From: a virus
Taxonomy: Duplodnaviria > Heunggongvirae > Uroviricota > Caudoviricetes
Length of the DNA stretch: 41,089 bases
Virus record (IMG/VR): IMGVR_UViG_2563366819_000008
Reading direction: 5' to 3' (one strand)
In this document: one piece after another, positions 1-41,089 of the stretch
How the letters are laid out: each line of letters begins with the position of its first letter
How positions within the stretch are numbered: position 1 is the first letter of the stretch
Notes under the pieces: generated by a model
Told to the model about the DNA's origin: nothing
The model's database searches: none
What the model saw: the letters and a program-made list of their open reading frames with translations, nothing else
Translations under genes and position numbers: made by a program

Positions 1-516
1 ATGGAATTTAAAAAATGTCTTCTGCCTGTGGCAATGTTAGCGTCATTCACTCTGGCAGGATGCCAGTCAAATGCTGATGATCATGCCGCCGATGTTTATC
101 AAACCGATCAACTGAATACCAAACAAGAAACTAAAACCGTTAATATTATTTCCATTCTTCCCGCAAAAGTTGCCGTAGACAACTCCCAAAATAAACGAAA
201 CGCACAAGCCTTCGGCGCGCTTATTGGTGCAGTCGCTGGCGGTGTTATTGGCCACAACGTCGGGTCTGGCAGCAATTCCGGAACGACGGCAGGTGCAGTT
301 GGCGGCGGAGCTGTTGGCGCGGCAGCGGGTTCTATGGTGAATGATAAAACCTTAGTGGAAGGTGTTTCTCTAACGTATAAGGAAGGCACCAAAGTGTATA
401 CCTCCACCCAGGTGGGTAAAGAGTGCCAGTTTACGACAGGTTTAGCCGTTGTTATTACCACGACGTATAACGAAACGCGTATTCAGCCAAATACCAAATG
501 TCCTGAAAAGAGCTAA
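1..516 (+). CDS. yfgH: Outer-membrane lipoprotein with glycine-zipper region (YfgH-like); host flank
   Basis: Signal peptide with lipobox LAGC; Gly/Ala-rich zipper GAVAGGVIGHNVGSG...; symbol is tentative, based on size and synteny with a 179-aa neighbour and a guaA 3' end. Confidence 0.5.
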   Translation: MEFKKCLLPVAMLASFTLAGCQSNADDHAADVYQTDQLNTKQETKTVNIISILPAKVAVDNSQNKRNAQAFGALIGAVAGGVIGHNVGSGSNSGTTAGAVGGGAVGAAAGSMVNDKTLVEGVSLTYKEGTKVYTSTQVGKECQFTTGLAVVITTTYNETRIQPNTKCPEKS

Positions 517-531
517 TGATCAGGAGGAGTC

Positions 532-1071
532 ATGAAGAAAGTTTTTCTTTGCGCCATCTTAGCCTCCTTAAGCTATCCGGCTATCGCCTCATCATTGCAG
601 GATCAACTCTCTGCTGTCGCAGAAGCGGAACAGCAAGGTAAAAATGAAGAGCAAAGGCAGCATGACGAATGGGTCGCGGAGCGCAACAGGGAAATCCAGC
701 AAGAGAAGCAACGTCGCGCAAACGCCCAGGCCGCCGCTAACAAAAGAGCGGCAACGGCAGCGGCAAATAAGAAAGCTCGTCAGGATAAACTGGACGCCGA
801 AGCCTCTGCGGACAAAAAACGCGATCAAAGTTATGAAGATGAGCTACGCAGCTTAGAGATTCAGAAACAAAAACTGGCGCTGGCGAAAGAAGAAGCCCGC
901 GTTAAGCGAGAAAACGAATTTATCGATCAGGAACTGAAGCACAAAGCTGCGCAAACCGATGTGGTGCAATCTGAAGCTGACGCAAACAGGAATATGACTG
1001 AGGGCGGTCGCGATCTGATGAAAAGCCTGGGCAAAGCAGAAGAGAACAAATCGGACAGCTGGTTTAACTAA
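532..1071 (+). CDS. yfgI: Secreted coiled-coil protein, 179 aa (YfgI-like); host flank
   Basis: N-terminal signal peptide; charged Q/E/K/R/A-rich body; RBS aggagg upstream; symbol tentative, from synteny and length only. Confidence 0.45.
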   Translation: MKKVFLCAILASLSYPAIASSLQDQLSAVAEAEQQGKNEEQRQHDEWVAERNREIQQEKQRRANAQAAANKRAATAAANKKARQDKLDAEASADKKRDQSYEDELRSLEIQKQKLALAKEEARVKRENEFIDQELKHKAAQTDVVQSEADANRNMTEGGRDLMKSLGKAEENKSDSWFN

Positions 1072-1110
1072 GCGATGTCAGTAACTTCAAGCCTATGATT
1101 CGTGAGTATA

Positions 1111-1142
1111 AAAAACCCTCTGTAGTAACAGAGGGTTTTGTT
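1111..1142. terminator. Bidirectional intrinsic terminator (A-run, CCCTCTG/CAGAGGG hairpin, T-run)
   Basis: aaaaaCCCTCTGtagtaaCAGAGGGttttg directly after the 532..1071 stop and before the guaA-like 3' end on the other strand. Confidence 0.6.
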
Positions 1143-1163
1143 CATTCATAGTGCAGGGTCAAA

Positions 1164-1178
1164 TCATTCCCACTCAAT
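1164..1178 (-). other. guaA 3'-terminal codons (Ile-Glu-Trp-Glu-stop) = probable left att core of the prophage
   Basis: Minus strand reads ATT GAG TGG GAA TGA; codons upstream no longer fit GuaA (in-frame stop two codons up), so only the core survives here. Confidence 0.5.
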
Positions 1179-1288
1179 TATTTACGATAACCATAACCAA
1201 TTGAGTGATAACATTTTTCCAAATCTCAATTTTTCCCGTACCGTTTTATATACCGTCACCGGAAATCAGTACCATGAAAAATGCCATG

Positions 1289-1771
1289 CTATCTGGTCAA
1301 AGTGTCGTACTGTTTTTCGCAGACTCTTCCGGCTTCGGCTGCCCGGTCAGCATACTCTGCCAGTTGTCTGTTTCTCTCGAGAGATTTGCTGAGCACGTCG
1401 GCAAGCAAAACTCCGGTGTCTGCGGCTGACGACCCAGCGCCGACAATGGCGTTATACTGCCTGAGCTGCTCACGGATGGCAAAGAGTTGTTGCTGCAACC
1501 GGCCAGCGCTAGCGGCAGCATCAAGAGCATCATTGCGCGCCTGGTCGATCCTCTGCTGAGCTTCACGTTCATTGGTCACTTTCTCCTGTTCGTAGTACTG
1601 ACGAACTTTGTCTTCTTCGGCTTTGCGGTCTTCTTCCGCCTGAGCATACCCGGCATCGTACTGGCGACTGCCGTGTATATTCCAGGCAACCACTCCTGAT
1701 ATGACCAGAACAGCAAGCACTGCCACGATAAGAAACTGTTTCCAGTATGCTTTTACGAATGCCCAGATCAT
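1289..1771 (-). CDS. Rz-like i-spanin
   Basis: N-terminal TM helix then coiled-coil periplasmic domain; directly downstream of endolysin; contains embedded lipoprotein ORF in another frame. Confidence 0.7.
1297..1572 (-). CDS. Rz1-like o-spanin (lipoprotein) embedded in Rz; start codon uncertain
   Basis: Signal peptide [13 protein letters not shown] with lipobox, Pro/Ser-rich short mature part; fully nested in the Rz gene. Confidence 0.55.
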   Translation of the reverse strand: MNVKLSRGSTRRAMMLLMLPLALAGCSNNSLPSVSSSGSITPLSALGRQPQTPEFCLPTCSANLSRETDNWQSMLTGQPKPEESAKNSTTL

Positions 1772-2397
1772 ACCGCCAGCACCTTACTGGCAGTGATGTA
1801 CCGCGCTCGCCGGTCGTCGATGCCGTTCCGGCCACCATTGATAATCAGAGTTACACGTGCAATATCGCCGGTATACTTCATGCATCCTTTGCTGGCGAAG
1901 AACCACGCCGCGCTACGAGCCGCATATTCGTCCTGCGCCAGCAGTTCAGGGCTCTCCAGCAGGTCAACCTTTAGACCGTTTCCGCAATCACGATAGTTAT
2001 TCAAACCGGTAATCTGGATAAGTCCGCGCCCTCGGTAATTCCAGCCATCACCAGGGGCATTGTTCCCCATGCGTTTGCTGTATACCAGATTTGCGATCGC
2101 GCGCTGGCGCTCAAGTGGCAATGGTGGTTCACCAGCACGGCGCCCCAGTGCATTAGCCTGCCCCTGAGTGAGACGCCCAGCCCGAACGAAGTTAGCCAGT
2201 CCGCTGACACTGTAGTTGAAATTCTCCTGCAACCTGGTGAAGCCCCCAGACTCATGCCCGACTTGAGCAATAAACATTGCCTGATCTTCTGCTTTGCTGA
2301 TACCAAACTCTTTCATCGCAGAAGTTATATGCGAGAACCAGCGTGCGGCCAGTGCCTCGCTGATACCAGCAGCTCGCTGGAATTGTTTAATCTCCAT
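1768..2397 (-). CDS. Endolysin, glycoside hydrolase family 19-like
   Basis: Motif [20 protein letters not shown] typical of GH19 phage lysozymes; start taken at internal MEIKQFQ (ATG at 2397), upstream ORF extension looks non-coding. Confidence 0.7.
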
Positions 2398-2695
2398 GTT
2401 TAGACCTCGATACTTTAAAAATTTGAACGACGTTACCGCGCGTTTTAATAACCGCAGCCAGCATGACAGCGTTGATAATGACCTCAGATAAATCCACAGC
2501 CATTGGCGTACGTAACCAGATTGCATAGGCGACTCGAACAGGAATACTGGCCGCAGCAACAATCAGGAAATAAGCAAGCCATCCTCCCCACCTTCGATGT
2601 TGAGAGCCGTTACGCCGGAATGTGACAACGCGAATTGCTATGCCAGTGCAAATAACTGCATTAGTGATAAGCAAAAAAAACTCATGCGTTACCAT
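2387..2695 (-). CDS. Small membrane protein, holin or antiholin candidate
   Basis: About 3 predicted TM helices; overlaps holin-like gene upstream and endolysin start downstream. Confidence 0.45.
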
Positions 2696-3086
2696 CGTCT
2701 TTTCTCCCCGGAATTAACTCGCGTGGATTATCGGAACGGTGATAGAGCCATATACCAATACGCACAGCGACAATTGCTGACACGAATGCGCCTGCAGAGA
2801 AAACAATCCCTTTTTCAAAAGAGTCCTGCGTGATGGTAGGGATCAGGCTGGCTATGCCGATAAGAATTGATGCTGCTGGTTTGTAAAAGAGAAGGCCGCA
2901 AAGAAAGCTGAGCATCGACAGGAGCACCCGGCGACGGATGGGGTACTCTACTGCAGAGGTAACAAAAATTACCGCCCCAGCCAAAGCCCCTAAAGCAACC
3001 TCCGGAGGGACACCTGCAATAACTGCAGCAAGAGAACCAAAACTAAGCAACTGATTTAATTGCTCACTTGTTACTTGAGCAGACAT
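2682..3086 (-). CDS. Holin-like multi-TM membrane protein
   Basis: 134 aa with 4-5 hydrophobic helices, first gene of the lysis cassette. Confidence 0.5.
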   Translation of the reverse strand: MSAQVTSEQLNQLLSFGSLAAVIAGVPPEVALGALAGAVIFVTSAVEYPIRRRVLLSMLSFLCGLLFYKPAASILIGIASLIPTITQDSFEKGIVFSAGAFVSAIVAVRIGIWLYHRSDNPRELIPGRKDDGNA

Positions 3087-3190
3087 ACTTTCTCCTGTTT
3101 ACTATCTATAAGCCAGTCAATTATTGATGACTAAACCCGCATAGTAAACCATATATGAATCATTATTGTTCCATATCATATATCTCAATA

Positions 3191-3216
3191 AAAGTACTAA
3201 TGAAAAGTACTAATGA
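3191..3216. repeat. Perfect tandem 13-bp direct repeat AAAGTACTAATGA x2
   Basis: Seen in the 320-bp non-coding gap between tailspike stop and holin start. Confidence 0.6.
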
Positions 3217-3405
3217 TTTTACAGAACGAGCCAGCAGAGTGGGGGCAGTTGTACAGGAACCATAGACTTAATTTTGTATTTAATAATGCTATGGTGTAAT
3301 AAACCTGAACATGTATTTAAAATACGTACTGATTCATGATAGAATTCAAAGATAACTTTTCACCAACTCCGTTTTTGATACCCGCAATATTTTGCGGGCT
3401 TTTTT

Positions 3406-6400
3406 TTAACGTTCTTCCAGAGACTGAACCCGCTCTTTTATCTTATCCATTTCTCTGCGCTGCCATGCTGCCTCGATATAGAATAAGAGATCAGGTCTGA
3501 CCCCCCATCTAGATCCTGCTGGCGTTATTTCAACGCGCTCAATGATGTCTTCTATTACCATCACTGGATTATCATCCTCATCAACAATGATGCTCCCGTC
3601 ATTATCAGTCAGCGGCATTTCCCTTTGGCCAGTAATGACGTCATCATATACTGCGGGATAATCGTCATAGCAAAGAAAGGCATAGCGGCATGTTGTGCTT
3701 TCTTCTTCCATGAGTCCGTGAGAAATAAGAACATCACGAAGTTGCTGCGCGATTACACCATGATGTATCCTCGCCCCTTCTTCCCCCTTTATAGCGACAG
3801 CGTTCAGCCATTTATAAGCGATATACCTGACGTCACCCCAGGCATCCAGCAATGCTTCGTCAGGAGAGACCGGCTCTGTCTTTAATGTTCCGTCACTGGT
3901 AACCACAGGATTGGAGCCAAGATAAACTGTCGAGAACCTGTTTCCCGGACCACCAAGAGCATTTACATTATCAAGATAAGGTTTAACATCTCCGTTCTCA
4001 AAAAGATGTTCGAGTGCGTTATATACCGCGCGACGTGGAGTACTGCTTCCGGAACCATGCAACGTTATCATTGCACCATCTGCTGAAGACGTTGTTTCAC
4101 CGCCGCTAACGATTAATCTCTGAGCGGTAACATCATCAGACGGTACTTTCTTCGCAATAATGGCGTAATTACCCTCAAGTTTGACTTCCGCGCGAACTTG
4201 TCCTGATGTACCTGCATGGACAGTCAGTGACTGGACGGCAACATCATCTGTGAAATCAACGGGTACAGGAACCGTCCTCACGCCTGACGTCGACATAAAA
4301 GTAGGAAGCGTTCTGTTAGGAGTGGCTCCGTAGACAAAATCCCTTGAAACAAATTCTTCCTGTTTAATTTTCACCCTGAAACAATACAAATCAGCCGGGT
4401 GACCATCGTGAACATAAGGATATTTTCTGTTGTTATCCCCTATGCTCCATGGGTTTAGAAAGTCTTCTCCACCGAAAATGTAGTACAGCCAGTTGTCTTT
4501 GATACAAACTGAACCAACACCAACCGCAGAGTTAACTATTCCGCCCTGATAAATCTGATCAGTAACATTAACCCACTCTACATTATCCAGACTCCACTCA
4601 TTGACGTTAACTCTGGTCATAAATGTTCTTGGATAATTTCCTGCATAACGGTTATCAGGCTCTCCTCCTTCCCACTCACCAAATGCGCGCTCACTGCCAA
4701 AAATAATCAGCTCATCGCCAACTTTGGCAAAAGGAAGGTTTGAGTGATGAACATTATTTGGGAAGCGAAGAGAATTCCATGATGTACCTAAATCAGAGCT
4801 TCTGTGCAATGAACTACCGGGTTGAGTACTTAATGTCCCCCTGGTCGTCAGATACAGAATGCCATCATAATATTTTACACATGGCTCAGATGCATTCGCC
4901 TCATATTCTGCAGGTATGCGTCTGCGAACAAAGCTACCAGGAGAACCGAAAGCATCAGAGAAATAGAGTATCCCAAGCTCGCGTGGACCAATATCACCAT
5001 TATGGTAGCCAACAGCAAAACTGTTATCGCTAATCGTCGCAAAACTGTGAATCTCAGTAACAGGAGTGCTTCCGTCAACAAAAGAAGGAATAGTTCCAAG
5101 ACTGGTTTTTCTCCATGGTGACGAGTGAAATGATGTACCAAAACTCCAGTATCTACCCTCGTTATTCTGATCCACATCCTGGGTATTTTGCGTCGTAACT
5201 GTAAAAGTATTTTTATCAATAACAGTAGTCACCGTCATATTCCCGGTAACACCTGTAACACCAGAGTTTGAGAAGTTGACAAAATCACCAGCAAATAATC
5301 CGTGATCAGTAATGCGAATATAAGCGACTTGCTGATTTGCTGCTTTCGTTATACCACCATAAACGCGAAGGCTGCGACTCATTGGGCGATCCCACAACTC
5401 TGCAACCTGCAGTTTATTTCCGCTCACGGTCCGCGTCTCAATTACAGCAAAAAGGCGATTTCTGACAACCCCCATACTCATGCAGTGATAGTTAACTGTG
5501 GGATAGTTTTCATGTAAATCTGTAAGCCATTCCGGCGTTGTCCAGGTCTTCCCGTCATCTCCTGAGCGAACCCATGCAACATGGAGGTTATTTACACCAT
5601 GGCGGTCTCCAGCCATAAAAGGCGCATAGATGACATTGTCATATACAAACGTTTTATCCTGCGTCCAGGCGTTGTACCACGGTGTATCTGTAATTTTAAA
5701 TAACTCTCCCTGGATAAAATCTTCAGAAGCATAAAAAAGAGGCTGGCCCGGTATTCTCTCAAATAAAAAACGAGCATTTTTAAATCGACTGACATCCGGA
5801 AGAGTTGATACTTTAAAAGTAAGCCCTAATCCGTCAATTTTATAACCTGGAGATGAGGCTTCAAGGCACGCGCTTATTGCAGTGGAGTCGTCATTTATAC
5901 CATCACCAACAGCTCCAAAATCTTTGGGGCTAATAGCATCACGCATTTTATCCTGGAACGTTCGGTACACAGCCCCAGAACCATACTGAATAAACCAACC
6001 AAAACCACCAACAACCCCGGCAATTGCAGCATCAACATAATTACGCATTGAGCGATTATTTACAGCGTCCTGCTCAAATGATGGATCTGCAAGGTTAGAA
6101 ATTTTGTTTTGCTTTGCATCGTAATATTTTGCAAGCAGAGAGGGCTTCATCAATGCACGTCTGAACCACCCAAAACATTGCTGGATCAGCATCGTCAGGT
6201 AGTCAAAGGCATCTTCATGCACTTCGGGGAAAAATTTTCCCTGATTGCGAAGGTCTGTCTCCTGCACTACATCAAGCACACGATCTATCGTAATTCGCCA
6301 TCCAGTAGCAAGCGGAGACGGAAGAACCACAGAACCGCCACTATAAGTGCCCGCCCCAGTTACCGTATAACCGGTATCCAGGACCAATTCTGTTACGTTC

Positions 6401-6525
6401 CCGTTCAGGTCAGACACCTGAACAACCAGGTCTGATTTTCTGAAAATTCGAAAAGTATACGGAAACGATGTCGTAACGCCGTTACCGGTGTATTCGTTGT
6501 GGTCAACTTCGGTTGAGACCGTCAT
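3406..6525 (-). CDS. Tailspike protein (1039 aa) with beta-helix glycosidase-like body and C-terminal intramolecular-chaperone domain
   Basis: N-terminal particle-binding type domain; DFGAVGDGINDDSTAI motif typical of pectate-lyase-fold tailspikes; C-terminal region resembling self-cleaving chaperone domains of endosialidase-type fibres. Confidence 0.8.
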   Translation of the reverse strand: MTVSTEVDHNEYTGNGVTTSFPYTFRIFRKSDLVVQVSDLNGNVTELVLDTGYTVTGAGTYSGGSVVLPSPLATGWRITIDRVLDVVQETDLRNQGKFFPEVHEDAFDYLTMLIQQCFGWFRRALMKPSLLAKYYDAKQNKISNLADPSFEQDAVNNRSMRNYVDAAIAGVVGGFGWFIQYGSGAVYRTFQDKMRDAISPKDFGAVGDGINDDSTAISACLEASSPGYKIDGLGLTFKVSTLPDVSRFKNARFLFERIPGQPLFYASEDFIQGELFKITDTPWYNAWTQDKTFVYDNVIYAPFMAGDRHGVNNLHVAWVRSGDDGKTWTTPEWLTDLHENYPTVNYHCMSMGVVRNRLFAVIETRTVSGNKLQVAELWDRPMSRSLRVYGGITKAANQQVAYIRITDHGLFAGDFVNFSNSGVTGVTGNMTVTTVIDKNTFTVTTQNTQDVDQNNEGRYWSFGTSFHSSPWRKTSLGTIPSFVDGSTPVTEIHSFATISDNSFAVGYHNGDIGPRELGILYFSDAFGSPGSFVRRRIPAEYEANASEPCVKYYDGILYLTTRGTLSTQPGSSLHRSSDLGTSWNSLRFPNNVHHSNLPFAKVGDELIIFGSERAFGEWEGGEPDNRYAGNYPRTFMTRVNVNEWSLDNVEWVNVTDQIYQGGIVNSAVGVGSVCIKDNWLYYIFGGEDFLNPWSIGDNNRKYPYVHDGHPADLYCFRVKIKQEEFVSRDFVYGATPNRTLPTFMSTSGVRTVPVPVDFTDDVAVQSLTVHAGTSGQVRAEVKLEGNYAIIAKKVPSDDVTAQRLIVSGGETTSSADGAMITLHGSGSSTPRRAVYNALEHLFENGDVKPYLDNVNALGGPGNRFSTVYLGSNPVVTSDGTLKTEPVSPDEALLDAWGDVRYIAYKWLNAVAIKGEEGARIHHGVIAQQLRDVLISHGLMEEESTTCRYAFLCYDDYPAVYDDVITGQREMPLTDNDGSIIVDEDDNPVMVIEDIIERVEITPAGSRWGVRPDLLFYIEAAWQRREMDKIKERVQSLEER

Positions 6526-6628
6526 GTTAAATCTCCAGATAGTCGCAGCACCCGTTGCGCCGCATATCTGGTTATTCTATTACCTGAAAAACCACATATG
6601 GATAAAAAGACTATAAATACCAATAGAT

Positions 6629-6645
6629 ATTACCTTTCGGGTAAT
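6629..6645. promoter_or_regulatory. Operator-like palindrome ATTACC-TTTCG-GGTAAT
   Basis: Perfect 6-bp inverted repeat with 5-bp spacer in the divergent region between tailspike and 6721 gene; same motif recurs 10 or more times. Confidence 0.6.
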
Positions 6646-6682
6646 TTGCAAAACGTGCTGGATAGCAAACAAATTATTTGTT

Positions 6683-6700
6683 ACTGTATAAACATACAGT
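6683..6700. promoter_or_regulatory. LexA (SOS) box TACTGTATAAACATACAGT
   Basis: CTGT-N8-ACAG with AT-rich centre, about 20 bp upstream of RBS ggagaag and ATG at 6721. Confidence 0.7.
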
Positions 6701-6720
6701 TATTGCATGGAGAAGATAAG

Positions 6721-6978
6721 ATGCAGCAGTATCACTATCCACTGGAAGACGGATTTACCGAAAGGATTCACACGCCGGGAGGCGTCAGGTCACTGGTGGA
6801 GGGATCGCACTTGATGAAATTACTCCGGGATCTCGATAAGGATGGATTTAATGTCGATGGCCCACTTGCCGAACTGACTGCACTGATTAACTACGTCACC
6901 AGCTCACAGATGTCTATGCAGGATCTGCAAACACATCTCGACTATTGTGCCGAACAATTACGAAAACAAACCAGATAA
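6721..6978 (+). CDS. Small SOS-controlled protein, paralogue of the C-terminal domain of the downstream antirepressor
   Basis: 85 aa; about 45 percent identical to the C-terminus of the 7296..7952 product (shared LAELT...DLQTH/DIQTH block); LexA box immediately upstream. Confidence 0.5.
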   Translation: MQQYHYPLEDGFTERIHTPGGVRSLVEGSHLMKLLRDLDKDGFNVDGPLAELTALINYVTSSQMSMQDLQTHLDYCAEQLRKQTR

Positions 6979-7008
6979 GGTTTGCAATTACCAAATGGAG
7001 TGCTTATA

Positions 7009-7025
7009 TTTACCTTTGCGGTAAA
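7009..7025. promoter_or_regulatory. Operator-like palindrome TTTACC-TTTGC-GGTAAA
   Basis: Same TTACC-N5-GGTAA motif. Confidence 0.55.
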
Positions 7026-7115
7026 TTTACATCGCACTCCTCTTGTGCCATAGTAATCGGGCACTGGCAAAATCCAGTGCCGGGATTGGTCTCCCGGATT
7101 ACTAAGTGGCGCATA

Positions 7116-7137
7116 CCACGCCAGACGTGGTTTTTTT
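7116..7137 (+). terminator. Intrinsic terminator (CCACG/CGTGG hairpin plus T7)
   Basis: ccacgccagacgtggttttttt; lies in the 270-bp leader between operator 7009 and ant start 7296. Confidence 0.5.
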
Positions 7138-7295
7138 ATGCGTATAGCACAGTCATGCCAGAATTATGGTGGGCTGAATGGGGGTCCGAAAGGACGCCGG
7201 TACCACTTAGGCCGGTAAGACCAACTCCGTTCAGTTCACCACCATCTGATTGGTCTCAGCGGTGGTGATGTAATTCGCTAAGTGGAGACGCCATC

Positions 7296-7952
7296 ATGAA
7301 CGCTCAACTCATCCCCGTATTCAACGGCACTATATCTAACGAAACAGCCCTACTTTGTAATGCCCGCGATCTGCACGCTTTTTTAGGTGTTAAAAAGGTG
7401 TTTGCAGCATGGATTACAAATCGCATATCAGAATACGAATTCATTGAAAATCAAGACTATATTTTGCTTTCCAATTTGGGAAAGCAAACATCTGGTAGAG
7501 GCGGCCACAACCGCAAAGAGTACCACCTCACCCTTGATACAGCCAAAGAGCTGGCGATGGTCGAGCGTAACGAAAAAGGTCGTCAGGTACGACGCTACTT
7601 CATTGAATGCGAGAAACGTTTAAGACAACAAGAAACAAAAGTGGAGAAGGTCTTGTCAGGCTTCATGCCCGCCATTATGGAGGCGATCAAGCTGGAAGAC
7701 AAAAAAGAATACAGTGCCCCGCTGAAGCCCGGCTACCGCAGCCTGATTCATTCGCCGTCTGGTGTTCTCGGCCTGACGGAGAACTCACTGCTGATGAATC
7801 TGCTGAACCAGTTACAGGAAGACGGGCACGACGTATCGGGCGCGGCGGCGGAGCTGACCACCATGTTCTGCTACATCGTCGGTGTGAGCAAATGCCTGCG
7901 TGATATCCAGACGCACGCGGAGTACATCAACGACAAGGCAGGGTTCTTCTGA
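7296..7952 (+). CDS. Antirepressor (AntA-like N-terminal domain)
   Basis: N-terminal LIPVFNG...[10 protein letters not shown]...[16 protein letters not shown] resembles AntA/Rha-type antirepressor domains; lies in an immI-like position next to tailspike. Confidence 0.6.
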
Positions 7953-8023
7953 CGGGCGGTGGCACAGGGATGTGCCTTTAAATAATTCTGTACAGATTGC
8001 AGACTGTGGGTGAATAGCGTACT

Positions 8024-8040
8024 ATTACCTTAAAGGTAAA
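8024..8040. promoter_or_regulatory. Operator-like palindrome ATTACC-TTAAA-GGTAAA abutting an RBS
   Basis: Motif followed immediately by ggaggcgcgat ATG (8052). Confidence 0.55.
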
Positions 8041-8051
8041 GGAGGCGCGAT

Positions 8052-8219
8052 ATGACAGCGTTGAAAAATCGTACTCAGCACAATGAACAAGCCAAGCAAT
8101 GCTGGGATGTCATTGGAAAAGTTATGCTTGGCCGCGCAAGCAAAGAGCGCGACAAGGATATGGTTTACCAGACAGGAACATCTTTCAGCGACTTCAAGGC
8201 GGCATTTCGCTCCAAATAG
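8052..8219 (+). CDS. Hypothetical small protein (55 aa)
   Basis: ATG with strong RBS aaaggagg; below the ORF-track size cutoff, translated by hand. Confidence 0.35.
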   Translation: MTALKNRTQHNEQAKQCWDVIGKVMLGRASKERDKDMVYQTGTSFSDFKAAFRSK

Positions 8220-8239
8220 AAGCACATCAGGAGTTTTCC

Positions 8240-8680
8240 TTGAAGTTTAACATTAGAATATCTAATAGTTTTCTACATGGGGAAAGCAACACCCCTTTCG
8301 CTGTAGACGGACCTTTCCTTACTGATGATGAAATAAAAATCATACAAAGTTTTTTAGAGGATGTTGCCAATGGAAGGGCGCTTGTTGGAAAAAACAAGCC
8401 CTCGTGGGTTGATGATAACCATGATAAAATTCCCGGCTCAGACAATTATGAGCAAGAGAATTATTGGCATTATCATTGTGGGCCAACATGGTATCCAAAC
8501 ACATTTAAGAATTATACCATTAACTTAAATTTCAACCCTGGCGGAAGGCATTCTAATGAATGCATTCATTATGCAAAAAATGATAATGAAATTGTCATTG
8601 TTGGATTTTCAAGAGAACACATACCTTTCCTTTCATCAGATGGAAACAACAATCCGCTTTTTAATGATGAAGAAGAATAG
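8240..8680 (+). CDS. Hypothetical protein, AT-rich, probable TTG start, no internal Met
   Basis: In-frame TTG at 8240 with RBS caggag 6 nt upstream; upstream part of the 8099 ORF overlaps the 55-aa gene and looks non-coding; terminator follows. Confidence 0.4.
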   Translation: MKFNIRISNSFLHGESNTPFAVDGPFLTDDEIKIIQSFLEDVANGRALVGKNKPSWVDDNHDKIPGSDNYEQENYWHYHCGPTWYPNTFKNYTINLNFNPGGRHSNECIHYAKNDNEIVIVGFSREHIPFLSSDGNNNPLFNDEEE

Positions 8681-8700
8681 CCCGCGCTGCGGGCTTTTTT
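8680..8700 (+). terminator. Intrinsic terminator (GCCCGC/GCGGGC hairpin plus T6)
   Basis: agcccgcgctgcgggctttttt right after the 8680 stop. Confidence 0.65.
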
Positions 8701-8772
8701 GTGGACGAAACAAAAGTCAGTGCTACACTCATTGACGCCACATTGAGGTGGCTTATAGATGGAAATTTCACA

Positions 8773-8934
8773 ATGAAAAAAGCATTTGCTGCACTGTTCG
8801 TTTTGTTGTCTCTGGTAGCTTCAACTCAGGCCTTTGCCGGTCGTTGTCAGCACGACAGCGATACTGCCGCTGACGGCTCCCGCTGCGGTGGGCGTTCTGC
8901 GGATTCCCGCCCGGGTGGCGGTGGCATTCGTTAA
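8773..8934 (+). CDS. Small secreted peptide (53 aa, about 31-aa mature part with 2 Cys)
   Basis: Start at internal MKKAFAALFVLLSLVASTQAFA signal peptide; Gly/Arg-rich C-terminus. Confidence 0.35.
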   Translation: MKKAFAALFVLLSLVASTQAFAGRCQHDSDTAADGSRCGGRSADSRPGGGGIR

Positions 8935-8940
8935 AAACAA

Positions 8941-8956
8941 GGCCGCGAAAGCGGCC
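8941..8956 (-). terminator. GNRA-type hairpin GGCCGC-GAAA-GCGGCC, with U-run on the minus strand
   Basis: On the minus strand it follows the lipoprotein stop and the 12-bp palindrome and is followed by TTGTTTTT. Confidence 0.5.
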
Positions 8957-8957
8957 T

Positions 8958-8969
8958 GTGACATGTCAC
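8958..8969. repeat. 12-bp perfect palindrome GTGACATGTCAC (copy 1 of 3)
   Basis: Contains the TGA stop of the 8966..9346 lipoprotein gene; adjacent to terminator hairpin. Confidence 0.8.
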
Positions 8970-9346
8970 GCAACGCAATTATTACCGCGCCATGTAACAT
9001 TTTTAATAATCTTATCAGCACCAAACTCAACGTAAACAGAGCAACTGAAATGGAGTGTATAACCGCCATCAGTTGTTGCGTATGTGTTTGAATATATAGT
9101 ATTACCAATTAGATTAGACGTAGTATTATACGTTGTGGTTTGTGGTACGTTATAACTACCAGAGCTTGAGTAAACATACACTCTGTTTCCATCTGGAGAT
9201 GTAAGCTCTCCCTGAGGATACCCCCACTGCTGAACCATTGCGTCTATACTCTGCCCGCGCCACGTAAGCATATTTCTTTCAAACTGTGCAGCTGACTGGC
9301 ATCCAACGAGAAGCATAAATCCAAAAATCAAAAATACTTTTCTCAT
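8966..9346 (-). CDS. Lipoprotein of unknown function (cargo gene; superinfection-exclusion candidate)
   Basis: Start at MRKVFLIFGFMLLVGC with lipobox; RBS agggg; Thr/Ser/Asn/Tyr-rich mature domain. Confidence 0.55.
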   Translation of the reverse strand: MRKVFLIFGFMLLVGCQSAAQFERNMLTWRGQSIDAMVQQWGYPQGELTSPDGNRVYVYSSSGSYNVPQTTTYNTTSNLIGNTIYSNTYATTDGGYTLHFSCSVYVEFGADKIIKNVTWRGNNCVA

Positions 9347-9431
9347 AATTACCCCTATCATGGAAAAACAGCACCAATCCACAAATTAACTAGTTATTTT
9401 ATTATTCTTCCGAACAATACAATTCCGAATA

Positions 9432-9557
9432 CTACAAAGCCGAACCATGCCGCTGCACGCAACAGAGATTCCAATTGAAACCCATTTTTATCAAAATGTA
9501 TGAATAGCATAAAAACGCTGCACATATTAGTACAATAAAAGTTATTTGAACCATCAT
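9432..9557 (-). CDS. Possible 41-aa hydrophobic membrane peptide
   Basis: ATGATG preceded by RBS ggaga; hand translation MMVQITFIVLICAAFLCYSYILIK...; competes with the 62-aa track ORF 9394..9582 in another frame. Confidence 0.3.
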   Translation of the reverse strand: MMVQITFIVLICAAFLCYSYILIKMGFNWNLCCVQRHGSAL

Positions 9558-9565
9558 ATCTCCTT

Positions 9566-12040
9566 TTATTGCGGAGTGACATCCTGTGGTCGCCACCAGT
9601 ATGTCTGGTTAAACTCTTTCTTCGAACGTTGCTCCATTTTACGCAAATAGCCTGGTGAAAAATACTCCTGCATCTGGTTAAAGATCATGTGATCGAGAGC
9701 CGCCTTCAAGTACCAGAGATTCGCACCAGGCATCAAACCTTTCCCCAGCTTCACCAGATCACCACCAGTCTGCTCACTCTTCCCTTCCACAGCATTTAAC
9801 GGTATGCCCTGAGCAATCTTCACTACGTCATCAACCAGACCAGCTACCGGGCCAAGCATCGACGCCAGCGCGCCGCTTCCGTACCTAGTGTGATCTGACA
9901 ATAAAAAGTCACCGTAAAGGCCAAGACCACCACCTTTCAGTAGAGCACCAAGCCAGAATTTTGCGGCATCTTCTCCTGTCATCTCTCGAGGATTACGACC
10001 AGACGCAAGGTCGTTAAGTTGCTGCGACAAAGCGCCAAGAATGGTCGTACTGGCAATAAACGTCGCAATATATGCCGCACGCCCACCAGCAGACGGCATA
10101 CCCATAGCGCGTGACCAGTGACGCATAACAACCGAGATAGGGAACGATTTAAACAGGAAAACACTTCTCGTTAATTCACCTTTCCATGTTCCACGCTGAA
10201 TACCAGAACCGGTTATCAGTTGCTCACGTGCTCCCGGTGTAATAACAGCCATATCAACTTCTTCAGTTACGGCACCGAGCAGTTTACGCATTGCCTCAAA
10301 TTTCACGCGTTCAGGCTCACCAAGATGTTTAACTGCTGAATCAGGGATACGCATAATGCTTTCCGGTGTCAGCATCGTATTATTACCGTTCCCCCAGTCC
10401 TCCTGTTTCGCCAGCTTCCATACGCTCCAGTCTGTGTCAGTAATCCCTTTGCTTTTCAGGATACGAAAATCAGAGTCATCGAGGCTACGAAGGTCTGGTG
10501 TCCGTGACACTACTTCTCCCAGGCTTCCCATCATGGTTACGCCATAGGCGCGCTTGTGCGCATCTGACCATGCTGTAAGCCCACTGGCACGCATTACCGC
10601 CGTTGCCGCCCAACGAGACACTGACGGCCCCATATTATCCATCGCCCAGCGGTTAACGCTGCCAAGTAGAGATTCCATCGCCAGACCAGCGCGGCGCGCC
10701 CGCGCAAGTTCTGTACGGTTCGTTGGGTCCATAGCTTCAAGCTGGTTGCGGAATAACTGGTTCATTGGAAGGTTGGTAACCTTCGCAGACAGATACATGG
10801 TTCCAAGATCAGAGAACGATGACAGCAACGCGGATCCGAGTCTGCTGGCAACCAGCCAGTTGCGGATATTGTCAGACCATCGCGCGATGTGCGGATTCGC
10901 TACAGGCTGTGTCTTTCCGGAAATAAAGTTGTACAGATTCTCTGTGTTGTTCGCCAGCCGCTCGACTTTACCGGTTTTACTCGGGTTAGCTGTTGCCGTT
11001 TCTGCCTTCACCTGATCAAGAAGAGAGCGGAAAACATGATCGGGGTTTGGGCCATATGTTTCCACCAGTGCAATATCTTTACTGATACCTTCCAGGTGAC
11101 AGACCATGATTTCCCATAGAGAGCGATCGCCATAAAGTTGCTGATATTGCAGATAGGAATCTGCATCTTTGAAATGTATCTGTCGTGATGCATTACCACG
11201 GTTAGCACGTGCGCCGGAAATTCGCATTCCGGTATCAGTAAGCTTATTCAGCCCACCAGTAGCGATCGTGTTATAAGCCTCTCCAAGAAATGAAGACAAC
11301 TCGGCATCGTTCATCAGTTGTCCATCGGCTCGGATATAATATTTGCGATCCAGCTTACCTATAACATCGCTAACCCACTTATCCTTTGATACTGCCCCAA
11401 CCTTTTCCATAGAATGATGTTGAGGGATCCCCCAGTTTTCGAGATAGCCAATGTCCCCACCAGCATCATTAAACCGGCGGCGCAGCAGCTCTGTAACTTC
11501 TCTCCACGCCTTAGCACCGTTTCTTGCTTTAGCATTGCCAGTATTTTGCCCCCGCATTTCATATACCAGGTCACGTACGCCCGCTTCATCTTCAAACAGA
11601 CCAAAAAAGCGAGGATCAACTGCTTCGAATGCCTCCTGCAATTGACTCAATGCATAATCACGGGTGGCTTTTGTTCTGGATTCAACAGAGAGGAAATTAG
11701 ATTTACCGTCTGCATTAAAAGCTATAGTACGGTTAAGAGCGCCAAGTTTCCCATCAGCCCCTTGATAGCTATTGATAAATTTATCCAATCTCTGACGCGC
11801 GGCTATAGTGAGAGCCACACGACGTTTATTTAATGCCGCTTCTCGCTGTAATTCTTCAGATGCCAATTGTGCTGCTCGATATAGCCGCTCTGATTCGGAA
11901 AGTTGTCGCCACGACATAGTGTCATCACGAGCAATGGAGCGCATATTTCGATAAATGCGGTCTTCAATGTTCTGTATTTCTCGCGCCGTTAACATGCGCT
12001 GCGCCGCCTGCTGAACCGCTTGTATACATTCCTGTCTCAT
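9566..12040 (-). CDS. Internal virion (core/ejection) protein, 824 aa
   Basis: One of four consecutive structural ORFs between tail tubular genes and the accessory island, as in podoviruses; no motif recognised. Confidence 0.5.
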   Translation of the reverse strand: MRQECIQAVQQAAQRMLTAREIQNIEDRIYRNMRSIARDDTMSWRQLSESERLYRAAQLASEELQREAALNKRRVALTIAARQRLDKFINSYQGADGKLGALNRTIAFNADGKSNFLSVESRTKATRDYALSQLQEAFEAVDPRFFGLFEDEAGVRDLVYEMRGQNTGNAKARNGAKAWREVTELLRRRFNDAGGDIGYLENWGIPQHHSMEKVGAVSKDKWVSDVIGKLDRKYYIRADGQLMNDAELSSFLGEAYNTIATGGLNKLTDTGMRISGARANRGNASRQIHFKDADSYLQYQQLYGDRSLWEIMVCHLEGISKDIALVETYGPNPDHVFRSLLDQVKAETATANPSKTGKVERLANNTENLYNFISGKTQPVANPHIARWSDNIRNWLVASRLGSALLSSFSDLGTMYLSAKVTNLPMNQLFRNQLEAMDPTNRTELARARRAGLAMESLLGSVNRWAMDNMGPSVSRWAATAVMRASGLTAWSDAHKRAYGVTMMGSLGEVVSRTPDLRSLDDSDFRILKSKGITDTDWSVWKLAKQEDWGNGNNTMLTPESIMRIPDSAVKHLGEPERVKFEAMRKLLGAVTEEVDMAVITPGAREQLITGSGIQRGTWKGELTRSVFLFKSFPISVVMRHWSRAMGMPSAGGRAAYIATFIASTTILGALSQQLNDLASGRNPREMTGEDAAKFWLGALLKGGGLGLYGDFLLSDHTRYGSGALASMLGPVAGLVDDVVKIAQGIPLNAVEGKSEQTGGDLVKLGKGLMPGANLWYLKAALDHMIFNQMQEYFSPGYLRKMEQRSKKEFNQTYWWRPQDVTPQ

Positions 12041-12045
12041 TTAAT

Positions 12046-13848
12046 TTAACCTCTCAAGAAACACGCCACAGCGACATCAAACAGGCTGGAATCCTGTATT
12101 GCCTGCTCACTTTCCCTGTTCGCTTCATCCAGTGCTTCACGCGCACTGCGCGATTGTGGATTACCATCATCATCCAGCACGGTGATTATCATGTCAGGTG
12201 ATTCAAGCAGCGAGTCTTCAGCTATGCGCAAATCAATATCTCCTGCCTGATCTGACATCATTTTTTGTTCTGCCTGTTGCAATATTTTATCAGGCTCAAA
12301 AGGAGCTACTTCGTCTGGCGTCCTGACCTCTGCTGTTTTATAGAATGAAACAGCCTGAGCATTAAGTTCACTTTCTGCCTGCTGTCTCCGAGCCAGTTCT
12401 GCTCGAGCTTCAAAAAACTGACCGCCAGGCTCATGCGGTGCCAACGCGTTACGAGAAAATTCCAGGCGTTCTTGTGCCTGCCGGATTCGTTGGTCAATAT
12501 CGCGAAGTCTGGCCTGTTTATCTGATCGAGCACGAGATAAAGCCTTACCGCTACCGGCTGGATCTTCTGCAAGAATTTGTGCGCGCTGTTCAGTGAGATT
12601 TTCAATAATTCGTTGGCTATTAGCGATTTCAGACTGGTAAACCTGTCTATCGCCACGCGGCAAAAGCTGCGCGGCCTGTTCTTCAAGCAACCGATTTTCT
12701 ATAGCGCGCGCCGTTACTCCATCATCTACAGATGACAGAGCCTCATTAACTGCCTGAGACAGCAGACTCTTGCGTCCAGGAATTTCACTGAAAGATGCAG
12801 ACTCAACAATGCTGGCAACGTCTACAGGTCTCCCCTGGCTAACATCAGACATGGCTTTTCGCAGAGCCTGAATGTGCGAATTACGCGAAAGCACGTTGAT
12901 CGGCACGCCGGGAGCAATATCAATTTCAGCATGATGAGCGGCATTCGCCGCCAGTGCAGCATCGATATCAACTGGTGAAAAATTTGGTGCGCTTGTAGAC
13001 TCGCCGCGAGAGTTAATAAATCTGCCGACACCACCAAACGCCACCCCAAGAACAGCATCAATAGCAATTGCCTGTCGATCCAACACATCATACTGGTTAG
13101 CCATTTCGCTATAGCCACCATCACGAAGCGTTTTTGCAGTAAGCCCACGCTGTGCCATACCGAACGCAATATTTGTACCTGCGGCATAGGCAATATCTGG
13201 CGTTGCACGTACTGCTGTTGCTGCGGCGCGTCGCACTGAACTTTCACCCGTCCGCGCAAGCTGAGCCGCCACACCTTCCGCCAGCGCACCACCAGCACGT
13301 AACCCGAGGCTCATAGGGATCAGTGTTCCGGCACCAGCAGTAATACCCTGCACTAATCCCGCTTCCTGCGCCGTCCTGAAATCAACACCCTGTGCTGTAA
13401 GCCGTTCAAACTCAGAAAAACCCTGTAGAGAAGTTACCGCCGCAGCACCTCCGACCGGACCACCGAGCGTTGTACCGACAACAGCCTGCCCGCCCATATC
13501 GAACAACCCATAAAGGACCTGCCCGGCGGTTCCGGTTGTCGCGGCATCAGGCGTCAGCCGCTTAACCTGCTGCTCTGCTAGTTTTCTCTGCTCAGCAATG
13601 TATGAAACTGAAGTGTCATTGATCGAGGTGTTTTCGTTAACAAACTGAGCAATCGGGGATACGATTTTATCCATCCCTGCCCATAGCAACTGATCTGGCT
13701 TTGCCACCAGCCCGGAGTACAAACCAGACAATGCCGCTCCTACAGCATTGTCGAAAAAACCAACATCGCTGTTAAAGCCAGCTGGATTTGATGCTGCTTC
13801 GTCAAGCTGCTGATTCTGGTTTACTGGATTAAGGCCAAAGTAACTCAT
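12046..13848 (-). CDS. Internal virion protein, 600 aa, Ala/Gly-rich
   Basis: Position in virion operon; low-complexity Gly/Ala segments. Confidence 0.45.
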   Translation of the reverse strand: MSYFGLNPVNQNQQLDEAASNPAGFNSDVGFFDNAVGAALSGLYSGLVAKPDQLLWAGMDKIVSPIAQFVNENTSINDTSVSYIAEQRKLAEQQVKRLTPDAATTGTAGQVLYGLFDMGGQAVVGTTLGGPVGGAAAVTSLQGFSEFERLTAQGVDFRTAQEAGLVQGITAGAGTLIPMSLGLRAGGALAEGVAAQLARTGESSVRRAAATAVRATPDIAYAAGTNIAFGMAQRGLTAKTLRDGGYSEMANQYDVLDRQAIAIDAVLGVAFGGVGRFINSRGESTSAPNFSPVDIDAALAANAAHHAEIDIAPGVPINVLSRNSHIQALRKAMSDVSQGRPVDVASIVESASFSEIPGRKSLLSQAVNEALSSVDDGVTARAIENRLLEEQAAQLLPRGDRQVYQSEIANSQRIIENLTEQRAQILAEDPAGSGKALSRARSDKQARLRDIDQRIRQAQERLEFSRNALAPHEPGGQFFEARAELARRQQAESELNAQAVSFYKTAEVRTPDEVAPFEPDKILQQAEQKMMSDQAGDIDLRIAEDSLLESPDMIITVLDDDGNPQSRSAREALDEANRESEQAIQDSSLFDVAVACFLRG

Positions 13849-16358
13849 TGCGGAATATCTCCGGAGAATCTCTGACGCTTCTGTGTCAGATTAAGAACAA
13901 CGGGAGAACCATCATCTTTCAGCAGATAACCAGTACCAAGTTTCACCAGGTACTGACTATCGCCGTAACTTTGCAAACCATACTGACCAGGCGGTGTTTT
14001 TATCCCGGAGCCGACAACTTGTTCATTCCAAGCCTGATTAACCTGCTTATCGAATTGCTCTGCAGACATTCCCCACGGCAAAAGGACATTCCCCATTCCG
14101 TTATAGTCATGCACGCCACCTGTAGCTACGTTAACAGCCTGTTTCCAGACATCATTGTCAATTTCGCCTGATACCACGCCTTTTTTCGCCATCACACCAG
14201 CGTAATAATCCTTTGCGATCTCGTATGCCATTGATGCGCCCTGAGCGTCACCAGCAAATGCATCCTTCACCATGTCAGAAAACTCAAGGCGAAGATCAGC
14301 ATCTTTAGGCATCGGAATACCTTTCGCATCATCAGTACCTTTACGAGCCGCCGCGCCAGCAAGAATTGTCTGCGCAGCGGTTTCAGGAGACACGGAAACA
14401 TCCGGATTAAACCAGTTTTTTTCTGCCAAAATACCACCAGGCTTATCCATCAGTATCCCGGCAACGGCAGCAGATGGAGCGTTGGCACTGATCTGCTGTA
14501 GTGCTGACATATACACCTGCCCACCACCAGTGCTCTGCCTGATGGTATCGAGATATGCTGCCTGTTGGGAAACTGGAGCATCACGAAAGAAAACACCGAT
14601 CTGATTGGCCTCGTCTTTGGAAAAGAACGTCAGTAGAGTGCCATATGACTTAGCAAGGTCACTGACCTGAGCGGCACGCAAGGCAACGCTCTGTCCAAAG
14701 TTATCCTTATTGCTCATGTCGATAGGCTTTGCCTGTCCGGAGGCAAGAGAGAACTGCACAGGATCCGACTGCCGCTGCTTTATCACCTGATTTGCAGCCG
14801 AAACAACGTTGTCATAAAGAGTTGCGCGTGCCGCATACCCCTCCCCTGTATCACCAGTATCCGGGCGTAATTGCTCAACATATGCTGTAATGCTGCTTGT
14901 CGGCATGTTGCGGAAAGAGCCTATATACTGTCCGGCGATCTGCGTATTCTTAAACTCGGTATATCGCAGGTTTCCTTCTCTGACTCCATAAGCTGCAATA
15001 AAATCATCCTCACCAGGTGGGTTAGGAAATTCAATGCCACGCATATACGCAGCCGTCGCATCGCGAACCCGGCTGTCGAGCATCGTTTTATATTCAGCCT
15101 GCTGTTGTCTGGCTAGTGCATCAGTCTGTCGCAACACGCTGGCCTGATCTGATTCACTTAAAGCATCGAACCAGGCTACACCGGTATAACGTTTATTTTT
15201 TGTCGGTAGCTGAGAAAGCCCCAGCGCAGCACTAACACCTGCAGTTAACTGCTGATCACTGTATGGCTGGCTACCGTTTTCATGATGGATAATGGCTGCA
15301 CAAAGCGCCTTCAGGGTATCAGGATTTGATGCATCGAGAGGCTCATCAGCAGAAACGCCAAGTTGTTCGCACACTGCTTTGATATACGACATAGTGTCAT
15401 TTTTATCAGTAGGCGGTGCCCAGCGATTAATTATCTCGCTGACGGTATCAATACCCTGCCGCTGATACGACATCAGGTTCCGCCCTAATGCACGAATACC
15501 GTGTTCAGGGGTTTCGAATTTGGCAAAGCGACCATCATCACCAGTCTGCCCAACCCACGGATTAGTTTTGCTGTATTCAAGATTGCCGGGGTTATTGTTG
15601 CGTATACCGCGGGTACGATCGGAAGAGCCACTATCTGCTACAGCACGGCGAGAACCAGCAGCAGTATCGCTTAACTCTCCGTTTTGCTGTCTTACCTGAA
15701 GATAGTTTGCTCCAATAGCATTTTGAGCAGTTGCTTTTGCTGTTGCTTCTTTAAACTCGATTTTCTTGGCCTGGATTTGCTCGTCACTCCAGCCATGTGC
15801 AATGCCGTAATCCTCAATTTGCTGGAAAGTTTGCTTATTAGCCAATACGTATGCGGCGTTGTCGCCATACAATGCTGCGGCATTTTTACCATTGTTCAGC
15901 AGCGTAGCCTGAAACTGGCCTTCTTCGTAGGCATTTATTTGCCCTATCTCGTGCCGCCCGGCCTGCGTAGTGAACTGAATGCGCTGCTGCTGCGCCTGCT
16001 GCATGAAAGCATTACGAGCCTGTTCATCCGGCAGCGACATAGCCAGTTGTTCGACCTGAGCATCAAACTGCTGCGTATACTCCTGACCTTTTCCAATAGC
16101 ATTTTTCCCTTTCAGGTTAAGCAAACCTGTTTCAGGGTTATTCAGCAGATCGCTGCTTATCTGGCTTAAGCTAAGAGAAGCATCCTGAGCCATAGCAACA
16201 TTCGCACGCTGTTTTGCCTGCGCAATAATACCTGCATATTGCTCTGCAACATCGCCAAGTACATCACCGACATTTGGTGTCTGAAACGATGAGAATCCCT
16301 GCGTCGAAATCCCTCTGCTCTGAACCTGACGGCCCGATGTTGTTGGTACAACTGGCAT
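13845..16358 (-). CDS. Internal virion protein, 837 aa, possible cell-wall-active domain
   Basis: Position; conserved-looking block IRNNNPGNLEY...GIRALGRNL; enzymatic assignment is speculative. Confidence 0.45.
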   Translation of the reverse strand: MPVVPTTSGRQVQSRGISTQGFSSFQTPNVGDVLGDVAEQYAGIIAQAKQRANVAMAQDASLSLSQISSDLLNNPETGLLNLKGKNAIGKGQEYTQQFDAQVEQLAMSLPDEQARNAFMQQAQQQRIQFTTQAGRHEIGQINAYEEGQFQATLLNNGKNAAALYGDNAAYVLANKQTFQQIEDYGIAHGWSDEQIQAKKIEFKEATAKATAQNAIGANYLQVRQQNGELSDTAAGSRRAVADSGSSDRTRGIRNNNPGNLEYSKTNPWVGQTGDDGRFAKFETPEHGIRALGRNLMSYQRQGIDTVSEIINRWAPPTDKNDTMSYIKAVCEQLGVSADEPLDASNPDTLKALCAAIIHHENGSQPYSDQQLTAGVSAALGLSQLPTKNKRYTGVAWFDALSESDQASVLRQTDALARQQQAEYKTMLDSRVRDATAAYMRGIEFPNPPGEDDFIAAYGVREGNLRYTEFKNTQIAGQYIGSFRNMPTSSITAYVEQLRPDTGDTGEGYAARATLYDNVVSAANQVIKQRQSDPVQFSLASGQAKPIDMSNKDNFGQSVALRAAQVSDLAKSYGTLLTFFSKDEANQIGVFFRDAPVSQQAAYLDTIRQSTGGGQVYMSALQQISANAPSAAVAGILMDKPGGILAEKNWFNPDVSVSPETAAQTILAGAAARKGTDDAKGIPMPKDADLRLEFSDMVKDAFAGDAQGASMAYEIAKDYYAGVMAKKGVVSGEIDNDVWKQAVNVATGGVHDYNGMGNVLLPWGMSAEQFDKQVNQAWNEQVVGSGIKTPPGQYGLQSYGDSQYLVKLGTGYLLKDDGSPVVLNLTQKRQRFSGDIPQ

Positions 16359-16370
16359 CTTATTATCCCC

Positions 16371-16910
16371 TTATCGACCGGTTGGAGTGCCAACAGCAGC
16401 AGAAATCGGCGCAGCCTTCTGAGAGAACGGGCTCCACGTTCCGCCGCCCATCTGGTATGCACCGTATGCTTTTAGTGGTGCCGTTAACAAAGTGCTGGTC
16501 ATCGATGATTTAGCAGCCGACTGAGCAGCAGCCCCCTGTGCCTGAGCATTCATTCCCTGAACCTGATACCCATATGCCTCACGCTGAGCATTATTCACTG
16601 TCGTTAACGCATCAAGAGTGCCGAACTGAGCATTATCCGCAAAAACGTCAAGAGCTGTTCCGCTACTTAATTCCGCACCGGTAGCCCCCATAGTGGCCGC
16701 CGCAGTGCCTGAGCGTTGACGCATTTCACGACGACGCTGATCCGCTTCAATATTCCCACGATTGATTGAATCCTGTGCCTGAGCTTCAGCAATTTCAGCA
16801 TTCCGATCAGCTATGGCTGACTGGTATTTTGCCTGCTTGCTCTGGCTGTACATTGACGCGGCTGTGGATGCCACTGTGACGGCAACCAAAGCGATGGCTG
16901 GGTTACACAT
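16371..16910 (-). CDS. Small internal virion protein with N-terminal hydrophobic segment
   Basis: Position; Ala/Gln-rich. Confidence 0.4.
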   Translation of the reverse strand: MCNPAIALVAVTVASTAASMYSQSKQAKYQSAIADRNAEIAEAQAQDSINRGNIEADQRRREMRQRSGTAAATMGATGAELSSGTALDVFADNAQFGTLDALTTVNNAQREAYGYQVQGMNAQAQGAAAQSAAKSSMTSTLLTAPLKAYGAYQMGGGTWSPFSQKAAPISAAVGTPTGR

Positions 16911-17374
16911 TATTTTCTCTCCATGTGAAATCTGTGGAAATTAAGACCAAGAGCACCATAAGGCGCGGCTTCTTCAAGCCTGAATCCAAGCCAGTGCAGC
17001 CATGCTTTGGCAACATGGTTTCGCTCGTCGACGTAGTTTTCCAGGCGCGGATAAACTGCCAGCATCTGCTGCAATACAGGGCGGCAGTGGCGAAGAAATG
17101 TCTTCTGATATTTTTCAATACGGCTGGTTCCTACCAGCCAGGGAGTACCATTGCCACCGATCATTGACGCCGGAGATACGCCAAACATGGTTACCAGTTC
17201 TCCGTTCGCAAATCCTGACCAGGCCATAGTCGCAGTGCGAAGACCAACACGCAGCGCATCTTCGGTAGTCATCAGTGATACCGCATACAGTTCGTCAATA
17301 TCAGCCTGACGAACATCCGGCAAAATCATCTGAAGATGCTCTTCGGTTGCGGGAATAATTTGAACATCGATCAT
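16910..17374 (-). CDS. Hypothetical virion-module protein (154 aa)
   Basis: Tightly coupled (ATGA overlap region) with neighbours in the late operon. Confidence 0.4.
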   Translation of the reverse strand: MIDVQIIPATEEHLQMILPDVRQADIDELYAVSLMTTEDALRVGLRTATMAWSGFANGELVTMFGVSPASMIGGNGTPWLVGTSRIEKYQKTFLRHCRPVLQQMLAVYPRLENYVDERNHVAKAWLHWLGFRLEEAAPYGALGLNFHRFHMERK

Positions 17375-19845
17375 CAGAACCCACCAACAGTAAGGCGAGG
17401 AATAACGGCAAGAACAGACAGCGGCAACGGATCAAGCTGACGGATTTTTACACGTCCGTTTTTGCCCCAGTTACTGTCCAGTTTCACTTCTACTTTTCCG
17501 GTAGCATCATCAACAGGATCATCGTAGAACTCGAATTCACGCTGTGGATATTCGTACCATTTACCGCCGGGCGTAGTCGCCCAGATGCCGCGACTGGCAT
17601 TCACAACCAGAGTAACGGACGGGATCACCTGTTTTTTGTCCAGCAGCGTTTCCTGTCCGTTAATGTTGATATCCAGTGTTTCGAATTCAGCAGTTATTGG
17701 CAGGCCGATGTGCACTACAGCCCCCGGTGATTCCAGCGTGACGGCACCTCCGGAAACCACTTTCTGTGGTTCCACGTTCGCATCAGAGAGAATGTTTACG
17801 GTCTGGCCTTCAAGATGAGACAGGCCTCCAAATGTCCGGCGCGCCATCTGCCAGTTCGTGGTGGCCACATTCCTGAGGGATGGCGGGACGTTCCTGTTAG
17901 CACGAACCACTACAGCGGTATTGCTGGTTACAGAAATAATGTCGCAACGTAATTCTTTTGACACCTCATCGCCAGTATCAGGATCAGTTCCGGTATAAGG
18001 GAACTGTAGTTGCGCGCCGACATCACTACTGGTGAAGTACGCACCACCAGAAACACTGATTGTATATTCCGCGCGGTAATCCCATTCGCCAGAACCACCA
18101 GTGATGATCATCGTTCTGTCAGACGTATTTCTTCCATCATAGCTAAGGCCAGAATCAACAAAGAAAGCATCTTCATCGCTGGTAAATAAACGGCTGGACA
18201 GTCGCTCGATGTATCTCACTGTTTGCCCGTTAACGGTTCGGTTAACGACGAAATACACCGCATCTTCATTGCCTTCGCTGATACTGCATGTGCTTTCATA
18301 TTTTCCGGTACTGGATTGTGGTGCCCATGCAAAAACCTGCTGATCACGCAAATAGGTCATCACCAGTAATTTACCGTCATCACGAATGCAAAAGGCACTG
18401 GAGTAAGGGACAATCGAGAAGCACCAGTCAACAATGCTGTGCTTCTGAAAAAGATGATTGGCAAGGATGGTCAGGTCGTTCCCCTGATAGCCGTCAACAT
18501 CAAATGAGTAGGCCAGATCACGGACAACGCTGCCTTTCTCCTGGACGAACAGAGCAATATTCGCCACGGCAATTGGCGGGACGTTGCTTGAGCCATTTGA
18601 TCCCTGAGAGCTGAATGCGAATGATGATGGGGTAAGCACTTTGTTCTGGTCGCCGGTGATGACGTACTCACCTCCGGAAGTCAGCGCCACCAGCGAACCG
18701 ACATCAATCAGGTGGCGGATCTCATTAACCTGACGCCCGGCATAGGTGTAGATAATTCTGTCGTCATCCTGCGTAGGATTGCTTTTGCCAAAATCCTTAT
18801 AATCCCCGGTACGGCTGGCCCAGATAGTCTGAGGAAACGCAGTCGATGCGGCGAAGTAAAGACGTTGTTGATAATAAACAACAGTGCCAGGATAACCATT
18901 AACACTGTTCCAGGCATATTTAGCCCATTTATAGCTGGCATTATCCTCGCCAACTACCTGCGAAGGGATATAGGAAATCACCTCGGCAGTTGCAGTAGTT
19001 CCATTTGCAGCAGAGATACGGGCAATGCCAAAACCACTGTGCAGATACTCCCACTCAATGCCGGTATCATCATCACCGGATCCGCCCCAGCCATCCCATG
19101 ATGTGCCTTCTGTATGCGAAGGGCGCAAAGTGCCTGTTTTGCCTACTGTAACGGCGCGATAGTAGTTACTGTCTGCACGGCGAATATCGCCAATTGACGT
19201 ACTCTTACTGGTTTCCCATACCGGCACAGAATCCACTGCAGGCTGTTCCAGATAGAACAATTTGCCTACCTGCTCCGCGCCAAAAATAGAGGCGCTTGCC
19301 GTTAACGTAATTGTCCCGGTGCTGGCGCTGGCATAAACCGTCACTGACTCGTCAATATTGATATCTTCAAATGGTCCGTTCTTCGTTACCACATCAACCA
19401 GTTGCCAGTTGTCATGCGCATAGCGACGCAACTCTTTCGGCGGGTATGCCGGATGAACAAGCGTAAGCACGTCGGCGCTTTGCGTGAATTTAATTCGGAA
19501 CAGATCGGCTTCAGTATATGGCGTGGCAATTTCATAAATAACATTGCTGCTGTTCAGCACCAACGCACCATCTTTGATAACGCGCATGTACTGGTGTCCG
19601 AACTCCAGAGCATAGGTCTGAACCGTCGAGAACTGGAACGGGATCAGGCGGCATTTCCGATTTGGGTATTTGGCGGCACCGACAAAACGCGTACCTGGTC
19701 GATTCTCAACGCCGCCATACTGCCGCACGATAAAGTTATCGCACTTGCGCAATGCCACCTGGTACTTCGCCATGTCAATACGCCCGTACAACGACGGTCC
19801 AATCTCACCACCGGCAAAGCTGGGCTGGATCCAACTGATAGCCAT
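17374..19845 (-). CDS. Tail tubular protein B-like (nozzle), 823 aa
   Basis: Size and position immediately after a tail tubular A-like gene. Confidence 0.5.
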   Translation of the reverse strand: MAISWIQPSFAGGEIGPSLYGRIDMAKYQVALRKCDNFIVRQYGGVENRPGTRFVGAAKYPNRKCRLIPFQFSTVQTYALEFGHQYMRVIKDGALVLNSSNVIYEIATPYTEADLFRIKFTQSADVLTLVHPAYPPKELRRYAHDNWQLVDVVTKNGPFEDINIDESVTVYASASTGTITLTASASIFGAEQVGKLFYLEQPAVDSVPVWETSKSTSIGDIRRADSNYYRAVTVGKTGTLRPSHTEGTSWDGWGGSGDDDTGIEWEYLHSGFGIARISAANGTTATAEVISYIPSQVVGEDNASYKWAKYAWNSVNGYPGTVVYYQQRLYFAASTAFPQTIWASRTGDYKDFGKSNPTQDDDRIIYTYAGRQVNEIRHLIDVGSLVALTSGGEYVITGDQNKVLTPSSFAFSSQGSNGSSNVPPIAVANIALFVQEKGSVVRDLAYSFDVDGYQGNDLTILANHLFQKHSIVDWCFSIVPYSSAFCIRDDGKLLVMTYLRDQQVFAWAPQSSTGKYESTCSISEGNEDAVYFVVNRTVNGQTVRYIERLSSRLFTSDEDAFFVDSGLSYDGRNTSDRTMIITGGSGEWDYRAEYTISVSGGAYFTSSDVGAQLQFPYTGTDPDTGDEVSKELRCDIISVTSNTAVVVRANRNVPPSLRNVATTNWQMARRTFGGLSHLEGQTVNILSDANVEPQKVVSGGAVTLESPGAVVHIGLPITAEFETLDININGQETLLDKKQVIPSVTLVVNASRGIWATTPGGKWYEYPQREFEFYDDPVDDATGKVEVKLDSNWGKNGRVKIRQLDPLPLSVLAVIPRLTVGGF

Positions 19846-20453
19846 CAGGACAACCTCGCAATGGTAAACTCGTCAACCGGTGGCTGTGGTTCCTGTGATT
19901 CATTCTGGCTATGCGAGCCAGCACTAAGAATCACGCGATTGTACATATTGAGAGCAAATGTACCGAGATCCGCATTCCCAGTCAGCGCCATGTTAATGGC
20001 TGCCGCAAGACGCCAGGCCAGCGCCTCCATAAAAATGGCATCAAACATGTTTACATCTGAAACGCGAGAGACATACTTGAGCCATGCCTGCGGCTGGTCT
20101 GTGTAGATCAATTTTCCTGTTCCGTTGGTGTCTGCACCAACTTCGTACTGAACGCGCATTGCTGCTGTTGGATTGCGTACACCAGGAAGCATAATTTCAG
20201 TAATGCGCAGACAATCTGACGGGTACTGGTACGCATATTCCCAGTCAGGCGGTGGATTGCTCGTATCTGCAAGCGCCACGCGTTTGGTAGCAAAGTTCCA
20301 GTCAAAATCAGAAAGCACAGTATCACGGCAGGCCTCAAAGTGCAGCGAACATTCCCCCGCTTCCTTGCTGGCTTCCGTCAGGCTGTTAATGCTGCGGCTG
20401 TTGCCAATATTGGACAGCGCACGATTACAGATCTCTACTACAGAGGCCATCAC
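19845..20453 (-). CDS. Tail tubular protein A-like (adaptor), 202 aa
   Basis: Size about 200 aa and N-terminal pattern resembling T7 gp11-type proteins. Confidence 0.5.
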   Translation of the reverse strand: MMASVVEICNRALSNIGNSRSINSLTEASKEAGECSLHFEACRDTVLSDFDWNFATKRVALADTSNPPPDWEYAYQYPSDCLRITEIMLPGVRNPTAAMRVQYEVGADTNGTGKLIYTDQPQAWLKYVSRVSDVNMFDAIFMEALAWRLAAAINMALTGNADLGTFALNMYNRVILSAGSHSQNESQEPQPPVDEFTIARLS

Positions 20454-20779
20454 TCACCTCCGTTACCGTACAGAGTTTCAGCCGCTGATTTTTCTACATC
20501 CCCGGAAACAGGAGCGATCGCCATATCAGTGATCTGCAGATCGGCGCTGCGATTAACGCCATCGTCAGTTTCTCTGGCAGACAGGCCTCGAATAACAGCC
20601 TTTGCAGTTATCATCACTTCCGTTCCGACGCCCTTAGGTTGCGCCTTCAGCTTATTCAATGTGTCGTTATTCAGCGTGATGCACAGCCCCCACGGGTATT
20701 CATCGCGAGTTCTGGTTTCTCCGCTCTCATCCTGGTAGCTGTCAGTGCCGGTTTTGAGGTTTACGAGTTCCATATACAC
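20450..20779 (-). CDS. Hypothetical head/tail-joining module protein
   Basis: Position between capsid and tail genes. Confidence 0.4.
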   Translation of the reverse strand: MYMELVNLKTGTDSYQDESGETRTRDEYPWGLCITLNNDTLNKLKAQPKGVGTEVMITAKAVIRGLSARETDDGVNRSADLQITDMAIAPVSGDVEKSAAETLYGNGGE

Positions 20780-20823
20780 TCCTGCAATAAAGGGGCCGAA
20801 GCCCCTTGTCTGATCCGCGAGGC

Positions 20824-21168
20824 TTACACGCCCAGTTCTTTACGCTTATCTGCGATCTTCTCGCGTAGCGTTTCGGCTTTGGCGTTATGGTGTGGCTTCT
20901 CGTTAAAGAGCAATTCGTACTCTTCACGGAGCTTATCCAGTTCACCATCATCTGACACATCGTTGATGATTTTGGTGCTGGTTGCTGCCATTGACACCTT
21001 TCCTGCAACTTTTGCTTTTGCCTGTCTGGCTGCATCGTTAACAGGTTCCAGTGCGCTACCAGGCTCACCTTCGTATTCGATTTCTGCCCCCTCCGGCCAC
21101 AGAGTGTTATGGATATGAGAGAGGCGCAGAACGCGGTATCTTGGTTTCTCACCTGACATCGATATCAC
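20824..21168 (-). CDS. Hypothetical small virion protein
   Basis: Position downstream of major capsid gene. Confidence 0.4.
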   Translation of the reverse strand: MISMSGEKPRYRVLRLSHIHNTLWPEGAEIEYEGEPGSALEPVNDAARQAKAKVAGKVSMAATSTKIINDVSDDGELDKLREEYELLFNEKPHHNAKAETLREKIADKRKELGV

Positions 21169-21169
21169 C

Positions 21170-21607
21170 TTAACCAGTTACTTTTGAGCGGATCGGGTAC
21201 GGCGTATTGGCATCAACATCCAGACTGATACCCGCAGTGAATTTGCCAGCCGTTAGTGGGCCAGTTGCGACGGAGTAGTTAACACGCAGATATCGCTGAA
21301 CACCGGCAGGCACCTTTGCAGAAACAACTCGTTTACCTGCTGTCAGGGCGGTCTTTGCCAGTGCGCCACTATCATAAATAGTGGTCCATGAGCTGTTATT
21401 CTCACTCGTCTGCAACTGGATGTTTACAGTTGCATCACCGCTTGCTGCGGCGGCTGCGTTAACCAGCACCCAAAACTCAAGCGGGTAACCCACGCCGATA
21501 TCACGACGTTTTCCGTCAATTGGACCGAGATCGATTACGTCAGTAGAAGCCGCGGTATCAGTTACCGCCTGTGCTTCGGAGAACATCAACAGTTTGTCGG
21601 TGATCAT
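21170..21607 (-). CDS. Hypothetical capsid-associated protein (decoration candidate)
   Basis: Immediately after major capsid gene; beta-rich composition. Confidence 0.4.
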   Translation of the reverse strand: MITDKLLMFSEAQAVTDTAASTDVIDLGPIDGKRRDIGVGYPLEFWVLVNAAAAASGDATVNIQLQTSENNSSWTTIYDSGALAKTALTAGKRVVSAKVPAGVQRYLRVNYSVATGPLTAGKFTAGISLDVDANTPYPIRSKVTG

Positions 21608-21658
21608 CTTCTTTCTCCATTAGTGGGCCTGTTGCGGCCCACAGGTTAATAACAGGCG

Positions 21659-22651
21659 TTACACCACGCGGGCTTCTGTTTCCAGAAGTGCGTCAGTTTC
21701 GCGAATCGGCACACCACGAAGTGCTGTCCACCATTCGCCTTCTGTCTCTTTCACGCTGATCGCCAGAGAACTCTTCTCCAGAGATTGCAGGTCAAGCACT
21801 TCGTTAATGGTTCTGTTCATGTAGAAAACAGGACGTCCCATCCCACGATTTGGGATTCGATGAAGGGCACGAATCATCAGTTTTGCGATATTCGCGGCAG
21901 TAGAAGGAGCGTCAAGATTACTGACATCAATGTTTGCGATACGAACTACATAGCGCCAGTCACGTAATGTCAGCCCGTTGTCCCACTTATAATGGGTACG
22001 ATAACCTTCGTACTTGCCGCCATTAGCATCTTCCAGTGTCACCTGACCTTTATCTTCCATCTGAATGCCAGCCTTCTGCCCTTTCGGGAAGATGCCATGC
22101 ACGGTGTTTTCGCCCCACACCACTAACCAGATTGAAGTGTTATCTGTACCCGTGCCACCAGCATCAATGATGTTCTGAGCATTACCCGCAGACAGGCTGG
22201 AATAGCGGGAGGACAGTCCCATAAACTGCTGAGGGTTAACGCTGGAATCACCGTAAAACAGCGTCTGCGCCATCGCCTGATTCATCGCTTCAATAAATGC
22301 TCGGTCTTCAGACAGGCGGAATTCGGCAGTATTACCGTTCAGATCAGCCAGAGACTTATCGACTTCAGCATAGGTTTCCAGCATGCCAATGGAATCAGTG
22401 ACCTGCACCGTTGTTGATTTGCTCGGTTGTACGCCATAGTTCAGCAAACGCCAGGTAGCGGAAGGTAAACCAGAACGAATGGTGGTTCGGTGTCCGGTAG
22501 GAAGGTTTCCTTCAACAAAAGGCATATCCTGAAGGATTGGGTTAGTTTGACTGAGAAGCTCGATAATCTTATCGACTTTCCCGTTTGGATCGACGCGCTT
22601 ACCCCAGTCAGCCAGCGTTAGCGCAGTTAAGCCTTTAACAGCCATTGTCAT
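21659..22651 (-). CDS. Major capsid protein (330 aa)
   Basis: Size and position directly after scaffold gene; strong RBS. Confidence 0.6.
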   Translation of the reverse strand: MTMAVKGLTALTLADWGKRVDPNGKVDKIIELLSQTNPILQDMPFVEGNLPTGHRTTIRSGLPSATWRLLNYGVQPSKSTTVQVTDSIGMLETYAEVDKSLADLNGNTAEFRLSEDRAFIEAMNQAMAQTLFYGDSSVNPQQFMGLSSRYSSLSAGNAQNIIDAGGTGTDNTSIWLVVWGENTVHGIFPKGQKAGIQMEDKGQVTLEDANGGKYEGYRTHYKWDNGLTLRDWRYVVRIANIDVSNLDAPSTAANIAKLMIRALHRIPNRGMGRPVFYMNRTINEVLDLQSLEKSSLAISVKETEGEWWTALRGVPIRETDALLETEARVV

Positions 22652-22659
22652 TTCCTCTC

Positions 22660-23355
22660 TTATTTGCCATAGAGCACTTCGGCCGCACTACGCTGGCCTT
22701 CATTACCACCGGTGACCATGCCATCTTCAGACATCGCCTTTCCGATTTTCACGAACGTTTTGACCAGATCAGGGTGATTACCCAGCCCGGTGGTGTTCAG
22801 ATATTCTTTGAGCTCAGGTGTCCCGAACTGGTCAAGCGCACGCTGTGCGGCGCTAAGGTTAGAAATCAACTTGTCGCCACCGATTTCTTTGTCAGCTTTT
22901 ACATCCGCAGCCCACTGCTCGGTTGTTTTCTGCCAGGCTTCTGCCTGGCGCTGCTGAACACCTGCCAGAATCTTCGGATAAGCATCAACCAGCTTTTGCG
23001 CTTGCTCGTTGGTCAGGTTAAGTTCTCGCGCCACAGGCTCGAATTCCTTCAACGCTTCTGTATCCAGCTCTACGCCTTCGGCAGCCTGAAACTCGTACTT
23101 CTCAGGCGCACCCTCTGGTTTATCGCCGTCCTTTTTTTCATCCTGCTTATCGTTTTCAGGCTTTTTGTCATCAGCAGGTTTATCGCCATCAGCAACAGGT
23201 TGTGGCTTATCACCTTCCGATTGTGATGGATCACCAACTGGAGCATGGTTATCACCTGCAGGCGCTGACGGTTCTGACGCAGCCGGAGCTGCTCCACCAT
23301 CGACTGGTTGCTCATTGCAAAGACGGCGATACAGCAAACGCTCAAATAAATTCAT
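22660..23355 (-). CDS. Scaffolding protein
   Basis: Acidic, low-complexity Pro/Asp/Lys-rich N-terminus and helical C-terminus; between portal and capsid. Confidence 0.55.
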   Translation of the reverse strand: MNLFERLLYRRLCNEQPVDGGAAPAASEPSAPAGDNHAPVGDPSQSEGDKPQPVADGDKPADDKKPENDKQDEKKDGDKPEGAPEKYEFQAAEGVELDTEALKEFEPVARELNLTNEQAQKLVDAYPKILAGVQQRQAEAWQKTTEQWAADVKADKEIGGDKLISNLSAAQRALDQFGTPELKEYLNTTGLGNHPDLVKTFVKIGKAMSEDGMVTGGNEGQRSAAEVLYGK

Positions 23356-23357
23356 GA

Positions 23358-23654
23358 TCACTCCTGTTCACTGGCCTCTTTGGCCATCTTCAAATACTGT
23401 TCAGGGCAATGCGCCATAACGCGCTGAAACAGTTCCAGCGCCAGATTGCGTTGCCCCTCATTAAATGCCATTGCCATAGCGTCCATCGGTGAGATAGCGG
23501 AAAACACACGGCCTTTCTCCAGCACCGACCAGACAACGCGACGCCCCTGTTCACTGCTCATGACAAAGCGAATGTCATCAATTTCACGCTGTGCCATGTC
23601 ACGTTGCTTACGGGCGTTTTCTTCTTTCAGTTGATCATCTTCGTAATCTGTCAT
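23358..23654 (-). CDS. Hypothetical small protein between portal and scaffold
   Basis: Overlaps portal stop; conserved position in head module. Confidence 0.4.
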   Translation of the reverse strand: MTDYEDDQLKEENARKQRDMAQREIDDIRFVMSSEQGRRVVWSVLEKGRVFSAISPMDAMAMAFNEGQRNLALELFQRVMAHCPEQYLKMAKEASEQE

Positions 23655-25330
23655 TGTGATTGCCCACCCTGACCACTAACTGCATTCGCCATAGCTGACA
23701 AAACACTCGGATCCGAAGTTTTAGCTTCGCTTAGCGTCTTGGCGCCCTGTGCCGCCGCCATTCCCATCGCCATCATTTGTTGCTGCTGTTGCTGCTGTGC
23801 CCGTTGCTGGCGAGCCTGCTCAACCTGTTCCTGCGGAACAATGACGGTTGGAGACACTCCGGACATATCAGCGAATGCATCGATCGCCTGATCAACGTTG
23901 AGTTTGTCGAGAGCTTCTGGTTTCGCTTGCGCAAGTTGACCAATGAAGTTGACCGTAGACGCCAGACTGGACAGGCCGATAGACTTCTGCGCCTGAGCCA
24001 TGACGGAAATGTATTCGACCTTCAGGGGCATACCTTCCATCGCGTCAGGCGGTGGCGGCAGCATGTTTTTACGCACCATCATCGAGAAAGCGCGGTCAAT
24101 GAGAGGATTAAGACATTCGTCGTTCAGACGCTCCAGAACCGGCCCCAACATCAGAAGTTTTTCTTCTTTCATTTCGATCACCGCTTCAACAGGCATCGAG
24201 CGGGTATTGATGTTCTGCAACATCATGAACAGATCGACAAAGTAGGCGCTGTTAATGATTTGACGAGTGTCCTGAATGTCTGCCACCAAATCTGCTGTAC
24301 TGGGGTTAACCAGATAAGCAGGCCTGAAACCATCCTGACCAGTAATCTGATCGATATACGTGATGTCGCCAGGAAGAAGGGAGGCACGCTGATTCTTGAG
24401 GGAAGTCGGAGCAACCATCGGCGGATTGGTGGCTTTATCAATCAACTGCGACTTGCGCTTCTGGAGAAGCTGCAATGCCTTAACAGGTCCAAGCGCCAGC
24501 ATACCCGGGCATGATGATCCATAAACATCTTCGCCGTTAACTTCCCAGCGCGGAGCCATAATTGGAAACTCATCGAATCCGGACTCACGCAACAACTTGT
24601 CGTTATCGCCACCAACCTCGTAATAAACCGATTTGAATGGCTTGTTCTTGCTATCCAGCTTCGATGTATCGCGGTCAATGTTCGGGTAAACCGAATGCAT
24701 CACTTCAATCCACTTCTCGTAGGTGCCGCTTTCCCACATGCTTTTTACGGATTCGCTGACGTTATTTAGCCCGAACTCCTGAACAAGCTGACGAACAGTC
24801 ATAGAGAACTTGCGAAAACAGGTGTCCACACTGCCACGAGGTGAGTTAGCCAGGTAGTAACTGCCTATCGGGAATGGCATTGTGCGAATGATGTCCTCGT
24901 CATCCTCCAGCACCGCCATTGCACCAGTGCTGTATGTGCCGAGGCTTCCGTATAACTGCGGCAGCGACTGATAGAGATTCGACTTATTGAACATATCGTT
25001 CATGCGGTTCTGCACCGCCTCAAGCCACAACTTAACAGGGCCATAATCCATCATTTCAGGATCTGGCGTAGCCAGGCGAAACCACGGACGCGCAGGGCTT
25101 GTGATGCCTGACATCATGCCGCTGGCGAGAGTGCGCGCCGCCATAGTCCCGGTCGAATCAATAATGCGTGTGTTGCGTCGATCGTTACGGTTGACCTCAG
25201 AAGTCAGAAAGCGGGAACCACGCGGGTTGATGTAATCACTCAACTCGCGCCAGTGCGGCTCGAACGACTGACGCTCGCTTTCAAGTTGTGCGAACTGTTT
25301 GTTCAATCGCTCTTTAGTTGTTTCCGCCAT
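23651..25330 (-). CDS. Portal protein (T7-like head-to-tail connector), 559 aa
   Basis: Size, position after terminase, Gln-rich C-terminal tail. Confidence 0.75.
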   Translation of the reverse strand: MAETTKERLNKQFAQLESERQSFEPHWRELSDYINPRGSRFLTSEVNRNDRRNTRIIDSTGTMAARTLASGMMSGITSPARPWFRLATPDPEMMDYGPVKLWLEAVQNRMNDMFNKSNLYQSLPQLYGSLGTYSTGAMAVLEDDEDIIRTMPFPIGSYYLANSPRGSVDTCFRKFSMTVRQLVQEFGLNNVSESVKSMWESGTYEKWIEVMHSVYPNIDRDTSKLDSKNKPFKSVYYEVGGDNDKLLRESGFDEFPIMAPRWEVNGEDVYGSSCPGMLALGPVKALQLLQKRKSQLIDKATNPPMVAPTSLKNQRASLLPGDITYIDQITGQDGFRPAYLVNPSTADLVADIQDTRQIINSAYFVDLFMMLQNINTRSMPVEAVIEMKEEKLLMLGPVLERLNDECLNPLIDRAFSMMVRKNMLPPPPDAMEGMPLKVEYISVMAQAQKSIGLSSLASTVNFIGQLAQAKPEALDKLNVDQAIDAFADMSGVSPTVIVPQEQVEQARQQRAQQQQQQQMMAMGMAAAQGAKTLSEAKTSDPSVLSAMANAVSGQGGQSQ

Positions 25331-25344
25331 TTCAATGACTCCGG

Positions 25345-25551
25345 TTACTGACCAAGCAGCGTTTTACCGCTGGTATTAGCAGTTGATGTGTCGCCCTGAG
25401 AACCGGTAAGCAGCGTAGAACTACGACCAGCAGCAGCGCGACGGCGACGAGTTTCTTCGTCGCGGGCATCAACAACGGCGGCATCCTGCTCCTGTGGTGC
25501 TGCCTGAACTTCTGGTGTTGCAGGCACTGATGGTGAGCTACCCATGCACAT
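25345..25551 (-). CDS. Questionable small ORF upstream of portal
   Basis: Two overlapping frames (25345..25551 and 25332..25571) compete; low-complexity product. Confidence 0.2.
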   Translation of the reverse strand: MCMGSSPSVPATPEVQAAPQEQDAAVVDARDEETRRRRAAAGRSSTLLTGSQGDTSTANTSGKTLLGQ

Positions 25552-25640
25552 ATCAATGACTCCGTACGCAATTAAATTATTACCAATTTAACCACATATG
25601 ATTTATTTATCGTAGACAGTTGACATTTAACGCGCGAATT

Positions 25641-25657
25641 ATTACCTTTCAGGTAAC
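25641..25657. promoter_or_regulatory. Operator-like palindrome ATTACC-TTTCA-GGTAAC upstream of the portal operon
   Basis: Same TTACC-N5-GGTAA motif; TTGACA-like hexamer about 20 bp to the left. Confidence 0.55.
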
Positions 25658-25978
25658 CAAAGAGTTCATTCCGGTTACTAACCTGACTGGCTTGTCGTTA
25701 AATTGAACAGGTGGAGTGAGCTTTTATTTTGAGCAGTACGGCGTATGGCACATGCGACGATAGCGGTCTGGATACGTTTAAGGGGCACCCTCCCTTGCTC
25801 GGGCAAACGAACCAGGTAGCCGGAATGTGCAAGTCGAGCGGTTTTATTCCGCGCACGGGGATTCACCATCCCGGCTATTCGGTGTGACGCCTCGGAAGAG
25901 ACGAGGGTACAACGATGAGAGCATTTATGGAGCCGCGACAAAGTGTGGCGCCTTAACAGGCTAAGTGCTCTCAGCGTT

Positions 25979-26055
25979 GTGGCATTAGCTCAGTCGGACA
26001 GAGCAACCGCCTTCTAAGCGGTTGGTCGCAGGTTCGAATCCTGCATGCCACGCCA
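25979..26055 (+). tRNA. tRNA-Arg, anticodon UCU (reads AGA)
   Basis: Acceptor stem GTGGCAT/ATGCCAC, D arm GCTC/GAGC, anticodon stem ACCGC/GCGGT with loop CTTCTAA, T arm GCAGG-TTCGAAT-CCTGC, 3' GCCA; similar but not identical to host argU. Confidence 0.85.
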
Positions 26056-26098
26056 GAATCACGCCTAAGGACCGTGATGCCAGAAGTTCCAGGTGCTT

Positions 26099-26140
26099 GG
26101 CGGTGATGGTTTCCCTTGAAGGACTATCACCGCCCTTTTT
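26099..26140 (+). terminator. Hairpin (GGCGGTGAT/ATCACCGCC) plus T-run after the tRNA
   Basis: Seen in sequence; long loop, so strength uncertain. Confidence 0.45.
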
Positions 26141-26218
26141 ACAGCAGGACGCCATTGCGATGACTTCATGCTGTAAACCAGTACAGCCACGGAAGGCATA
26201 ACTCATTGCTTCCAGTTC

Positions 26219-26242
26219 GCCCGGTTCGCCGGGCATTTTTTT
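26219..26242 (+). terminator. Intrinsic terminator-like hairpin GCCCGG-TTCG-CCGGGC plus A-T7, immediately upstream of the RBS of the 26254 ORF
   Basis: Seen in sequence; followed directly by aaggtgag and ATG. Confidence 0.55.
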
Positions 26243-26253
26243 AAGGTGAGATC

Positions 26254-26676
26254 ATGAAAACAGCCGACATGCTAGCTAAATATCTAAATGAATGGCCGTG
26301 CAAATATGTACGCATTGTTCAGGGTGATGATTCAATTTTTTATGGTGTTTTTGCAGGAAATGAAATGCTTTGTGAAGCAATTCCAGGTGAGCGACTTGCC
26401 GGGTTAACGCTTAGCGATGACCATGGAATAGGAGTTACTTGCCATGACTGGATTTCAGCGCAGAAAACTGAAATGGAAAAAGGCAATGTGTTTGATATTT
26501 CTCGCGCTGTATACGCCAAAGAAAAAAGTGATGATGATTACATGCGCGAAAACTTATACAACATGAAGTTACAATGCCTGGCTGAAGTGCTTAGTAAAAG
26601 ATCTTTACTTGATGTGGTTGGTGCTGAGCAGGACGCCAAGGCAATCAACGCCGCATTCGATAAAATAACCTTCTAA
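26254..26676 (+). CDS. Hypothetical cytoplasmic protein (140 aa), cargo gene antisense to the late operon
   Basis: Good RBS; no TM or signal peptide; own terminator; no family recognised. Confidence 0.5.
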   Translation: MKTADMLAKYLNEWPCKYVRIVQGDDSIFYGVFAGNEMLCEAIPGERLAGLTLSDDHGIGVTCHDWISAQKTEMEKGNVFDISRAVYAKEKSDDDYMRENLYNMKLQCLAEVLSKRSLLDVVGAEQDAKAINAAFDKITF

Positions 26677-26680
26677 CGCC

Positions 26681-26692
26681 GTGACATGTCAC
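26681..26692. repeat. 12-bp perfect palindrome GTGACATGTCAC (copy 2 of 3)
   Basis: Between the 26676 stop and the terminator hairpin. Confidence 0.8.
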
Positions 26693-26697
26693 AATCA

Positions 26698-26721
26698 GCC
26701 CGCCGATTCGCGGGCTTTTTT
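26698..26721 (+). terminator. Intrinsic terminator GCCCGC-cgattc-GCGGGC plus T6
   Basis: Overlaps the 3' end of terL on the other strand. Confidence 0.65.
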
Positions 26722-28195
26722 ATGCAAAAGGATCATAGTCTGTGATGGCTTTGCCTTGCTGGTTCTGCTGCCCGGGAATTCGCAGACGCTTCGACACAGG
26801 GAACGCAAACGTCAGCAGTAGCGCATCGCCTTTACCCGGCGAACGCCCAAGCCGCTCCTTGATATCTTCCTTCGGTTCGATAACGATTTTACCGTCCACA
26901 CGAACTTTGTACTCTGCTGCCGACAGGTCGTCCGCTGTTTCCTGGTCATCCAGCATGCCGCCGAGCCTCAGCCATGTCTTGCATGAGTTGAACATCTCCC
27001 CACGCTTGTTAAGCATCTGCGGGTCAGTAGACGCGCCACCGAACGGAACAAGTTGCCATGTACGACCCCAGCCGTCACCGATTGACTTCAAACCGGTTCC
27101 GTAACCGAAGTCGATGAACACCGCGTCAGCCTGATACTGGTCTTCAAAGTCAGCGATACGCTTCGCCATAATCAGATCGTCGGTAGTCTTGTTGCCAGTC
27201 CACAGCACCTTACTGTGTAGCCCCTGCCGCAGGTATATCACAGCGTCATCAACGCCGGAGTATGCCGGGTCAACGCCGATTATCACCGGAGCATGTGCAA
27301 CCTGCGCAGCGGTTACCACCCGTTTCATTGCCTCGTCAGTAAGACCGGTAGGGATAAACTGCAATTCAGATGCATCAGGGAATATGCCACGCACACGGAT
27401 TTTAACGAAGTCGCTGTCTTCCCCGTAGTCATCAACCCATTTCTGCAACTGCTGTTTGTTGGTACCTTCCACCGTCCGACTGTCAATCTGCGCAGTTTTC
27501 CAGCGGTGTTTATACTTGCGGAAACATTCACGGAAACGTCCGGTGTTACGAGTAGGGTTTCCGAACGCCACCCAGATAATCTCAGTGTCTTCGTCCGTAA
27601 GCGCACCCTCAGCAACTTCCCACACCAGATCCGCAATGTTCGACGCTTCATCGAATACCACGATGATGCGTTTGCGCTCGTTGTGTAGTCCGGCGAATGC
27701 CTCAGTGTTGTGCTCAGACCAGGGGATTGCGTCAGCTCGCCACCGCTTGTCGTGCCCAGGATCATTGCTGTACATCGCGGTAGCGGTACAGGTAAACCAG
27801 TCTTTCGTGATAGCAAGGTTCGACCACTTGATAATTTCCGGCCAGGTCTTCGTTCGTAGCTGGTTGTCGGTGTTGGCGGTCACCACGACCTTACAATCCT
27901 CGCAAGTGGACATGCCCCAGTTGATCAACATTGAGATGAATGCTGATTTACCAATACCGTGGCCCGAAGCACGTGCCAGCATAAGCGGCTGATAGCGCGT
28001 CTCGGGATTCTGCAGGTGATCACGTATCTCTCGGAACGCATCGGCCTGCCACTGACGTGGGCCGGTAGCATGTGCCAGTTCAGTCCCCTCTTCCCCCCAC
28101 GGGAACGCATAGAGGGCATAGCCAAGCGGATCGTGAGTGAACCCTGCAATATCCTCGATCAACTGCTCTTCAGGAGATAACGCTGCATCTGTCAC
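26720..28195 (-). CDS. Terminase large subunit
   Basis: Walker A-like GHGIGKSAF, ATPase then nuclease domain organisation; overlaps TerS stop. Confidence 0.85.
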   Translation of the reverse strand: MTDAALSPEEQLIEDIAGFTHDPLGYALYAFPWGEEGTELAHATGPRQWQADAFREIRDHLQNPETRYQPLMLARASGHGIGKSAFISMLINWGMSTCEDCKVVVTANTDNQLRTKTWPEIIKWSNLAITKDWFTCTATAMYSNDPGHDKRWRADAIPWSEHNTEAFAGLHNERKRIIVVFDEASNIADLVWEVAEGALTDEDTEIIWVAFGNPTRNTGRFRECFRKYKHRWKTAQIDSRTVEGTNKQQLQKWVDDYGEDSDFVKIRVRGIFPDASELQFIPTGLTDEAMKRVVTAAQVAHAPVIIGVDPAYSGVDDAVIYLRQGLHSKVLWTGNKTTDDLIMAKRIADFEDQYQADAVFIDFGYGTGLKSIGDGWGRTWQLVPFGGASTDPQMLNKRGEMFNSCKTWLRLGGMLDDQETADDLSAAEYKVRVDGKIVIEPKEDIKERLGRSPGKGDALLLTFAFPVSKRLRIPGQQNQQGKAITDYDPFA

Positions 28196-28788
28196 TGATT
28201 ACCATCCTGACGTTCTTTGAGTCGCTTCCTGGCTGCTGCTATGCGATCAGCAATTGTCACATTCACATTAACATCCAGACGTTCTTTGAACGCGTTGACA
28301 TCAACATGCTTACCAATCAGCTCAAGGTTCTTCACCTTGTCAGGCCATTTAATTTTTTTGAGGATTGTCTCTATCGAATCCTCGTTCATGTTCATGATGG
28401 TCGATGACAGATCAAAGCCACTAAGCGTAGTGCGCCAGATTTTCGGCCACTCACGGATTGGTTTAAGGCTCCCATCGTCGTTGAGGATGTCGATCACATC
28501 CATCTGGTCGATCTCCACCAGGCGCATAAGAACGTAATCGGCACTGACGCGCATTCGTTTGTTGCGCTCCTCCATCAGCTCGGCAATCCGTTTTTGAATG
28601 CGTTCATCGCGCATCATGACACTGGCTTTAACTGCCGCTGTATTTGGGGAGAATCCTGCGTTAATCGCTGCCTGAGTCTGGTTTTCAGGCGTTTTGATGT
28701 ATGACTGGCAATAAGCCTCCTGCATTGCTGTTAGTGGCTTAAATTGCGTTGATTTGCGTTTATAGGTTTTAGGTTCAGCAGGCATCAT
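28192..28788 (-). CDS. Terminase small subunit (start moved to MMPAEPK)
   Basis: Position upstream of TerL; track ORF begins at a TTG inside tandem repeats that translate to low-complexity TITTTVTITT, so the ATG at 28788 is preferred. Confidence 0.6.
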   Translation of the reverse strand: MMPAEPKTYKRKSTQFKPLTAMQEAYCQSYIKTPENQTQAAINAGFSPNTAAVKASVMMRDERIQKRIAELMEERNKRMRVSADYVLMRLVEIDQMDVIDILNDDGSLKPIREWPKIWRTTLSGFDLSSTIMNMNEDSIETILKKIKWPDKVKNLELIGKHVDVNAFKERLDVNVNVTIADRIAAARKRLKERQDGNQ

Positions 28789-28795
28789 AACCACC

Positions 28796-28827
28796 GTGGT
28801 AATAGTTACCGTTGTGGTAATAGTACC
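28796..28827. repeat. Tandem everted half-site repeats GTGGTAATAGTTACC / GTGGTAATAGTACC
   Basis: GGTAA-tag-TTACC uses the same half-sites as the operator motif but in everted order, just upstream of terS. Confidence 0.6.
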
Positions 28828-28830
28828 ATG

Positions 28831-28857
28831 CAAAATAAAGCCGCCATAGTTGGCGGC
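28831..28857 (-). terminator. Minus-strand intrinsic terminator GCCGCC-loop-GGCGGC plus UUUAUUUUG in the late leader (tR'-like)
   Basis: Located between the zinc-finger gene stop and terS start. Confidence 0.55.
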
Positions 28858-28898
28858 AGTATTCAAAACCCGTCAAATTCATCATGCATAATCTACTC

Positions 28899-28910
28899 GT
28901 GACATGTCAC
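28899..28910. repeat. 12-bp perfect palindrome GTGACATGTCAC (copy 3 of 3)
   Basis: Contains the TGA stop of the 28907..29248 gene; about 50 bp upstream of the tR'-like hairpin. Confidence 0.8.
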
Positions 28911-29248
28911 ACTATTAATTTCGTTTCATGCCAGCCTTTAGTCACCCAGCATTGCGAGTCACCATTACACGGGCATGAATTAACTGGAACTCTCTCGCCG
29001 CACTTACCGCAACGTTTTCTGCTGATCGATTTTATACGCCCGCGCACGCGTGCATCATCCTGGCGGATCAGTAACGCTATATACTCACCAAATTCGTAAG
29101 GCGCACGCCCGGGGCGACGCGTGGCACAGTTACGCTCCAGCATTTCAATTTCCTGAGCATCAAGCACAATTTCCAGCTTACGCACACCAGATGCAGCTTG
29201 TCTGGCTCTCTGAGCGGCTTTGCGCTCTGCTGCTGATTTAGCCATCAA
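28907..29248 (-). CDS. Zinc-finger protein (Cys cluster CGKCG...CPCNG...C), late-regulator candidate
   Basis: Last gene before the late leader; basic N-terminus; function inferred from position only. Confidence 0.4.
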   Translation of the reverse strand: MMAKSAAERKAAQRARQAASGVRKLEIVLDAQEIEMLERNCATRRPGRAPYEFGEYIALLIRQDDARVRGRIKSISRKRCGKCGERVPVNSCPCNGDSQCWVTKGWHETKLIV

Positions 29249-29519
29249 TATTCACCTTTATCGCGTACACCTTTACCGGTTTATCGCCGAAGTGGGGATG
29301 TGTGATTGTCTTTATTTCATATCCATCATACGGAACATCAATTCTACGGCTGGAATCGTCGCGCTTCGGATATCCCTTTGTGATAATCAGGCGGTCATAC
29401 TCCCGGAACATAATTCGCTTATTCCAGTAGTCATTACACAGGCGATACTCTTCCGTTTTCTCTCCGCGAATCATGGCATCGAAGTATTCACCTTTAACGG
29501 CAAGTTGCAGGTTAGCCAC
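29238..29519 (-). CDS. Small ASCH-like domain protein
   Basis: Approximate family resemblance only. Confidence 0.35.
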   Translation of the reverse strand: MANLQLAVKGEYFDAMIRGEKTEEYRLCNDYWNKRIMFREYDRLIITKGYPKRDDSSRRIDVPYDGYEIKTITHPHFGDKPVKVYAIKVNIDG

Positions 29520-30315
29520 GGTTAACCTCCTGCGGCGGTTCTGGTAGATGCATCCAGTGGGTTACACCGTCAATTGGTTCATCGTCGTCGTACTCCAATG
29601 CGGCTATATAGAACCCGTCACGACGAGAATAAGAAATCCCGGACATTACAATGCCATCCGAAACAACTATAATGTCACCCGTTTCTTCCGGCATTCGCTC
29701 ACTACAGCTTATCCAACCATCCGGAGTTACCGGATAGTTGCGCATTGCGACCTTTAATGCCTCATAGAAGCAACCTTTCAGATTGTTGAACTGACGCCCA
29801 TTTAGCGGGACGTGTTCAGTCAGCATGTTGTGTAATTTCCATGCCGCGTCGTTTACTTCGCTGGATGACAGGGGAGGCAACTTGTAAGTTTGGCTTACAG
29901 GTTCGGCACCATGAAGCATGGCAGCACGGCAGGCGTTCCAGCCTCTCACCTCTGCAATAGCGGCAACAGCATCAACCGTGTACATGCTAAGAGGATTAGG
30001 CATTGGTTTTTCTTCCGGTACTACTGGCACTGGAGGGGCGGTATAAAACTTCGTCCCCAGCGGCAACAACTTCATCGCTTTTTCTCCCTTAATGATGCGA
30101 TAAGTTGATTTCCCGCCAAGGTCTACCGTTCCATCCATAACAAGGCCGAGTCGCTTCTCTGAAACCTCACCAATAGGCTCTGCTTCCAGCGATGCCAGAG
30201 CAATTCGTGCCAGTTCTTCCGCTTCTTCTGCTGGCAGTACAACGTTGCTACCAGGTCCGTATGTTTCGCGCCACTGCTTGAGTGTCAGCAGTCGTTCTTT
30301 GGTCATAGTGGTCAT
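29512..30315 (-). CDS. DUF551-type lambdoid early protein
   Basis: C-terminal GW...DGVTHWMHLPEPP block; start at MTTMTKERLL next to upstream stop. Confidence 0.5.
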   Translation of the reverse strand: MTTMTKERLLTLKQWRETYGPGSNVVLPAEEAEELARIALASLEAEPIGEVSEKRLGLVMDGTVDLGGKSTYRIIKGEKAMKLLPLGTKFYTAPPVPVVPEEKPMPNPLSMYTVDAVAAIAEVRGWNACRAAMLHGAEPVSQTYKLPPLSSSEVNDAAWKLHNMLTEHVPLNGRQFNNLKGCFYEALKVAMRNYPVTPDGWISCSERMPEETGDIIVVSDGIVMSGISYSRRDGFYIAALEYDDDEPIDGVTHWMHLPEPPQEVNRG

Positions 30316-30316
30316 A

Positions 30317-30979
30317 TCACTCTCCTTTGATGCGAAAGCCAGCTGCGCTTGCTGATTCTTCATATGCGCGTTTAGCAGCGTTAAGGATTGCTGCCAGTGG
30401 CGTATAGCCGCCATCCATTCGGATTGTGTTGTGGATGCCAGCCATTGTGTTGCGCAATTTTCTGTGGCTAGCAGACAGTTCTGCTATGCGCTTCTCTGCG
30501 GCTTCCAGCTTCTCGCGCATATCGTCAACGTACTCGACCAGAGAACCGCCAGCAGGAATTTCGCACTCCTCGACCAGTTGGAAGTAGATATCAGCTGCGG
30601 CCCGTGTGTTGCTATGCCTAGCGTCGCCCATCTCACCTTCACGAAGAGCATCGCGTTCGGCGGTAAGATTGGCTATTTTGCTGTCTTTGCCTTCCAGCTC
30701 AACGCGCAGCTTCCCTACCGTTAGCGCAATTTCCTCGTTCTCCTGATCGCGGCGTTTGATGTATTGCTGGTTTCTTTCCCGTTCATCCAGTAGTGCCAGC
30801 ACGGTTTCTGGTCCGGTCAGAAATTTGAAGGCGTTGAGCGCATCAATATCCACACCGTAATCTTTAAGTTCCTGTTCACTTAACAAATCATCATCAGCTG
30901 GCAACATTAACAGGCGTTCCATTGCTGGAATTGCACGTTCCGCCGCCTCACGCAGTGCCTGGTAATTAATTTCGCTCAC
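30317..30979 (-). CDS. Ead/Ea22-like protein (probable GTG start overlapping upstream stop)
   Basis: N-terminal SEINYQALREAAERA pattern; RBS aaggagg before the GTG. Confidence 0.5.
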   Translation of the reverse strand: MSEINYQALREAAERAIPAMERLLMLPADDDLLSEQELKDYGVDIDALNAFKFLTGPETVLALLDERERNQQYIKRRDQENEEIALTVGKLRVELEGKDSKIANLTAERDALREGEMGDARHSNTRAAADIYFQLVEECEIPAGGSLVEYVDDMREKLEAAEKRIAELSASHRKLRNTMAGIHNTIRMDGGYTPLAAILNAAKRAYEESASAAGFRIKGE

Positions 30980-31443
30980 TGGTTGCCTCCTTTGCGAAGC
31001 TGCTCCGCACAATGCAGCAGGGCGTCCGTCGCTTCTTTCACCGTAACGATGTCGCCATCGTCCAGCCCGGCAACCGTCGCGTCCTTAACGAACACCGAGC
31101 AAAGGTCATTAAACGCCTGCGCCCGTACTTCAGCCAAGAAAGCGTCGGTGGCTGTGGTTTCGATATCGTTAATTTCAGGAAGAATCTCTTCCCATGTAGC
31201 GATATCGCCATTCAAATGCCATCCGGCAATTCCACTGGAGTTATCCGCAACACTCCGAACGGCTTCAATAGTTTCATGCATTGCCGCATTCTCCGCTGCC
31301 AGCTCATTAGCACGCACCAACTGAACTTCCAGTTGCGCTGCCAAACAGCGAACAAGCACGGATGGTGCGCCTGTCATGTCGTCAGCTAACGCATGCCCTG
31401 ATGCCACTAAATCTTTGATCATACCTTCAGCCATACTTTCCAT
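30976..31443 (-). CDS. Ea22-like acidic protein
   Basis: Composition and position in non-essential early region. Confidence 0.4.
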   Translation of the reverse strand: MESMAEGMIKDLVASGHALADDMTGAPSVLVRCLAAQLEVQLVRANELAAENAAMHETIEAVRSVADNSSGIAGWHLNGDIATWEEILPEINDIETTATDAFLAEVRAQAFNDLCSVFVKDATVAGLDDGDIVTVKEATDALLHCAEQLRKGGNQ

Positions 31444-31504
31444 CTTTACCCTCGCTTATCCACATAACTTATTGATTGCATTGATAACTAAAAAGATCGT
31501 CGAC

Positions 31505-31849
31505 TCAGAACTCTTCGATGTTCCAGCCGCCACCTGCTTTCTTTGGTTTAACCGTTACCCCGATTATTCGGAACGGATACTGATCTGCGGCGACTTTTGT
31601 TTTCACTCTGGCGTCGTCGGTCCAGAAACCTTTCACTTCGTGCAGTTCCATCTCGCCGGTGGCGAGCATCACAGCAAAATCGGGCGTATAGAACGTGTTG
31701 TCAGCTAACCGCAGCTTGATACCCTCGAATCGATACCAGGCGATTTCCCCTGCACGTTTACGCTGCTCAAGGTGCTGGCAATACGCAGATTCTGTTTTGT
31801 TCATCTGGCCTGTTTTGAGTCGACCAAGAGCCTGTATCTGTTTTCTCAT
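31505..31849 (-). CDS. Small PD-(D/E)XK-type nuclease (VRR-NUC-like)
   Basis: TPDFAV ... ELHEVKG arrangement fits a PD...ExK active site. Confidence 0.45.
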   Translation of the reverse strand: MRKQIQALGRLKTGQMNKTESAYCQHLEQRKRAGEIAWYRFEGIKLRLADNTFYTPDFAVMLATGEMELHEVKGFWTDDARVKTKVAADQYPFRIIGVTVKPKKAGGGWNIEEF

Positions 31850-31851
31850 GA

Positions 31852-31868
31852 TTTACCTCTGAGGTAAT
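31852..31868. promoter_or_regulatory. Operator-like palindrome TTTACC-TCTGA-GGTAAT overlapping the RBS of the 31849 gene
   Basis: Right half-site GGTAA lies in the GAGGT Shine-Dalgarno. Confidence 0.55.
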
Positions 31869-31913
31869 TAAAAACCACATAAGACACGAAATCAATAGAT
31901 TTTAGAATATTTT

Positions 31914-31930
31914 ATTACCCATCAGGTAAT
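31914..31930. promoter_or_regulatory. Operator-like palindrome ATTACC-CATCA-GGTAAT
   Basis: Perfect 17-bp site between P-like gene end and nuclease gene. Confidence 0.6.
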
Positions 31931-31966
31931 CATTGAGACGTAAAAAAATGCGCTATCGCGCTGGTA

Positions 31967-32749
31967 TTACTTGATAAATCCTGCCGCCTTTCCCCGCCTG
32001 TATTCCTCCATCAGCCACTGCGCCGGTGTTATTCCCCCAAGGGTGGCGGCGTTAGGCATGCACCCGAAACTTCGCCCTGGTGGATGGTAAACGTCTCTCC
32101 CTGTGCCCGGAGGTGTACTCATGGGCTCTGGCTTTGCCTGTATGCTGATCACCGGATCGGGTATCTGCTGTCCGGAAGCCACCTTTTTCGCCCAATCATC
32201 GAGCAGCCTGCGCGCGTGTTTCTCAACCTCAATCTCGCTAAGCTGGCGCTGATACATTGCACGGCGGGTATCACATACGACCCAGTACATAACCGGATGT
32301 CGCCACGGGAATCTTTCGGGACCACCAGGATATAAACTTTTTTCCTTGCTGTACCGGTGAAACTCCGCCATCACATCGTCAATGGTGACGCCAAGAACCA
32401 TCTTGCTGTCTTTGCACCACTTGATGAATTGCCCTGGCGACGGCCAGAACGGAGATTCACTGGCGCGGGCGTGGCGCATACCAGCGTTAACCTGTTCCAT
32501 TGTTGTGATCCCATTCTCCAGAAACGCAAGCATCCATTGTTTTCGAAATTCGTTTAGCTTTCCTTGCTCGCTGATAGCAGCGATGCTGCCTGGAAATGCA
32601 GCCTGTAACTGGACAAACATTTCGTTGAAAATTCTTGCAACCTGCTCCTTCTTTGCCCTTTCATCGTCAGCAGAAGCAACCGCCGTCGAGTGGTCATGCC
32701 CACCACGAAAGCGATCGTACTCATTAAGAAGTTCTGGAGTTGATTTCAT
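31967..32749 (-). CDS. Replication protein P-like helicase loader
   Basis: Blocks FLENGITTMEQVNAGMR and PSPGQF closely match lambda P; start at MKSTPELL with RBS gaggtg. Confidence 0.8.
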   Translation of the reverse strand: MKSTPELLNEYDRFRGGHDHSTAVASADDERAKKEQVARIFNEMFVQLQAAFPGSIAAISEQGKLNEFRKQWMLAFLENGITTMEQVNAGMRHARASESPFWPSPGQFIKWCKDSKMVLGVTIDDVMAEFHRYSKEKSLYPGGPERFPWRHPVMYWVVCDTRRAMYQRQLSEIEVEKHARRLLDDWAKKVASGQQIPDPVISIQAKPEPMSTPPGTGRDVYHPPGRSFGCMPNAATLGGITPAQWLMEEYRRGKAAGFIK

Positions 32750-33557
32750 CCCACACCTCATCTATCCAGTCAGTGTTATGCCAGTCAAGGCTCTTTCTGA
32801 CTTCACCTGATTTCTGTCTACAGAACTGGATGCGCCTTGCCAGCTTCTGCTCCCACTGTGCCTGATGGTATGCCTTACCCTCAGCCATCCAGTAAATTCT
32901 GAACTCTGCAAGTTCCTGTGCCGTTGGCAGACTGTCCAGGTAGATCCCCTGCAATGAGCTTTTCCGAAGAAAGTCATCTGATGGCTGCCATTGTTCATGC
33001 ATGACAAATTTGCCTAATTGCCCTGGCCCACCAGGAGGAACAAAGTTATTCATCACGGCGTTGTTTGCGCCGGGGTCATGATGCACAGAATCCCCGTTTT
33101 TTGTCCTGCTCTCCCTCTCTTGGTTAAATGACTGGTTATATGACTGGTTCTGGATCCCGTTTTTGGGATCATTCAACATCCCGTTTTTGGGATCATTCAA
33201 CATCCCGTTTTTGGGTATATTCCCGTTTTCGGTAACATTACCGTTTTCGGGTTCATTGCCCCCCTCCCGGCTGCCTTTAATGTTCCCGTTTTTGGTTATA
33301 TTAAGAGAGAAAACCCGCACTCTTTTTGTCGCTCCCTTTCTCTCTCCGGTATCTGAAATAAGCCCCATTTTCATGAGCGATATAAGCCCGGCCTGCACGG
33401 TTTTTTTATTCAGGCAAGTGTCTTTAACGAGGCGTTCTATGCTGGGGTAGCAGAGGTTATATTCATCGGCTCTGTCAGCCATCGAGAGCAGTATGAGCTT
33501 TAATGATGAGCTACCTGGATCTGTCTCCCAGGCCCAATCTGTTGCATGTCTGCTCAT
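32724..33557 (-). CDS. Replication initiator, O-like, with internal origin iterons
   Basis: N-terminal winged-helix-type block; central repeats in DNA and protein (NGMLNDPK x2). Confidence 0.65.
   Translation of the reverse strand: MSRHATDWAWETDPGSSSLKLILLSMADRADEYNLCYPSIERLVKDTCLNKKTVQAGLISLMKMGLISDTGERKGATKRVRVFSLNITKNGNIKGSREGGNEPENGNVTENGNIPKNGMLNDPKNGMLNDPKNGIQNQSYNQSFNQERESRTKNGDSVHHDPGANNAVMNNFVPPGGPGQLGKFVMHEQWQPSDDFLRKSSLQGIYLDSLPTAQELAEFRIYWMAEGKAYHQAQWEQKLARRIQFCRQKSGEVRKSLDWHNTDWIDEVWDEINSRTS
33153..33300. repeat. Origin iterons: 24-bp unit GATCCCGTTTTTGGGATCATTCAA x2 plus about four degenerate CCCGTTTT(T/C)GG copies
   Basis: Direct repeats inside the O-like gene. Confidence 0.7.
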
Positions 33558-33572
33558 GATTAATCTCCGCTA

Positions 33573-33773
33573 TCAGCTTGAGTGTTGTGGGGAGGAATTA
33601 ATCATGATCTGCTTAATCTCTGCCCTGATGCGACGGTTTGATTCCATGGTGCACTCAACACAGTGTCCGTTGTAAACCCAGCGTTCACTGTCATGTCCGT
33701 GCTTACATGGTTTTCCGGTGTAGTAGCGTTTAAGTCCGCGCTTTGCGGCATCAATACGTGTAATGATTTCCAT
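33573..33773 (-). CDS. Small zinc-binding protein in the cII position
   Basis: Motif CKHGH...CVEC; start codon uncertain (alternative at 33836). Confidence 0.35.
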   Translation of the reverse strand: MEIITRIDAAKRGLKRYYTGKPCKHGHDSERWVYNGHCVECTMESNRRIRAEIKQIMINSSPQHSS

Positions 33774-33852
33774 GGTAAGCCCTGTTATTAGTATTGGGAT
33801 TACGGTCATTTTGTGCTGACACAAAAAAAAGATCAACCAGATTTGGTTTTTT

Positions 33853-33869
33853 ATTACCTTTGAGGTACG
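33853..33869. promoter_or_regulatory. Operator-like site ATTACC-TTTGA-GGTACG (one mismatch)
   Basis: Between Cro-like gene and the next gene. Confidence 0.45.
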
Positions 33870-33923
33870 AATAGATATGAAAAGACCGCCGGGTGGCGGT
33901 CTACAGAGGGTTGTAGCTGGATA

Positions 33924-34154
33924 TCATGAGTAGAAGAAGTATGCCAGTTCTGCTTTTGAGCGCAGCCATTGTCTTGTTTTACAGGCTTTAAAAAGCCCAT
34001 TCATCAATACCTTACCTGGCATTTTGCGCTTACCTGTTAAGTGAGTCTGGATATAGTGACTCGTCGTTCCGGCTTCCTGTGCGAAGGCTTCACGCTCATC
34101 CGGAGTAAGTGCAAGCCAGTGCTTTTTGAAATCGAAATGTCCGTTATCGCTCAT
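33924..34154 (-). CDS. Cro-like HTH regulator
   Basis: Small HTH protein divergent from the repressor gene, first gene of the rightward early operon. Confidence 0.5.
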   Translation of the reverse strand: MSDNGHFDFKKHWLALTPDEREAFAQEAGTTSHYIQTHLTGKRKMPGKVLMNGLFKACKTRQWLRSKAELAYFFYS

Positions 34155-34190
34155 AGCTATTGCCTGATATTTATTTCAGATAATAAATAT

Positions 34191-34254
34191 TCACCCATAA
34201 GGTAACAAAAATCAAGGATAGTTACCTATGAGGTGCATTTACCTGTTGGGTAAT
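34191..34254. promoter_or_regulatory. Divergent immunity promoter region with three operator sites (two imperfect, one perfect TTTACC-TGTTG-GGTAAT at 34238-34254)
   Basis: TCACC-cataa-GGTAA, TTACC-tatga-GGTGC and a perfect site between the Cro-like and repressor genes. Confidence 0.6.
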
Positions 34255-34308
34255 ATTGCTTTAAATTGAATCATCTACTGATTCATATATGAGGCGATTT
34301 TCCAGAAA

Positions 34309-34893
34309 ATGAAAAGTATCCAGGACGTCCGCAGGCAAAATCTCAACGACTTGATCGACCGTGAATTCAATGGTGTTCAGACGCGGATGGCAGAAAAACT
34401 TGGAACTCAGGCAAATCTGGTAAACCGCTGGGCTCTTGGCAAGAAGGTTATCGGCGACCAGGTTGCACGAAAAATTGAAGCTGCCGCCAATAAACCCCGT
34501 AACTGGCTTGATATCGATCGCTCGCTTTCTCAGGAAGGTTTTCAGCCTGTCGGCCCAAGCGACATTGGCCAGCTGGCGGCTCACAACCTGGAACGCTGGA
34601 TGAGCGAAAGCCGCGACCTTTCAACACAGGGAAAACTTCACCGCGCATCCGGCGTAGCCCAGGTGACAATCAGCCGCCTGTTAAACAATGAGGTCAGCGT
34701 TTCCATTTCCACCCTGGAGAATGTTGCATCCGCATTCGGGCGTCACGGCTATGAATTACTGATTCACCCGCACGACCCTGCGACCATCAACTATGATCGC
34801 TCGCGCTACGCATTGTTACCCGAAACCGAGAAAGCAAAGATCGAAAGTTACATTGAATTTGTCATCAACCAGAACGAAAAAAACAAACAATAA
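34309..34893 (+). CDS. Repressor-position protein with two tandem HTH domains and no LexA-like autopeptidase domain
   Basis: Two HTH_XRE-like segments (QTRMAEKLGTQANLVNRW and HRASGVAQVTISRLL); divergent from cro; own terminator. Confidence 0.55.
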   Translation: MKSIQDVRRQNLNDLIDREFNGVQTRMAEKLGTQANLVNRWALGKKVIGDQVARKIEAAANKPRNWLDIDRSLSQEGFQPVGPSDIGQLAAHNLERWMSESRDLSTQGKLHRASGVAQVTISRLLNNEVSVSISTLENVASAFGRHGYELLIHPHDPATINYDRSRYALLPETEKAKIESYIEFVINQNEKNKQ

Positions 34894-34913
34894 AACCATA
34901 TTTTTCAGTAAGT

Positions 34914-34940
34914 AAGCCGCCTTATGGCGGCTTTTTCATT
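34914..34940 (+). terminator. Intrinsic terminator AAGCCGCC-TTAT-GGCGGCTT plus T-run
   Basis: Directly after the repressor stop. Confidence 0.65.
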
Positions 34941-34949
34941 GCCTATTCG

Positions 34950-34966
34950 ATTACCTAACGGGTAAT
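34950..34966. promoter_or_regulatory. Operator ATTACC-TAACG-GGTAAT (early-left promoter)
   Basis: Perfect 17-bp palindrome. Confidence 0.6.
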
Positions 34967-35011
34967 TTTTTTAACTCATATCTATTGACATCAAACCATA
35001 TACGCATAATT

Positions 35012-35028
35012 ATTACCTCAACGGTAAC
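35012..35028. promoter_or_regulatory. Operator ATTACC-TCAAC-GGTAAC (early-left promoter)
   Basis: Second site 62 bp from the first; TTGACA hexamer at about 34985 between them. Confidence 0.6.
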
Positions 35029-35046
35029 AGACCGAGGTAACAAGTT

Positions 35047-35199
35047 ATGCAGTGGAAAATCATCAACGGTTGGTACTGCGTTACTGCATGCGGATTCATG
35101 AGCTGGAAGTTCCGCACCTTACAGGAAGGCATTAAGTGGGCTTTCGTCAGCAAAGAAGCTCGCGATGTGGCCAACGATAACGAGATATGGGAGGGCTGA
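35047..35199 (+). CDS. Hypothetical 50-aa protein, first gene of the early-left operon
   Basis: RBS GAGGT; below the track cutoff, translated by hand. Confidence 0.3.
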   Translation: MQWKIINGWYCVTACGFMSWKFRTLQEGIKWAFVSKEARDVANDNEIWEG

Positions 35200-35201
35200 T
35201 A

Positions 35202-35501
35202 ATGAACGTTAATCAGCAGAAAAATCTTCAAAAAATCATGCTGGCATTCGACAAGGACTACCGCCTGTCAGAACAGCTATATGACCGACAAGTTGAACTG
35301 ATTGAGAGCATCCGACTTCATCAACTGTCCTCAACTTTCGACGTTGTAACAGGCAAAGGCGTTCGTCAGGAAGTGCTGGAGGCTGCTAAAGACAGCCCTG
35401 AGTTCGAAGAACTGATGGATGCCTACCGGCGCGAGGCAATGGCAATTATCGCCCGCTGGGATCTGGCGGATCAGCTTGATGGACAGAGGGACGCGGCATG
35501 A
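35202..35501 (+). CDS. Hypothetical protein (99 aa) ahead of the recombination genes
   Basis: RBS gggaggg; position analogous to Gam/Abc-type genes, but no similarity recognised. Confidence 0.4.
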   Translation: MNVNQQKNLQKIMLAFDKDYRLSEQLYDRQVELIESIRLHQLSSTFDVVTGKGVRQEVLEAAKDSPEFEELMDAYRREAMAIIARWDLADQLDGQRDAA

Positions 35502-36319
35502 ATCCGGGAATTTATTTCGATATCAGCAACGAAGACTACCACGCCGGTGACGGCGTGAGTAAGTCGCAACTGGACATGGTTGCCAAGAATCCGGCGCTTC
35601 TTAAATGGGTTCAGGCAGCACCAGAAGACGAAGAGAAAAAGTCTGCACTGGATATGGGAACCGCATTGCACTGTCTGCTTCTGGAGCCTGGAGAGTTCGA
35701 CAAACGCTTCATTGTTTCACCGAAATTCGATCGTCGGACGAAACAAGGTAAAGCTGACGAAGAGGCATTTCTTCGTGATGTGGCGGATATGGGGATTACG
35801 GTACTTGATGCCGAGCAGTGGCGGAAACTGGAGCTGATGCGTGATAGCGCAATGGCTCACCCGGCGGCACGCTGGATGTTGGAAGCACCTGGTTACTGCG
35901 AAGCGTCAATGTACTGGAACGATGAAGAAACGGGTGAGTTGTGCCGAATTCGTCCAGACAAATGGCTGAACGAGCACAACGTGATCATCGACGTGAAAAA
36001 GGTTGCAGATATGGACCGTTTTGCACGTCACATCGAGGAATTCCGCTACCACGTGCAGGACGCAATGTACCGCGAAGGCGCAATGAGGGTTACTGGTCAG
36101 CCGCATGGTTTTTTCTTTCTTGCCGTGAGCGAAAGCATTGATTGTGGTCGGTATCCGGTACGCGTGTTCGAGCTGGATGCGCCGGATGTCGATGCCGGGC
36201 ACGCTCTGTTCCGCCGGGATCTGAATACCTATCACGAATGCCGCATCAACGATGAGTGGGGCGGAGTGGAAATTATTAAACGCCCTGACTGGGCACGTAA
36301 ACAGGATATGTACGTATGA
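35498..36319 (+). CDS. Recombination exonuclease, PD-(D/E)XK (YqaJ-like)
   Basis: D...E.K type block around IIDVKK; translationally coupled to RecT. Confidence 0.6.
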   Translation: MNPGIYFDISNEDYHAGDGVSKSQLDMVAKNPALLKWVQAAPEDEEKKSALDMGTALHCLLLEPGEFDKRFIVSPKFDRRTKQGKADEEAFLRDVADMGITVLDAEQWRKLELMRDSAMAHPAARWMLEAPGYCEASMYWNDEETGELCRIRPDKWLNEHNVIIDVKKVADMDRFARHIEEFRYHVQDAMYREGAMRVTGQPHGFFFLAVSESIDCGRYPVRVFELDAPDVDAGHALFRRDLNTYHECRINDEWGGVEIIKRPDWARKQDMYV

Positions 36320-37197
36320 GCAATGATATCGCAATCACATCACAACCAGGCGCAACTGTAGGCACTGCTGCGGCAATCTTCAGCCCCGAGGGAATGAATC
36401 AACTGGTGCGTTTCGCTGAGTTGATGTCACAAAGCAAAGCGACTGTACCGAAACATCTTGAAGGCAAACCTGCCGATTGCCTGGCGGTGACCATGCAGGC
36501 GGCACAGTGGGGAATGAACCCTTTCGCCGTGGCGCAGAAAACGCATGTGGTAAACGGAACGTTAGGCTACGAAGCACAGTTGGTAAACGCGGTCGTATCC
36601 TCGTCAAGCCTGCTGGCGACACGCCTGAATTATCGCTGGAGCGGTGACTGGTCGAATGTTAACGGCAAAACAGATAAATCACCGAATCTGACGGTAACTG
36701 TGTCAGCAGTTCTTAAAGGAGAAGCAGAACCACGTGAGCTTACCATCAGTATGGCGCAAGCCGGAGTGCGTAACTCTCCATTGTGGGAACAGGATCCTCG
36801 CCAGCAGCTTGCCTATCTTTGCACGAAACGATGGGCTCGCCTGCACGCTCCTGATGTGCTTCTCGGTGTTTACACCCCTGACGAATTACAGGAAACGGCA
36901 CCGCGCGTTGAGCGAGACATTACTCCGCAAACGACTACTGCTGCGGGAATGAACAGTCTGATCAACGCTAAACCAGTGAAAAAGCATGATGAGCAAACGC
37001 GTAAAGCGGATAGCCGTGATCCAGAAGAAATGCTGATGGCCTTTACCAGCGCAGCGATGAATTACAGCACCGTCTCCGAACTGGATAAGGCTTACAAATA
37101 CATTGCACAAAAACTTTCAGATGATGACGAACTGCTGGCAAAAGCCACCGACGTTTACAGCGTTCGTCGGGAAGAATTAAACGAAACATCTATGTAA
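36316..37197 (+). CDS. recT: RecT-family single-strand annealing protein
   Basis: NPF and KRWAR blocks typical of the RecT/Red-beta family; ATGA overlap with the exonuclease. Confidence 0.7.
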   Translation: MSNDIAITSQPGATVGTAAAIFSPEGMNQLVRFAELMSQSKATVPKHLEGKPADCLAVTMQAAQWGMNPFAVAQKTHVVNGTLGYEAQLVNAVVSSSSLLATRLNYRWSGDWSNVNGKTDKSPNLTVTVSAVLKGEAEPRELTISMAQAGVRNSPLWEQDPRQQLAYLCTKRWARLHAPDVLLGVYTPDELQETAPRVERDITPQTTTAAGMNSLINAKPVKKHDEQTRKADSRDPEEMLMAFTSAAMNYSTVSELDKAYKYIAQKLSDDDELLAKATDVYSVRREELNETSM

Positions 37198-37246
37198 CCA
37201 CCACCGCGGCGCCACGCGCGCCGCACTGCAACCAAGAGAGGTATTT

Positions 37247-37495
37247 ATGAAAGGTGCATTAGGTAAGAAGGAACTCCTAGCGGTGGTGCCACTGTCATGG
37301 AGCACTATCGACCGTATGGAGCGCGCAGGGGAATTTCCTAAACGCTGGTATATCACCGATAAACGCTGCGCATGGAACCGTGATGAAGTTGAGCGTTGGC
37401 TTGATGAACGTCAGGCAGCAAGCCCGGCAGAGTTCCAGGGTAAAAAACCTCCTGTTCAGCAACGTGTATATCGTCCTGTGAGCAACGCTGCATGA
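37247..37495 (+). CDS. AlpA-like excisionase/regulator
   Basis: Small HTH with W...DRMERAGEFPKRW...W..DEVERWL pattern. Confidence 0.55.
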   Translation: MKGALGKKELLAVVPLSWSTIDRMERAGEFPKRWYITDKRCAWNRDEVERWLDERQAASPAEFQGKKPPVQQRVYRPVSNAA

Positions 37496-37652
37496 GTGCG
37501 CTGCTAAGGCACTGGAGCAAATGGTCAGGATGGTACTTATTCCTGGCCTCTGTTTCAGCATGGCTTTATCTGCTGGCATTAATTTTCAGAGAGGGTTGGA
37601 TTAAGTGAGAAAGTTAAGCCGACTTGAAAAATATCACATGAACAAGGTTTCA

Positions 37653-37904
37653 ATGCGCAGCCATTCAAAGGTTGTTGCCGTTACTCCTGCGGCGATAGAG
37701 ATCGAAAAACGCGCGATTGAAAGAGAGAAAAAAGGGCAGTTCCGCATTGCCGCCCACCTTTGGCTTCAGTGTATGGATGTTGCTTCTGGTGATGTTGAGC
37801 GTGCAAGGATCGCGGTTCGAAGGGACCAATGTATCACAAAAGGTAACGGCCTTCGCCGTGGCGACTATAGCGGTATAGGATGTTGCGGGGTGGTTTATGA
37901 ATAA
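37653..37904 (+). CDS. PerC-family-like small regulator (tentative)
   Basis: Block FRIAAHLWLQCMD...ERARIAVRRDQC resembles the PerC/Pch family as recalled; start chosen at ATG with aagg RBS. Confidence 0.4.
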   Translation: MRSHSKVVAVTPAAIEIEKRAIEREKKGQFRIAAHLWLQCMDVASGDVERARIAVRRDQCITKGNGLRRGDYSGIGCCGVVYE

Positions 37905-39000
37905 TCAAAACAATAATGTAAAAGGTAATATCATGAGCAAGGTAGGCGATTATTTCTTTGAATTTCCCGCATCACGAGGAGCGCAGGGAAGTACTGTAAT
38001 ACTTATGATGACAGTACCAGCAAGAGCACTATCGAGAGTATTGGCAACCGACAATACGGGAAGTACCCTTGAACGTTCTCAACGTGAAATTAATCCAACC
38101 AGGGTAAAAAAGTTTTATCAATATTTAGTCAACGCTTACGAGAAAAAGGAACCATTTATTGTTCCACCATTGGTCGGAAATTGTAACTCAGAAATAGAGT
38201 TCCATGAGATTGGAAATACTAATGTCGGTTTAGCTAGATTTCCTATGGATGCAGAAATAAAATTATTTGATGGACAGCATCGTGCTGCAGGATTAGCTGA
38301 GTTCTGCCGTAATTATGGTGAAACAATTATGATTCCTCTTATGCTTACGCATAACCTTCCTTTGAAGGCGCGTCAGCAGTTCTTTTCTGACATTAATAAT
38401 AATGTTTCAAAACCATCTGCAGCAATTAATATGGCGTATGACGGACGAAACGATGTTGCCCAAGAAATGGTGTCTTTCCTGTCGCAACATGACACTTTTG
38501 CAGAAGTCACTGACTTCGAGCACAACGTTGTTCCGTCAAAGTCAAACATGTGGGTGAGTTTCAAAGCATTAAGTGATTCAACATCAAAATTTTGTATTCA
38601 TAATGGGAAAAAACTAGAAATTGGTAACATCGAGTCAGTATGGGAATCATGGTTATGTCTTACACAACTAGAAGCAATTCGCCATGGTACAAAGCAATCA
38701 GAATACAAAAGAGAATATATCCAGTTTCATGCAGTGATGATTAACGCTTTTGGCTATGCTGTTCAGCAAATGATGGTTAATCACTCAATAAAAGAAATAA
38801 TTTCAATGATTGAAACATTATGTGCAAATACTGACTTCGCAGAAAGAGAGAATTTTTTCCTAATGGATAATTGGGTTGGGATCTGCACGAAAGCAAGCCA
38901 GGGAAAACTATCAGTTATTGCCAATGTAGCAGCACAGAAAGCGGCAGCAAACAGGCTGATACAAGCCTTTACCAAAGGAAGTCTGGGAGCAGAACAATGA
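37897..39000 (+). CDS. DGQHR-domain (DndB-like, ParB-fold) protein
   Basis: Explicit FDGQHRAAGL motif; overlaps upstream stop and downstream start. Confidence 0.65.
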   Translation: MNNQNNNVKGNIMSKVGDYFFEFPASRGAQGSTVILMMTVPARALSRVLATDNTGSTLERSQREINPTRVKKFYQYLVNAYEKKEPFIVPPLVGNCNSEIEFHEIGNTNVGLARFPMDAEIKLFDGQHRAAGLAEFCRNYGETIMIPLMLTHNLPLKARQQFFSDINNNVSKPSAAINMAYDGRNDVAQEMVSFLSQHDTFAEVTDFEHNVVPSKSNMWVSFKALSDSTSKFCIHNGKKLEIGNIESVWESWLCLTQLEAIRHGTKQSEYKREYIQFHAVMINAFGYAVQQMMVNHSIKEIISMIETLCANTDFAERENFFLMDNWVGICTKASQGKLSVIANVAAQKAAANRLIQAFTKGSLGAEQ

Positions 39001-39644
39001 AAAAATACACGCTAATCTATGCAGATCCACCCTGGGTATACCGGGACAAAGCCGCAGATGGTAATCGCGGTGCCGGTTTTAAATATCCGGTTATGAGTGT
39101 GCTGGATATCTGCCGCCTTCCTGTGTGGGATTTGGCCGATGAAAACTGTCTGTTGGCCATGTGGTGGGTGCCAACACAACCACTCGAAGCACTAAAAGTT
39201 GTTGAAGCCTGGGGATTCCGTCTGATGACGATGAAGGGCTTCACGTGGATAAAATGTGGTAGTCGACAACAAGATAAACTGGTTATGGGTATGGGACACA
39301 TGACTCGCGCCAATAGTGAAGATTGCCTGTTTGCGGTAAAGGGAAAACTACCTACGCGCATTAATGCAGGGATCGTTCAGTCATTTACCGCACCGCGGCT
39401 TGAGCATTCAAGAAAGCCAGATATCGTTCGTGAAAAACTTGTGCAATTATTAGGCGATGTTTCTCGCATTGAACTGTTCGCCCGCCAGACGTCTCATGGC
39501 TTCGATGTTTGGGGTAATCAGTGCGAAGACCCGGCAGTGCAACTACACCCTGGATACGCGTTGGATATTGGCGGATTAACAAATGCATTCAGCAATGCTC
39601 CGCTGTCACCAACAGACAACCAGGGGCGGGAGCGTGCTGCATGA
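38997..39644 (+). CDS. MT-A70-family N6-adenine DNA methyltransferase
   Basis: IYADPPW motif and conserved C-terminal FAR...GWD.WGN-type block; ATGA overlap with DGQHR gene. Confidence 0.8.
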   Translation: MKKYTLIYADPPWVYRDKAADGNRGAGFKYPVMSVLDICRLPVWDLADENCLLAMWWVPTQPLEALKVVEAWGFRLMTMKGFTWIKCGSRQQDKLVMGMGHMTRANSEDCLFAVKGKLPTRINAGIVQSFTAPRLEHSRKPDIVREKLVQLLGDVSRIELFARQTSHGFDVWGNQCEDPAVQLHPGYALDIGGLTNAFSNAPLSPTDNQGRERAA

Positions 39645-39835
39645 ACAGGGCATCACCAGCAGATTTAAGAAAATGCCTTGAAACTGCAAACATGCTTGCA
39701 CACAGCGGGATCAGGTTTGTTCCAATTCCCGCTGTCACTGATGCTGAATTTGCAACACTGTCAGCAATATTCGAAAACAAAATTGAATCACTGGCAGCAG
39801 AAGCAGAGATGGAAGAAAATCAGCAGAACTATTAA
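39641..39835 (+). CDS. Small protein (64 aa) coupled to the methyltransferase
   Basis: ATG overlaps the MTase TGA (ATGA). Confidence 0.4.
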   Translation: MNRASPADLRKCLETANMLAHSGIRFVPIPAVTDAEFATLSAIFENKIESLAAEAEMEENQQNY

Positions 39836-39838
39836 ACG

Positions 39839-41089
39839 TTATTCCCCCGCCATCCACTTCTCAAACTTCGACGGGGAGAACGGAATCAGATCCGTATGCT
39901 CCCCGTCAATCCATGAATCAATCATATCGGCCCACTGCTGCAACATGTAGGCGCGCTGTCTGGCGTATTCCGCTTTGTTATATACGGCGCGCACACCTTT
40001 CTGCTCATGTGCCAGAGCCTTTTCAATCCAGTCTGAAGGATAACCAGCCTCATGCAACAACGTACTGGCTGTACGGCGCATATCATGTACAGTGAAGTCC
40101 TGAATATGCTCACCATCTTCATTTATTATTTTCACCGTTCTGTCGATCAGAGAGTTCAGCGCGGCATTAGATAATGGCTTCCGGAAATTGTAACGACCAG
40201 GAACCAGATATTCACTTCCACCAGCGCACATCTGCAACCCGACCAATATATCCTGTGCCTGTTTAGGCAGGTAAATAACGTGCGCCCGGCTTCCCTTCAT
40301 GCGGTCTGGAGGAATTGTCCATGTCCATTTTTTAAAATCTATTTCATCCCACGTTGCATTGGTGAATTCGCCCTTACGAACCATAGTGATAAGCACCAGT
40401 TTTAAAGCCATTTTCATAGTGCCCATAGCACCAATGGCATCCAGCGTGCGGAAGAACAGGCCAATTTCTTCTGGTGTCAGTGTTCGCTCTCGTGGTTTAA
40501 ATATGGCGATAGACGAAGGTTTAATGTCAGCCGCAGGATTAAACAAACCATGACCACGGTCATTGGCGTGACGGTATACGCTACTGATGATCTCCCTGGC
40601 CTGCACTGCTGTTGCCCGGCCACCGCGTTCGACAATCCGGTCACACAAATCACGAACCATCGATGTGGTAATTTCAGCCATCATTTTATTGCCAAGAACC
40701 GGAAGTATGTCACGGTCGATCACCGCCTGTTTCATTGCGCGGGTACTGTCAGCCAGGATGACGTGTTTCATATAACTGTCGGTATGTACCGCAAACGTCT
40801 CGGCACCACGAATCTTTTTGATACCGTCACGTTTAGCCGCAGCCGGTGACTGGCCTGCTTTAAGCAGCTTCTTTGCAGCAATCAGTTCTTCTCGCGCTTC
40901 TGCCAGGCTGATACCGTCACGCCCATACTGCCCGATTACCAGTGTTTCGCGGCGACCGTTGATACGGTAGTCATAGCGAAACGAGACCGTGCCTGACGTA
41001 AGCACAGCTACATACAGCCCGTCACGATCGGAGACCTTGTACAGTTTGTCCTGCGGCTTGAGGTTTTTTAATTTTGTATCGGTAAGCAC
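39839..41089 (-). CDS. Tyrosine integrase (P4-type); 5' end at window edge
   Basis: N-terminus LTDTKLKNLKP...DKLYKVSDRDGLYV; C-terminal catalytic region with conserved R/H/Y context; first codon in window is GTG. Confidence 0.85.
   Translation of the reverse strand: MLTDTKLKNLKPQDKLYKVSDRDGLYVAVLTSGTVSFRYDYRINGRRETLVIGQYGRDGISLAEAREELIAAKKLLKAGQSPAAAKRDGIKKIRGAETFAVHTDSYMKHVILADSTRAMKQAVIDRDILPVLGNKMMAEITTSMVRDLCDRIVERGGRATAVQAREIISSVYRHANDRGHGLFNPAADIKPSSIAIFKPRERTLTPEEIGLFFRTLDAIGAMGTMKMALKLVLITMVRKGEFTNATWDEIDFKKWTWTIPPDRMKGSRAHVIYLPKQAQDILVGLQMCAGGSEYLVPGRYNFRKPLSNAALNSLIDRTVKIINEDGEHIQDFTVHDMRRTASTLLHEAGYPSDWIEKALAHEQKGVRAVYNKAEYARQRAYMLQQWADMIDSWIDGEHTDLIPFSPSKFEKWMAGE

Follow-up and report, generated by a model that had tools for sequence, protein, structure and literature searches.

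Ribbon-helix-helix (RHH) repressors and their operators, such as the pairs formed by P22 Arc, Mnt, AmrZ, CopG, and the TA antitoxins, are among the closest described systems to the locus reported here. The omega protein of pSM19035 is an RHH repressor that reads 7-bp heptads. MatP, which acts at matS sites, is the Ter macrodomain organiser of enterobacteria and vibrios. TraR/DksA proteins bind RNA polymerase at the rim of its secondary channel, and Q, the factor of the lambdoid Q/qut systems, prefers acting in cis. Roadblock operators inside genes or at their 3' ends are exemplified by PurR in purB, LacI O2, and CodY/CcpA. The matS consensus is the 13-bp sequence GTGAC-RNY-GTCAC (PMC3603311, PMC8669397). 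Members of the TraR/DksA family are small proteins from phage early operons with a DxxDxA tip and a CxxC-N17-CxxC arrangement (PMC9239242), and TraR proteins do not bind DNA (PMC6970531).

Here, we describe a 12-bp palindrome that occurs at three transcription-unit ends in a stretch of 41,089 nt (the window, that is, the whole stretch of DNA that was analysed), which is an epsilon15/phiV10-like (Uetakevirus) prophage. Judged from sequence comparison, a 112-aa protein encoded beside the third copy, hereafter the regulator, most likely binds to the palindromes. Like the RHH pairs, the locus combines a predicted beta-alpha-alpha fold with a short dyad-symmetric operator, 7-bp half-site spacing, and an unconstrained centre. 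It differs from them in that the regulator lacks sequence-family membership and has an extra C-terminal zinc-finger module, and in that the putative operator stands at the 3' end of its own gene, at operon ends, or inside genes rather than over promoters.

The likeness to MatP/matS is close at the level of the DNA site. The GTGAC/GTCAC half-sites are identical, and E. coli matS minus one central base is the window site. MatP also contains an RHH, the host ranges overlap, and in both cases the sites are few, dispersed, and not promoter operators. In contrast to matS, however, the site is 12 bp with a strict N2 spacing instead of 13 bp, and the regulator has no detectable sequence homology to MatP, lacks its four-helix bundle and C-terminal coiled coil, is phage-encoded, and is linked to its own site. 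The window sites were considered as matS and rejected, because all of them are 12 bp and the N3 spacing is essentially absent.

Three palindromes at transcription-unit ends

The palindrome GTGACATGTCAC is present in three exact copies (8958–8969, 26681–26692, and 28899–28910; sites A, B, and C, with no strand assigned), compared with 0.00 expected from 100 dinucleotide shuffles, and the triplication reported in the first-pass annotation is therefore real. Allowing one mismatch added a single copy, GTGCCATGTCAC (23591–23602, likewise strandless), which lies inside a gp5-like gene, and the window held no further copy at up to two mismatches. This copy is also found in phiV10, but neither epsilon15 nor Tyrion has a counterpart, which makes a function improbable. 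When the window was scanned without bias for recurrent 5+5 palindromes, only two families emerged, GTGAC-N2-GTCAC and TTACC-N5-GGTAA; the latter is of the repressor-operator type. Comparison of the junctions across relatives showed that epsilon15, Tyrion, and phiV10 carry the same three sites without a mismatch and in synteny, though the flanks have diverged. The palindrome carries no annotation in the epsilon15 and phiV10 records, and the 12-mer was not found in the text of the literature searched.

Site A marks the end of the structural (late) operon and overlaps the TGA (8966–8968) of a lipoprotein cargo gene (8966–9346, minus strand; PHROG 3716), which is located between a p21-like gene and the palindrome and whose product carries the signal MRKVFLIFGFMLLVGC and the lipobox LVGC. 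An intrinsic terminator, composed of the hairpin AGGCCGCTTTCGCGGCCT and TGTTTTT (8940–8957, minus strand), adjoins the palindrome with a gap of 0 nt. In relatives, the terminator side is constant, and the other side holds at least eight unrelated cargo alleles abutting the palindrome, of which the lipoprotein gene is one.

Site B is flanked by a terL-side hairpin and by an antisense cargo gene encoding 140 aa (26254–26676, plus strand; PHROG 4846), whose 3' end points to the palindrome, the TAA (26674–26676) ending 4 nt before it. The hairpin AGCCCGCCGATTCGCGGGCT followed by TTTTT (26697–26716, plus strand) begins after a 4-nt gap and is the terminator of the plus-strand cargo gene; its minus-strand version comes after the terL stop (26720) and has no U-tract. 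At least 7–8 alternative cargo alleles, including the 140-aa gene, abut the palindrome opposite the constant terL hairpin in relatives, and the site B alleles share the arrangement of TAA or TAG, 4 nt, and palindrome.

Site C is found at the end of the early-right operon, upstream of terS, and overlaps the TGA (28907–28909) of the regulator gene (28907–29245, minus strand), which is the last gene of this operon. The intrinsic terminator that ends the operon (hairpin GCCGCCAACTATGGCGGC and TTTATTTT; 28840–28857, minus strand) is 41 nt from the palindrome because the gap is occupied by an 8-codon remnant, ATGCATGATGAATTTGACGGGTTTTGA (28863–28889, minus strand), of a gene for approximately 60 aa that 25 relatives have in intact form immediately after the palindrome. 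Some relatives carry a 186-bp gene inserted directly after the palindrome. A weak promoter-like match at site C, GTGACA-18-CATGAT (9/12), is lost in the relatives with the inserted gene and is absent at sites A and B. The earlier observation that the stops of the lipoprotein gene and the zinc-finger (regulator) gene share one position inside the palindrome was confirmed, both on the minus strand. A terminator hairpin on the strand of the upstream gene was likewise found at all three sites, although the spacings first given as 5, 5, and about 50 bp were only approximate and are 0, 4, and 41 nt.

Definition of the motif across lineages

As judged by its matches in several phage lineages, the 12-mer forms the central part of a 14-bp dyad, YGTGAC-NN-GTCACR, that consists of two inverted 7-bp half-sites. 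Across 3.6 Mb, the N2 spacing alone was enriched, with 317 matches (139, 8, 59, and 111 in four lineage sets) vs 0–4 for the other N0–N10 or everted arrangements. The half-sites are invariant and the centre is variable (AT, AC, CA, GC, CC, or AG), and a purine occupies the flanking position in 124 of 130 flank clusters. In Vibrio loci, a de novo palindrome scan returned GTGAC-N2 as the top repeat.

A terminator starts no more than 5 nt from the motif at 73 of 248 distinct sites, compared with 4 of 400 random positions. The TGA within the motif ends an ORF of 60 codons or more at 34–90% of distinct sites in four of five lineage sets (Vibrio, one of six sites), whereas 7% of random TGAs do so. 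As RNA, the palindrome forms a 4-bp hairpin of -1.2 kcal/mol (z -0.03), no better than shuffles, and it was rejected as an intrinsic terminator itself; the true terminators are the adjacent hairpins. N15 and phiKO2 carry the motif inside coding sequences, in repA and a cII-like gene, and P2-like phages have a single copy tied to one gene.

Linkage of the regulator gene and the motif

The regulator belongs to the epsilon15 gp49/phiV10 p55/N15 gp46 family (PHROG 536), which comprises 216 clusters at 50% identity. The stop codon of the gene occupies motif positions 2–4 in 183 of 204 viral loci and in approximately 33 of 52 species-representative genomes, and this arrangement is found in Uetakeviruses, N15-like phages, P2-like Yersinia phages, and prophages of approximately 30 enterobacterial species. 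Homologues with a different stop position retain the motif 5–9 nt downstream. In Vibrio homologues, the motif is not at the stop, and no motif occurs within 10 kb of the homologues L319, L333, and L360. In all, 16 different flanks lie downstream of the 3' end of the regulator gene, and the motif therefore travels with the gene. The regulator family is the sole protein family common to seven motif-bearing backgrounds, among comparison loci that were retrieved with the gene as bait and not motif-first; both the gene and the motif are absent from lambda, P2, P22, and BcepC6B. Among 5426 complete E. coli genomes, 637 carry the regulator gene together with site C, the gene bearing only the annotation "hypothetical protein".

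Across these loci, the regulator gene and its putative operator are one conserved two-part module, in which the operator begins one base before the TGA. In the genomes compared, only one position of the palindrome is universal: it marks the 3' end of the regulator gene instead of a cargo boundary. The suggestion that the palindrome is a site for a control factor has gained ground, as it behaves like a protein-binding site and a candidate factor is encoded beside the third copy.

Features of the regulator protein

The N-terminal domain of the protein encoded at 28907–29245 is confidently predicted to be an RHH. The predicted fold comprises an N-terminal strand and two helices, as in Arc, CopG, and MetJ, and nearly all top structural matches are RHH proteins. 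No Pfam family matches the window protein, and a comparison of 69 family members with curated RHH families gave only scattered sub-threshold matches (RepB-RCR_reg three times, RHH_5 twice, TacA1, RHH_10, and NikA-like). Across lineages, the half-sites are conserved but the residues of the beta strand that would be expected to read bases are not.

The C-terminal half is a Cys zinc finger that is joined to the RHH via a long helix and has a possible TraR/DksA-like profile resemblance. A 69-member profile searched against PDB sequences gave YbiI and TraR as top matches (E 0.012–0.03), and hhalign against a TraR/YbiI/P2-Orf82 alignment gave a Prob of 77% and an E of 2e-5. In this possible similarity to TraR/DksA proteins (F TraR, lambda Orf73, P2 Orf82, and YbiI), the matching parts would be the long helix, CxxCG..(I/L)P, a Cys further on, and a short helix at the C terminus; the regulator too is small and early-operon-encoded. 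Unlike these proteins, the regulator has no DxxDxA tip, the aligned position being RPGRAP, and its helix is embedded in a DNA-binding domain. Its cysteines C79, C82, C91, and C99 follow a CxxC...C...C pattern without a second CxxC, with the fourth ligand outside a CxxC pair. The predicted structure gave no structural match to TraR.

Proposed mechanism and alternative explanations

Our preferred reading, to which we give somewhat better than even chances, is that the RHH/zinc-finger protein binds the 14-bp dyad at the ends of transcription units and acts there as a boundary or roadblock. The early-right operon yields the regulator as its last product, and dimers of it, probably one per half-site, would occupy all three putative operators. 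Each of these sites lies in the last bases of a transcription unit, 0–41 nt upstream of an intrinsic terminator, and the three units are the early-right operon (site C), the antisense cargo gene beside terL (site B), and the structural operon with its cargo (site A). The bound protein would then meet the elongating RNA polymerase and limit transcription past operon ends or, in other phages, into distal or internal genes. By analogy, putative operators within or at the end of transcription units resemble the roadblock operators of PurR, LacI, and CodY/CcpA. A roadblock is favoured over read-through because other lineages have exact intragenic and intercistronic operators without a terminator to bypass. 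A roadblock immediately before a strong terminator looks redundant.

The same binder could also have the opposite output. As a local antiterminator or late-control factor, the regulator would move from the operator onto the polymerase via its TraR-like module and read through the terminator, and the early, terminase, and structural units would be fused into one late-infection read-through transcript. We regard this as unlikely. The operators do precede the terminators in the direction in which these work, the regulator has a possible RNA polymerase-binding module, and site C follows a logic similar to lambda Q/qut: the regulator gene ends the early operon, its stop is immediately followed by the site, the late genes come after a terminator, and the protein is, putatively, zinc-binding. 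However, the regulator shows no similarity to Q families, sites A and B lack the promoter-like match, that match at site C is not conserved where relatives carry the inserted gene, and further sites are found within genes and at the ends of other operons; membership in the Q/qut antitermination modules was rejected. At site B, the operator precedes a terminator for the antisense cargo transcript only, and read-through would give antisense terL RNA. Every "late" operon has its own TTACC-N5-GGTAA sites (13 copies vs 0.67 expected), so that the need for read-through is not obvious. Besides the regulator homologue, N15 has a Q-like gene of its own, phiKO2 also has a separate Q-like antiterminator, and P2-like phages have Ogr. 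With operators elsewhere that have no terminator to bypass, only some placements fit antitermination.

A DNA-tethered RNA polymerase effector, in which the RHH is combined with a TraR/DksA-like module, is a reading that we hold to be quite doubtful. Such a protein would capture or re-programme the polymerase at operon ends or, like MatP, bridge the sites into per-operon loops or topological domains. To our knowledge, a sequence-specific RHH fused to a TraR/DksA-like module has not been described before.

It is improbable that the palindrome is a recombination or junction signal for acquiring or exchanging cargo (moron) cassettes. At all three sites, relatives stop being similar precisely at the edge of the palindrome, with unrelated cargo genes ending 0–5 nt away, and the first-pass annotation was right to describe the copies as cargo or module boundaries; the position at the 3' end of swappable genes also resembles moron and integron cassette boundaries. 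As an acquisition mechanism, the proposal is unsupported. Flank clustering of 373 distinct sites gave no cargo cluster common to sites A, B, and C or to different lineages, no long attC-like structure is present, and no recombinase adjoins the sites, the nearest being the prophage integrase (39839–41089), which is unrelated in position. Intragenic copies, which had been named as evidence against a junction role, amount in the window to the one 1-mismatch copy, but other phages carry the motif within conserved coding sequences, and the lone copy of P2-like phages also argues against this explanation. As cargo is never common to the three sites, the junction-like appearance probably arises secondarily from a constrained operator. 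Operator and cargo junction coincide because the operator is the last constrained element beside freely replaceable cargo, and any constrained element beside replaceable DNA gives the same breakpoint pattern.

Very improbable, in our estimate, is that a host protein (MatP or another nucleoid or division factor) binds the sites, or that the phage protein is a MatP-like bridging factor looping the genome. The N3 spacing of matS gave 0, 1, 1, and 0 matches in the four lineage sets in which N2 gave 139, 8, 59, and 111, and hhalign against MatP gave a Prob of 0.1–1.5%. The motif tracks the phage gene and not the host, GTGAC half-sites are kept in Xenorhabdus loci, and true matS is avoided by Escherichia and Salmonella prophages (PMC3603311). 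It is scarcely credible that the palindrome acts in the RNA, where a 3'-UTR hairpin would make transcripts more stable or would tune termination, or else translation termination at the UGA that it contains: the palindrome is transcribed at gene 3' ends immediately before terminator hairpins and its TGA closes ORFs more often than random TGAs, but its fold is no better than shuffles, the stem is invariant without compensatory changes across more than 50 species while the centre alone varies, and the motif is retained when displaced from the stop codon.

Implications

If the preferred roadblock reading is true, a function and a cognate DNA site would be assigned to a small, widespread phage protein family, and the sharp look of moron boundaries in these phages would be explained. 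The 112-aa protein and its 14-bp site would represent a compact system for regulation at operon 3' ends instead of promoters. Cross-talk with host chromosome organisation is a concrete question that follows from the near-identity to matS. A DNA-tethered effector, if true, would be a new phage route to insulate cargo genes and operons, and might touch host matS/MatP biology.

Palindrome copies at the ends of transcription units

The window is a prophage of epsilon15/phiV10-like type (Uetakevirus), and the forward direction of the prophage is the window's minus strand. The 12-bp palindrome GTGACATGTCAC occurs in it exactly three times, at 8958 (site A), 26681 (site B), and 28899 (site C), and no copy is expected from 100 dinucleotide-preserving shuffles. 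The first-pass annotation had proposed a search for one-mismatch variants; a window scan that allowed up to two mismatches added a single copy, intragenic and with one mismatch, at 23591. Exact search and reading of the sequence bear out that the three copies stand at gene stops. The TGA stops of the lipoprotein gene (minus strand, lipobox LVGC; 8966-8968) and of the zinc-finger regulator gene (minus strand; 28907-28909) take the identical position within the palindrome, as had been described, and the plus-strand cargo gene ends with a TAA at 26674-26676, 4 nt ahead of site B. Terminator-like hairpins follow each palindrome on the strand of the upstream gene, also as claimed; the gaps, earlier given as 5, 5, and about 50 bp, were measured as 0, 4, and 41 nt.

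Each of the three sites marks where a transcription unit ends. Site A closes the structural operon and abuts the terminator of that operon. Site B has the hairpin that follows terL on one side and, on the other, the 3' end of a cargo gene in antisense orientation, and site C comes after the last early-right gene (epsilon15 gp49 / phiV10 p55), ahead of a terminator and terS. A tRNA-Arg(TCT) gene (25979-26055, plus strand) lies in the cargo region beside site B, antisense to the structural genes, and it alone accounts for the 65 Synechococcus-phage matches in the first similarity search.

A different motif, TTACC-N5-GGTAA, is of the type annotated as a repressor operator in the epsilon15 record. 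It was found 13 times in the window versus 0.67 expected (6630, 7010, 8025, 25642, 28788, 28806, 31853, 31915, 33854, 34191, 34239, 34951, and 35013) and stands at the head of every operon, including those of terS, the portal and structural genes, the tailspike gene, and the ant-like gene. This placement gives each unit the look of having a promoter of its own, and it suggests that the prophage repressor directly controls the "late" operons. As these are the repressor operators, the 12-mer was rejected for that role; as a promoter -35 element it is a weak match, at site C only and unconserved. CCAAAAACGGGA also occurs five times, for the most part at intervals of 24 bp, at 33155-33295 (minus strand) within the replication-initiator gene (32724-33557); the copies are probably origin iterons.

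Linkage of the motif to a putative regulator gene

The exact 12-mer is present at the same three syntenic places in epsilon15 (Salmonella), Tyrion (Enterobacter), and phiV10 (E. coli), save for the third copy in phiV10, which spans the ends of the record and has one mismatch. The adjoining intergenic sequence differs among these phages. The zinc-finger protein has distant homologues, at 31-42% identity, in phages of unrelated groups. N15 and phiKO2 (siphoviruses whose prophages are linear plasmids), the P2-like myovirus Yersinia vB_YenM_56.17, and Vibrio K308, a further background, each have a homologue together with GTGAC-NN-GTCAC, and in N15, phiKO2, and vB_YenM_56.17 the TGA stop of the regulator gene occupies motif positions 2-4. 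Among loci collected with the regulator gene as bait, 183 of 204 viral ones have the stop within the motif; the same is true of approximately 33 of 52 loci that each represent a separate bacterial species, with Citrobacter, Klebsiella, Pantoea, Erwinia, Mixta, and Serratia among the genera. Where another stop codon is used, the motif is kept 5-9 nt downstream (Xenorhabdus, Erwinia, Superficieibacter, and Yersinia ruckeri-type loci). A scan of the Aeromonas lineage found no relatives.

In 3.6 Mb of loci from four lineage sets, the 2-nt spacing between half-sites is alone enriched (139, 8, 59, and 111 matches), and every other spacing from 0 to 10, as well as the everted order, gives 0-4 matches. 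These spacing controls and the shuffles rule out a chance origin of the 12-mer. The half-sites are invariant and the centre varies; next to each half-site stands a base that is a purine in 124 of 130 independent flank clusters, so the unit is 14 bp. As a dyad, the site is of the kind that dimeric DNA-binding proteins typically recognise.

The 3' end of the regulator gene is joined via the motif to 16 different downstream sequences, and the regulator family is the only gene family common to seven motif-bearing backgrounds. Gene and motif are both absent from four control phages (lambda, P22, P2, and BcepC6B), of which P2 shares the backbone of the Yersinia phage and BcepC6B the virion module of the Uetakeviruses. 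Regulator gene and site form a conserved module. A small prophage-like element of Pantoea septica (L337, 10001-11771), in which an AlpA-type excisionase gene and a convergent integrase gene come immediately downstream of the regulator gene and motif, is another distinct genomic background for it. A pac or cos site was rejected, as the N15-like and P2-like carriers are cos phages in which the gene lies away from terminase.

Two further observations concern stops. In epsilon15 (L002), a degenerate copy, GTGACATGGCAT, at 26618-26629 overlaps the TGA stop of an Rz-like spanin gene, and a similar sequence, TGACATGGCAC, comes after the stop of the Aeromonas phage homologue.

Junctions and cargo genes

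Comparison of relatives upheld the boundary claim. At site A, the side that bears the terminator does not change, and at least 8 unrelated sequences abut the opposite side. At site B, the side of the terL hairpin is constant and at least 7-8 cargo alleles end in TAA or TAG, with 4 nt left between stop and palindrome. At site C, 25 related contigs have an intact inserted gene of 186 bp (~60 aa) immediately behind the palindrome; in the window only its last 8 codons are left, as the remnant ORF MHDEFDGF* (28863-28889, minus strand).

The moron-acquisition mechanism that had been suggested for these boundaries was not supported. Flank clustering found no cargo clusters common to sites A, B, and C, and for this lack of sharing cassette shuffling was rejected. 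No recombinase is linked to the sites. Moreover, exact copies lie within conserved coding sequences of other phages, namely N15/phiKO2 repA, a PHROG 2479 gene, and a cII-like gene (PHROG 163, activator) in Proteus, Morganella, and Rouxiella prophages. These intragenic copies of GTGACATGTCAC or GTGACTGGTCAC (comparison loci L352 6412, L354 7427, L353 5732, L341 4584; L328 3890, L326 232, L330 4164; L004 33237, L008 14390) are conserved across genera, while the flanking codons are variable. For these three reasons, we take the sharpness of the junctions to be the mark that a constrained operator leaves beside replaceable DNA and not a sign of an acquisition mechanism.

The putative regulator protein

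The regulator protein has no Pfam family, and its PHROG 536 label, "transcriptional regulator", is nominal only. The family is small (216 clusters at 50% identity, out of 1.84 billion). Its predicted fold is ribbon-helix-helix (RHH)-like; a Foldseek search against the PDB gave nothing significant. The best three PDB sequence matches of the family profile were YbiI and TraR (E 0.012-0.03), and hhalign against a TraR/YbiI/P2-Orf82 alignment gave a borderline similarity (77% probability, E 2e-5, residues 52-109). TraR proteins bind RNA polymerase at its secondary channel (PMC9239242, PMC6970531). Unlike TraR, the regulator protein has neither the DxxDxA tip nor the second CxxC, and no structural search with it found TraR. 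A contact with RNA polymerase, as these profile matches might imply, is a lead and not a result. The top match of the family profile was P0159, a protein of 7287 aa that aligned seven times with the Cys-rich segment (profile positions 61-96); it probably has a repetitive, Cys-rich sequence and no relation to the phage family.

Comparison with matS

The MatP site of E. coli is GTGAC[AG]N[TC]GTCAC, with the consensus GTGACATTGTCAC (PMC3603311, PMC8669397), and the phage 12-mer is this matS consensus less one central base. The one-base difference may matter, because prophages avoid true matS (PMC3603311). Copies with matS spacing are essentially absent from the 3.6 Mb of regulator loci, and the motif tracks the phage gene, not the host. 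MatP homology of the regulator family was rejected, as pairwise and profile comparisons were negative. Host-tracking half-sites were likewise rejected, if not decisively: Xenorhabdus loci keep GTGAC half-sites, although a MatP from Photorhabdus prefers GTTAC (PMC8669397); the matS of Xenorhabdus may be different. Vibrio phage K308 (L006) has one 13-bp copy, GTGACACCGTCAC, at 6769 that fits the matS consensus, alongside three 12-bp copies; the TGA of this copy closes a small gene.

Possible mode of action

The motif occupies the last bases of transcription units, and a terminator starts within 5 nt of it at 73 of 248 distinct sites versus 4 of 400 random positions. We infer that the regulator protein would occupy its sites during lytic growth and, once bound, would act on elongating RNA polymerase. 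A boundary or roadblock action of the bound protein is favoured, because the intragenic and intercistronic operators of other lineages have no terminator to bypass and because each operon in the window has its own repressor-controlled start. A live rival, close to the antitermination function suggested in the first-pass annotation, is that the regulator serves as a local antiterminator. MatP-like looping between sites is more speculative. An RNA-level role is unlikely; the RNA hairpin was rejected because its fold is too weak (-1.2 kcal/mol) and its stem is invariant, without covariation. The observation in the first-pass annotation is confirmed and its interpretation partly supported.

In Pseudocitrobacter, Citrobacter, Kluyvera, and Erwinia dacicola prophages (L317, L318, L325, ~10350-10400; L324, ~10555-10600), a promoter-like TTGACT-17-TATACT lies within 6 nt past the motif, and the same stretch has a LexA-box-like TACTGT-N8-ACAGTA.

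Significance

Nothing relevant came up in literature searches on the 12-mer, on matS-like phage sites, and on N15 gp46, and the ZX5 paper discusses neither the regulator gene nor the site. Judged from sequence, the palindromes belong to an operator family that had not been annotated before and that is tied to an uncharacterised phage regulator, and the module is a putative variant of the RHH repressor/operator theme with an unusual placement at 3' ends. As the regulator gene and site C are present in 637 of 5426 complete E. coli genomes, the module is common, and it is readily testable.

Follow-up and report, generated by a model that had tools for sequence, protein, structure and literature searches.

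The segment between the virion genes and the antirepressor gene of this prophage is an ordinary, hypervariable and recombination-prone accessory slot that closes the late (virion) operon at its distal end. Within the window (the whole stretch of 41,089 nt that was analyzed), the slot holds the probable remnant of a small two-helix membrane-protein gene and, behind it, a lipoprotein gene that by its substitution pattern is a real gene under strong purifying selection. We are highly confident in this anatomical part of the explanation, namely the slot, its cassettes, the decayed gene and the selected lipoprotein. The best explanation as a whole, which adds the exclusion of other phages by the lipoprotein, we put forward as a tentative one.

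Gene order around the slot

The window is an epsilon15/phiV10-like (Uetakevirus) prophage of Escherichia coli K1 that targets the K1 capsule and whose tailspike is a K1 endosialidase. Phage vB_EcoP_ZX5 and strain FDAARGOS_1301 match it with 100% identity, and prophages of K1 strains share 99.7 to 99.9% identity with it, among them the near-identical prophages of the extraintestinal pathogenic K1 strains CE10 and APEC O1. On the minus strand, a T7 gp14-family internal virion protein, an 837-aa protein with PHROG matches of the transglycosylase/endolysin-like type, a 600-aa protein and an 824-aa virion structural protein follow one another; all four products are internal core/ejection proteins. 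The 824-aa protein equals phiV10p20, and the stop codon of its gene is the upstream limit of the variable slot. Past the lipoprotein gene, the plus strand carries genes for a 53-aa signal-peptide protein, a hypothetical protein and the AntA antirepressor, and past AntA the minus strand resumes with the endosialidase tailspike and then a full lysis cassette composed of two holins, a GH19 endolysin and a DUF2514 Rz-type spanin. This cassette is situated ≈6 kb from the lipoprotein slot on the far side of the tailspike gene. The features to which we refer below are as follows.

9566 to 12040, minus strand: gene of the last internal virion (ejection/core) protein, 824 aa (phrog_684 “virion structural protein,” E = 0)
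9560 to 9565, minus strand: Shine-Dalgarno sequence AAGGAG, read from the sequence, right after the TAA of the 824-aa gene
9432 to 9557, minus strand: frame-A small ORF MMVQITFIVLICAAFLCYSYILIKMGFNWNLCCVQRHGSAL, 41 aa (40 from ATG 9554), with one hydrophobic helix and then an out-of-frame tail by hydropathy
9511 to 9515, minus strand: T5 run, the likeliest frameshift site from frame analysis and DNA alignment with phiv142-3
9394 to 9510, minus strand: frame-B (−1) continuation ...MLFIHFDKNGFQLESLLRAAAWFGFVVFGIVLFGRIIK up to its stop, with the conserved second transmembrane helix
8966 to 9346, minus strand: lipoprotein gene, 126 aa, with a predicted signal peptide (residues 1 to 15), lipobox LVGC (Cys16) and Gln at +2
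8958 to 8969, no strand assigned: palindrome GTGACATGTCAC at the lipoprotein stop codon, with which it overlaps; conserved as the downstream limit of all cassette types
8930 to 8957, minus strand: intrinsic terminator AGGCCGC-TTTC-GCGGCCT, then TTGTTTTT (stem 8957 to 8940, T tract after it)
8773 to 8934, plus strand: convergent neighbor, the 53-aa signal-peptide protein, GC 0.57 (phrog_14503 “membrane associated protein,” E = 2e-40; RefSeq CDS)
7296 to 7952, plus strand: AntA antirepressor gene

A first-pass annotation had described a lipoprotein and a hydrophobic peptide encoded as a pair in an AT-rich segment between the virion genes and the antirepressor region. The setting is as described, with the 824-aa gene on one side and AntA on the other, and so is the base composition, with a GC content of 0.38 for the cassette versus 0.49 for the neighboring virion genes. 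The 53-aa plus-strand protein is outside the pair. The slot genes themselves are already known from public records as hypothetical proteins, and the paper on ZX5 likewise gives the slot ORFs as hypothetical only.

Alternative cassettes occupy a single slot

To place the slot in the context of related phages, we compared 80 IMG/VR loci, with the C-terminus of the 824-aa gene (96 to 100% identical among the loci) as the anchor. Between their common flanks, these loci hold at least four alternative cassettes, all of which encode small envelope proteins.

Cassette 1: a 46-aa two-helix protein (phiV10 p21 type) alone; 15 alleles, pN/pS 0.26
Cassette 2: a 57-aa two-helix protein and a 98-aa three-helix protein (phrog_3075, unknown function)
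Cassette 3: the window type, the frameshifted small gene and the lipoprotein
Cassette 4: the lipoprotein alone

In each cassette type, the first element is a ribosome-binding site that touches or overlaps the stop of the ejection gene (TAAGGA...), and the last is the palindrome GTGACATGTCAC, followed by the terminator. phiV10, phiv142-3 and the loci of Salmonella and Klebsiella all have the palindrome at their 3' junction, and three exact copies are present in the window, where 0.2 are expected; the other two lie immediately ahead of the small terminase gene and next to a further terminator. The terminator at the slot closes the late-operon extension and is used head-to-head with the convergent plus-strand gene.

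The peptide and the lipoprotein, presented in the first-pass annotation as a cargo pair, do not form a conserved unit: Salmonella and other loci carry the lipoprotein alone, and phiV10-type phages carry the two-helix protein alone. Because cassettes swap at one slot, the two are independent modules. The small two-helix proteins of the slot belong to phrog_7892, a family of unknown function, and appear to be under selection in relatives, judging from the pN/pS of the phiV10 type; the intact two-helix gene is retained in 38 of the 39 loci with cassette 2. We consider recognition of this cassette structure, together with that of the large unannotated lipoprotein family described below, to be the most useful by-product of the analysis.

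The small gene is probably a frameshifted two-helix gene

The 41-aa membrane peptide and its strong ribosome-binding site, as originally called, stand only in part: the ORF and AAGGAG do exist, but a second helix is held by frame B, and the gene appears frameshifted. The spacing from AAGGAG is 2 nt to ATG 9557 and 5 nt to ATG 9554 (the start region continuing as ATGATGG), and from the sequence a 40-aa product starting at ATG 9554 seems more likely than a 41-aa product starting at 9557. Frame A translates as M(M)VQITFIVLICAAFLCYSYILIKMGFNWNLCCVQRHGSAL and reaches its stop at 9432, whereas frame B is open throughout and ends at 9394. The two helices thus do not share an ORF: frame A encodes helix 1, frame B encodes helix 2, and a single extra nucleotide would connect the frames. 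Changing T5 to T6 gives one 54-aa two-helix ORF, the architecture of which matches that of the phiv142-3-type protein.

Comparison with phiv142-3 brings out the relationship between the two halves. In BLASTP, frame B is 39% identical over 38 aa to the phiv142-3-type 57-aa protein (E = 9e-6), and the conceptual one-frame protein is 27% identical to it over 48 aa, which makes the 57-aa protein a detectable homolog of the conceptual repaired window protein. At the DNA level, the phiv142-3 57-aa gene matches both halves of the window region, and open frames of 56 and 43 codons occur together in only 0.16% of shuffles of the region. Both the 46-aa phiV10 p21 and the 57-aa protein share with the window gene their position, the coupling to the upstream stop codon and a hairpin architecture, but their frames are intact, whereas that of the window gene is interrupted. 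The 41-aa ORF is thus most likely the truncated 5' end of a two-helix membrane-protein gene that has undergone a frameshift, and the simplest reading of the sequences is that a one-nucleotide frameshift has become fixed in this phage lineage.

T5 is present in every sampled copy, i.e., in 34 E. coli genomes, nine IMG/VR viral loci and seven metagenome contigs, the last retrieved with a DNA pattern scan that allowed T4 to T7 and returned seven copies, all of them T5. An intact 54-aa version was absent from the protein search, the metagenome scan, the E. coli genomes and IMG/VR; the protein search for it recovered nothing beyond this phage's own frame-B ORF and a deletion variant on one metagenome contig. 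This contig, otherwise ≈99% identical, carries a 26-nt deletion that joins the frame-A start to frame B and yields a 44-aa product. The deletion removes half of the helix and the entire frame-A tail and keeps frame B.

These same observations bear on the possibility that the small ORF is functional as it stands, either as a 40/41-aa toxin or exclusion peptide or through −1 slippage at G_UUU_UUA (9516 to 9510), which would give both a one-helix and a 54-aa product. A perfect AAGGAG, a good start at 9554, a frame B that is still open, a T-run precisely at the frame junction and the presence of T5 in all 34 genomes, nine viral loci and seven contigs all speak for such a function. However, the copies are nearly identical, so that fixation of T5 is uninformative on evolution; G_UUU_UUA does not conform to the canonical X_XXY_YYZ, and no stimulatory structure was identified; the deletion variant sacrifices frame A in favor of frame B; the frame-A tail finds no homolog among 5.8 billion proteins; and the RefSeq annotation calls neither ORF. 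We therefore regard a functional small ORF as very unlikely. The suggestion that the peptide is a small membrane toxin or exclusion factor is weakened accordingly: the ORF is probably a frameshift remnant, and it matches no family in Pfam, PHROGs, NCBIfam or PADLOC, including toxin, exclusion and defense families. Type I toxin-like proteins (Hok/TisB/Ldr) were likewise not matched in Pfam, NCBIfam or PADLOC, and an Rfam scan of 8400 to 9800 returned nothing relevant, with one subthreshold Trp_leader match elsewhere in that stretch. The case cautions that a convincing ribosome-binding site and a hydrophobic ORF are insufficient to call a small gene.

The lipoprotein gene is under strong purifying selection

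The lipoprotein was first described as a 127-aa product of 8966 to 9346; the ORF and its coordinates are correct, and the length is 126 aa, since the 127 codons include the stop. Its start at 9346 is backed by the alignment of homologs, by the RefSeq annotation and by a GGGG ribosome-binding site 5 nt upstream; a 138-aa version initiated at GTG has no such support. The N-terminus reads MRKVFLIFGFMLLVGC and then QSAAQ..., and the signal peptide (MRK-VFLIFGFMLL-VGC) has a basic n-region, a hydrophobic h-region and a lipobox, with a weak match to LPAM_1. Cys16 never varies within the close family, and its conservation in the wider alignment is at least 90%. In Enterobacteriaceae, Asp at +2 bars a lipoprotein from sorting to the outer membrane (the Lol-avoidance rule). 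Here +2 is Gln and +3 is Ser, and because +2 is Gln the lipoprotein is expected at the outer membrane; the sequence thus carries an outer-membrane-type sorting signal, with both lipidation and localization as predictions.

The mature domain of 110 aa contains conserved Cys102 and Cys124 and is 48% Thr, Ser, Tyr, Asn and Gly, in agreement with its earlier description as Thr/Ser/Tyr-rich. A word-indexed search recovers homologs in 37 clusters, all from Enterobacteriaceae and nearly all of 126 to 127 aa, in which Cys16, Cys102, Cys124, WGYP, GN-VYVY and a C-terminal GNNC are invariant. Pairwise dN ranges from 0.13 to 0.49 with saturated synonymous sites, and dN/dS, where computable, from 0.05 to 0.18. 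Given the homolog clusters, the invariant columns and a dN/dS of at most 0.18, the lipoprotein is not a chance ORF.

This conservation weighs on the reading in which the lipoprotein is a neutral passenger, carried along by recombination at the conserved flanks and devoid of present function. The slot is certainly highly mosaic and one of its two genes is already broken, as one would expect of a passenger; the lipoprotein, however, is intact in every copy, and strong purifying selection acts on it in E. coli, Salmonella, Klebsiella, Raoultella and other lineages; we consider the neutral reading extremely improbable. We also considered the lipoprotein as the outer-membrane partner of a two-component spanin (Rz/Rz1 o-spanin) and rejected this assignment in view of the separate and complete lysis cassette; the mature domain is, moreover, a folded 110-aa module in the structural model.

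A captured branch of a large lipoprotein family with a BamE-like predicted fold

An AlphaFold model built from the homolog alignment (mean pLDDT 85) predicts a pair of short helices and, after them, a sheet of five strands arranged in long hairpins, the two-helix-plus-sheet arrangement of the BamE type. The predicted fold resembles BamE, the CAP-associated N-terminal domain and BLIP domains and is also OsmE-like. Foldseek matches the model to BamE chains with probabilities of 0.9 to 0.99 and a TM-score of ≈0.5, at nonsignificant E-values, and a profile search of PDB sequences gave marginal matches only (4h0a, E = 0.015), in line with the fold result. The nearest BFVD models are an uncharacterized phage protein and Pseudomonas phage “SmpA/OmlA” lipoproteins. 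The modeled fold is of a type often used in protein binding or inhibition. The window lipoprotein differs from the BamE/SmpA_OmlA, OsmE, BLIP-like and CAP-associated N-terminal domains in its much longer Thr/Ser/Asn/Tyr-rich β-hairpins and its conserved C-terminal GNxC disulfide motif, and it has no evident link to the BAM complex.

At the sequence level, the window lipoprotein has no match to SmpA_OmlA (PF04355) at E-values up to 1, nor do any of 64 family members at E-values up to 0.01. It matches no model in Pfam, NCBIfam or PADLOC, and its sole significant PHROGs match is phrog_3716, of unknown function. An exhaustive profile search with the family nevertheless retrieved 3652 representatives at E ≤ 1e-3, and 1055 at E ≤ 1e-10; 63 representatives carry the motifs of the lipoprotein, and these relatives match no Pfam or NCBIfam family beyond signal-peptide noise. 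The distant relatives are stand-alone chromosomal genes with unrelated neighbors in Gammaproteobacteria, Alphaproteobacteria, Campylobacterota, Desulfobacterota, Nitrospirota, Planctomycetota and others, and their neighborhoods contain no conserved neighbor that hints at function. Because these relatives are chromosomal across many phyla, we take the phage lipoprotein to be a branch captured from a family of lipoproteins that is large, unannotated and typical of double-membraned bacteria, and since they stand alone on chromosomes, the ancestral function was presumably cellular rather than antiphage. The family forms more than 3600 clusters at 50% identity, spans many phyla and lacks a Pfam or NCBIfam model, and a phage-borne member with a simple plating assay could give a practical functional entry into it.

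The phage lipoprotein is associated with the ejection module

In all of the phage copies that we examined, the lipoprotein gene directly follows the gene of the last ejection protein. In Salmonella loci, it starts 9 nt past the 824-aa gene with no peptide gene in between, and the tailspike downstream is of the GDSL-lipase type in one locus and of the P22-tail type in another. In a Klebsiella locus, the lipoprotein follows a 921-aa gene across a 142-nt spacer that contains no same-strand ORF, and the spike is of the Phage_tail_beta type. A 99- to 109-aa two-helix membrane protein precedes the lipoprotein in Raoultella and another relative, its stop overlapping the lipoprotein start, and in further contigs the lipoprotein start abuts the stop of the ejection gene. 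The tailspike types beside the phage lipoprotein thus number at least four (GDSL-lipase, P22-tail, Phage_tail_beta and endosialidase/Peptidase_S74), and constancy of position beside at least four tailspike types favors a link to the ejection machinery over one to the polysaccharide receptor. The phage lipoprotein is associated with the ejection module and not with the tailspike or receptor type.

Both slot genes of the window point the same way as the late operon, and terminator prediction finds nothing between the 824-aa gene and the lipoprotein. Upstream of the slot genes we find no convincing sigma-70 promoter, only one weak promoter-like match (9/12 of the consensus, 9582 to 9553), and the region contains eight promoter-like sites in all, not far from the 5.1 ± 2.3 expected from shuffles. 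Features of a moron are present in the cassette's own terminator and deviant GC content (0.38 versus 0.49; 0.40 for the lipoprotein gene). As the genes are co-oriented and coupled through the ribosome-binding site, with no terminator between and no convincing promoter, the prophage expression assumed by a moron or exclusion reading, and typical of exclusion genes such as sieA, is unsupported; cotranscription of the cassette with the late operon would be the default expectation.

The lipoprotein may alternatively be a captured host-fitness or conversion factor, acting for instance in envelope stress, serum or bile resistance or outer-membrane homeostasis in the manner of Bor or OsmE-type proteins, with no effect on phages. 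The chromosomal distribution of the wider family over many phyla of double-membraned bacteria, the BamE/OsmE-like fold, the carriage by extraintestinal pathogenic K1 strains such as CE10 and APEC O1 and the foreign base composition of the gene are all consistent with this. Nevertheless, we detected no promoter dedicated to the gene, the gene is coupled to the late operon, its strict placement after ejection-protein genes in every phage copy examined fits a role in the phage cycle better, and we found no virulence literature on the lipoprotein; on balance, a pure host-fitness role seems unlikely.

Late expression could equally serve the lytic cycle itself, with an outer-membrane lipoprotein that aids lysis or release by weakening the outer membrane or BAM or by cooperating with the spanin, or that conditions the envelope of the producing cell. 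The place in the late operon, the translational coupling, the lack of an intervening terminator and the BamE-like fold are what this reading would predict. It has to contend, however, with the complete lysis cassette ≈6 kb off and with a slot that is dispensable and swappable, many relatives being without the lipoprotein. Since the slot is dispensable and swappable, an essential role in lysis or assembly is unlikely, and we consider a lytic helper of any kind distinctly improbable.

A possible role in exclusion and comparison with known systems

The lipoprotein belongs with the phage accessory envelope lipoproteins, and the earlier proposal that it blocks a receptor or DNA entry is reasonable as a hypothesis, by analogy with known systems only. 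Judged by sequence, it is outside every characterized exclusion family and outside SmpA_OmlA; neither slot product matches known exclusion, defense or toxin families in PHROGs, PADLOC, NCBIfam or Pfam, and a literature search found nothing on the lipoprotein, phiV10 p21 or Uetakevirus exclusion.

In the mechanism we tentatively favor, the lipoprotein would be made mainly by late-operon read-through and translational coupling, possibly at a low level in lysogens. It would be lipidated at Cys16, delivered by the Lol pathway to the outer membrane (inner leaflet) and stabilized by a Cys102-Cys124 disulfide, and there may act as a binding or blocking module. The block would fall after capsule binding by phages of the same type, either at outer-membrane triggering or at the assembly or enzymatic action of the ejection channel in the periplasm. 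As a result, superinfecting phages would be excluded, or progeny DNA would not be wasted on cell debris (compare T5 Llp and T4 Imm/Sp). The upstream peptide probably contributes nothing any more in this lineage. A more specific version, which we consider doubtful, makes the lipoprotein a periplasmic decoy or inhibitor that acts against the assembly or the enzymatic activity of the ejection channel of incoming podophages (the transglycosylase-like 837-aa protein, for instance), with a new fold and target, and makes the other cassettes of the slot, with their two-helix and three-helix proteins, further unrecognized exclusion factors. If exclusion were true, the slot would amount to a compact catalog of envelope-level antiphage factors in epsilon15-like phages of E. 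coli, Salmonella and Klebsiella, and would matter for phage therapy of capsulated strains, K1 included, and for understanding how the ejection channels of short-tailed phages are built.

Small phage outer-membrane lipoproteins that block the receptor FhuA are known from T5 (Llp) and from phi80 and N15 (Cor); T5 Llp is disulfide stabilized and protects progeny from inactivation by debris. The window lipoprotein is likewise small and phage encoded, with the blocking job that we propose for it. In contrast to Llp and Cor, which act on FhuA, the primary receptor of the window phage is a polysaccharide, as its endosialidase tailspike indicates, and we know of no protein receptor for this phage. Neither Llp nor Cor matches the window lipoprotein in sequence, and Llp is absent among the structural matches listed.

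The two-component arrangement recalls T4, in which Imm is a small two-helix inner-membrane protein and Sp a periplasm-facing, membrane-anchored inhibitor of the tail lysozyme gp5. The slot similarly couples a two-helix protein with a lipoprotein, and the transglycosylase-like ejection protein would be a possible target. Unlike the window genes, Imm and Sp are encoded by early genes, and there is no homology; the two-helix gene of the window is broken, and its cassette is no obligate pair.

The closest parallel in location is SieA of P22, another short-tailed temperate phage. In the P22 record, sieA has the ejection-protein genes on one side and the ant/tailspike region on the other, runs convergently with gene 16 and possesses a promoter of its own. 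SieA shares with the window lipoprotein the intermodule region and acts at the cell envelope, as the lipoprotein would, although it is a multihelix inner-membrane protein with no sequence similarity to the lipoprotein. As the window genes are co-oriented with and coupled to the late operon, the convergent orientation and own promoter of sieA weaken a strict positional analogy to a regional one. SieA blocks DNA entry, and mutations that escape it map to the ejection proteins gp16 and gp20 (PMC10883804).

The Lipoprotein Family and Its Upstream Partners

A profile search places the lipoprotein in a family of >3600 clusters at 50% identity (proteins P0040–P0185; loci L096–L100 and L109–L128), whose members are stand-alone chromosomal genes in many phyla of double-membraned bacteria and share the conserved motifs W-G, WGYP, PNGN-VYVY, C-T-FE, and GN-C. 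No model for this family is found in Pfam or NCBIfam. In two distant phage relatives (L091 and L092), one of them from Raoultella, the lipoprotein gene is preceded by a gene encoding a 99- to 109-aa protein with two central transmembrane helices, the end of which overlaps the lipoprotein start as ATGA. This arrangement shows that the order of two-helix protein followed by lipoprotein recurs, with two-helix partners that are nonhomologous. In the Klebsiella prophage (L006), the 142-nt spacer from the ejection gene to the lipoprotein gene lacks a same-strand ORF and contains an antisense hydrophobic one.

L092 5675–6004, two-helix protein ahead of the lipoprotein
L091 5705–6004, two-helix protein ahead of the lipoprotein
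L006 3855–3974, minus strand of the locus, antisense 39-aa hydrophobic ORF (MKSKMITFFLRLTVLAVFILALNIVIYGIPRIFGMPWIN)

The 3′ Junction and the Convergent Gene

The 12-bp palindrome GTGACATGTCAC, possibly a site bound by a regulator or a boundary of recombination, is retained at the 3′ junction in all cassette types across E. coli, Salmonella, and Klebsiella phages. Three exact copies are present in the window (0.2 expected), and these are found where the late-operon extension ends, beside a terminator adjacent to the large terminase gene, and just 5′ of the small terminase gene.

8958–8969, 26681–26692, and 28899–28910, exact palindrome copies
23591–23602, copy with one mismatch

A convergent gene is also found in this region, with a GC content of 0.57 in AT-rich surroundings and a Gly/Arg/Asp-rich tail (MKKAFAALFVLLSLVASTQAFAGRCQHDSD...) in its product. 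It matches phrog_14503, annotated as a “membrane associated protein” of the moron category, is common among related phages, including TL-2011b, and has the same orientation relative to the ejection genes as sieA of P22.

8773–8934, plus strand, 53-aa ORF with a signal peptide

A Candidate Periplasmic Target

Residues ≈157 to 569 of the ejection/core protein match PHROGs with endolysin or tail-injection transglycosylase annotations, and this protein is a possible periplasmic target of an inhibitor-type lipoprotein.

13845–16358, minus strand, 837-aa ejection/core protein

Other Features of the Prophage

A phage-borne tRNA gene is located between the terminase region and the portal region. Between the portal and major capsid protein genes, a “peptidase” gene is marked as frameshifted by RefSeq in the 100% identical prophage L010, and overlapping ORFs are found at this position in the window; this could be a second frameshift of this phage, real or programmed.

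25979–26055, plus strand, tRNA-Arg (anticodon TCT)
L010 17741–18437 (about 22650–23350 in the window), minus strand, “peptidase” gene (RefSeq)
22660–23361 and 23070–23345, overlapping ORFs

Finally, in strain FDAARGOS_1301 the 41-kb stretch carries an annotation for the same integrase, WP_033551257.1, at each of its ends (L010 388–1635 and 41026–41089; NZ_CP070111.1), which, together with the matches of a 1-kb query to three places in NZ_CP070111.1, suggests that this strain carries the prophage in tandem or multiple copies.

Follow-up and report, generated by a model that had tools for sequence, protein, structure and literature searches.

A candidate terS promoter under a pair of putative Rep operators at the early/late operon boundary of a phiV10/epsilon15-like prophage

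Introduction

Among described systems, the locus examined here is closest to the start of the packaging genes in Salmonella phage epsilon15 (GenBank accession number NC_004775.2). There, the gp49 gene, with its stop codon in the palindrome GTGACATGTCAC, is followed by a terminator, the sequence TGtTACTAT, the site TTACC-AAAAC-GGTAA, a second site 18 bp further on and the ATG of terS. The RefSeq record marks seven sites of the type TTACC-N5-GGTAA as 'protein_bind: repressor', including one at bases 12–27 just upstream of terS, and has no entry for a promoter, for the palindrome or for the proximal operator, the second of the pair.

The Rep/Ant switch of phage SPC32H was reportedly described by Kim and Ryu in 2013 and by Kim et al. 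in 2016. One account (PMC9638917) describes the SPC32H Rep as a tetramer on palindromic sites, from which it is released by the antirepressor Ant.

An intrinsic terminator at an early/late junction is also a feature of phage lambda, in the pR'-qut-tR' module that is served by Q. In P1 (C1) and L5 (gp71), the sites of a single immunity repressor are spread over many transcription units, including those for late functions, and the L5 sites known as stoperators are asymmetric and orientation-dependent. In SPP1, the boxes bound by G1P are repeated and are located at the 5' end of the gene for G1P itself.

Here, we describe the corresponding junction in the window, the whole 41,089 nt stretch of DNA analysed (IMG/VR record IMGVR_UViG_2563366819_000008). 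A sequence-only reading of this region had likened it to a lambdoid late promoter with a leader terminator that needs antitermination, had named the product of a zinc-finger gene as the best positional candidate for the late regulator, and had described repeats upstream of terS as operator half-sites in everted order.

Results

Context of the junction

A 2 kb stretch around the junction was 97–98% identical to phiV10-like Escherichia coli podoviruses (PAS61, the O157 typing phages 9 and 10, TL-2011b, ZX5 and phiV10) and approximately 75–80% identical to epsilon15 and its relatives. The window is a prophage of a phiV10/epsilon15-like (Uetakevirus) temperate podovirus. On the minus strand, the early replication and nin-like genes are followed by a 112-aa gene (phiV10 p55/epsilon15 gp49), then terS, encoding a Terminase_2 family protein, and terL. 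In the interval of interest, the early-right operon gives way to the packaging/structural (late) operon, which begins in this region as had been proposed. The zinc-finger gene, palindrome, terminator and repeats listed earlier were all found on the minus strand where the sequence-only reading had placed them (Table 1).

The window proteins that were scanned with Pfam or PHROGs included none that was Q-, N- or Ogr-like. An Rfam scan of the region detected no family; the only match, to rseX, was at chance level (27 bits, with the threshold at 50).

Table 1. Features at the early/late junction and related features elsewhere in the window
Feature	Position	Strand	Basis or remark
Antirepressor genes with LexA box	6682–6700 and 6722–7952		
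Minus-strand terminator	8957–8940	-	abuts palindrome copy 3
Palindrome copy 3	8958–8969		overlaps TGA stop of last gene of the minus-strand structural run
Palindrome copy 2	26681–26692		between terL stop and stop of the convergent gene
Plus-strand terminator	26697–26716	+	begins 4 nt past palindrome copy 2
terS (Terminase_2 family)	28192–28785	-	Pfam PF03592, E = 1e-29
Proximal Rep operator, TAACC-ACCGT-GGTAA, one mismatch	28788–28802		candidate site; overlaps terS Shine-Dalgarno (GGTGG) and first ATG
Distal Rep operator, TTACC-GTTGT-GGTAA, perfect	28806–28820		candidate site, sequence match
Extended -10 candidate TGgTACTAT for the terS/terL (late) operon	28828–28820	-	conservation and register relative to operator
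Intrinsic terminator, 7 bp G+C-rich stem, 4 nt loop and UUUAUUUU	28832–28857	-	hairpin and U-tract
Eight-codon ORF remnant MHDEFDGF*	28863–28889	-	alignment of short and long forms
Palindrome copy 1	28899–28910		overlaps TGA stop of gp49-family gene
Last gene of early-right operon, 112-aa gp49-family product	28907–29245	-	phrog_536, E = 1.6e-54
cro	34154–33924	-	
Operators between rep and cro	34191, 34222, 34239		two exact, plus near-matches
rep, prophage repressor	34309–34893	+	homology to epsilon15 gp38 and SPC32H Rep
Operators downstream of rep	34951, 35013		
PerC-like activator	37605–37904		

Putative Rep operators in the window and upstream of terS

The palindrome TTACC-N5-GGTAA is present in 10 exact copies in the window, against approximately 0.04 expected under an order-2 Markov model, and it was the clear top motif when all half-site/spacer palindromes in the window were enumerated blind. 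All ten copies lie outside confidently assigned genes, in the rep-cro region, downstream of rep, before the DUF1064/resolvase gene, before terS, before the gp3/portal block and in the antirepressor block. The window Rep is 42% identical to epsilon15 gp38 over its full length and matched the structure of SPC32H Rep (PDB 5D50) with E = 4e-42. The window therefore has what characterizes a Uetakevirus Rep operator, namely a 15 bp palindrome in excess in intergenic control regions, flanking the rep gene of a genome that encodes a Rep homologue. As for SPC32H itself, the window Rep is a full-length homologue and antirepressor genes with a LexA box are also present; the difference lies in the level of identity (42%).

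The same motif ranked top in epsilon15, SPN1S, BUCT554 and Tyrion (8–11 copies each), and the five Uetakevirus genomes compared, including the window, have one common operator sequence. It was absent from ZF40, N15 and Chlobot, in which no Rep homologue was found using tblastn.

Upstream of terS, GTGGTAATAGT is found twice, at 28796 and 28814, spaced 18 bp apart, and the only exact matches to GTGGTAATAG in the window are at these two repeat positions. The distal operator is made up of the right arm of one GTGGTAATAGT repeat and the left arm of the next. Read in this register, the 'everted' repeats are, by their match to the motif flanking rep, two canonical Rep operators, one perfect and one with a single mismatch. 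The proposal that the repeats reuse the half-sites of the immunity operators is thus retained, but not the everted register. Both half-sites of the distal operator were invariant among relatives and its spacer was variable. The proximal operator was less conserved in the Salmonella and Klebsiella relatives, and the 18 bp spacing of the pair was also seen in epsilon15, BUCT554 and Tyrion.

The window operator sequences align with the annotated epsilon15 site at 12–27, and Rep would be expected to bind the TTACC-N5-GGTAA sites, including the terS pair. The earlier suggestion that the repeats couple repressor binding to control of terS transcription is very probably right. No operator or late-promoter data were found in the ZX5 paper.

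An extended -10 element in register with the distal operator

The interval of approximately 45 bp between the terminator and terS holds the sequence TGgTACTAT, in which a TGn is directly upstream of a TATAAT-like hexamer with T1, A2 and T6 present. The last T of this sequence is the first T of the distal operator. To follow natural variation, 80 closely related loci were combined with the epsilon15-type and Klebsiella relatives, giving 21 distinct sequences in which E. coli, Salmonella and Klebsiella relatives were represented; the locus search was made with a single protein and yielded only loci that were 97–100% identical. Across all 21, no change was seen in the TG, in the TA..AT of the hexamer or in any of the ten half-site bases of the distal operator. 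The positions that did vary were hexamer position 3 (C/T), the 'n' in TGn (G/T/A), the spacers of the operators and the bases separating the two operators. In the close E. coli-type relatives, all eight variable positions fell within the 21 'free' positions of the 46 nt stretch [C(21,8)/C(46,8), a chance probability of approximately 8e-4]. Tyrion has kept TGgTACTAT, and BUCT554, which is without a terminator here, nevertheless has TGaTAGTAT followed by two operators.

Two further promoters, both putatively Rep-controlled, are readily recognised in the window. PL downstream of rep (TTGACA-17-AATTAT) and one at 31.9 kb before the DUF1064 gene (TTGATT-17-TTTAAT) each have one operator 19 nt upstream of the -35 and a second, 62 bp from the first, that begins on the last T of the -10. 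The -10 candidate before terS is in the same register relative to its operator. No -35 element was recognisable before terS by scan or by eye (TATGGC is found at 17 bp), and a sigma-70 promoter with a -35 element at this position was rejected. The hexamer TACTAT matches four of the six -10 positions, and a generic promoter scan did not pick up TGgTACTAT. On its conservation and register, TGgTACTAT is the best candidate for the terS promoter, which could be weak or activator-dependent because there is no -35 and the -10 matches at only four of six positions.

The start codon of terS

Two ATG codons are found at the start of terS, at 28788 and 28785. In the natural variants L035 and L057 the first is replaced by ATT, and epsilon15 has a single ATG at the start position of terS. 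The start of terS is therefore likely to be the second ATG. In the phiV10 record the start is set at an upstream TTG, and the position is mis-set in several public records; the assignment proposed here corrects it.

The terminator and the variable slot that precedes it

The terminator stem GCCGCCA/TGGCGGC (28857–28840) includes six G-C pairs in seven and is followed directly by a U-tract (28839–28832) on the transcribed strand, as expected for an intrinsic terminator. The RNA was predicted to fold with -16.8 kcal/mol (z = -3.0 against shuffled sequences). Near-identical hairpins are annotated as rho-independent terminators in epsilon15 (39646–39672, after gp49) and phiV10. The terminator ends the early-right operon and is upstream of the terS promoter candidate; it is not a leader terminator.

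In epsilon15, PAT1 and SPN1S, 22 nt separate the palindrome from the terminator; in the window, the gap is 41 nt. Many E. coli relatives have 227 nt here, with a 66-codon ORF, and in the Enterobacter and Klebsiella relatives the slot spans approximately 330–400 nt and contains a small gene as well as a LexA-box promoter. The LexA-box promoter of BUCT554 and ST512, which also have a small gene here, is TACTGTTTAAATGTACAGTA. Among the 80 related loci, 175 nt and 361 nt forms were found, with both ends in common and an in-frame difference of 186 nt. Aligned in this way, the 41 nt in the window are a remnant left by in-frame deletion from the 66-codon ORF. As the slot ranges from 22 to approximately 400 nt, is not conserved and is filled by ORFs in relatives, no conserved promoter precedes the terminator. 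The proposed order of promoter, leader and tR'-like terminator was consequently not borne out, and the only conserved promoter-like element is downstream of the terminator.

The gp49-family gene

The gp49-family gene is 99% identical in DNA sequence to phiV10 p55, and an alternative upstream start at 29248 would give 113 aa. The family, which includes epsilon15 gp49, phiV10 p55 and N15 gp46, comprises 154 clusters at 50% identity. Cysteines C79, C82 and C99 were invariant or nearly so across 38 diverse homologues, and the cysteine spacing is C-X2-C-X8-C-X-C-X5-C. The protein matched no Pfam family above threshold and showed no similarity to the Q or Ogr families, and the C-X2-C-X22-C-X4-C motif of P2 Ogr/Delta was not found in it. 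A search of PDB sequences with the family profile gave no match. NF008671 matched nine of the 38 family members (best E = 5.6e-5) with scores below the cut-off, and RHH_5 matched two. AlphaFold models made from alignments of 20 and 39 homologues were poor, with pLDDT values of 62.7 and 61.6 and the strand not resolved.

The N-terminal part may be a ribbon-helix-helix (RHH) domain, on matches that are weak and sub-threshold, and the Cys-rich C-terminal part is probably zinc-ribbon-like. The N-terminal matches were to models of YbfE, RHH_5 and the RepB regulator, all below thresholds. The gp49-family protein differs from RHH regulators such as P22 Arc and Mnt, CopG and E. coli YbfE in its additional Cys-rich module at the C terminus; the RHH fold would be compatible with a short, palindromic target in DNA.

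Homologues were found in several other phage types. The myovirus ZF40 has one in its nin region together with its own Q-like gp25, and the lambda-like Chlobot has one in the early-left region together with N- and Q-like genes. N15 gene 46 encodes a homologue that is 35% identical, and the Q-like gene 40 is also present. Others are in P2-like Yersinia phages and in Vibrio and Aeromonas phages. The placement of the gp49-family gene beside terS is a peculiarity of the Uetakeviruses, and its position is not evidence for a late regulator because homologues sit far from terS in phages that have their own Q-like gene.

A palindrome that accompanies the gp49-family gene

The perfect 12 bp palindrome GTGACATGTCAC is present in three exact copies in the window, against 0.02 expected under an order-2 Markov model, and was the second-ranked palindromic motif de novo. 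All three copies come after a stop codon and, along the transcript being terminated, precede an intrinsic terminator by 0–41 nt. At each of these positions, epsilon15 (copy 3 at 19517), SPN1S, BUCT554 and Tyrion have a syntenic copy. The end of the gp49-family gene reads GTGACAGGTCAC in epsilon15, SPN1S, PAT1, ST512, Tyrion and BUCT554, and GTGACTGGTCAC in ZF40, Chlobot and N15. GTG, ATG and CTG all occur as the last codon, and the palindrome is kept, which argues for a constraint on the DNA.

ZF40 has exactly three copies of the palindrome, one of them just after gp22, and Chlobot has one, just after its intact homologue. N15 has three copies of the variant GTGAC(TG/CA)GTCAC, one of them over the stop codon of gene 46. 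When the window was compared with ZF40 and with part of N15, the only clear protein match was the gp49/gp46-family gene. As the palindrome accompanies the gene in three unrelated phage types, the two are probably a cognate site-and-protein pair, with the palindrome a putative binding site for the gp49-family protein.

In the papers searched in full text, the palindrome sequences matched only unrelated primers. CRP and LexA were considered as binders and rejected on the half-site spacing of their commonly known consensus sites. The distance from the palindrome to the -10 of terS ranges from approximately 73 to approximately 420 bp among relatives, and a role for the palindrome as an activator site of the terS promoter was rejected for this reason. 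The role of the palindrome and the gp49-family protein is most likely separate from the terS promoter.

Discussion

From the sequence features, their statistical excess, the conservation pattern and the homology of Rep, we infer Rep binding at this site, promoter activity and an order of events. We consider it probable, though well short of certain, that terS has a promoter under the control of the Rep operator pair, with the terminator closing the early transcript upstream. The distal operator would cover the expected transcription start and the proximal operator the ribosome-binding site of terS. In a lysogen, Rep would occupy the pair and block initiation at the terS promoter, as well as any transcription that escapes the terminator. 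Once the SOS response is induced, removal of Rep by the LexA-controlled antirepressor would free all sites at once, and transcription of terS, terL and the genes downstream of them would start at a promoter of their own. An additional timing factor, such as the PerC-like activator or the gp49-family protein, may exist, as control by Rep only would switch on the early and late genes together.

Some of the same observations could be read differently. The lambda-like alternative puts a late promoter near the palindrome, upstream of the terminator, and has the zinc-finger protein load at the palindrome as a Q-like antiterminator, the leader transcript otherwise stopping. The terminator is real, all three palindromes in the window are upstream of one, and a weak promoter-like sequence (GTGACA-18-CATGAT, 9/12) does start inside the palindrome. 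The gp49-family gene is also the last of the early operon and adjoins terS in Uetakeviruses, and the scanned window proteins included no other recognisable antiterminator. However, the 22 nt spacer of epsilon15 has no room for a promoter and a leader; the window has 41 nt, which are the remnant of an ORF, and in relatives the space is taken up by the ORF (227 nt) or the LexA-controlled gene (approximately 330–400 nt). At copy 3, the palindrome abuts the terminator and leaves no space for a promoter at all. ZF40, N15 and Chlobot each have a true Q-like gene in addition to their homologue, which is located at a distance from the late operon, and the family lacks similarity to Q and Ogr. A lambda-type late module has a Q-family protein and a conserved leader promoter upstream of the terminator; the window proteins scanned included no match to a Q family, and no such promoter was found. 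In the window, unlike in lambda, the candidate promoter comes after the terminator, and this junction does not hold the lysis genes. We regard antitermination of this kind as improbable, and the assignment of the zinc-finger protein as late regulator from its position is not upheld, given the homologues far from terS in phages with Q-like genes and the variable distance between palindrome and promoter. The protein may still have a regulatory role.

A reading that we also consider unlikely, if somewhat less so, has the operators act only as 'stoperator'-like roadblocks together with the terminator, with no local promoter and the late genes expressed by read-through once Rep has been removed. 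The order of terminator then operator does recur after cro (33854), the P-like gene (31915/31853) and rep (34951), and the terS promoter candidate is weak and without a -35. Against this, read-through would still be blocked by the strong terminator once Rep has gone, and no antiterminator was found in the scans of the window proteins; the extended -10 is also conserved in the way that is typical of functional promoters. At PL and 31.9 kb, sigma-70 promoters are clearly bracketed by operators in the same layout. The asymmetry of the L5 stoperators, which work in an orientation-dependent manner, is also not seen in the window, where the sites are perfect palindromes. Relative to P1 C1 and L5 gp71, the window sites are symmetric 15 bp palindromes, often paired 17–18 or 62 bp apart, and the window repressor belongs to an unrelated family and would be inactivated by an antirepressor. 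A roadblock effect is compatible with Rep control of a terS promoter as an additional effect.

Least probable, and in our view very hard to sustain, is that the repeats upstream of terS are not repressor sites but recognition boxes for the small terminase, in a pacL-like packaging site of the SPP1 type. The terS product does belong to the Terminase_2/SPP1 G1P-SF6 family (Pfam, and an HHpred note in the epsilon15 record), and the repeats are directly at the start of terS, as are the G1P boxes at the start of the G1P gene. The motif is nonetheless identical to that of the sites flanking rep and recurs at about ten intergenic control regions genome-wide, which would not be expected of a packaging site, and the epsilon15 record labels the homologous site 'repressor'.

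A promoter under Rep control is the reading that we prefer. The junction is an ordinary one for this phage group, as a terminator and a repressor site have already been annotated in epsilon15, where the DNA is approximately 75% identical and the spacer is 22 rather than 41 nt. What it offers is a precise and testable picture of direct silencing by the immunity repressor, in which the packaging and structural genes of a temperate podovirus that is not lambdoid are controlled at an extended -10 promoter under an operator pair.

The link between the palindrome and the gp49 family is the one new lead. More speculatively, and with only a small chance of being correct, the gp49/N15 gp46-family proteins might be sequence-specific binders of GTGAC-N2-GTCAC that travel as a gene-plus-site cassette and, in the Uetakeviruses, tune termination or read-through at three boundaries, one just before terS, one just after terL and one where the structural operon ends. 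If so, this would be a DNA-site-directed control of terminators unlike that of lambda N or Q, and a protein made last in the early operon would be the missing device for early-to-late timing. The palindrome, found in Uetakeviruses, the myovirus ZF40 and the linear-plasmid prophage N15, is a likely DNA target for an uncharacterised protein family, and it points to a link between this family and terminators at operon boundaries.

Paired operators and other operator sites

Perfect operators for the prophage repressor Rep (TTACC-N5-GGTAA) occur as pairs at a spacing of exactly 62 bp at 34951/35013 and 31915/31853. Clear sigma-70 promoters, read from the sequence as TTGACA-17-AATTAT and TTGATT-17-TTTAAT, are bracketed by the 62 bp pairs, and in both the last T of the -10 is the first base of the downstream operator. 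The operator pair with its bracketed promoter is a repeated promoter 'cassette'.

A one-mismatch operator, GTACC-TCAAA-GGTAA, stands in front of the gene after cro, where the order is the same as at the terS junction, with the terminator first and the operator second. The candidate late promoters (Table) share CATATGTGGTT-N5-GGTAATA, which we read as a degenerate operator (TGGTT-N5-GGTAA) beside a -10-like hexamer.

Table. Predicted regulatory sites and genes
Feature	Position	Strand	Context
Hairpin terminator, then one-mismatch operator	33854-33905	-	3' of cro stop codon
Candidate late promoter	25580-25594	-	in front of gp3/portal block
Candidate late promoter	about 6556-6570	-	in front of tailspike gene
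immI-like block	6598-8934	+	between tailspike gene and structural operon end
LexA box, perfect, TACTGTATAAACATACAGT	6682-6700	+ (block)	upstream of small antirepressor-like gene
Small antirepressor-like gene	ATG at 6722	+	downstream of LexA box
Ant gene, 218 aa	7296-7952	+	inside immI-like block
Rep operators (predicted)	6630, 7010, 8025		in immI-like block

The start of terS

The terS start (window 28785-28866) in public records appears to be set too far upstream. In phiV10 (NC_007804.2, 41-715) terS is annotated from a TTG, and in SPN1S (NC_016761.1, 1-669) the annotated ATG falls within the terminator hairpin. We place the start at 28785 because natural ATG-to-ATT variants and epsilon15 put it there.

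The palindrome in Tyrion and N15

The ends of the linear GenBank record of Enterobacter phage Tyrion cut the 12 bp palindrome (GTGAC-N2-GTCAC) exactly at its centre, GTGACA/TGTCAC; that the record opens through it is probably an annotation convention. One of three N15 copies (NC_001901.1, 28550-28561) is flanked by the gene 33 stop codon and by the stem-loop that precedes genes 32-30, of which gene 30 is annotated as the anti-repressor Ant. Here too the copy lies close to a terminator and a regulatory region.

Pfam matches of Rep and its possible mode of inactivation

Rep (34309-34893) has two Pfam matches of helix-turn-helix type, one at residues 21-61 and the other at 106-147, and it lacks an S24 peptidase domain. 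Such a composition agrees with a repressor that is inactivated by an antirepressor and not through RecA-mediated cleavage.

What the first reader, a model, noticed from the sequence alone, without database searches (positions are those of the whole stretch)
37605..39835. Translationally coupled DGQHR(DndB-like)-MT-A70-small protein operon next to int: candidate DNA-modification or RM-like module
Four genes are chained by overlapping stop/start codons (8-nt overlap, then ATGA twice). The 367-aa protein carries the DGQHR motif of DndB-type ParB-fold proteins, which in Dnd/Dpd systems act with DNA-modifying enzymes. The 215-aa protein is an MT-A70-type adenine methyltransferase (DPPW). No cognate restriction endonuclease is visible. 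The pair could be (a) an anti-restriction methylation module with a DNA-targeting partner, or (b) an atypical nuclease-plus-methylase defence system protecting the lysogen. I do not recognise this pairing as a described system.
Basis: partly seen in the sequence, partly recalled or inferred. Interest (0 to 1): 0.8.

Follow-up and report, generated by a model that had tools for sequence, protein, structure and literature searches.

The report
Phage early-operon methylase plus optional DndB-like gene
The four overlapping genes are real, but they are the tail end of a known prophage's early operon: a resident orphan DNA methylase preceded by an optional DndB-like DNA-binding gene that is probably an entry-phase anti-restriction helper, not a new restriction or defence system.

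Summary
PerC-like, DGQHR/DndB-like (ParB/Srx fold), MT-A70 and DUF1382 genes are chained by 8-nt, ATGA and ATGA overlaps next to int.

The proposed "pair as a system" reading is not supported.
- The window is a phiV10-like (Uetakevirus) prophage. The chain is the distal end of a tightly packed early-left operon of about ten genes.
- phiV10 has PerC followed directly by MT-A70. The DGQHR gene is a 1,095-bp low-GC (38.5%) presence/absence segment, found in 21 of 561 E. coli genomes carrying this region.
- Homologues (52-78% identical) lie in early-left operons of many temperate enterobacterial phages.
- In 46 of 98 loci an orphan methylase follows within 2.2 kb on the same strand. Five Pfam families are involved: MT-A70, Dam, D12, N6_N4 and C5.
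- DGQHR proteins at least 95% identical precede different methylases or none. This rules out a cognate nuclease-methylase pair.
- Homologues of 41-42% identity occur on 1,063 plasmids, mostly conjugative. In the IncL/M plasmid inspected, the gene sits in the leading region near an antirestriction gene and ssb. In one metagenomic relative it directly precedes ArdA.

Best reading: an entry-phase anti-restriction island made of the lineage's orphan m6A methylase plus an independent, NTP-dependent DNA-binding accessory protein of untested function. No functional study was found in the searchable library. Interest is moderate.

The parts
34985..35013 (+). Promoter-like site downstream of the repressor-gene terminator (34914-34933). 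Candidate start of the early-left operon.
   Evidence: it is the only + strand promoter-like match before the operon, and no + strand promoter or terminator follows up to 40000. This is a consensus match only. phiV10 annotates a terminator at the equivalent place.
37247..37495 (+). AlpA-family excisionase/regulator gene
   Evidence: Pfam Phage_AlpA 3.1e-05. Annotated as AlpA in phiV10.
37492..37608 (+). 38-aa hydrophobic ORF linking AlpA and PerC by ATGA and GTGA overlaps
   Evidence: Translation. It occupies the position of the phiV10 p35 membrane protein.
37605..37904 (+). PerC-family transcriptional activator gene (start ambiguous: 37605, 37639 or 37653)
   Evidence: Pfam PerC 5.6e-07. phrog_868 5.3e-61 over residues 1-99. 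Annotated in phiV10 and RefSeq.
37897..39000 (+). DGQHR/DndB-like ParB/Srx-fold protein gene (367 aa from 37897; family start at 37933 gives 355 aa)
37905..38999 (.). Low-GC presence/absence segment relative to phiV10
   Evidence: blastn against phiV10 loses homology at 37904 and regains it at 39000. GC is 0.385 against 0.483 and 0.496 in the flanking genes. The 30 nt before 37933 resemble the 3' end of the DUF1317 gene that precedes DGQHR in other phages.
38997..39644 (+). Orphan MT-A70-family N6-adenine DNA methyltransferase gene
   Evidence: Pfam MT-A70 positions 1-172 of 172, 7.3e-23. PADLOC MTase_II 5.1e-77. 97.7% identical to the phiV10 p33 product. The closest solved structures are MT-A70-family proteins and METTL3.
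39641..39835 (+). DUF1382 small protein gene, last gene of the operon
   Evidence: Pfam DUF1382 1.8e-30. phrog_292. Replaced by a NinI-type phosphatase in phage PAS61.
39839..41089 (-). Tyrosine integrase (P4-type arm-binding domain), convergent; marks the prophage end
   Evidence: Pfam Arm-DNA-bind_3, Phage_int_M and Phage_integrase. In related genomes it lies next to guaA.

Best explanation
The locus is the distal, accessory end of the early-left operon of a phiV10-like temperate phage. It works as an entry-phase anti-restriction island, not as one integrated system.

The MT-A70 enzyme is the lineage's resident orphan m6A methyltransferase. It is inferred to methylate phage DNA when the operon is switched on, which blunts host restriction.

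The DGQHR gene is an optional cassette. It encodes a member of a clade of DndB-like ParB/Srx-fold proteins carried by mobile elements. It is translated by coupling from the upstream gene, and its 3' end carries the ribosome-binding site and ATGA for whatever gene follows.

I infer that it binds a nucleotide triphosphate through the invariant DGQHR arginine motif and acts on DNA, not on a particular methylase. I also infer that it helps newly entered or newly replicating element DNA survive host DNA-targeting immunity, independently of and in parallel with methylation.

Shown here: gene identities, the fold, operon packing, the presence/absence polymorphism, and the phage and plasmid contexts.

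Inferred: NTP and DNA binding, the anti-restriction role, and when the genes are expressed.
For: 1. The backbone is phiV10-like. phiV10 has PerC followed directly by MT-A70, with the same 8-nt junction.
2. 561 of 5,426 complete E. coli genomes carry the region, and only 21 include the DGQHR segment.
3. The methylase is 97.7% identical with or without the DGQHR gene.
4. The operon is tightly packed and shows no internal + strand promoter or terminator.
5. Homologues always lie on the operon strand between the recombination genes and xis/int.
6. In 98 loci, 51 methylase ORFs were found. Of these, 49 lie within 1.7 kb downstream on the same strand, one lies at +2.2 kb, and one lies upstream. They span five Pfam families.
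7. One DGQHR cluster at 95% identity or more precedes Dam (8 loci), MT-A70 (6), N6_N4+C5 (3), C5 (1) or no methylase (6).
8. Other downstream neighbours are dATP/dGTP pyrophosphohydrolases, one of them fused to a Lar restriction-alleviation domain.
9. Homologues of 41-42% identity occur on 1,063 plasmids, of which 882 are conjugative.
10. In the IncL/M plasmid inspected, the gene lies on the ssb/antirestriction side of the mobA/traI relaxase genes.
11. The closest non-phage representative sits in the order DnaJ-DGQHR-ArdA-Hha-Antirestrict.
12. The ParB/Srx fold and invariant DGQHR-domain motifs are present.
13. A DndB-like protein binds ATP and GTP in vitro (PMC12704722).
14. Orphan methylases and anti-restriction genes are known to be enriched in plasmid leading regions (PMC11541004).
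Against: - No experiment addresses this protein family. The anti-restriction role rests on neighbourhood alone.
- The region between the recombination genes and xis/int is a general accessory hot spot. Adjacency to methylases may reflect shared location, not shared purpose.
- Plasmid leading regions also hold regulators and stability genes such as Hha, DnaJ-domain proteins and KorB/TrfB-like proteins. A regulatory role fits those contexts equally well.
- The strict order, with DGQHR upstream of the methylase, hints at a closer link than mere co-residence.
- The loci sampled are redundant and almost all from Enterobacterales, and gene calling in the survey was crude.
- Whether the operon is silent in the lysogen cannot be read from the sequence. 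It follows the repressor gene on the same strand.
Confidence: 0.5

Rival explanations
1. Methylation-assist module. The DGQHR protein is a generic, NTP-driven DNA-binding or remodelling partner. It loads base-flipping DNA-modifying enzymes onto element DNA, or speeds or confines their action. This would parallel DndB with DndCDE, DpdB with DpdA, and the ParB-methylase fusion proteins. The pair would then be a split version of those fusions.
For: - A methylase follows the DGQHR gene in 46 of 98 loci and in 11 of 20 DGQHR clusters, almost always immediately downstream.
- This includes an independent instance at 33% identity in Vibrio phage Va_PF430-3_p42, with the order DGQHR, C5 methylase, small gene, int.
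- Other DGQHR relatives lie next to, or are fused with, PAPS-reductase/PP-loop DNA-modification-type enzymes.
- ParB-CTPase-fold fusions to methylases are enriched in prophages (PMC12704722).
- The DGQHR 3' end always carries the ribosome-binding site and start for the next gene.
Against: - The methylase is present without DGQHR in about 96% of E. coli genomes that carry this region.
- DGQHR occurs with no methylase nearby in about half of the loci, including the most abundant E. coli lineage, and in the inspected plasmid leading region, where no annotated methylase lies nearby.
- Near-identical DGQHR proteins pair with unrelated methylase families. Specific protein contacts are therefore unlikely.
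- No DGQHR-methylase fusion was found among ten long relatives.
- The methylase sequence is unchanged whether or not DGQHR is present.
Confidence: 0.25
2. DndB-like regulator. The protein is an NTP-responsive DNA-binding repressor that tunes or shuts off early or leading-region genes, for example a potentially toxic methylase. DndB represses dndBCDE in this way, and KorB silences plasmid genes.
For: - DndB is a dimeric transcriptional repressor of its own operon (PMC4507180).
- Plasmid homologues lie near KorB-domain, ParA/ParB and TrfB-related genes.
- Non-specific prophage methylases are toxic and are kept silent (PMC5778455).
Against: - The protein is only 24% identical to DndB.
- The gene is not at the head of an operon and has no promoter next to it.
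- No inverted repeats were found in 34800-39900.
- The DndB box TACGN10CGTA occurs once in the window, at 6458 inside a tail gene, which is chance level.
- The downstream genes vary too much for one dedicated regulator.
Confidence: 0.12
3. RM-like or other defence system. The DGQHR protein is a ParB-fold nuclease or effector that attacks unmodified DNA, the MT-A70 protects self DNA, and together they defend the lysogen.
For: - Low GC and patchy distribution are typical of defence cargo.
- PADLOC matches DndB and MTase_II models.
Against: - The two genes are distributed independently.
- The same DGQHR protein occurs with five methylase families of differing chemistry, or with none.
- There is no separate nuclease domain.
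- There is no own promoter, and the gene lies in an operon with recombination and excision genes.
- Plasmid relatives sit beside anti-restriction genes, the opposite side of the conflict.
Confidence: 0.05

Closest known systems
DndB (regulator of the Dnd phosphorothioation system; TIGR03233, PF14072)
   Same: Same domain family, with the RxQR, DGQHR and FxDxN motifs and a similar length. DndB binds DNA as a dimer (PMC4507180), and a DndB-like protein binds ATP and GTP (PMC12704722).
   Different: Only 24% identity, and far below the equivalog cut-off of 328 bits, at 110 bits. No dndCDE or dndFGH genes are nearby. It lies inside a phage operon, not at the head of its own. No DndB operator was found.
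ParB-CTPase-fold fusions to DNA methyltransferases in prophages and plasmids (PMC12704722); the plasmid methylase M.EcoGIX (PMC7736820)
   Same: A ParB-superfamily fold is combined with an orphan methylase on a mobile element. Both are expressed at entry and are proposed to act in anti-restriction.
   Different: Here the two are separate genes that are inherited independently. The ParB-fold partner belongs to the DndB/DGQHR branch. No fusion was found among the relatives tested. M.EcoGIX is plasmid-borne and specific for single-stranded DNA, and it was not compared here.
Anti-defence islands of plasmid leading regions (PMC11541004) and orphan phage methylases such as M.EcoGII and Hia5
   Same: The genes are co-oriented and expressed first. 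Orphan methylases, ArdA, ArdB/KlcA and ssb sit next to DGQHR homologues. Prophage methylases are thought to switch on only at induction (PMC5778455).
   Different: DGQHR proteins are not among the characterised anti-defence families. A DGQHR family appears only as a small uncharacterised entry in that paper's supplement. M.EcoGII and Hia5 are DPPY enzymes of other families, not MT-A70.
Escherichia phage phiV10 / Salmonella phage SPN1S (Uetakevirus) early-left operon
   Same: Same backbone and gene order. phiV10 is 95-98% identical in DNA across the flanks. SPN1S has PerC-DUF1317-DGQHR-MT-A70-small gene-int, with 75% and 78% protein identity for the DGQHR and methylase genes.
   Different: phiV10 lacks the DGQHR gene. 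SPN1S keeps a DUF1317 gene, of which the window retains only about 30 nt.

Membership tests
DndB (Dnd system regulator) | DGQHR domain with its signature motifs | tested here: met
   Pfam DndB 4.5e-46 and TIGR03187 2.2e-56. The motifs are invariant in 39 homologues.
DndB (Dnd system regulator) | Scores as a DndB equivalog (TIGR03233 cut-off 328 bits) | tested here: not met
   110.2 bits. 24% identity to S. enterica DndB.
DndB (Dnd system regulator) | Linked to dndCDE (and dndFGH) | tested here: not met
   Neighbours in the window are PerC, MT-A70, DUF1382 and int. No dndCDE homologue was seen next to the gene in any phage or plasmid context inspected. A canonical dndBCDE locus is shown for contrast.
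DndB (Dnd system regulator) | Binds TACGN10CGTA operators at its own promoter | tested here: inconclusive
   One match in the window, at 6458 and far from the gene, at chance level. No inverted repeats lie in the operon. The specificity of this protein is unknown.
DpdB (Dpd 7-deazaguanine DNA modification) | Linked to the DpdA transglycosylase and preQ0 synthesis genes | tested here: not met
   No such neighbours appear in the window or in the related loci inspected. The family definition comes from general knowledge.
ParB/Srx (ParB-CTPase) fold proteins | N-terminal ParB/Srx fold with an arginine-containing phosphate-binding motif | tested here: met
ParB/Srx (ParB-CTPase) fold proteins | Binds or hydrolyses a nucleotide triphosphate | not testable with these tools
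   Known only by analogy to a DndB-like protein that binds ATP and GTP (PMC12704722).
Type II restriction-modification system | A methyltransferase is present | tested here: met
   MT-A70 matched at full length. PADLOC MTase_II 5.1e-77.
Type II restriction-modification system | A cognate endonuclease is adjacent and inherited together with the methylase | tested here: not met
   No nuclease family hit among the four genes. The methylase occurs without DGQHR in 540 of 561 genomes. DGQHR clusters at 95% identity or more occur with different methylase families or none.
MT-A70 N6-adenine methyltransferases | Full MT-A70 domain with the DPPW catalytic motif | tested here: met
   Pfam positions 1-172 of 172. 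YADPPWVY at residues 8-15. PDB sequence matches to MT-A70 family proteins and METTL3.
MT-A70 N6-adenine methyltransferases | m6A activity and target motif | not testable with these tools
   No methylome study of the phiV10-type enzyme was found.
ParB-fold-methyltransferase fusion proteins | ParB fold and methylase in one polypeptide | tested here: not met
   They are separate genes here. Ten long DGQHR relatives carry no methylase domain, and one carries a PAPS_reduct domain.
Entry-phase anti-restriction islands of mobile elements | Located in the first-expressed, co-oriented gene block, with known anti-restriction neighbours | tested here: met
   Early-left operon in phages. An IncL/M leading region with an antirestriction gene and ssb beside the mobA/traI relaxase genes. 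ArdA and PF03230 Antirestrict neighbours. A Lar-domain neighbour.
Entry-phase anti-restriction islands of mobile elements | Measurable relief of restriction or other defence | not testable with these tools
   This requires phage or plasmid assays.

The most novel reading that the evidence does not exclude
DGQHR proteins carried by mobile elements are a previously unrecognised, widespread family of entry-phase factors. They occur in temperate phage early operons and on more than 1,000 plasmids, mostly conjugative and including IncL/M pOXA-48 relatives. On this reading they use NTP-dependent DNA binding either to boost any co-resident orphan methylase or to block DNA-targeting immunity directly, possibly the ParB-fold-containing Dnd, Ssp or GmrSD-type systems.
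Probability: 0.25. Interest if true: 0.75.

Novelty: new variant of a known kind. Interest (0 to 1): 0.42.

Why it matters
If the DGQHR clade does help incoming DNA escape host immunity, it would add a new protein class to the anti-restriction repertoire. That class is shared by temperate enterobacterial phages and by clinically important conjugative plasmids; the gene is intact in many IncL/M plasmids and split by IS1 in classical pOXA-48.

It would also give a function to DndB-like proteins that have come loose from Dnd and Dpd systems.

There are nearly matched natural phages with and without the gene: this prophage and phiV10. That makes the question directly testable.

As it stands, the locus is mostly an ordinary, already annotated piece of a known prophage type.

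Tried and rejected
- Foldseek of the model against the PDB gave nothing significant. A PDB sequence search for the DGQHR protein gave no hit. The afdb50 library was unavailable.
- BFVD gave only low-TM matches to DndB-like, DUF262 and ParB proteins.
- I looked for DGQHR-methylase fusions as a Rosetta stone. An all-library profile search found 840 clusters. Ten long members carried no methylase domain, and there was one PAPS_reduct fusion.
- I looked for a DndB operator or any inverted repeat in the operon and found none.
- I checked whether the methylase equals a characterised non-specific enzyme. M.EcoGIX is plasmid-borne, and M.EcoGII and Hia5 are DPPY enzymes of other families.
- Literature searches on DGQHR, DndB-like, phiV10 methylase, leading region and pOXA-48 found no functional study.
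- Context look-ups for several distant representatives returned contigs too short to inform. The lytic Vibrio phage context was uninformative.
- I first read the segment as a simple insertion into phiV10. This is not resolved. SPN1S carries PerC-DUF1317-DGQHR-MT-A70 with divergence similar to the flanks, and the window keeps a DUF1317 remnant. Loss in the phiV10 branch is therefore equally possible.
- The metagenome and genome collection scans were not used.
Full report
**1. The observation**

- A PerC-like ORF lies at 37605-37904.
- A 367-aa ORF at 37897-39000 overlaps the PerC stop by 8 nt.
- A 215-aa ORF at 38997-39644 joins it by ATGA.
- A 64-aa ORF at 39641-39835 joins that by ATGA.
- A convergent integrase lies at 39839-41089.

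The profile searches agree with the domain calls.
- Pfam gives PerC 5.6e-07, DndB 4.5e-46, MT-A70 7.3e-23 over the whole model, and DUF1382 1.8e-30.
- NCBIfam gives DGQHR domain TIGR03187 2.2e-56.
- PADLOC matches only the DndB and MTase_II models.
- PHROGs gives phrog_7901, of unknown function, at 1e-225, and phrog_359, DNA methyltransferase.

Two refinements apply.
- The start shared by the whole family is the ATG at 37933. The ATG at 37897 is the site phiV10 uses for its methylase, and it is in frame.
- The coupling extends well beyond these four genes. AlpA, a 38-aa ORF and PerC are chained by ATGA and GTGA, and exo/RecT share an ATGA. No + strand promoter-like or terminator-like site lies between 35013 and 40000. 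Overlapping stops and starts are the house style of this operon, not evidence that these four genes belong together.

**2. What the locus is**

The window is a phiV10-like (Uetakevirus) prophage.
- Its structural half is 95-97% identical to phiV10 and phiv142-3.
- The region 37200-39900 matches phiV10 at 97-98%, except for a gap.
- In related genomes the integrase lies next to guaA.

In phiV10 the PerC gene overlaps the methylase gene by the same 8-nt junction. Homology to phiV10 stops at 37904 and resumes at 39000. The 1,095 bp in between are the DGQHR gene, with GC 0.385 against 0.48-0.50 in the flanking genes.

Of 5,426 complete E. coli genomes, 561 carry the region and 21 carry it with the DGQHR segment. 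The methylase is 97.7% identical in both forms. Another relative, PAS61, has a NinI-type phosphatase in place of DUF1382. The end of the operon is therefore a variable accessory zone.

The direction of the polymorphism is not settled.
- Salmonella phage SPN1S has PerC-DUF1317-DGQHR-MT-A70-small gene-int. Its DGQHR and methylase proteins are 75% and 78% identical to the window's. The AlpA-PerC flank is 78.6% identical in DNA.
- The 30 nt before 37933 in the window resemble the DUF1317 3' end.

Ancestral presence with loss in the phiV10 branch is as plausible as insertion.

**3. The DGQHR family in phages**

A database search found 228 cluster representatives with E at most 1e-5. The 120 listed are 52-99% identical to the query and nearly all from Enterobacterales.

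I examined 98 loci, drawn from annotated phages, NCBI contigs and IMG/VR. The gene always lies on the strand of the early-left operon, between the recombination or replication genes and xis/int. It is usually ATGA-coupled to the next gene, with a GGAG-type ribosome-binding site embedded in its own 3' end.

The next gene varies.
- Methylases of five Pfam families occur there: MT-A70 (in three sequence types), Dam PF05869, D12 PF02086, N6_N4 PF01555 and C5 PF00145. The C5 family includes a 500-aa enzyme in a Vibrio temperate phage whose DGQHR protein is only 33% identical.
- Of 51 methylase ORFs in these loci, 49 lie within 1.7 kb downstream on the same strand. Seven of the 49 were mis-binned by my script because of an alternative upstream start. 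One further ORF lies at +2.2 kb and one lies upstream. Comparable flanks were available on both sides.
- About half of the loci have no methylase nearby. These include the most abundant E. coli lambdoid lineage, with the order gam-DUF1317-DGQHR-TraR-like-DUF4222-xis.
- Others have a dATP/dGTP pyrophosphohydrolase, once fused to a Lar restriction-alleviation domain.

The key point is. Within one DGQHR cluster at 95% identity or more (24 loci), the downstream enzyme is Dam in 8, MT-A70 in 6, N6_N4+C5 in 3, C5 in 1, and absent in 6.

**4. The DGQHR family on plasmids**

tblastn found homologues on 1,063 plasmid records. Of these, 882 are conjugative, and most come from Klebsiella, Enterobacter and Escherichia. 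The IncL/M protein is 41% identical to the window's over the full length.

In the IncL/M plasmid p24A18009_A_KPC the order is JAB-HTH-DGQHR-DUF4942-Hha-DUF1380-antirestriction-ssb. The mobA and traI relaxase genes follow about 2 kb further on, and oriT, which is not annotated, is presumed to lie in that gap. That places DGQHR in the leading region.

The closest non-phage representative (E 3.7e-119) lies on a 43.7-kb contig in the order DnaJ-DGQHR-ArdA-Hha-Antirestrict(PF03230).

Two other relatives sit next to PAPS-reductase-family genes. One representative is a PAPS_reduct-DndB fusion.

**5. Interpretation**

A cognate restriction-modification pair requires matched specificity and joint inheritance. 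Here each gene commonly occurs without the other, and one DGQHR sequence precedes enzymes of different families and chemistries. The nuclease-plus-methylase defence reading is therefore rejected (about 0.05).

The same facts argue against specific protein contacts with MT-A70.

What unites the contexts is timing and company. The gene sits in the block a mobile element expresses first on entering or waking in a cell, next to orphan methylases, ArdA, ArdB/KlcA, Lar and ssb. Such islands are established for plasmids (PMC11541004), and prophage methylases are thought to switch on only at induction (PMC5778455).

I therefore read the window's locus as an anti-restriction island. It consists of the lineage's orphan m6A methylase plus an optional, independently acting ParB/Srx-fold protein that most likely binds NTP and DNA (confidence about 0.5). 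The NTP and DNA binding is inferred from the invariant motifs and from a DndB-like protein that binds ATP and GTP (PMC12704722).

The main rival (about 0.25) is a generic methylation-assist role. It is supported by the strict DGQHR-then-methylase order, the distant Vibrio instance, and the precedent of DndB/DndC, DpdB/DpdA and ParB-methylase fusions. It is weakened by the independent distributions and by the lack of fusions.

A DndB- or KorB-like regulatory role (about 0.12) fits some plasmid contexts. However, no operator or adjacent promoter was found.

**6. Comparison with known families**

- The protein is not DndB proper. It scores 110 bits against a 328-bit cut-off, is 24% identical, and has no dnd genes nearby.
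- It is not linked to Dpd genes.
- It belongs to the DndB/DGQHR branch of the ParB/Srx superfamily.
- The methylase is a standard MT-A70 enzyme of unknown specificity. It is not M.EcoGII, M.EcoGIX or Hia5.

No paper in the searchable library addresses stand-alone phage or plasmid DGQHR proteins. A DGQHR family appears only as a small uncharacterised entry in a supplement.

**7. Verdict and caveats**

The "new system" reading is largely not supported. The locus is an annotated, polymorphic part of a known prophage type.

What remains of interest is the clade of DGQHR proteins on mobile elements. It is a widespread, uncharacterised candidate entry-phase factor.

Caveats:
- The loci sampled are redundant and centred on Enterobacterales.
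- My ORF calling was simple.
- The accessory-slot confound cannot be removed with these data.
- All functional statements are inferences from context and fold.

Noticed in passing
window 37492-37608 (+): A 38-aa hydrophobic ORF (MSALLRHWSKWSGWYLFLASVSAWLYLLALIFREGWIK) overlaps the AlpA stop by ATGA and the PerC GTG start by GTGA. It corresponds to the phiV10 p35 'membrane protein' and extends the coupled chain to at least six genes.
   Followed up: partly
window 39620-39644; L003, L028, L031, L035-L040, L045, L050 (3' ends of the genes downstream of DGQHR): Unrelated cassettes (MT-A70, Dam PF05869, N6_N4 and a 154-aa Cys-rich protein) end in nearly the same module of about 13 nt, GGAGGCNGCATGA. 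This gives protein tails ...REAA or ...TEAA. The window's methylase ends GGGAGCGTGCTGCATGA (RERAA). This looks like a shared ribosome-binding-site plus stop/start junction that could serve as micro-homology for cassette swapping.
   Followed up: partly
L035-L038, L040-L044, L047-L052 (about +3 to +465 after the DGQHR stop): A 154-aa Cys-rich protein with no Pfam match often sits between the DGQHR gene and the variable methylase in other temperate phages. It is absent from the window.
   Followed up: no
plasmid hits H93-H102 (63.5-66 kb plasmids of pOXA-48 size): The DGQHR homologue is split by an IS1B insertion in these plasmids. It is intact in other IncL/M plasmids.
   Followed up: no
P0261; L103 7490-9499; L006 935-1936: A 697-aa PAPS_reduct-DndB fusion protein exists. 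PAPS-reductase-family genes also lie next to DGQHR genes on a Citrobacter plasmid and in Pseudoalteromonas phage KB12-38. Together these suggest a second, non-methylase partner class.
   Followed up: partly
L004, L010-L012, L014-L019, L057, L059, L060 (0-1.7 kb upstream of DGQHR): A separate HTH_ParB protein of 260-350 aa recurs just upstream of the DGQHR gene in Klebsiella, Salmonella and Citrobacter prophages. The window has none.
   Followed up: no
window 35498-37197 (+): The window has separate exonuclease (273 aa) and RecT (293 aa) ORFs coupled by ATGA. The phiV10 RefSeq record annotates a single fused RecE-RecT gene at this place.
   Followed up: no
window 1-1161: The first 1.16 kb, which holds two + strand ORFs, is not covered by the phiV10-type phage matches that begin at 1162. 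It may be flanking host DNA or a different module.
   Followed up: no
window 34309-35013 (+): The putative repressor gene (34309-34893), a terminator-like hairpin (34914-34933) and a promoter-like site (34985-35013) all lie on the same strand as the early-left operon. Read-through in the lysogen therefore cannot be excluded.
   Followed up: no
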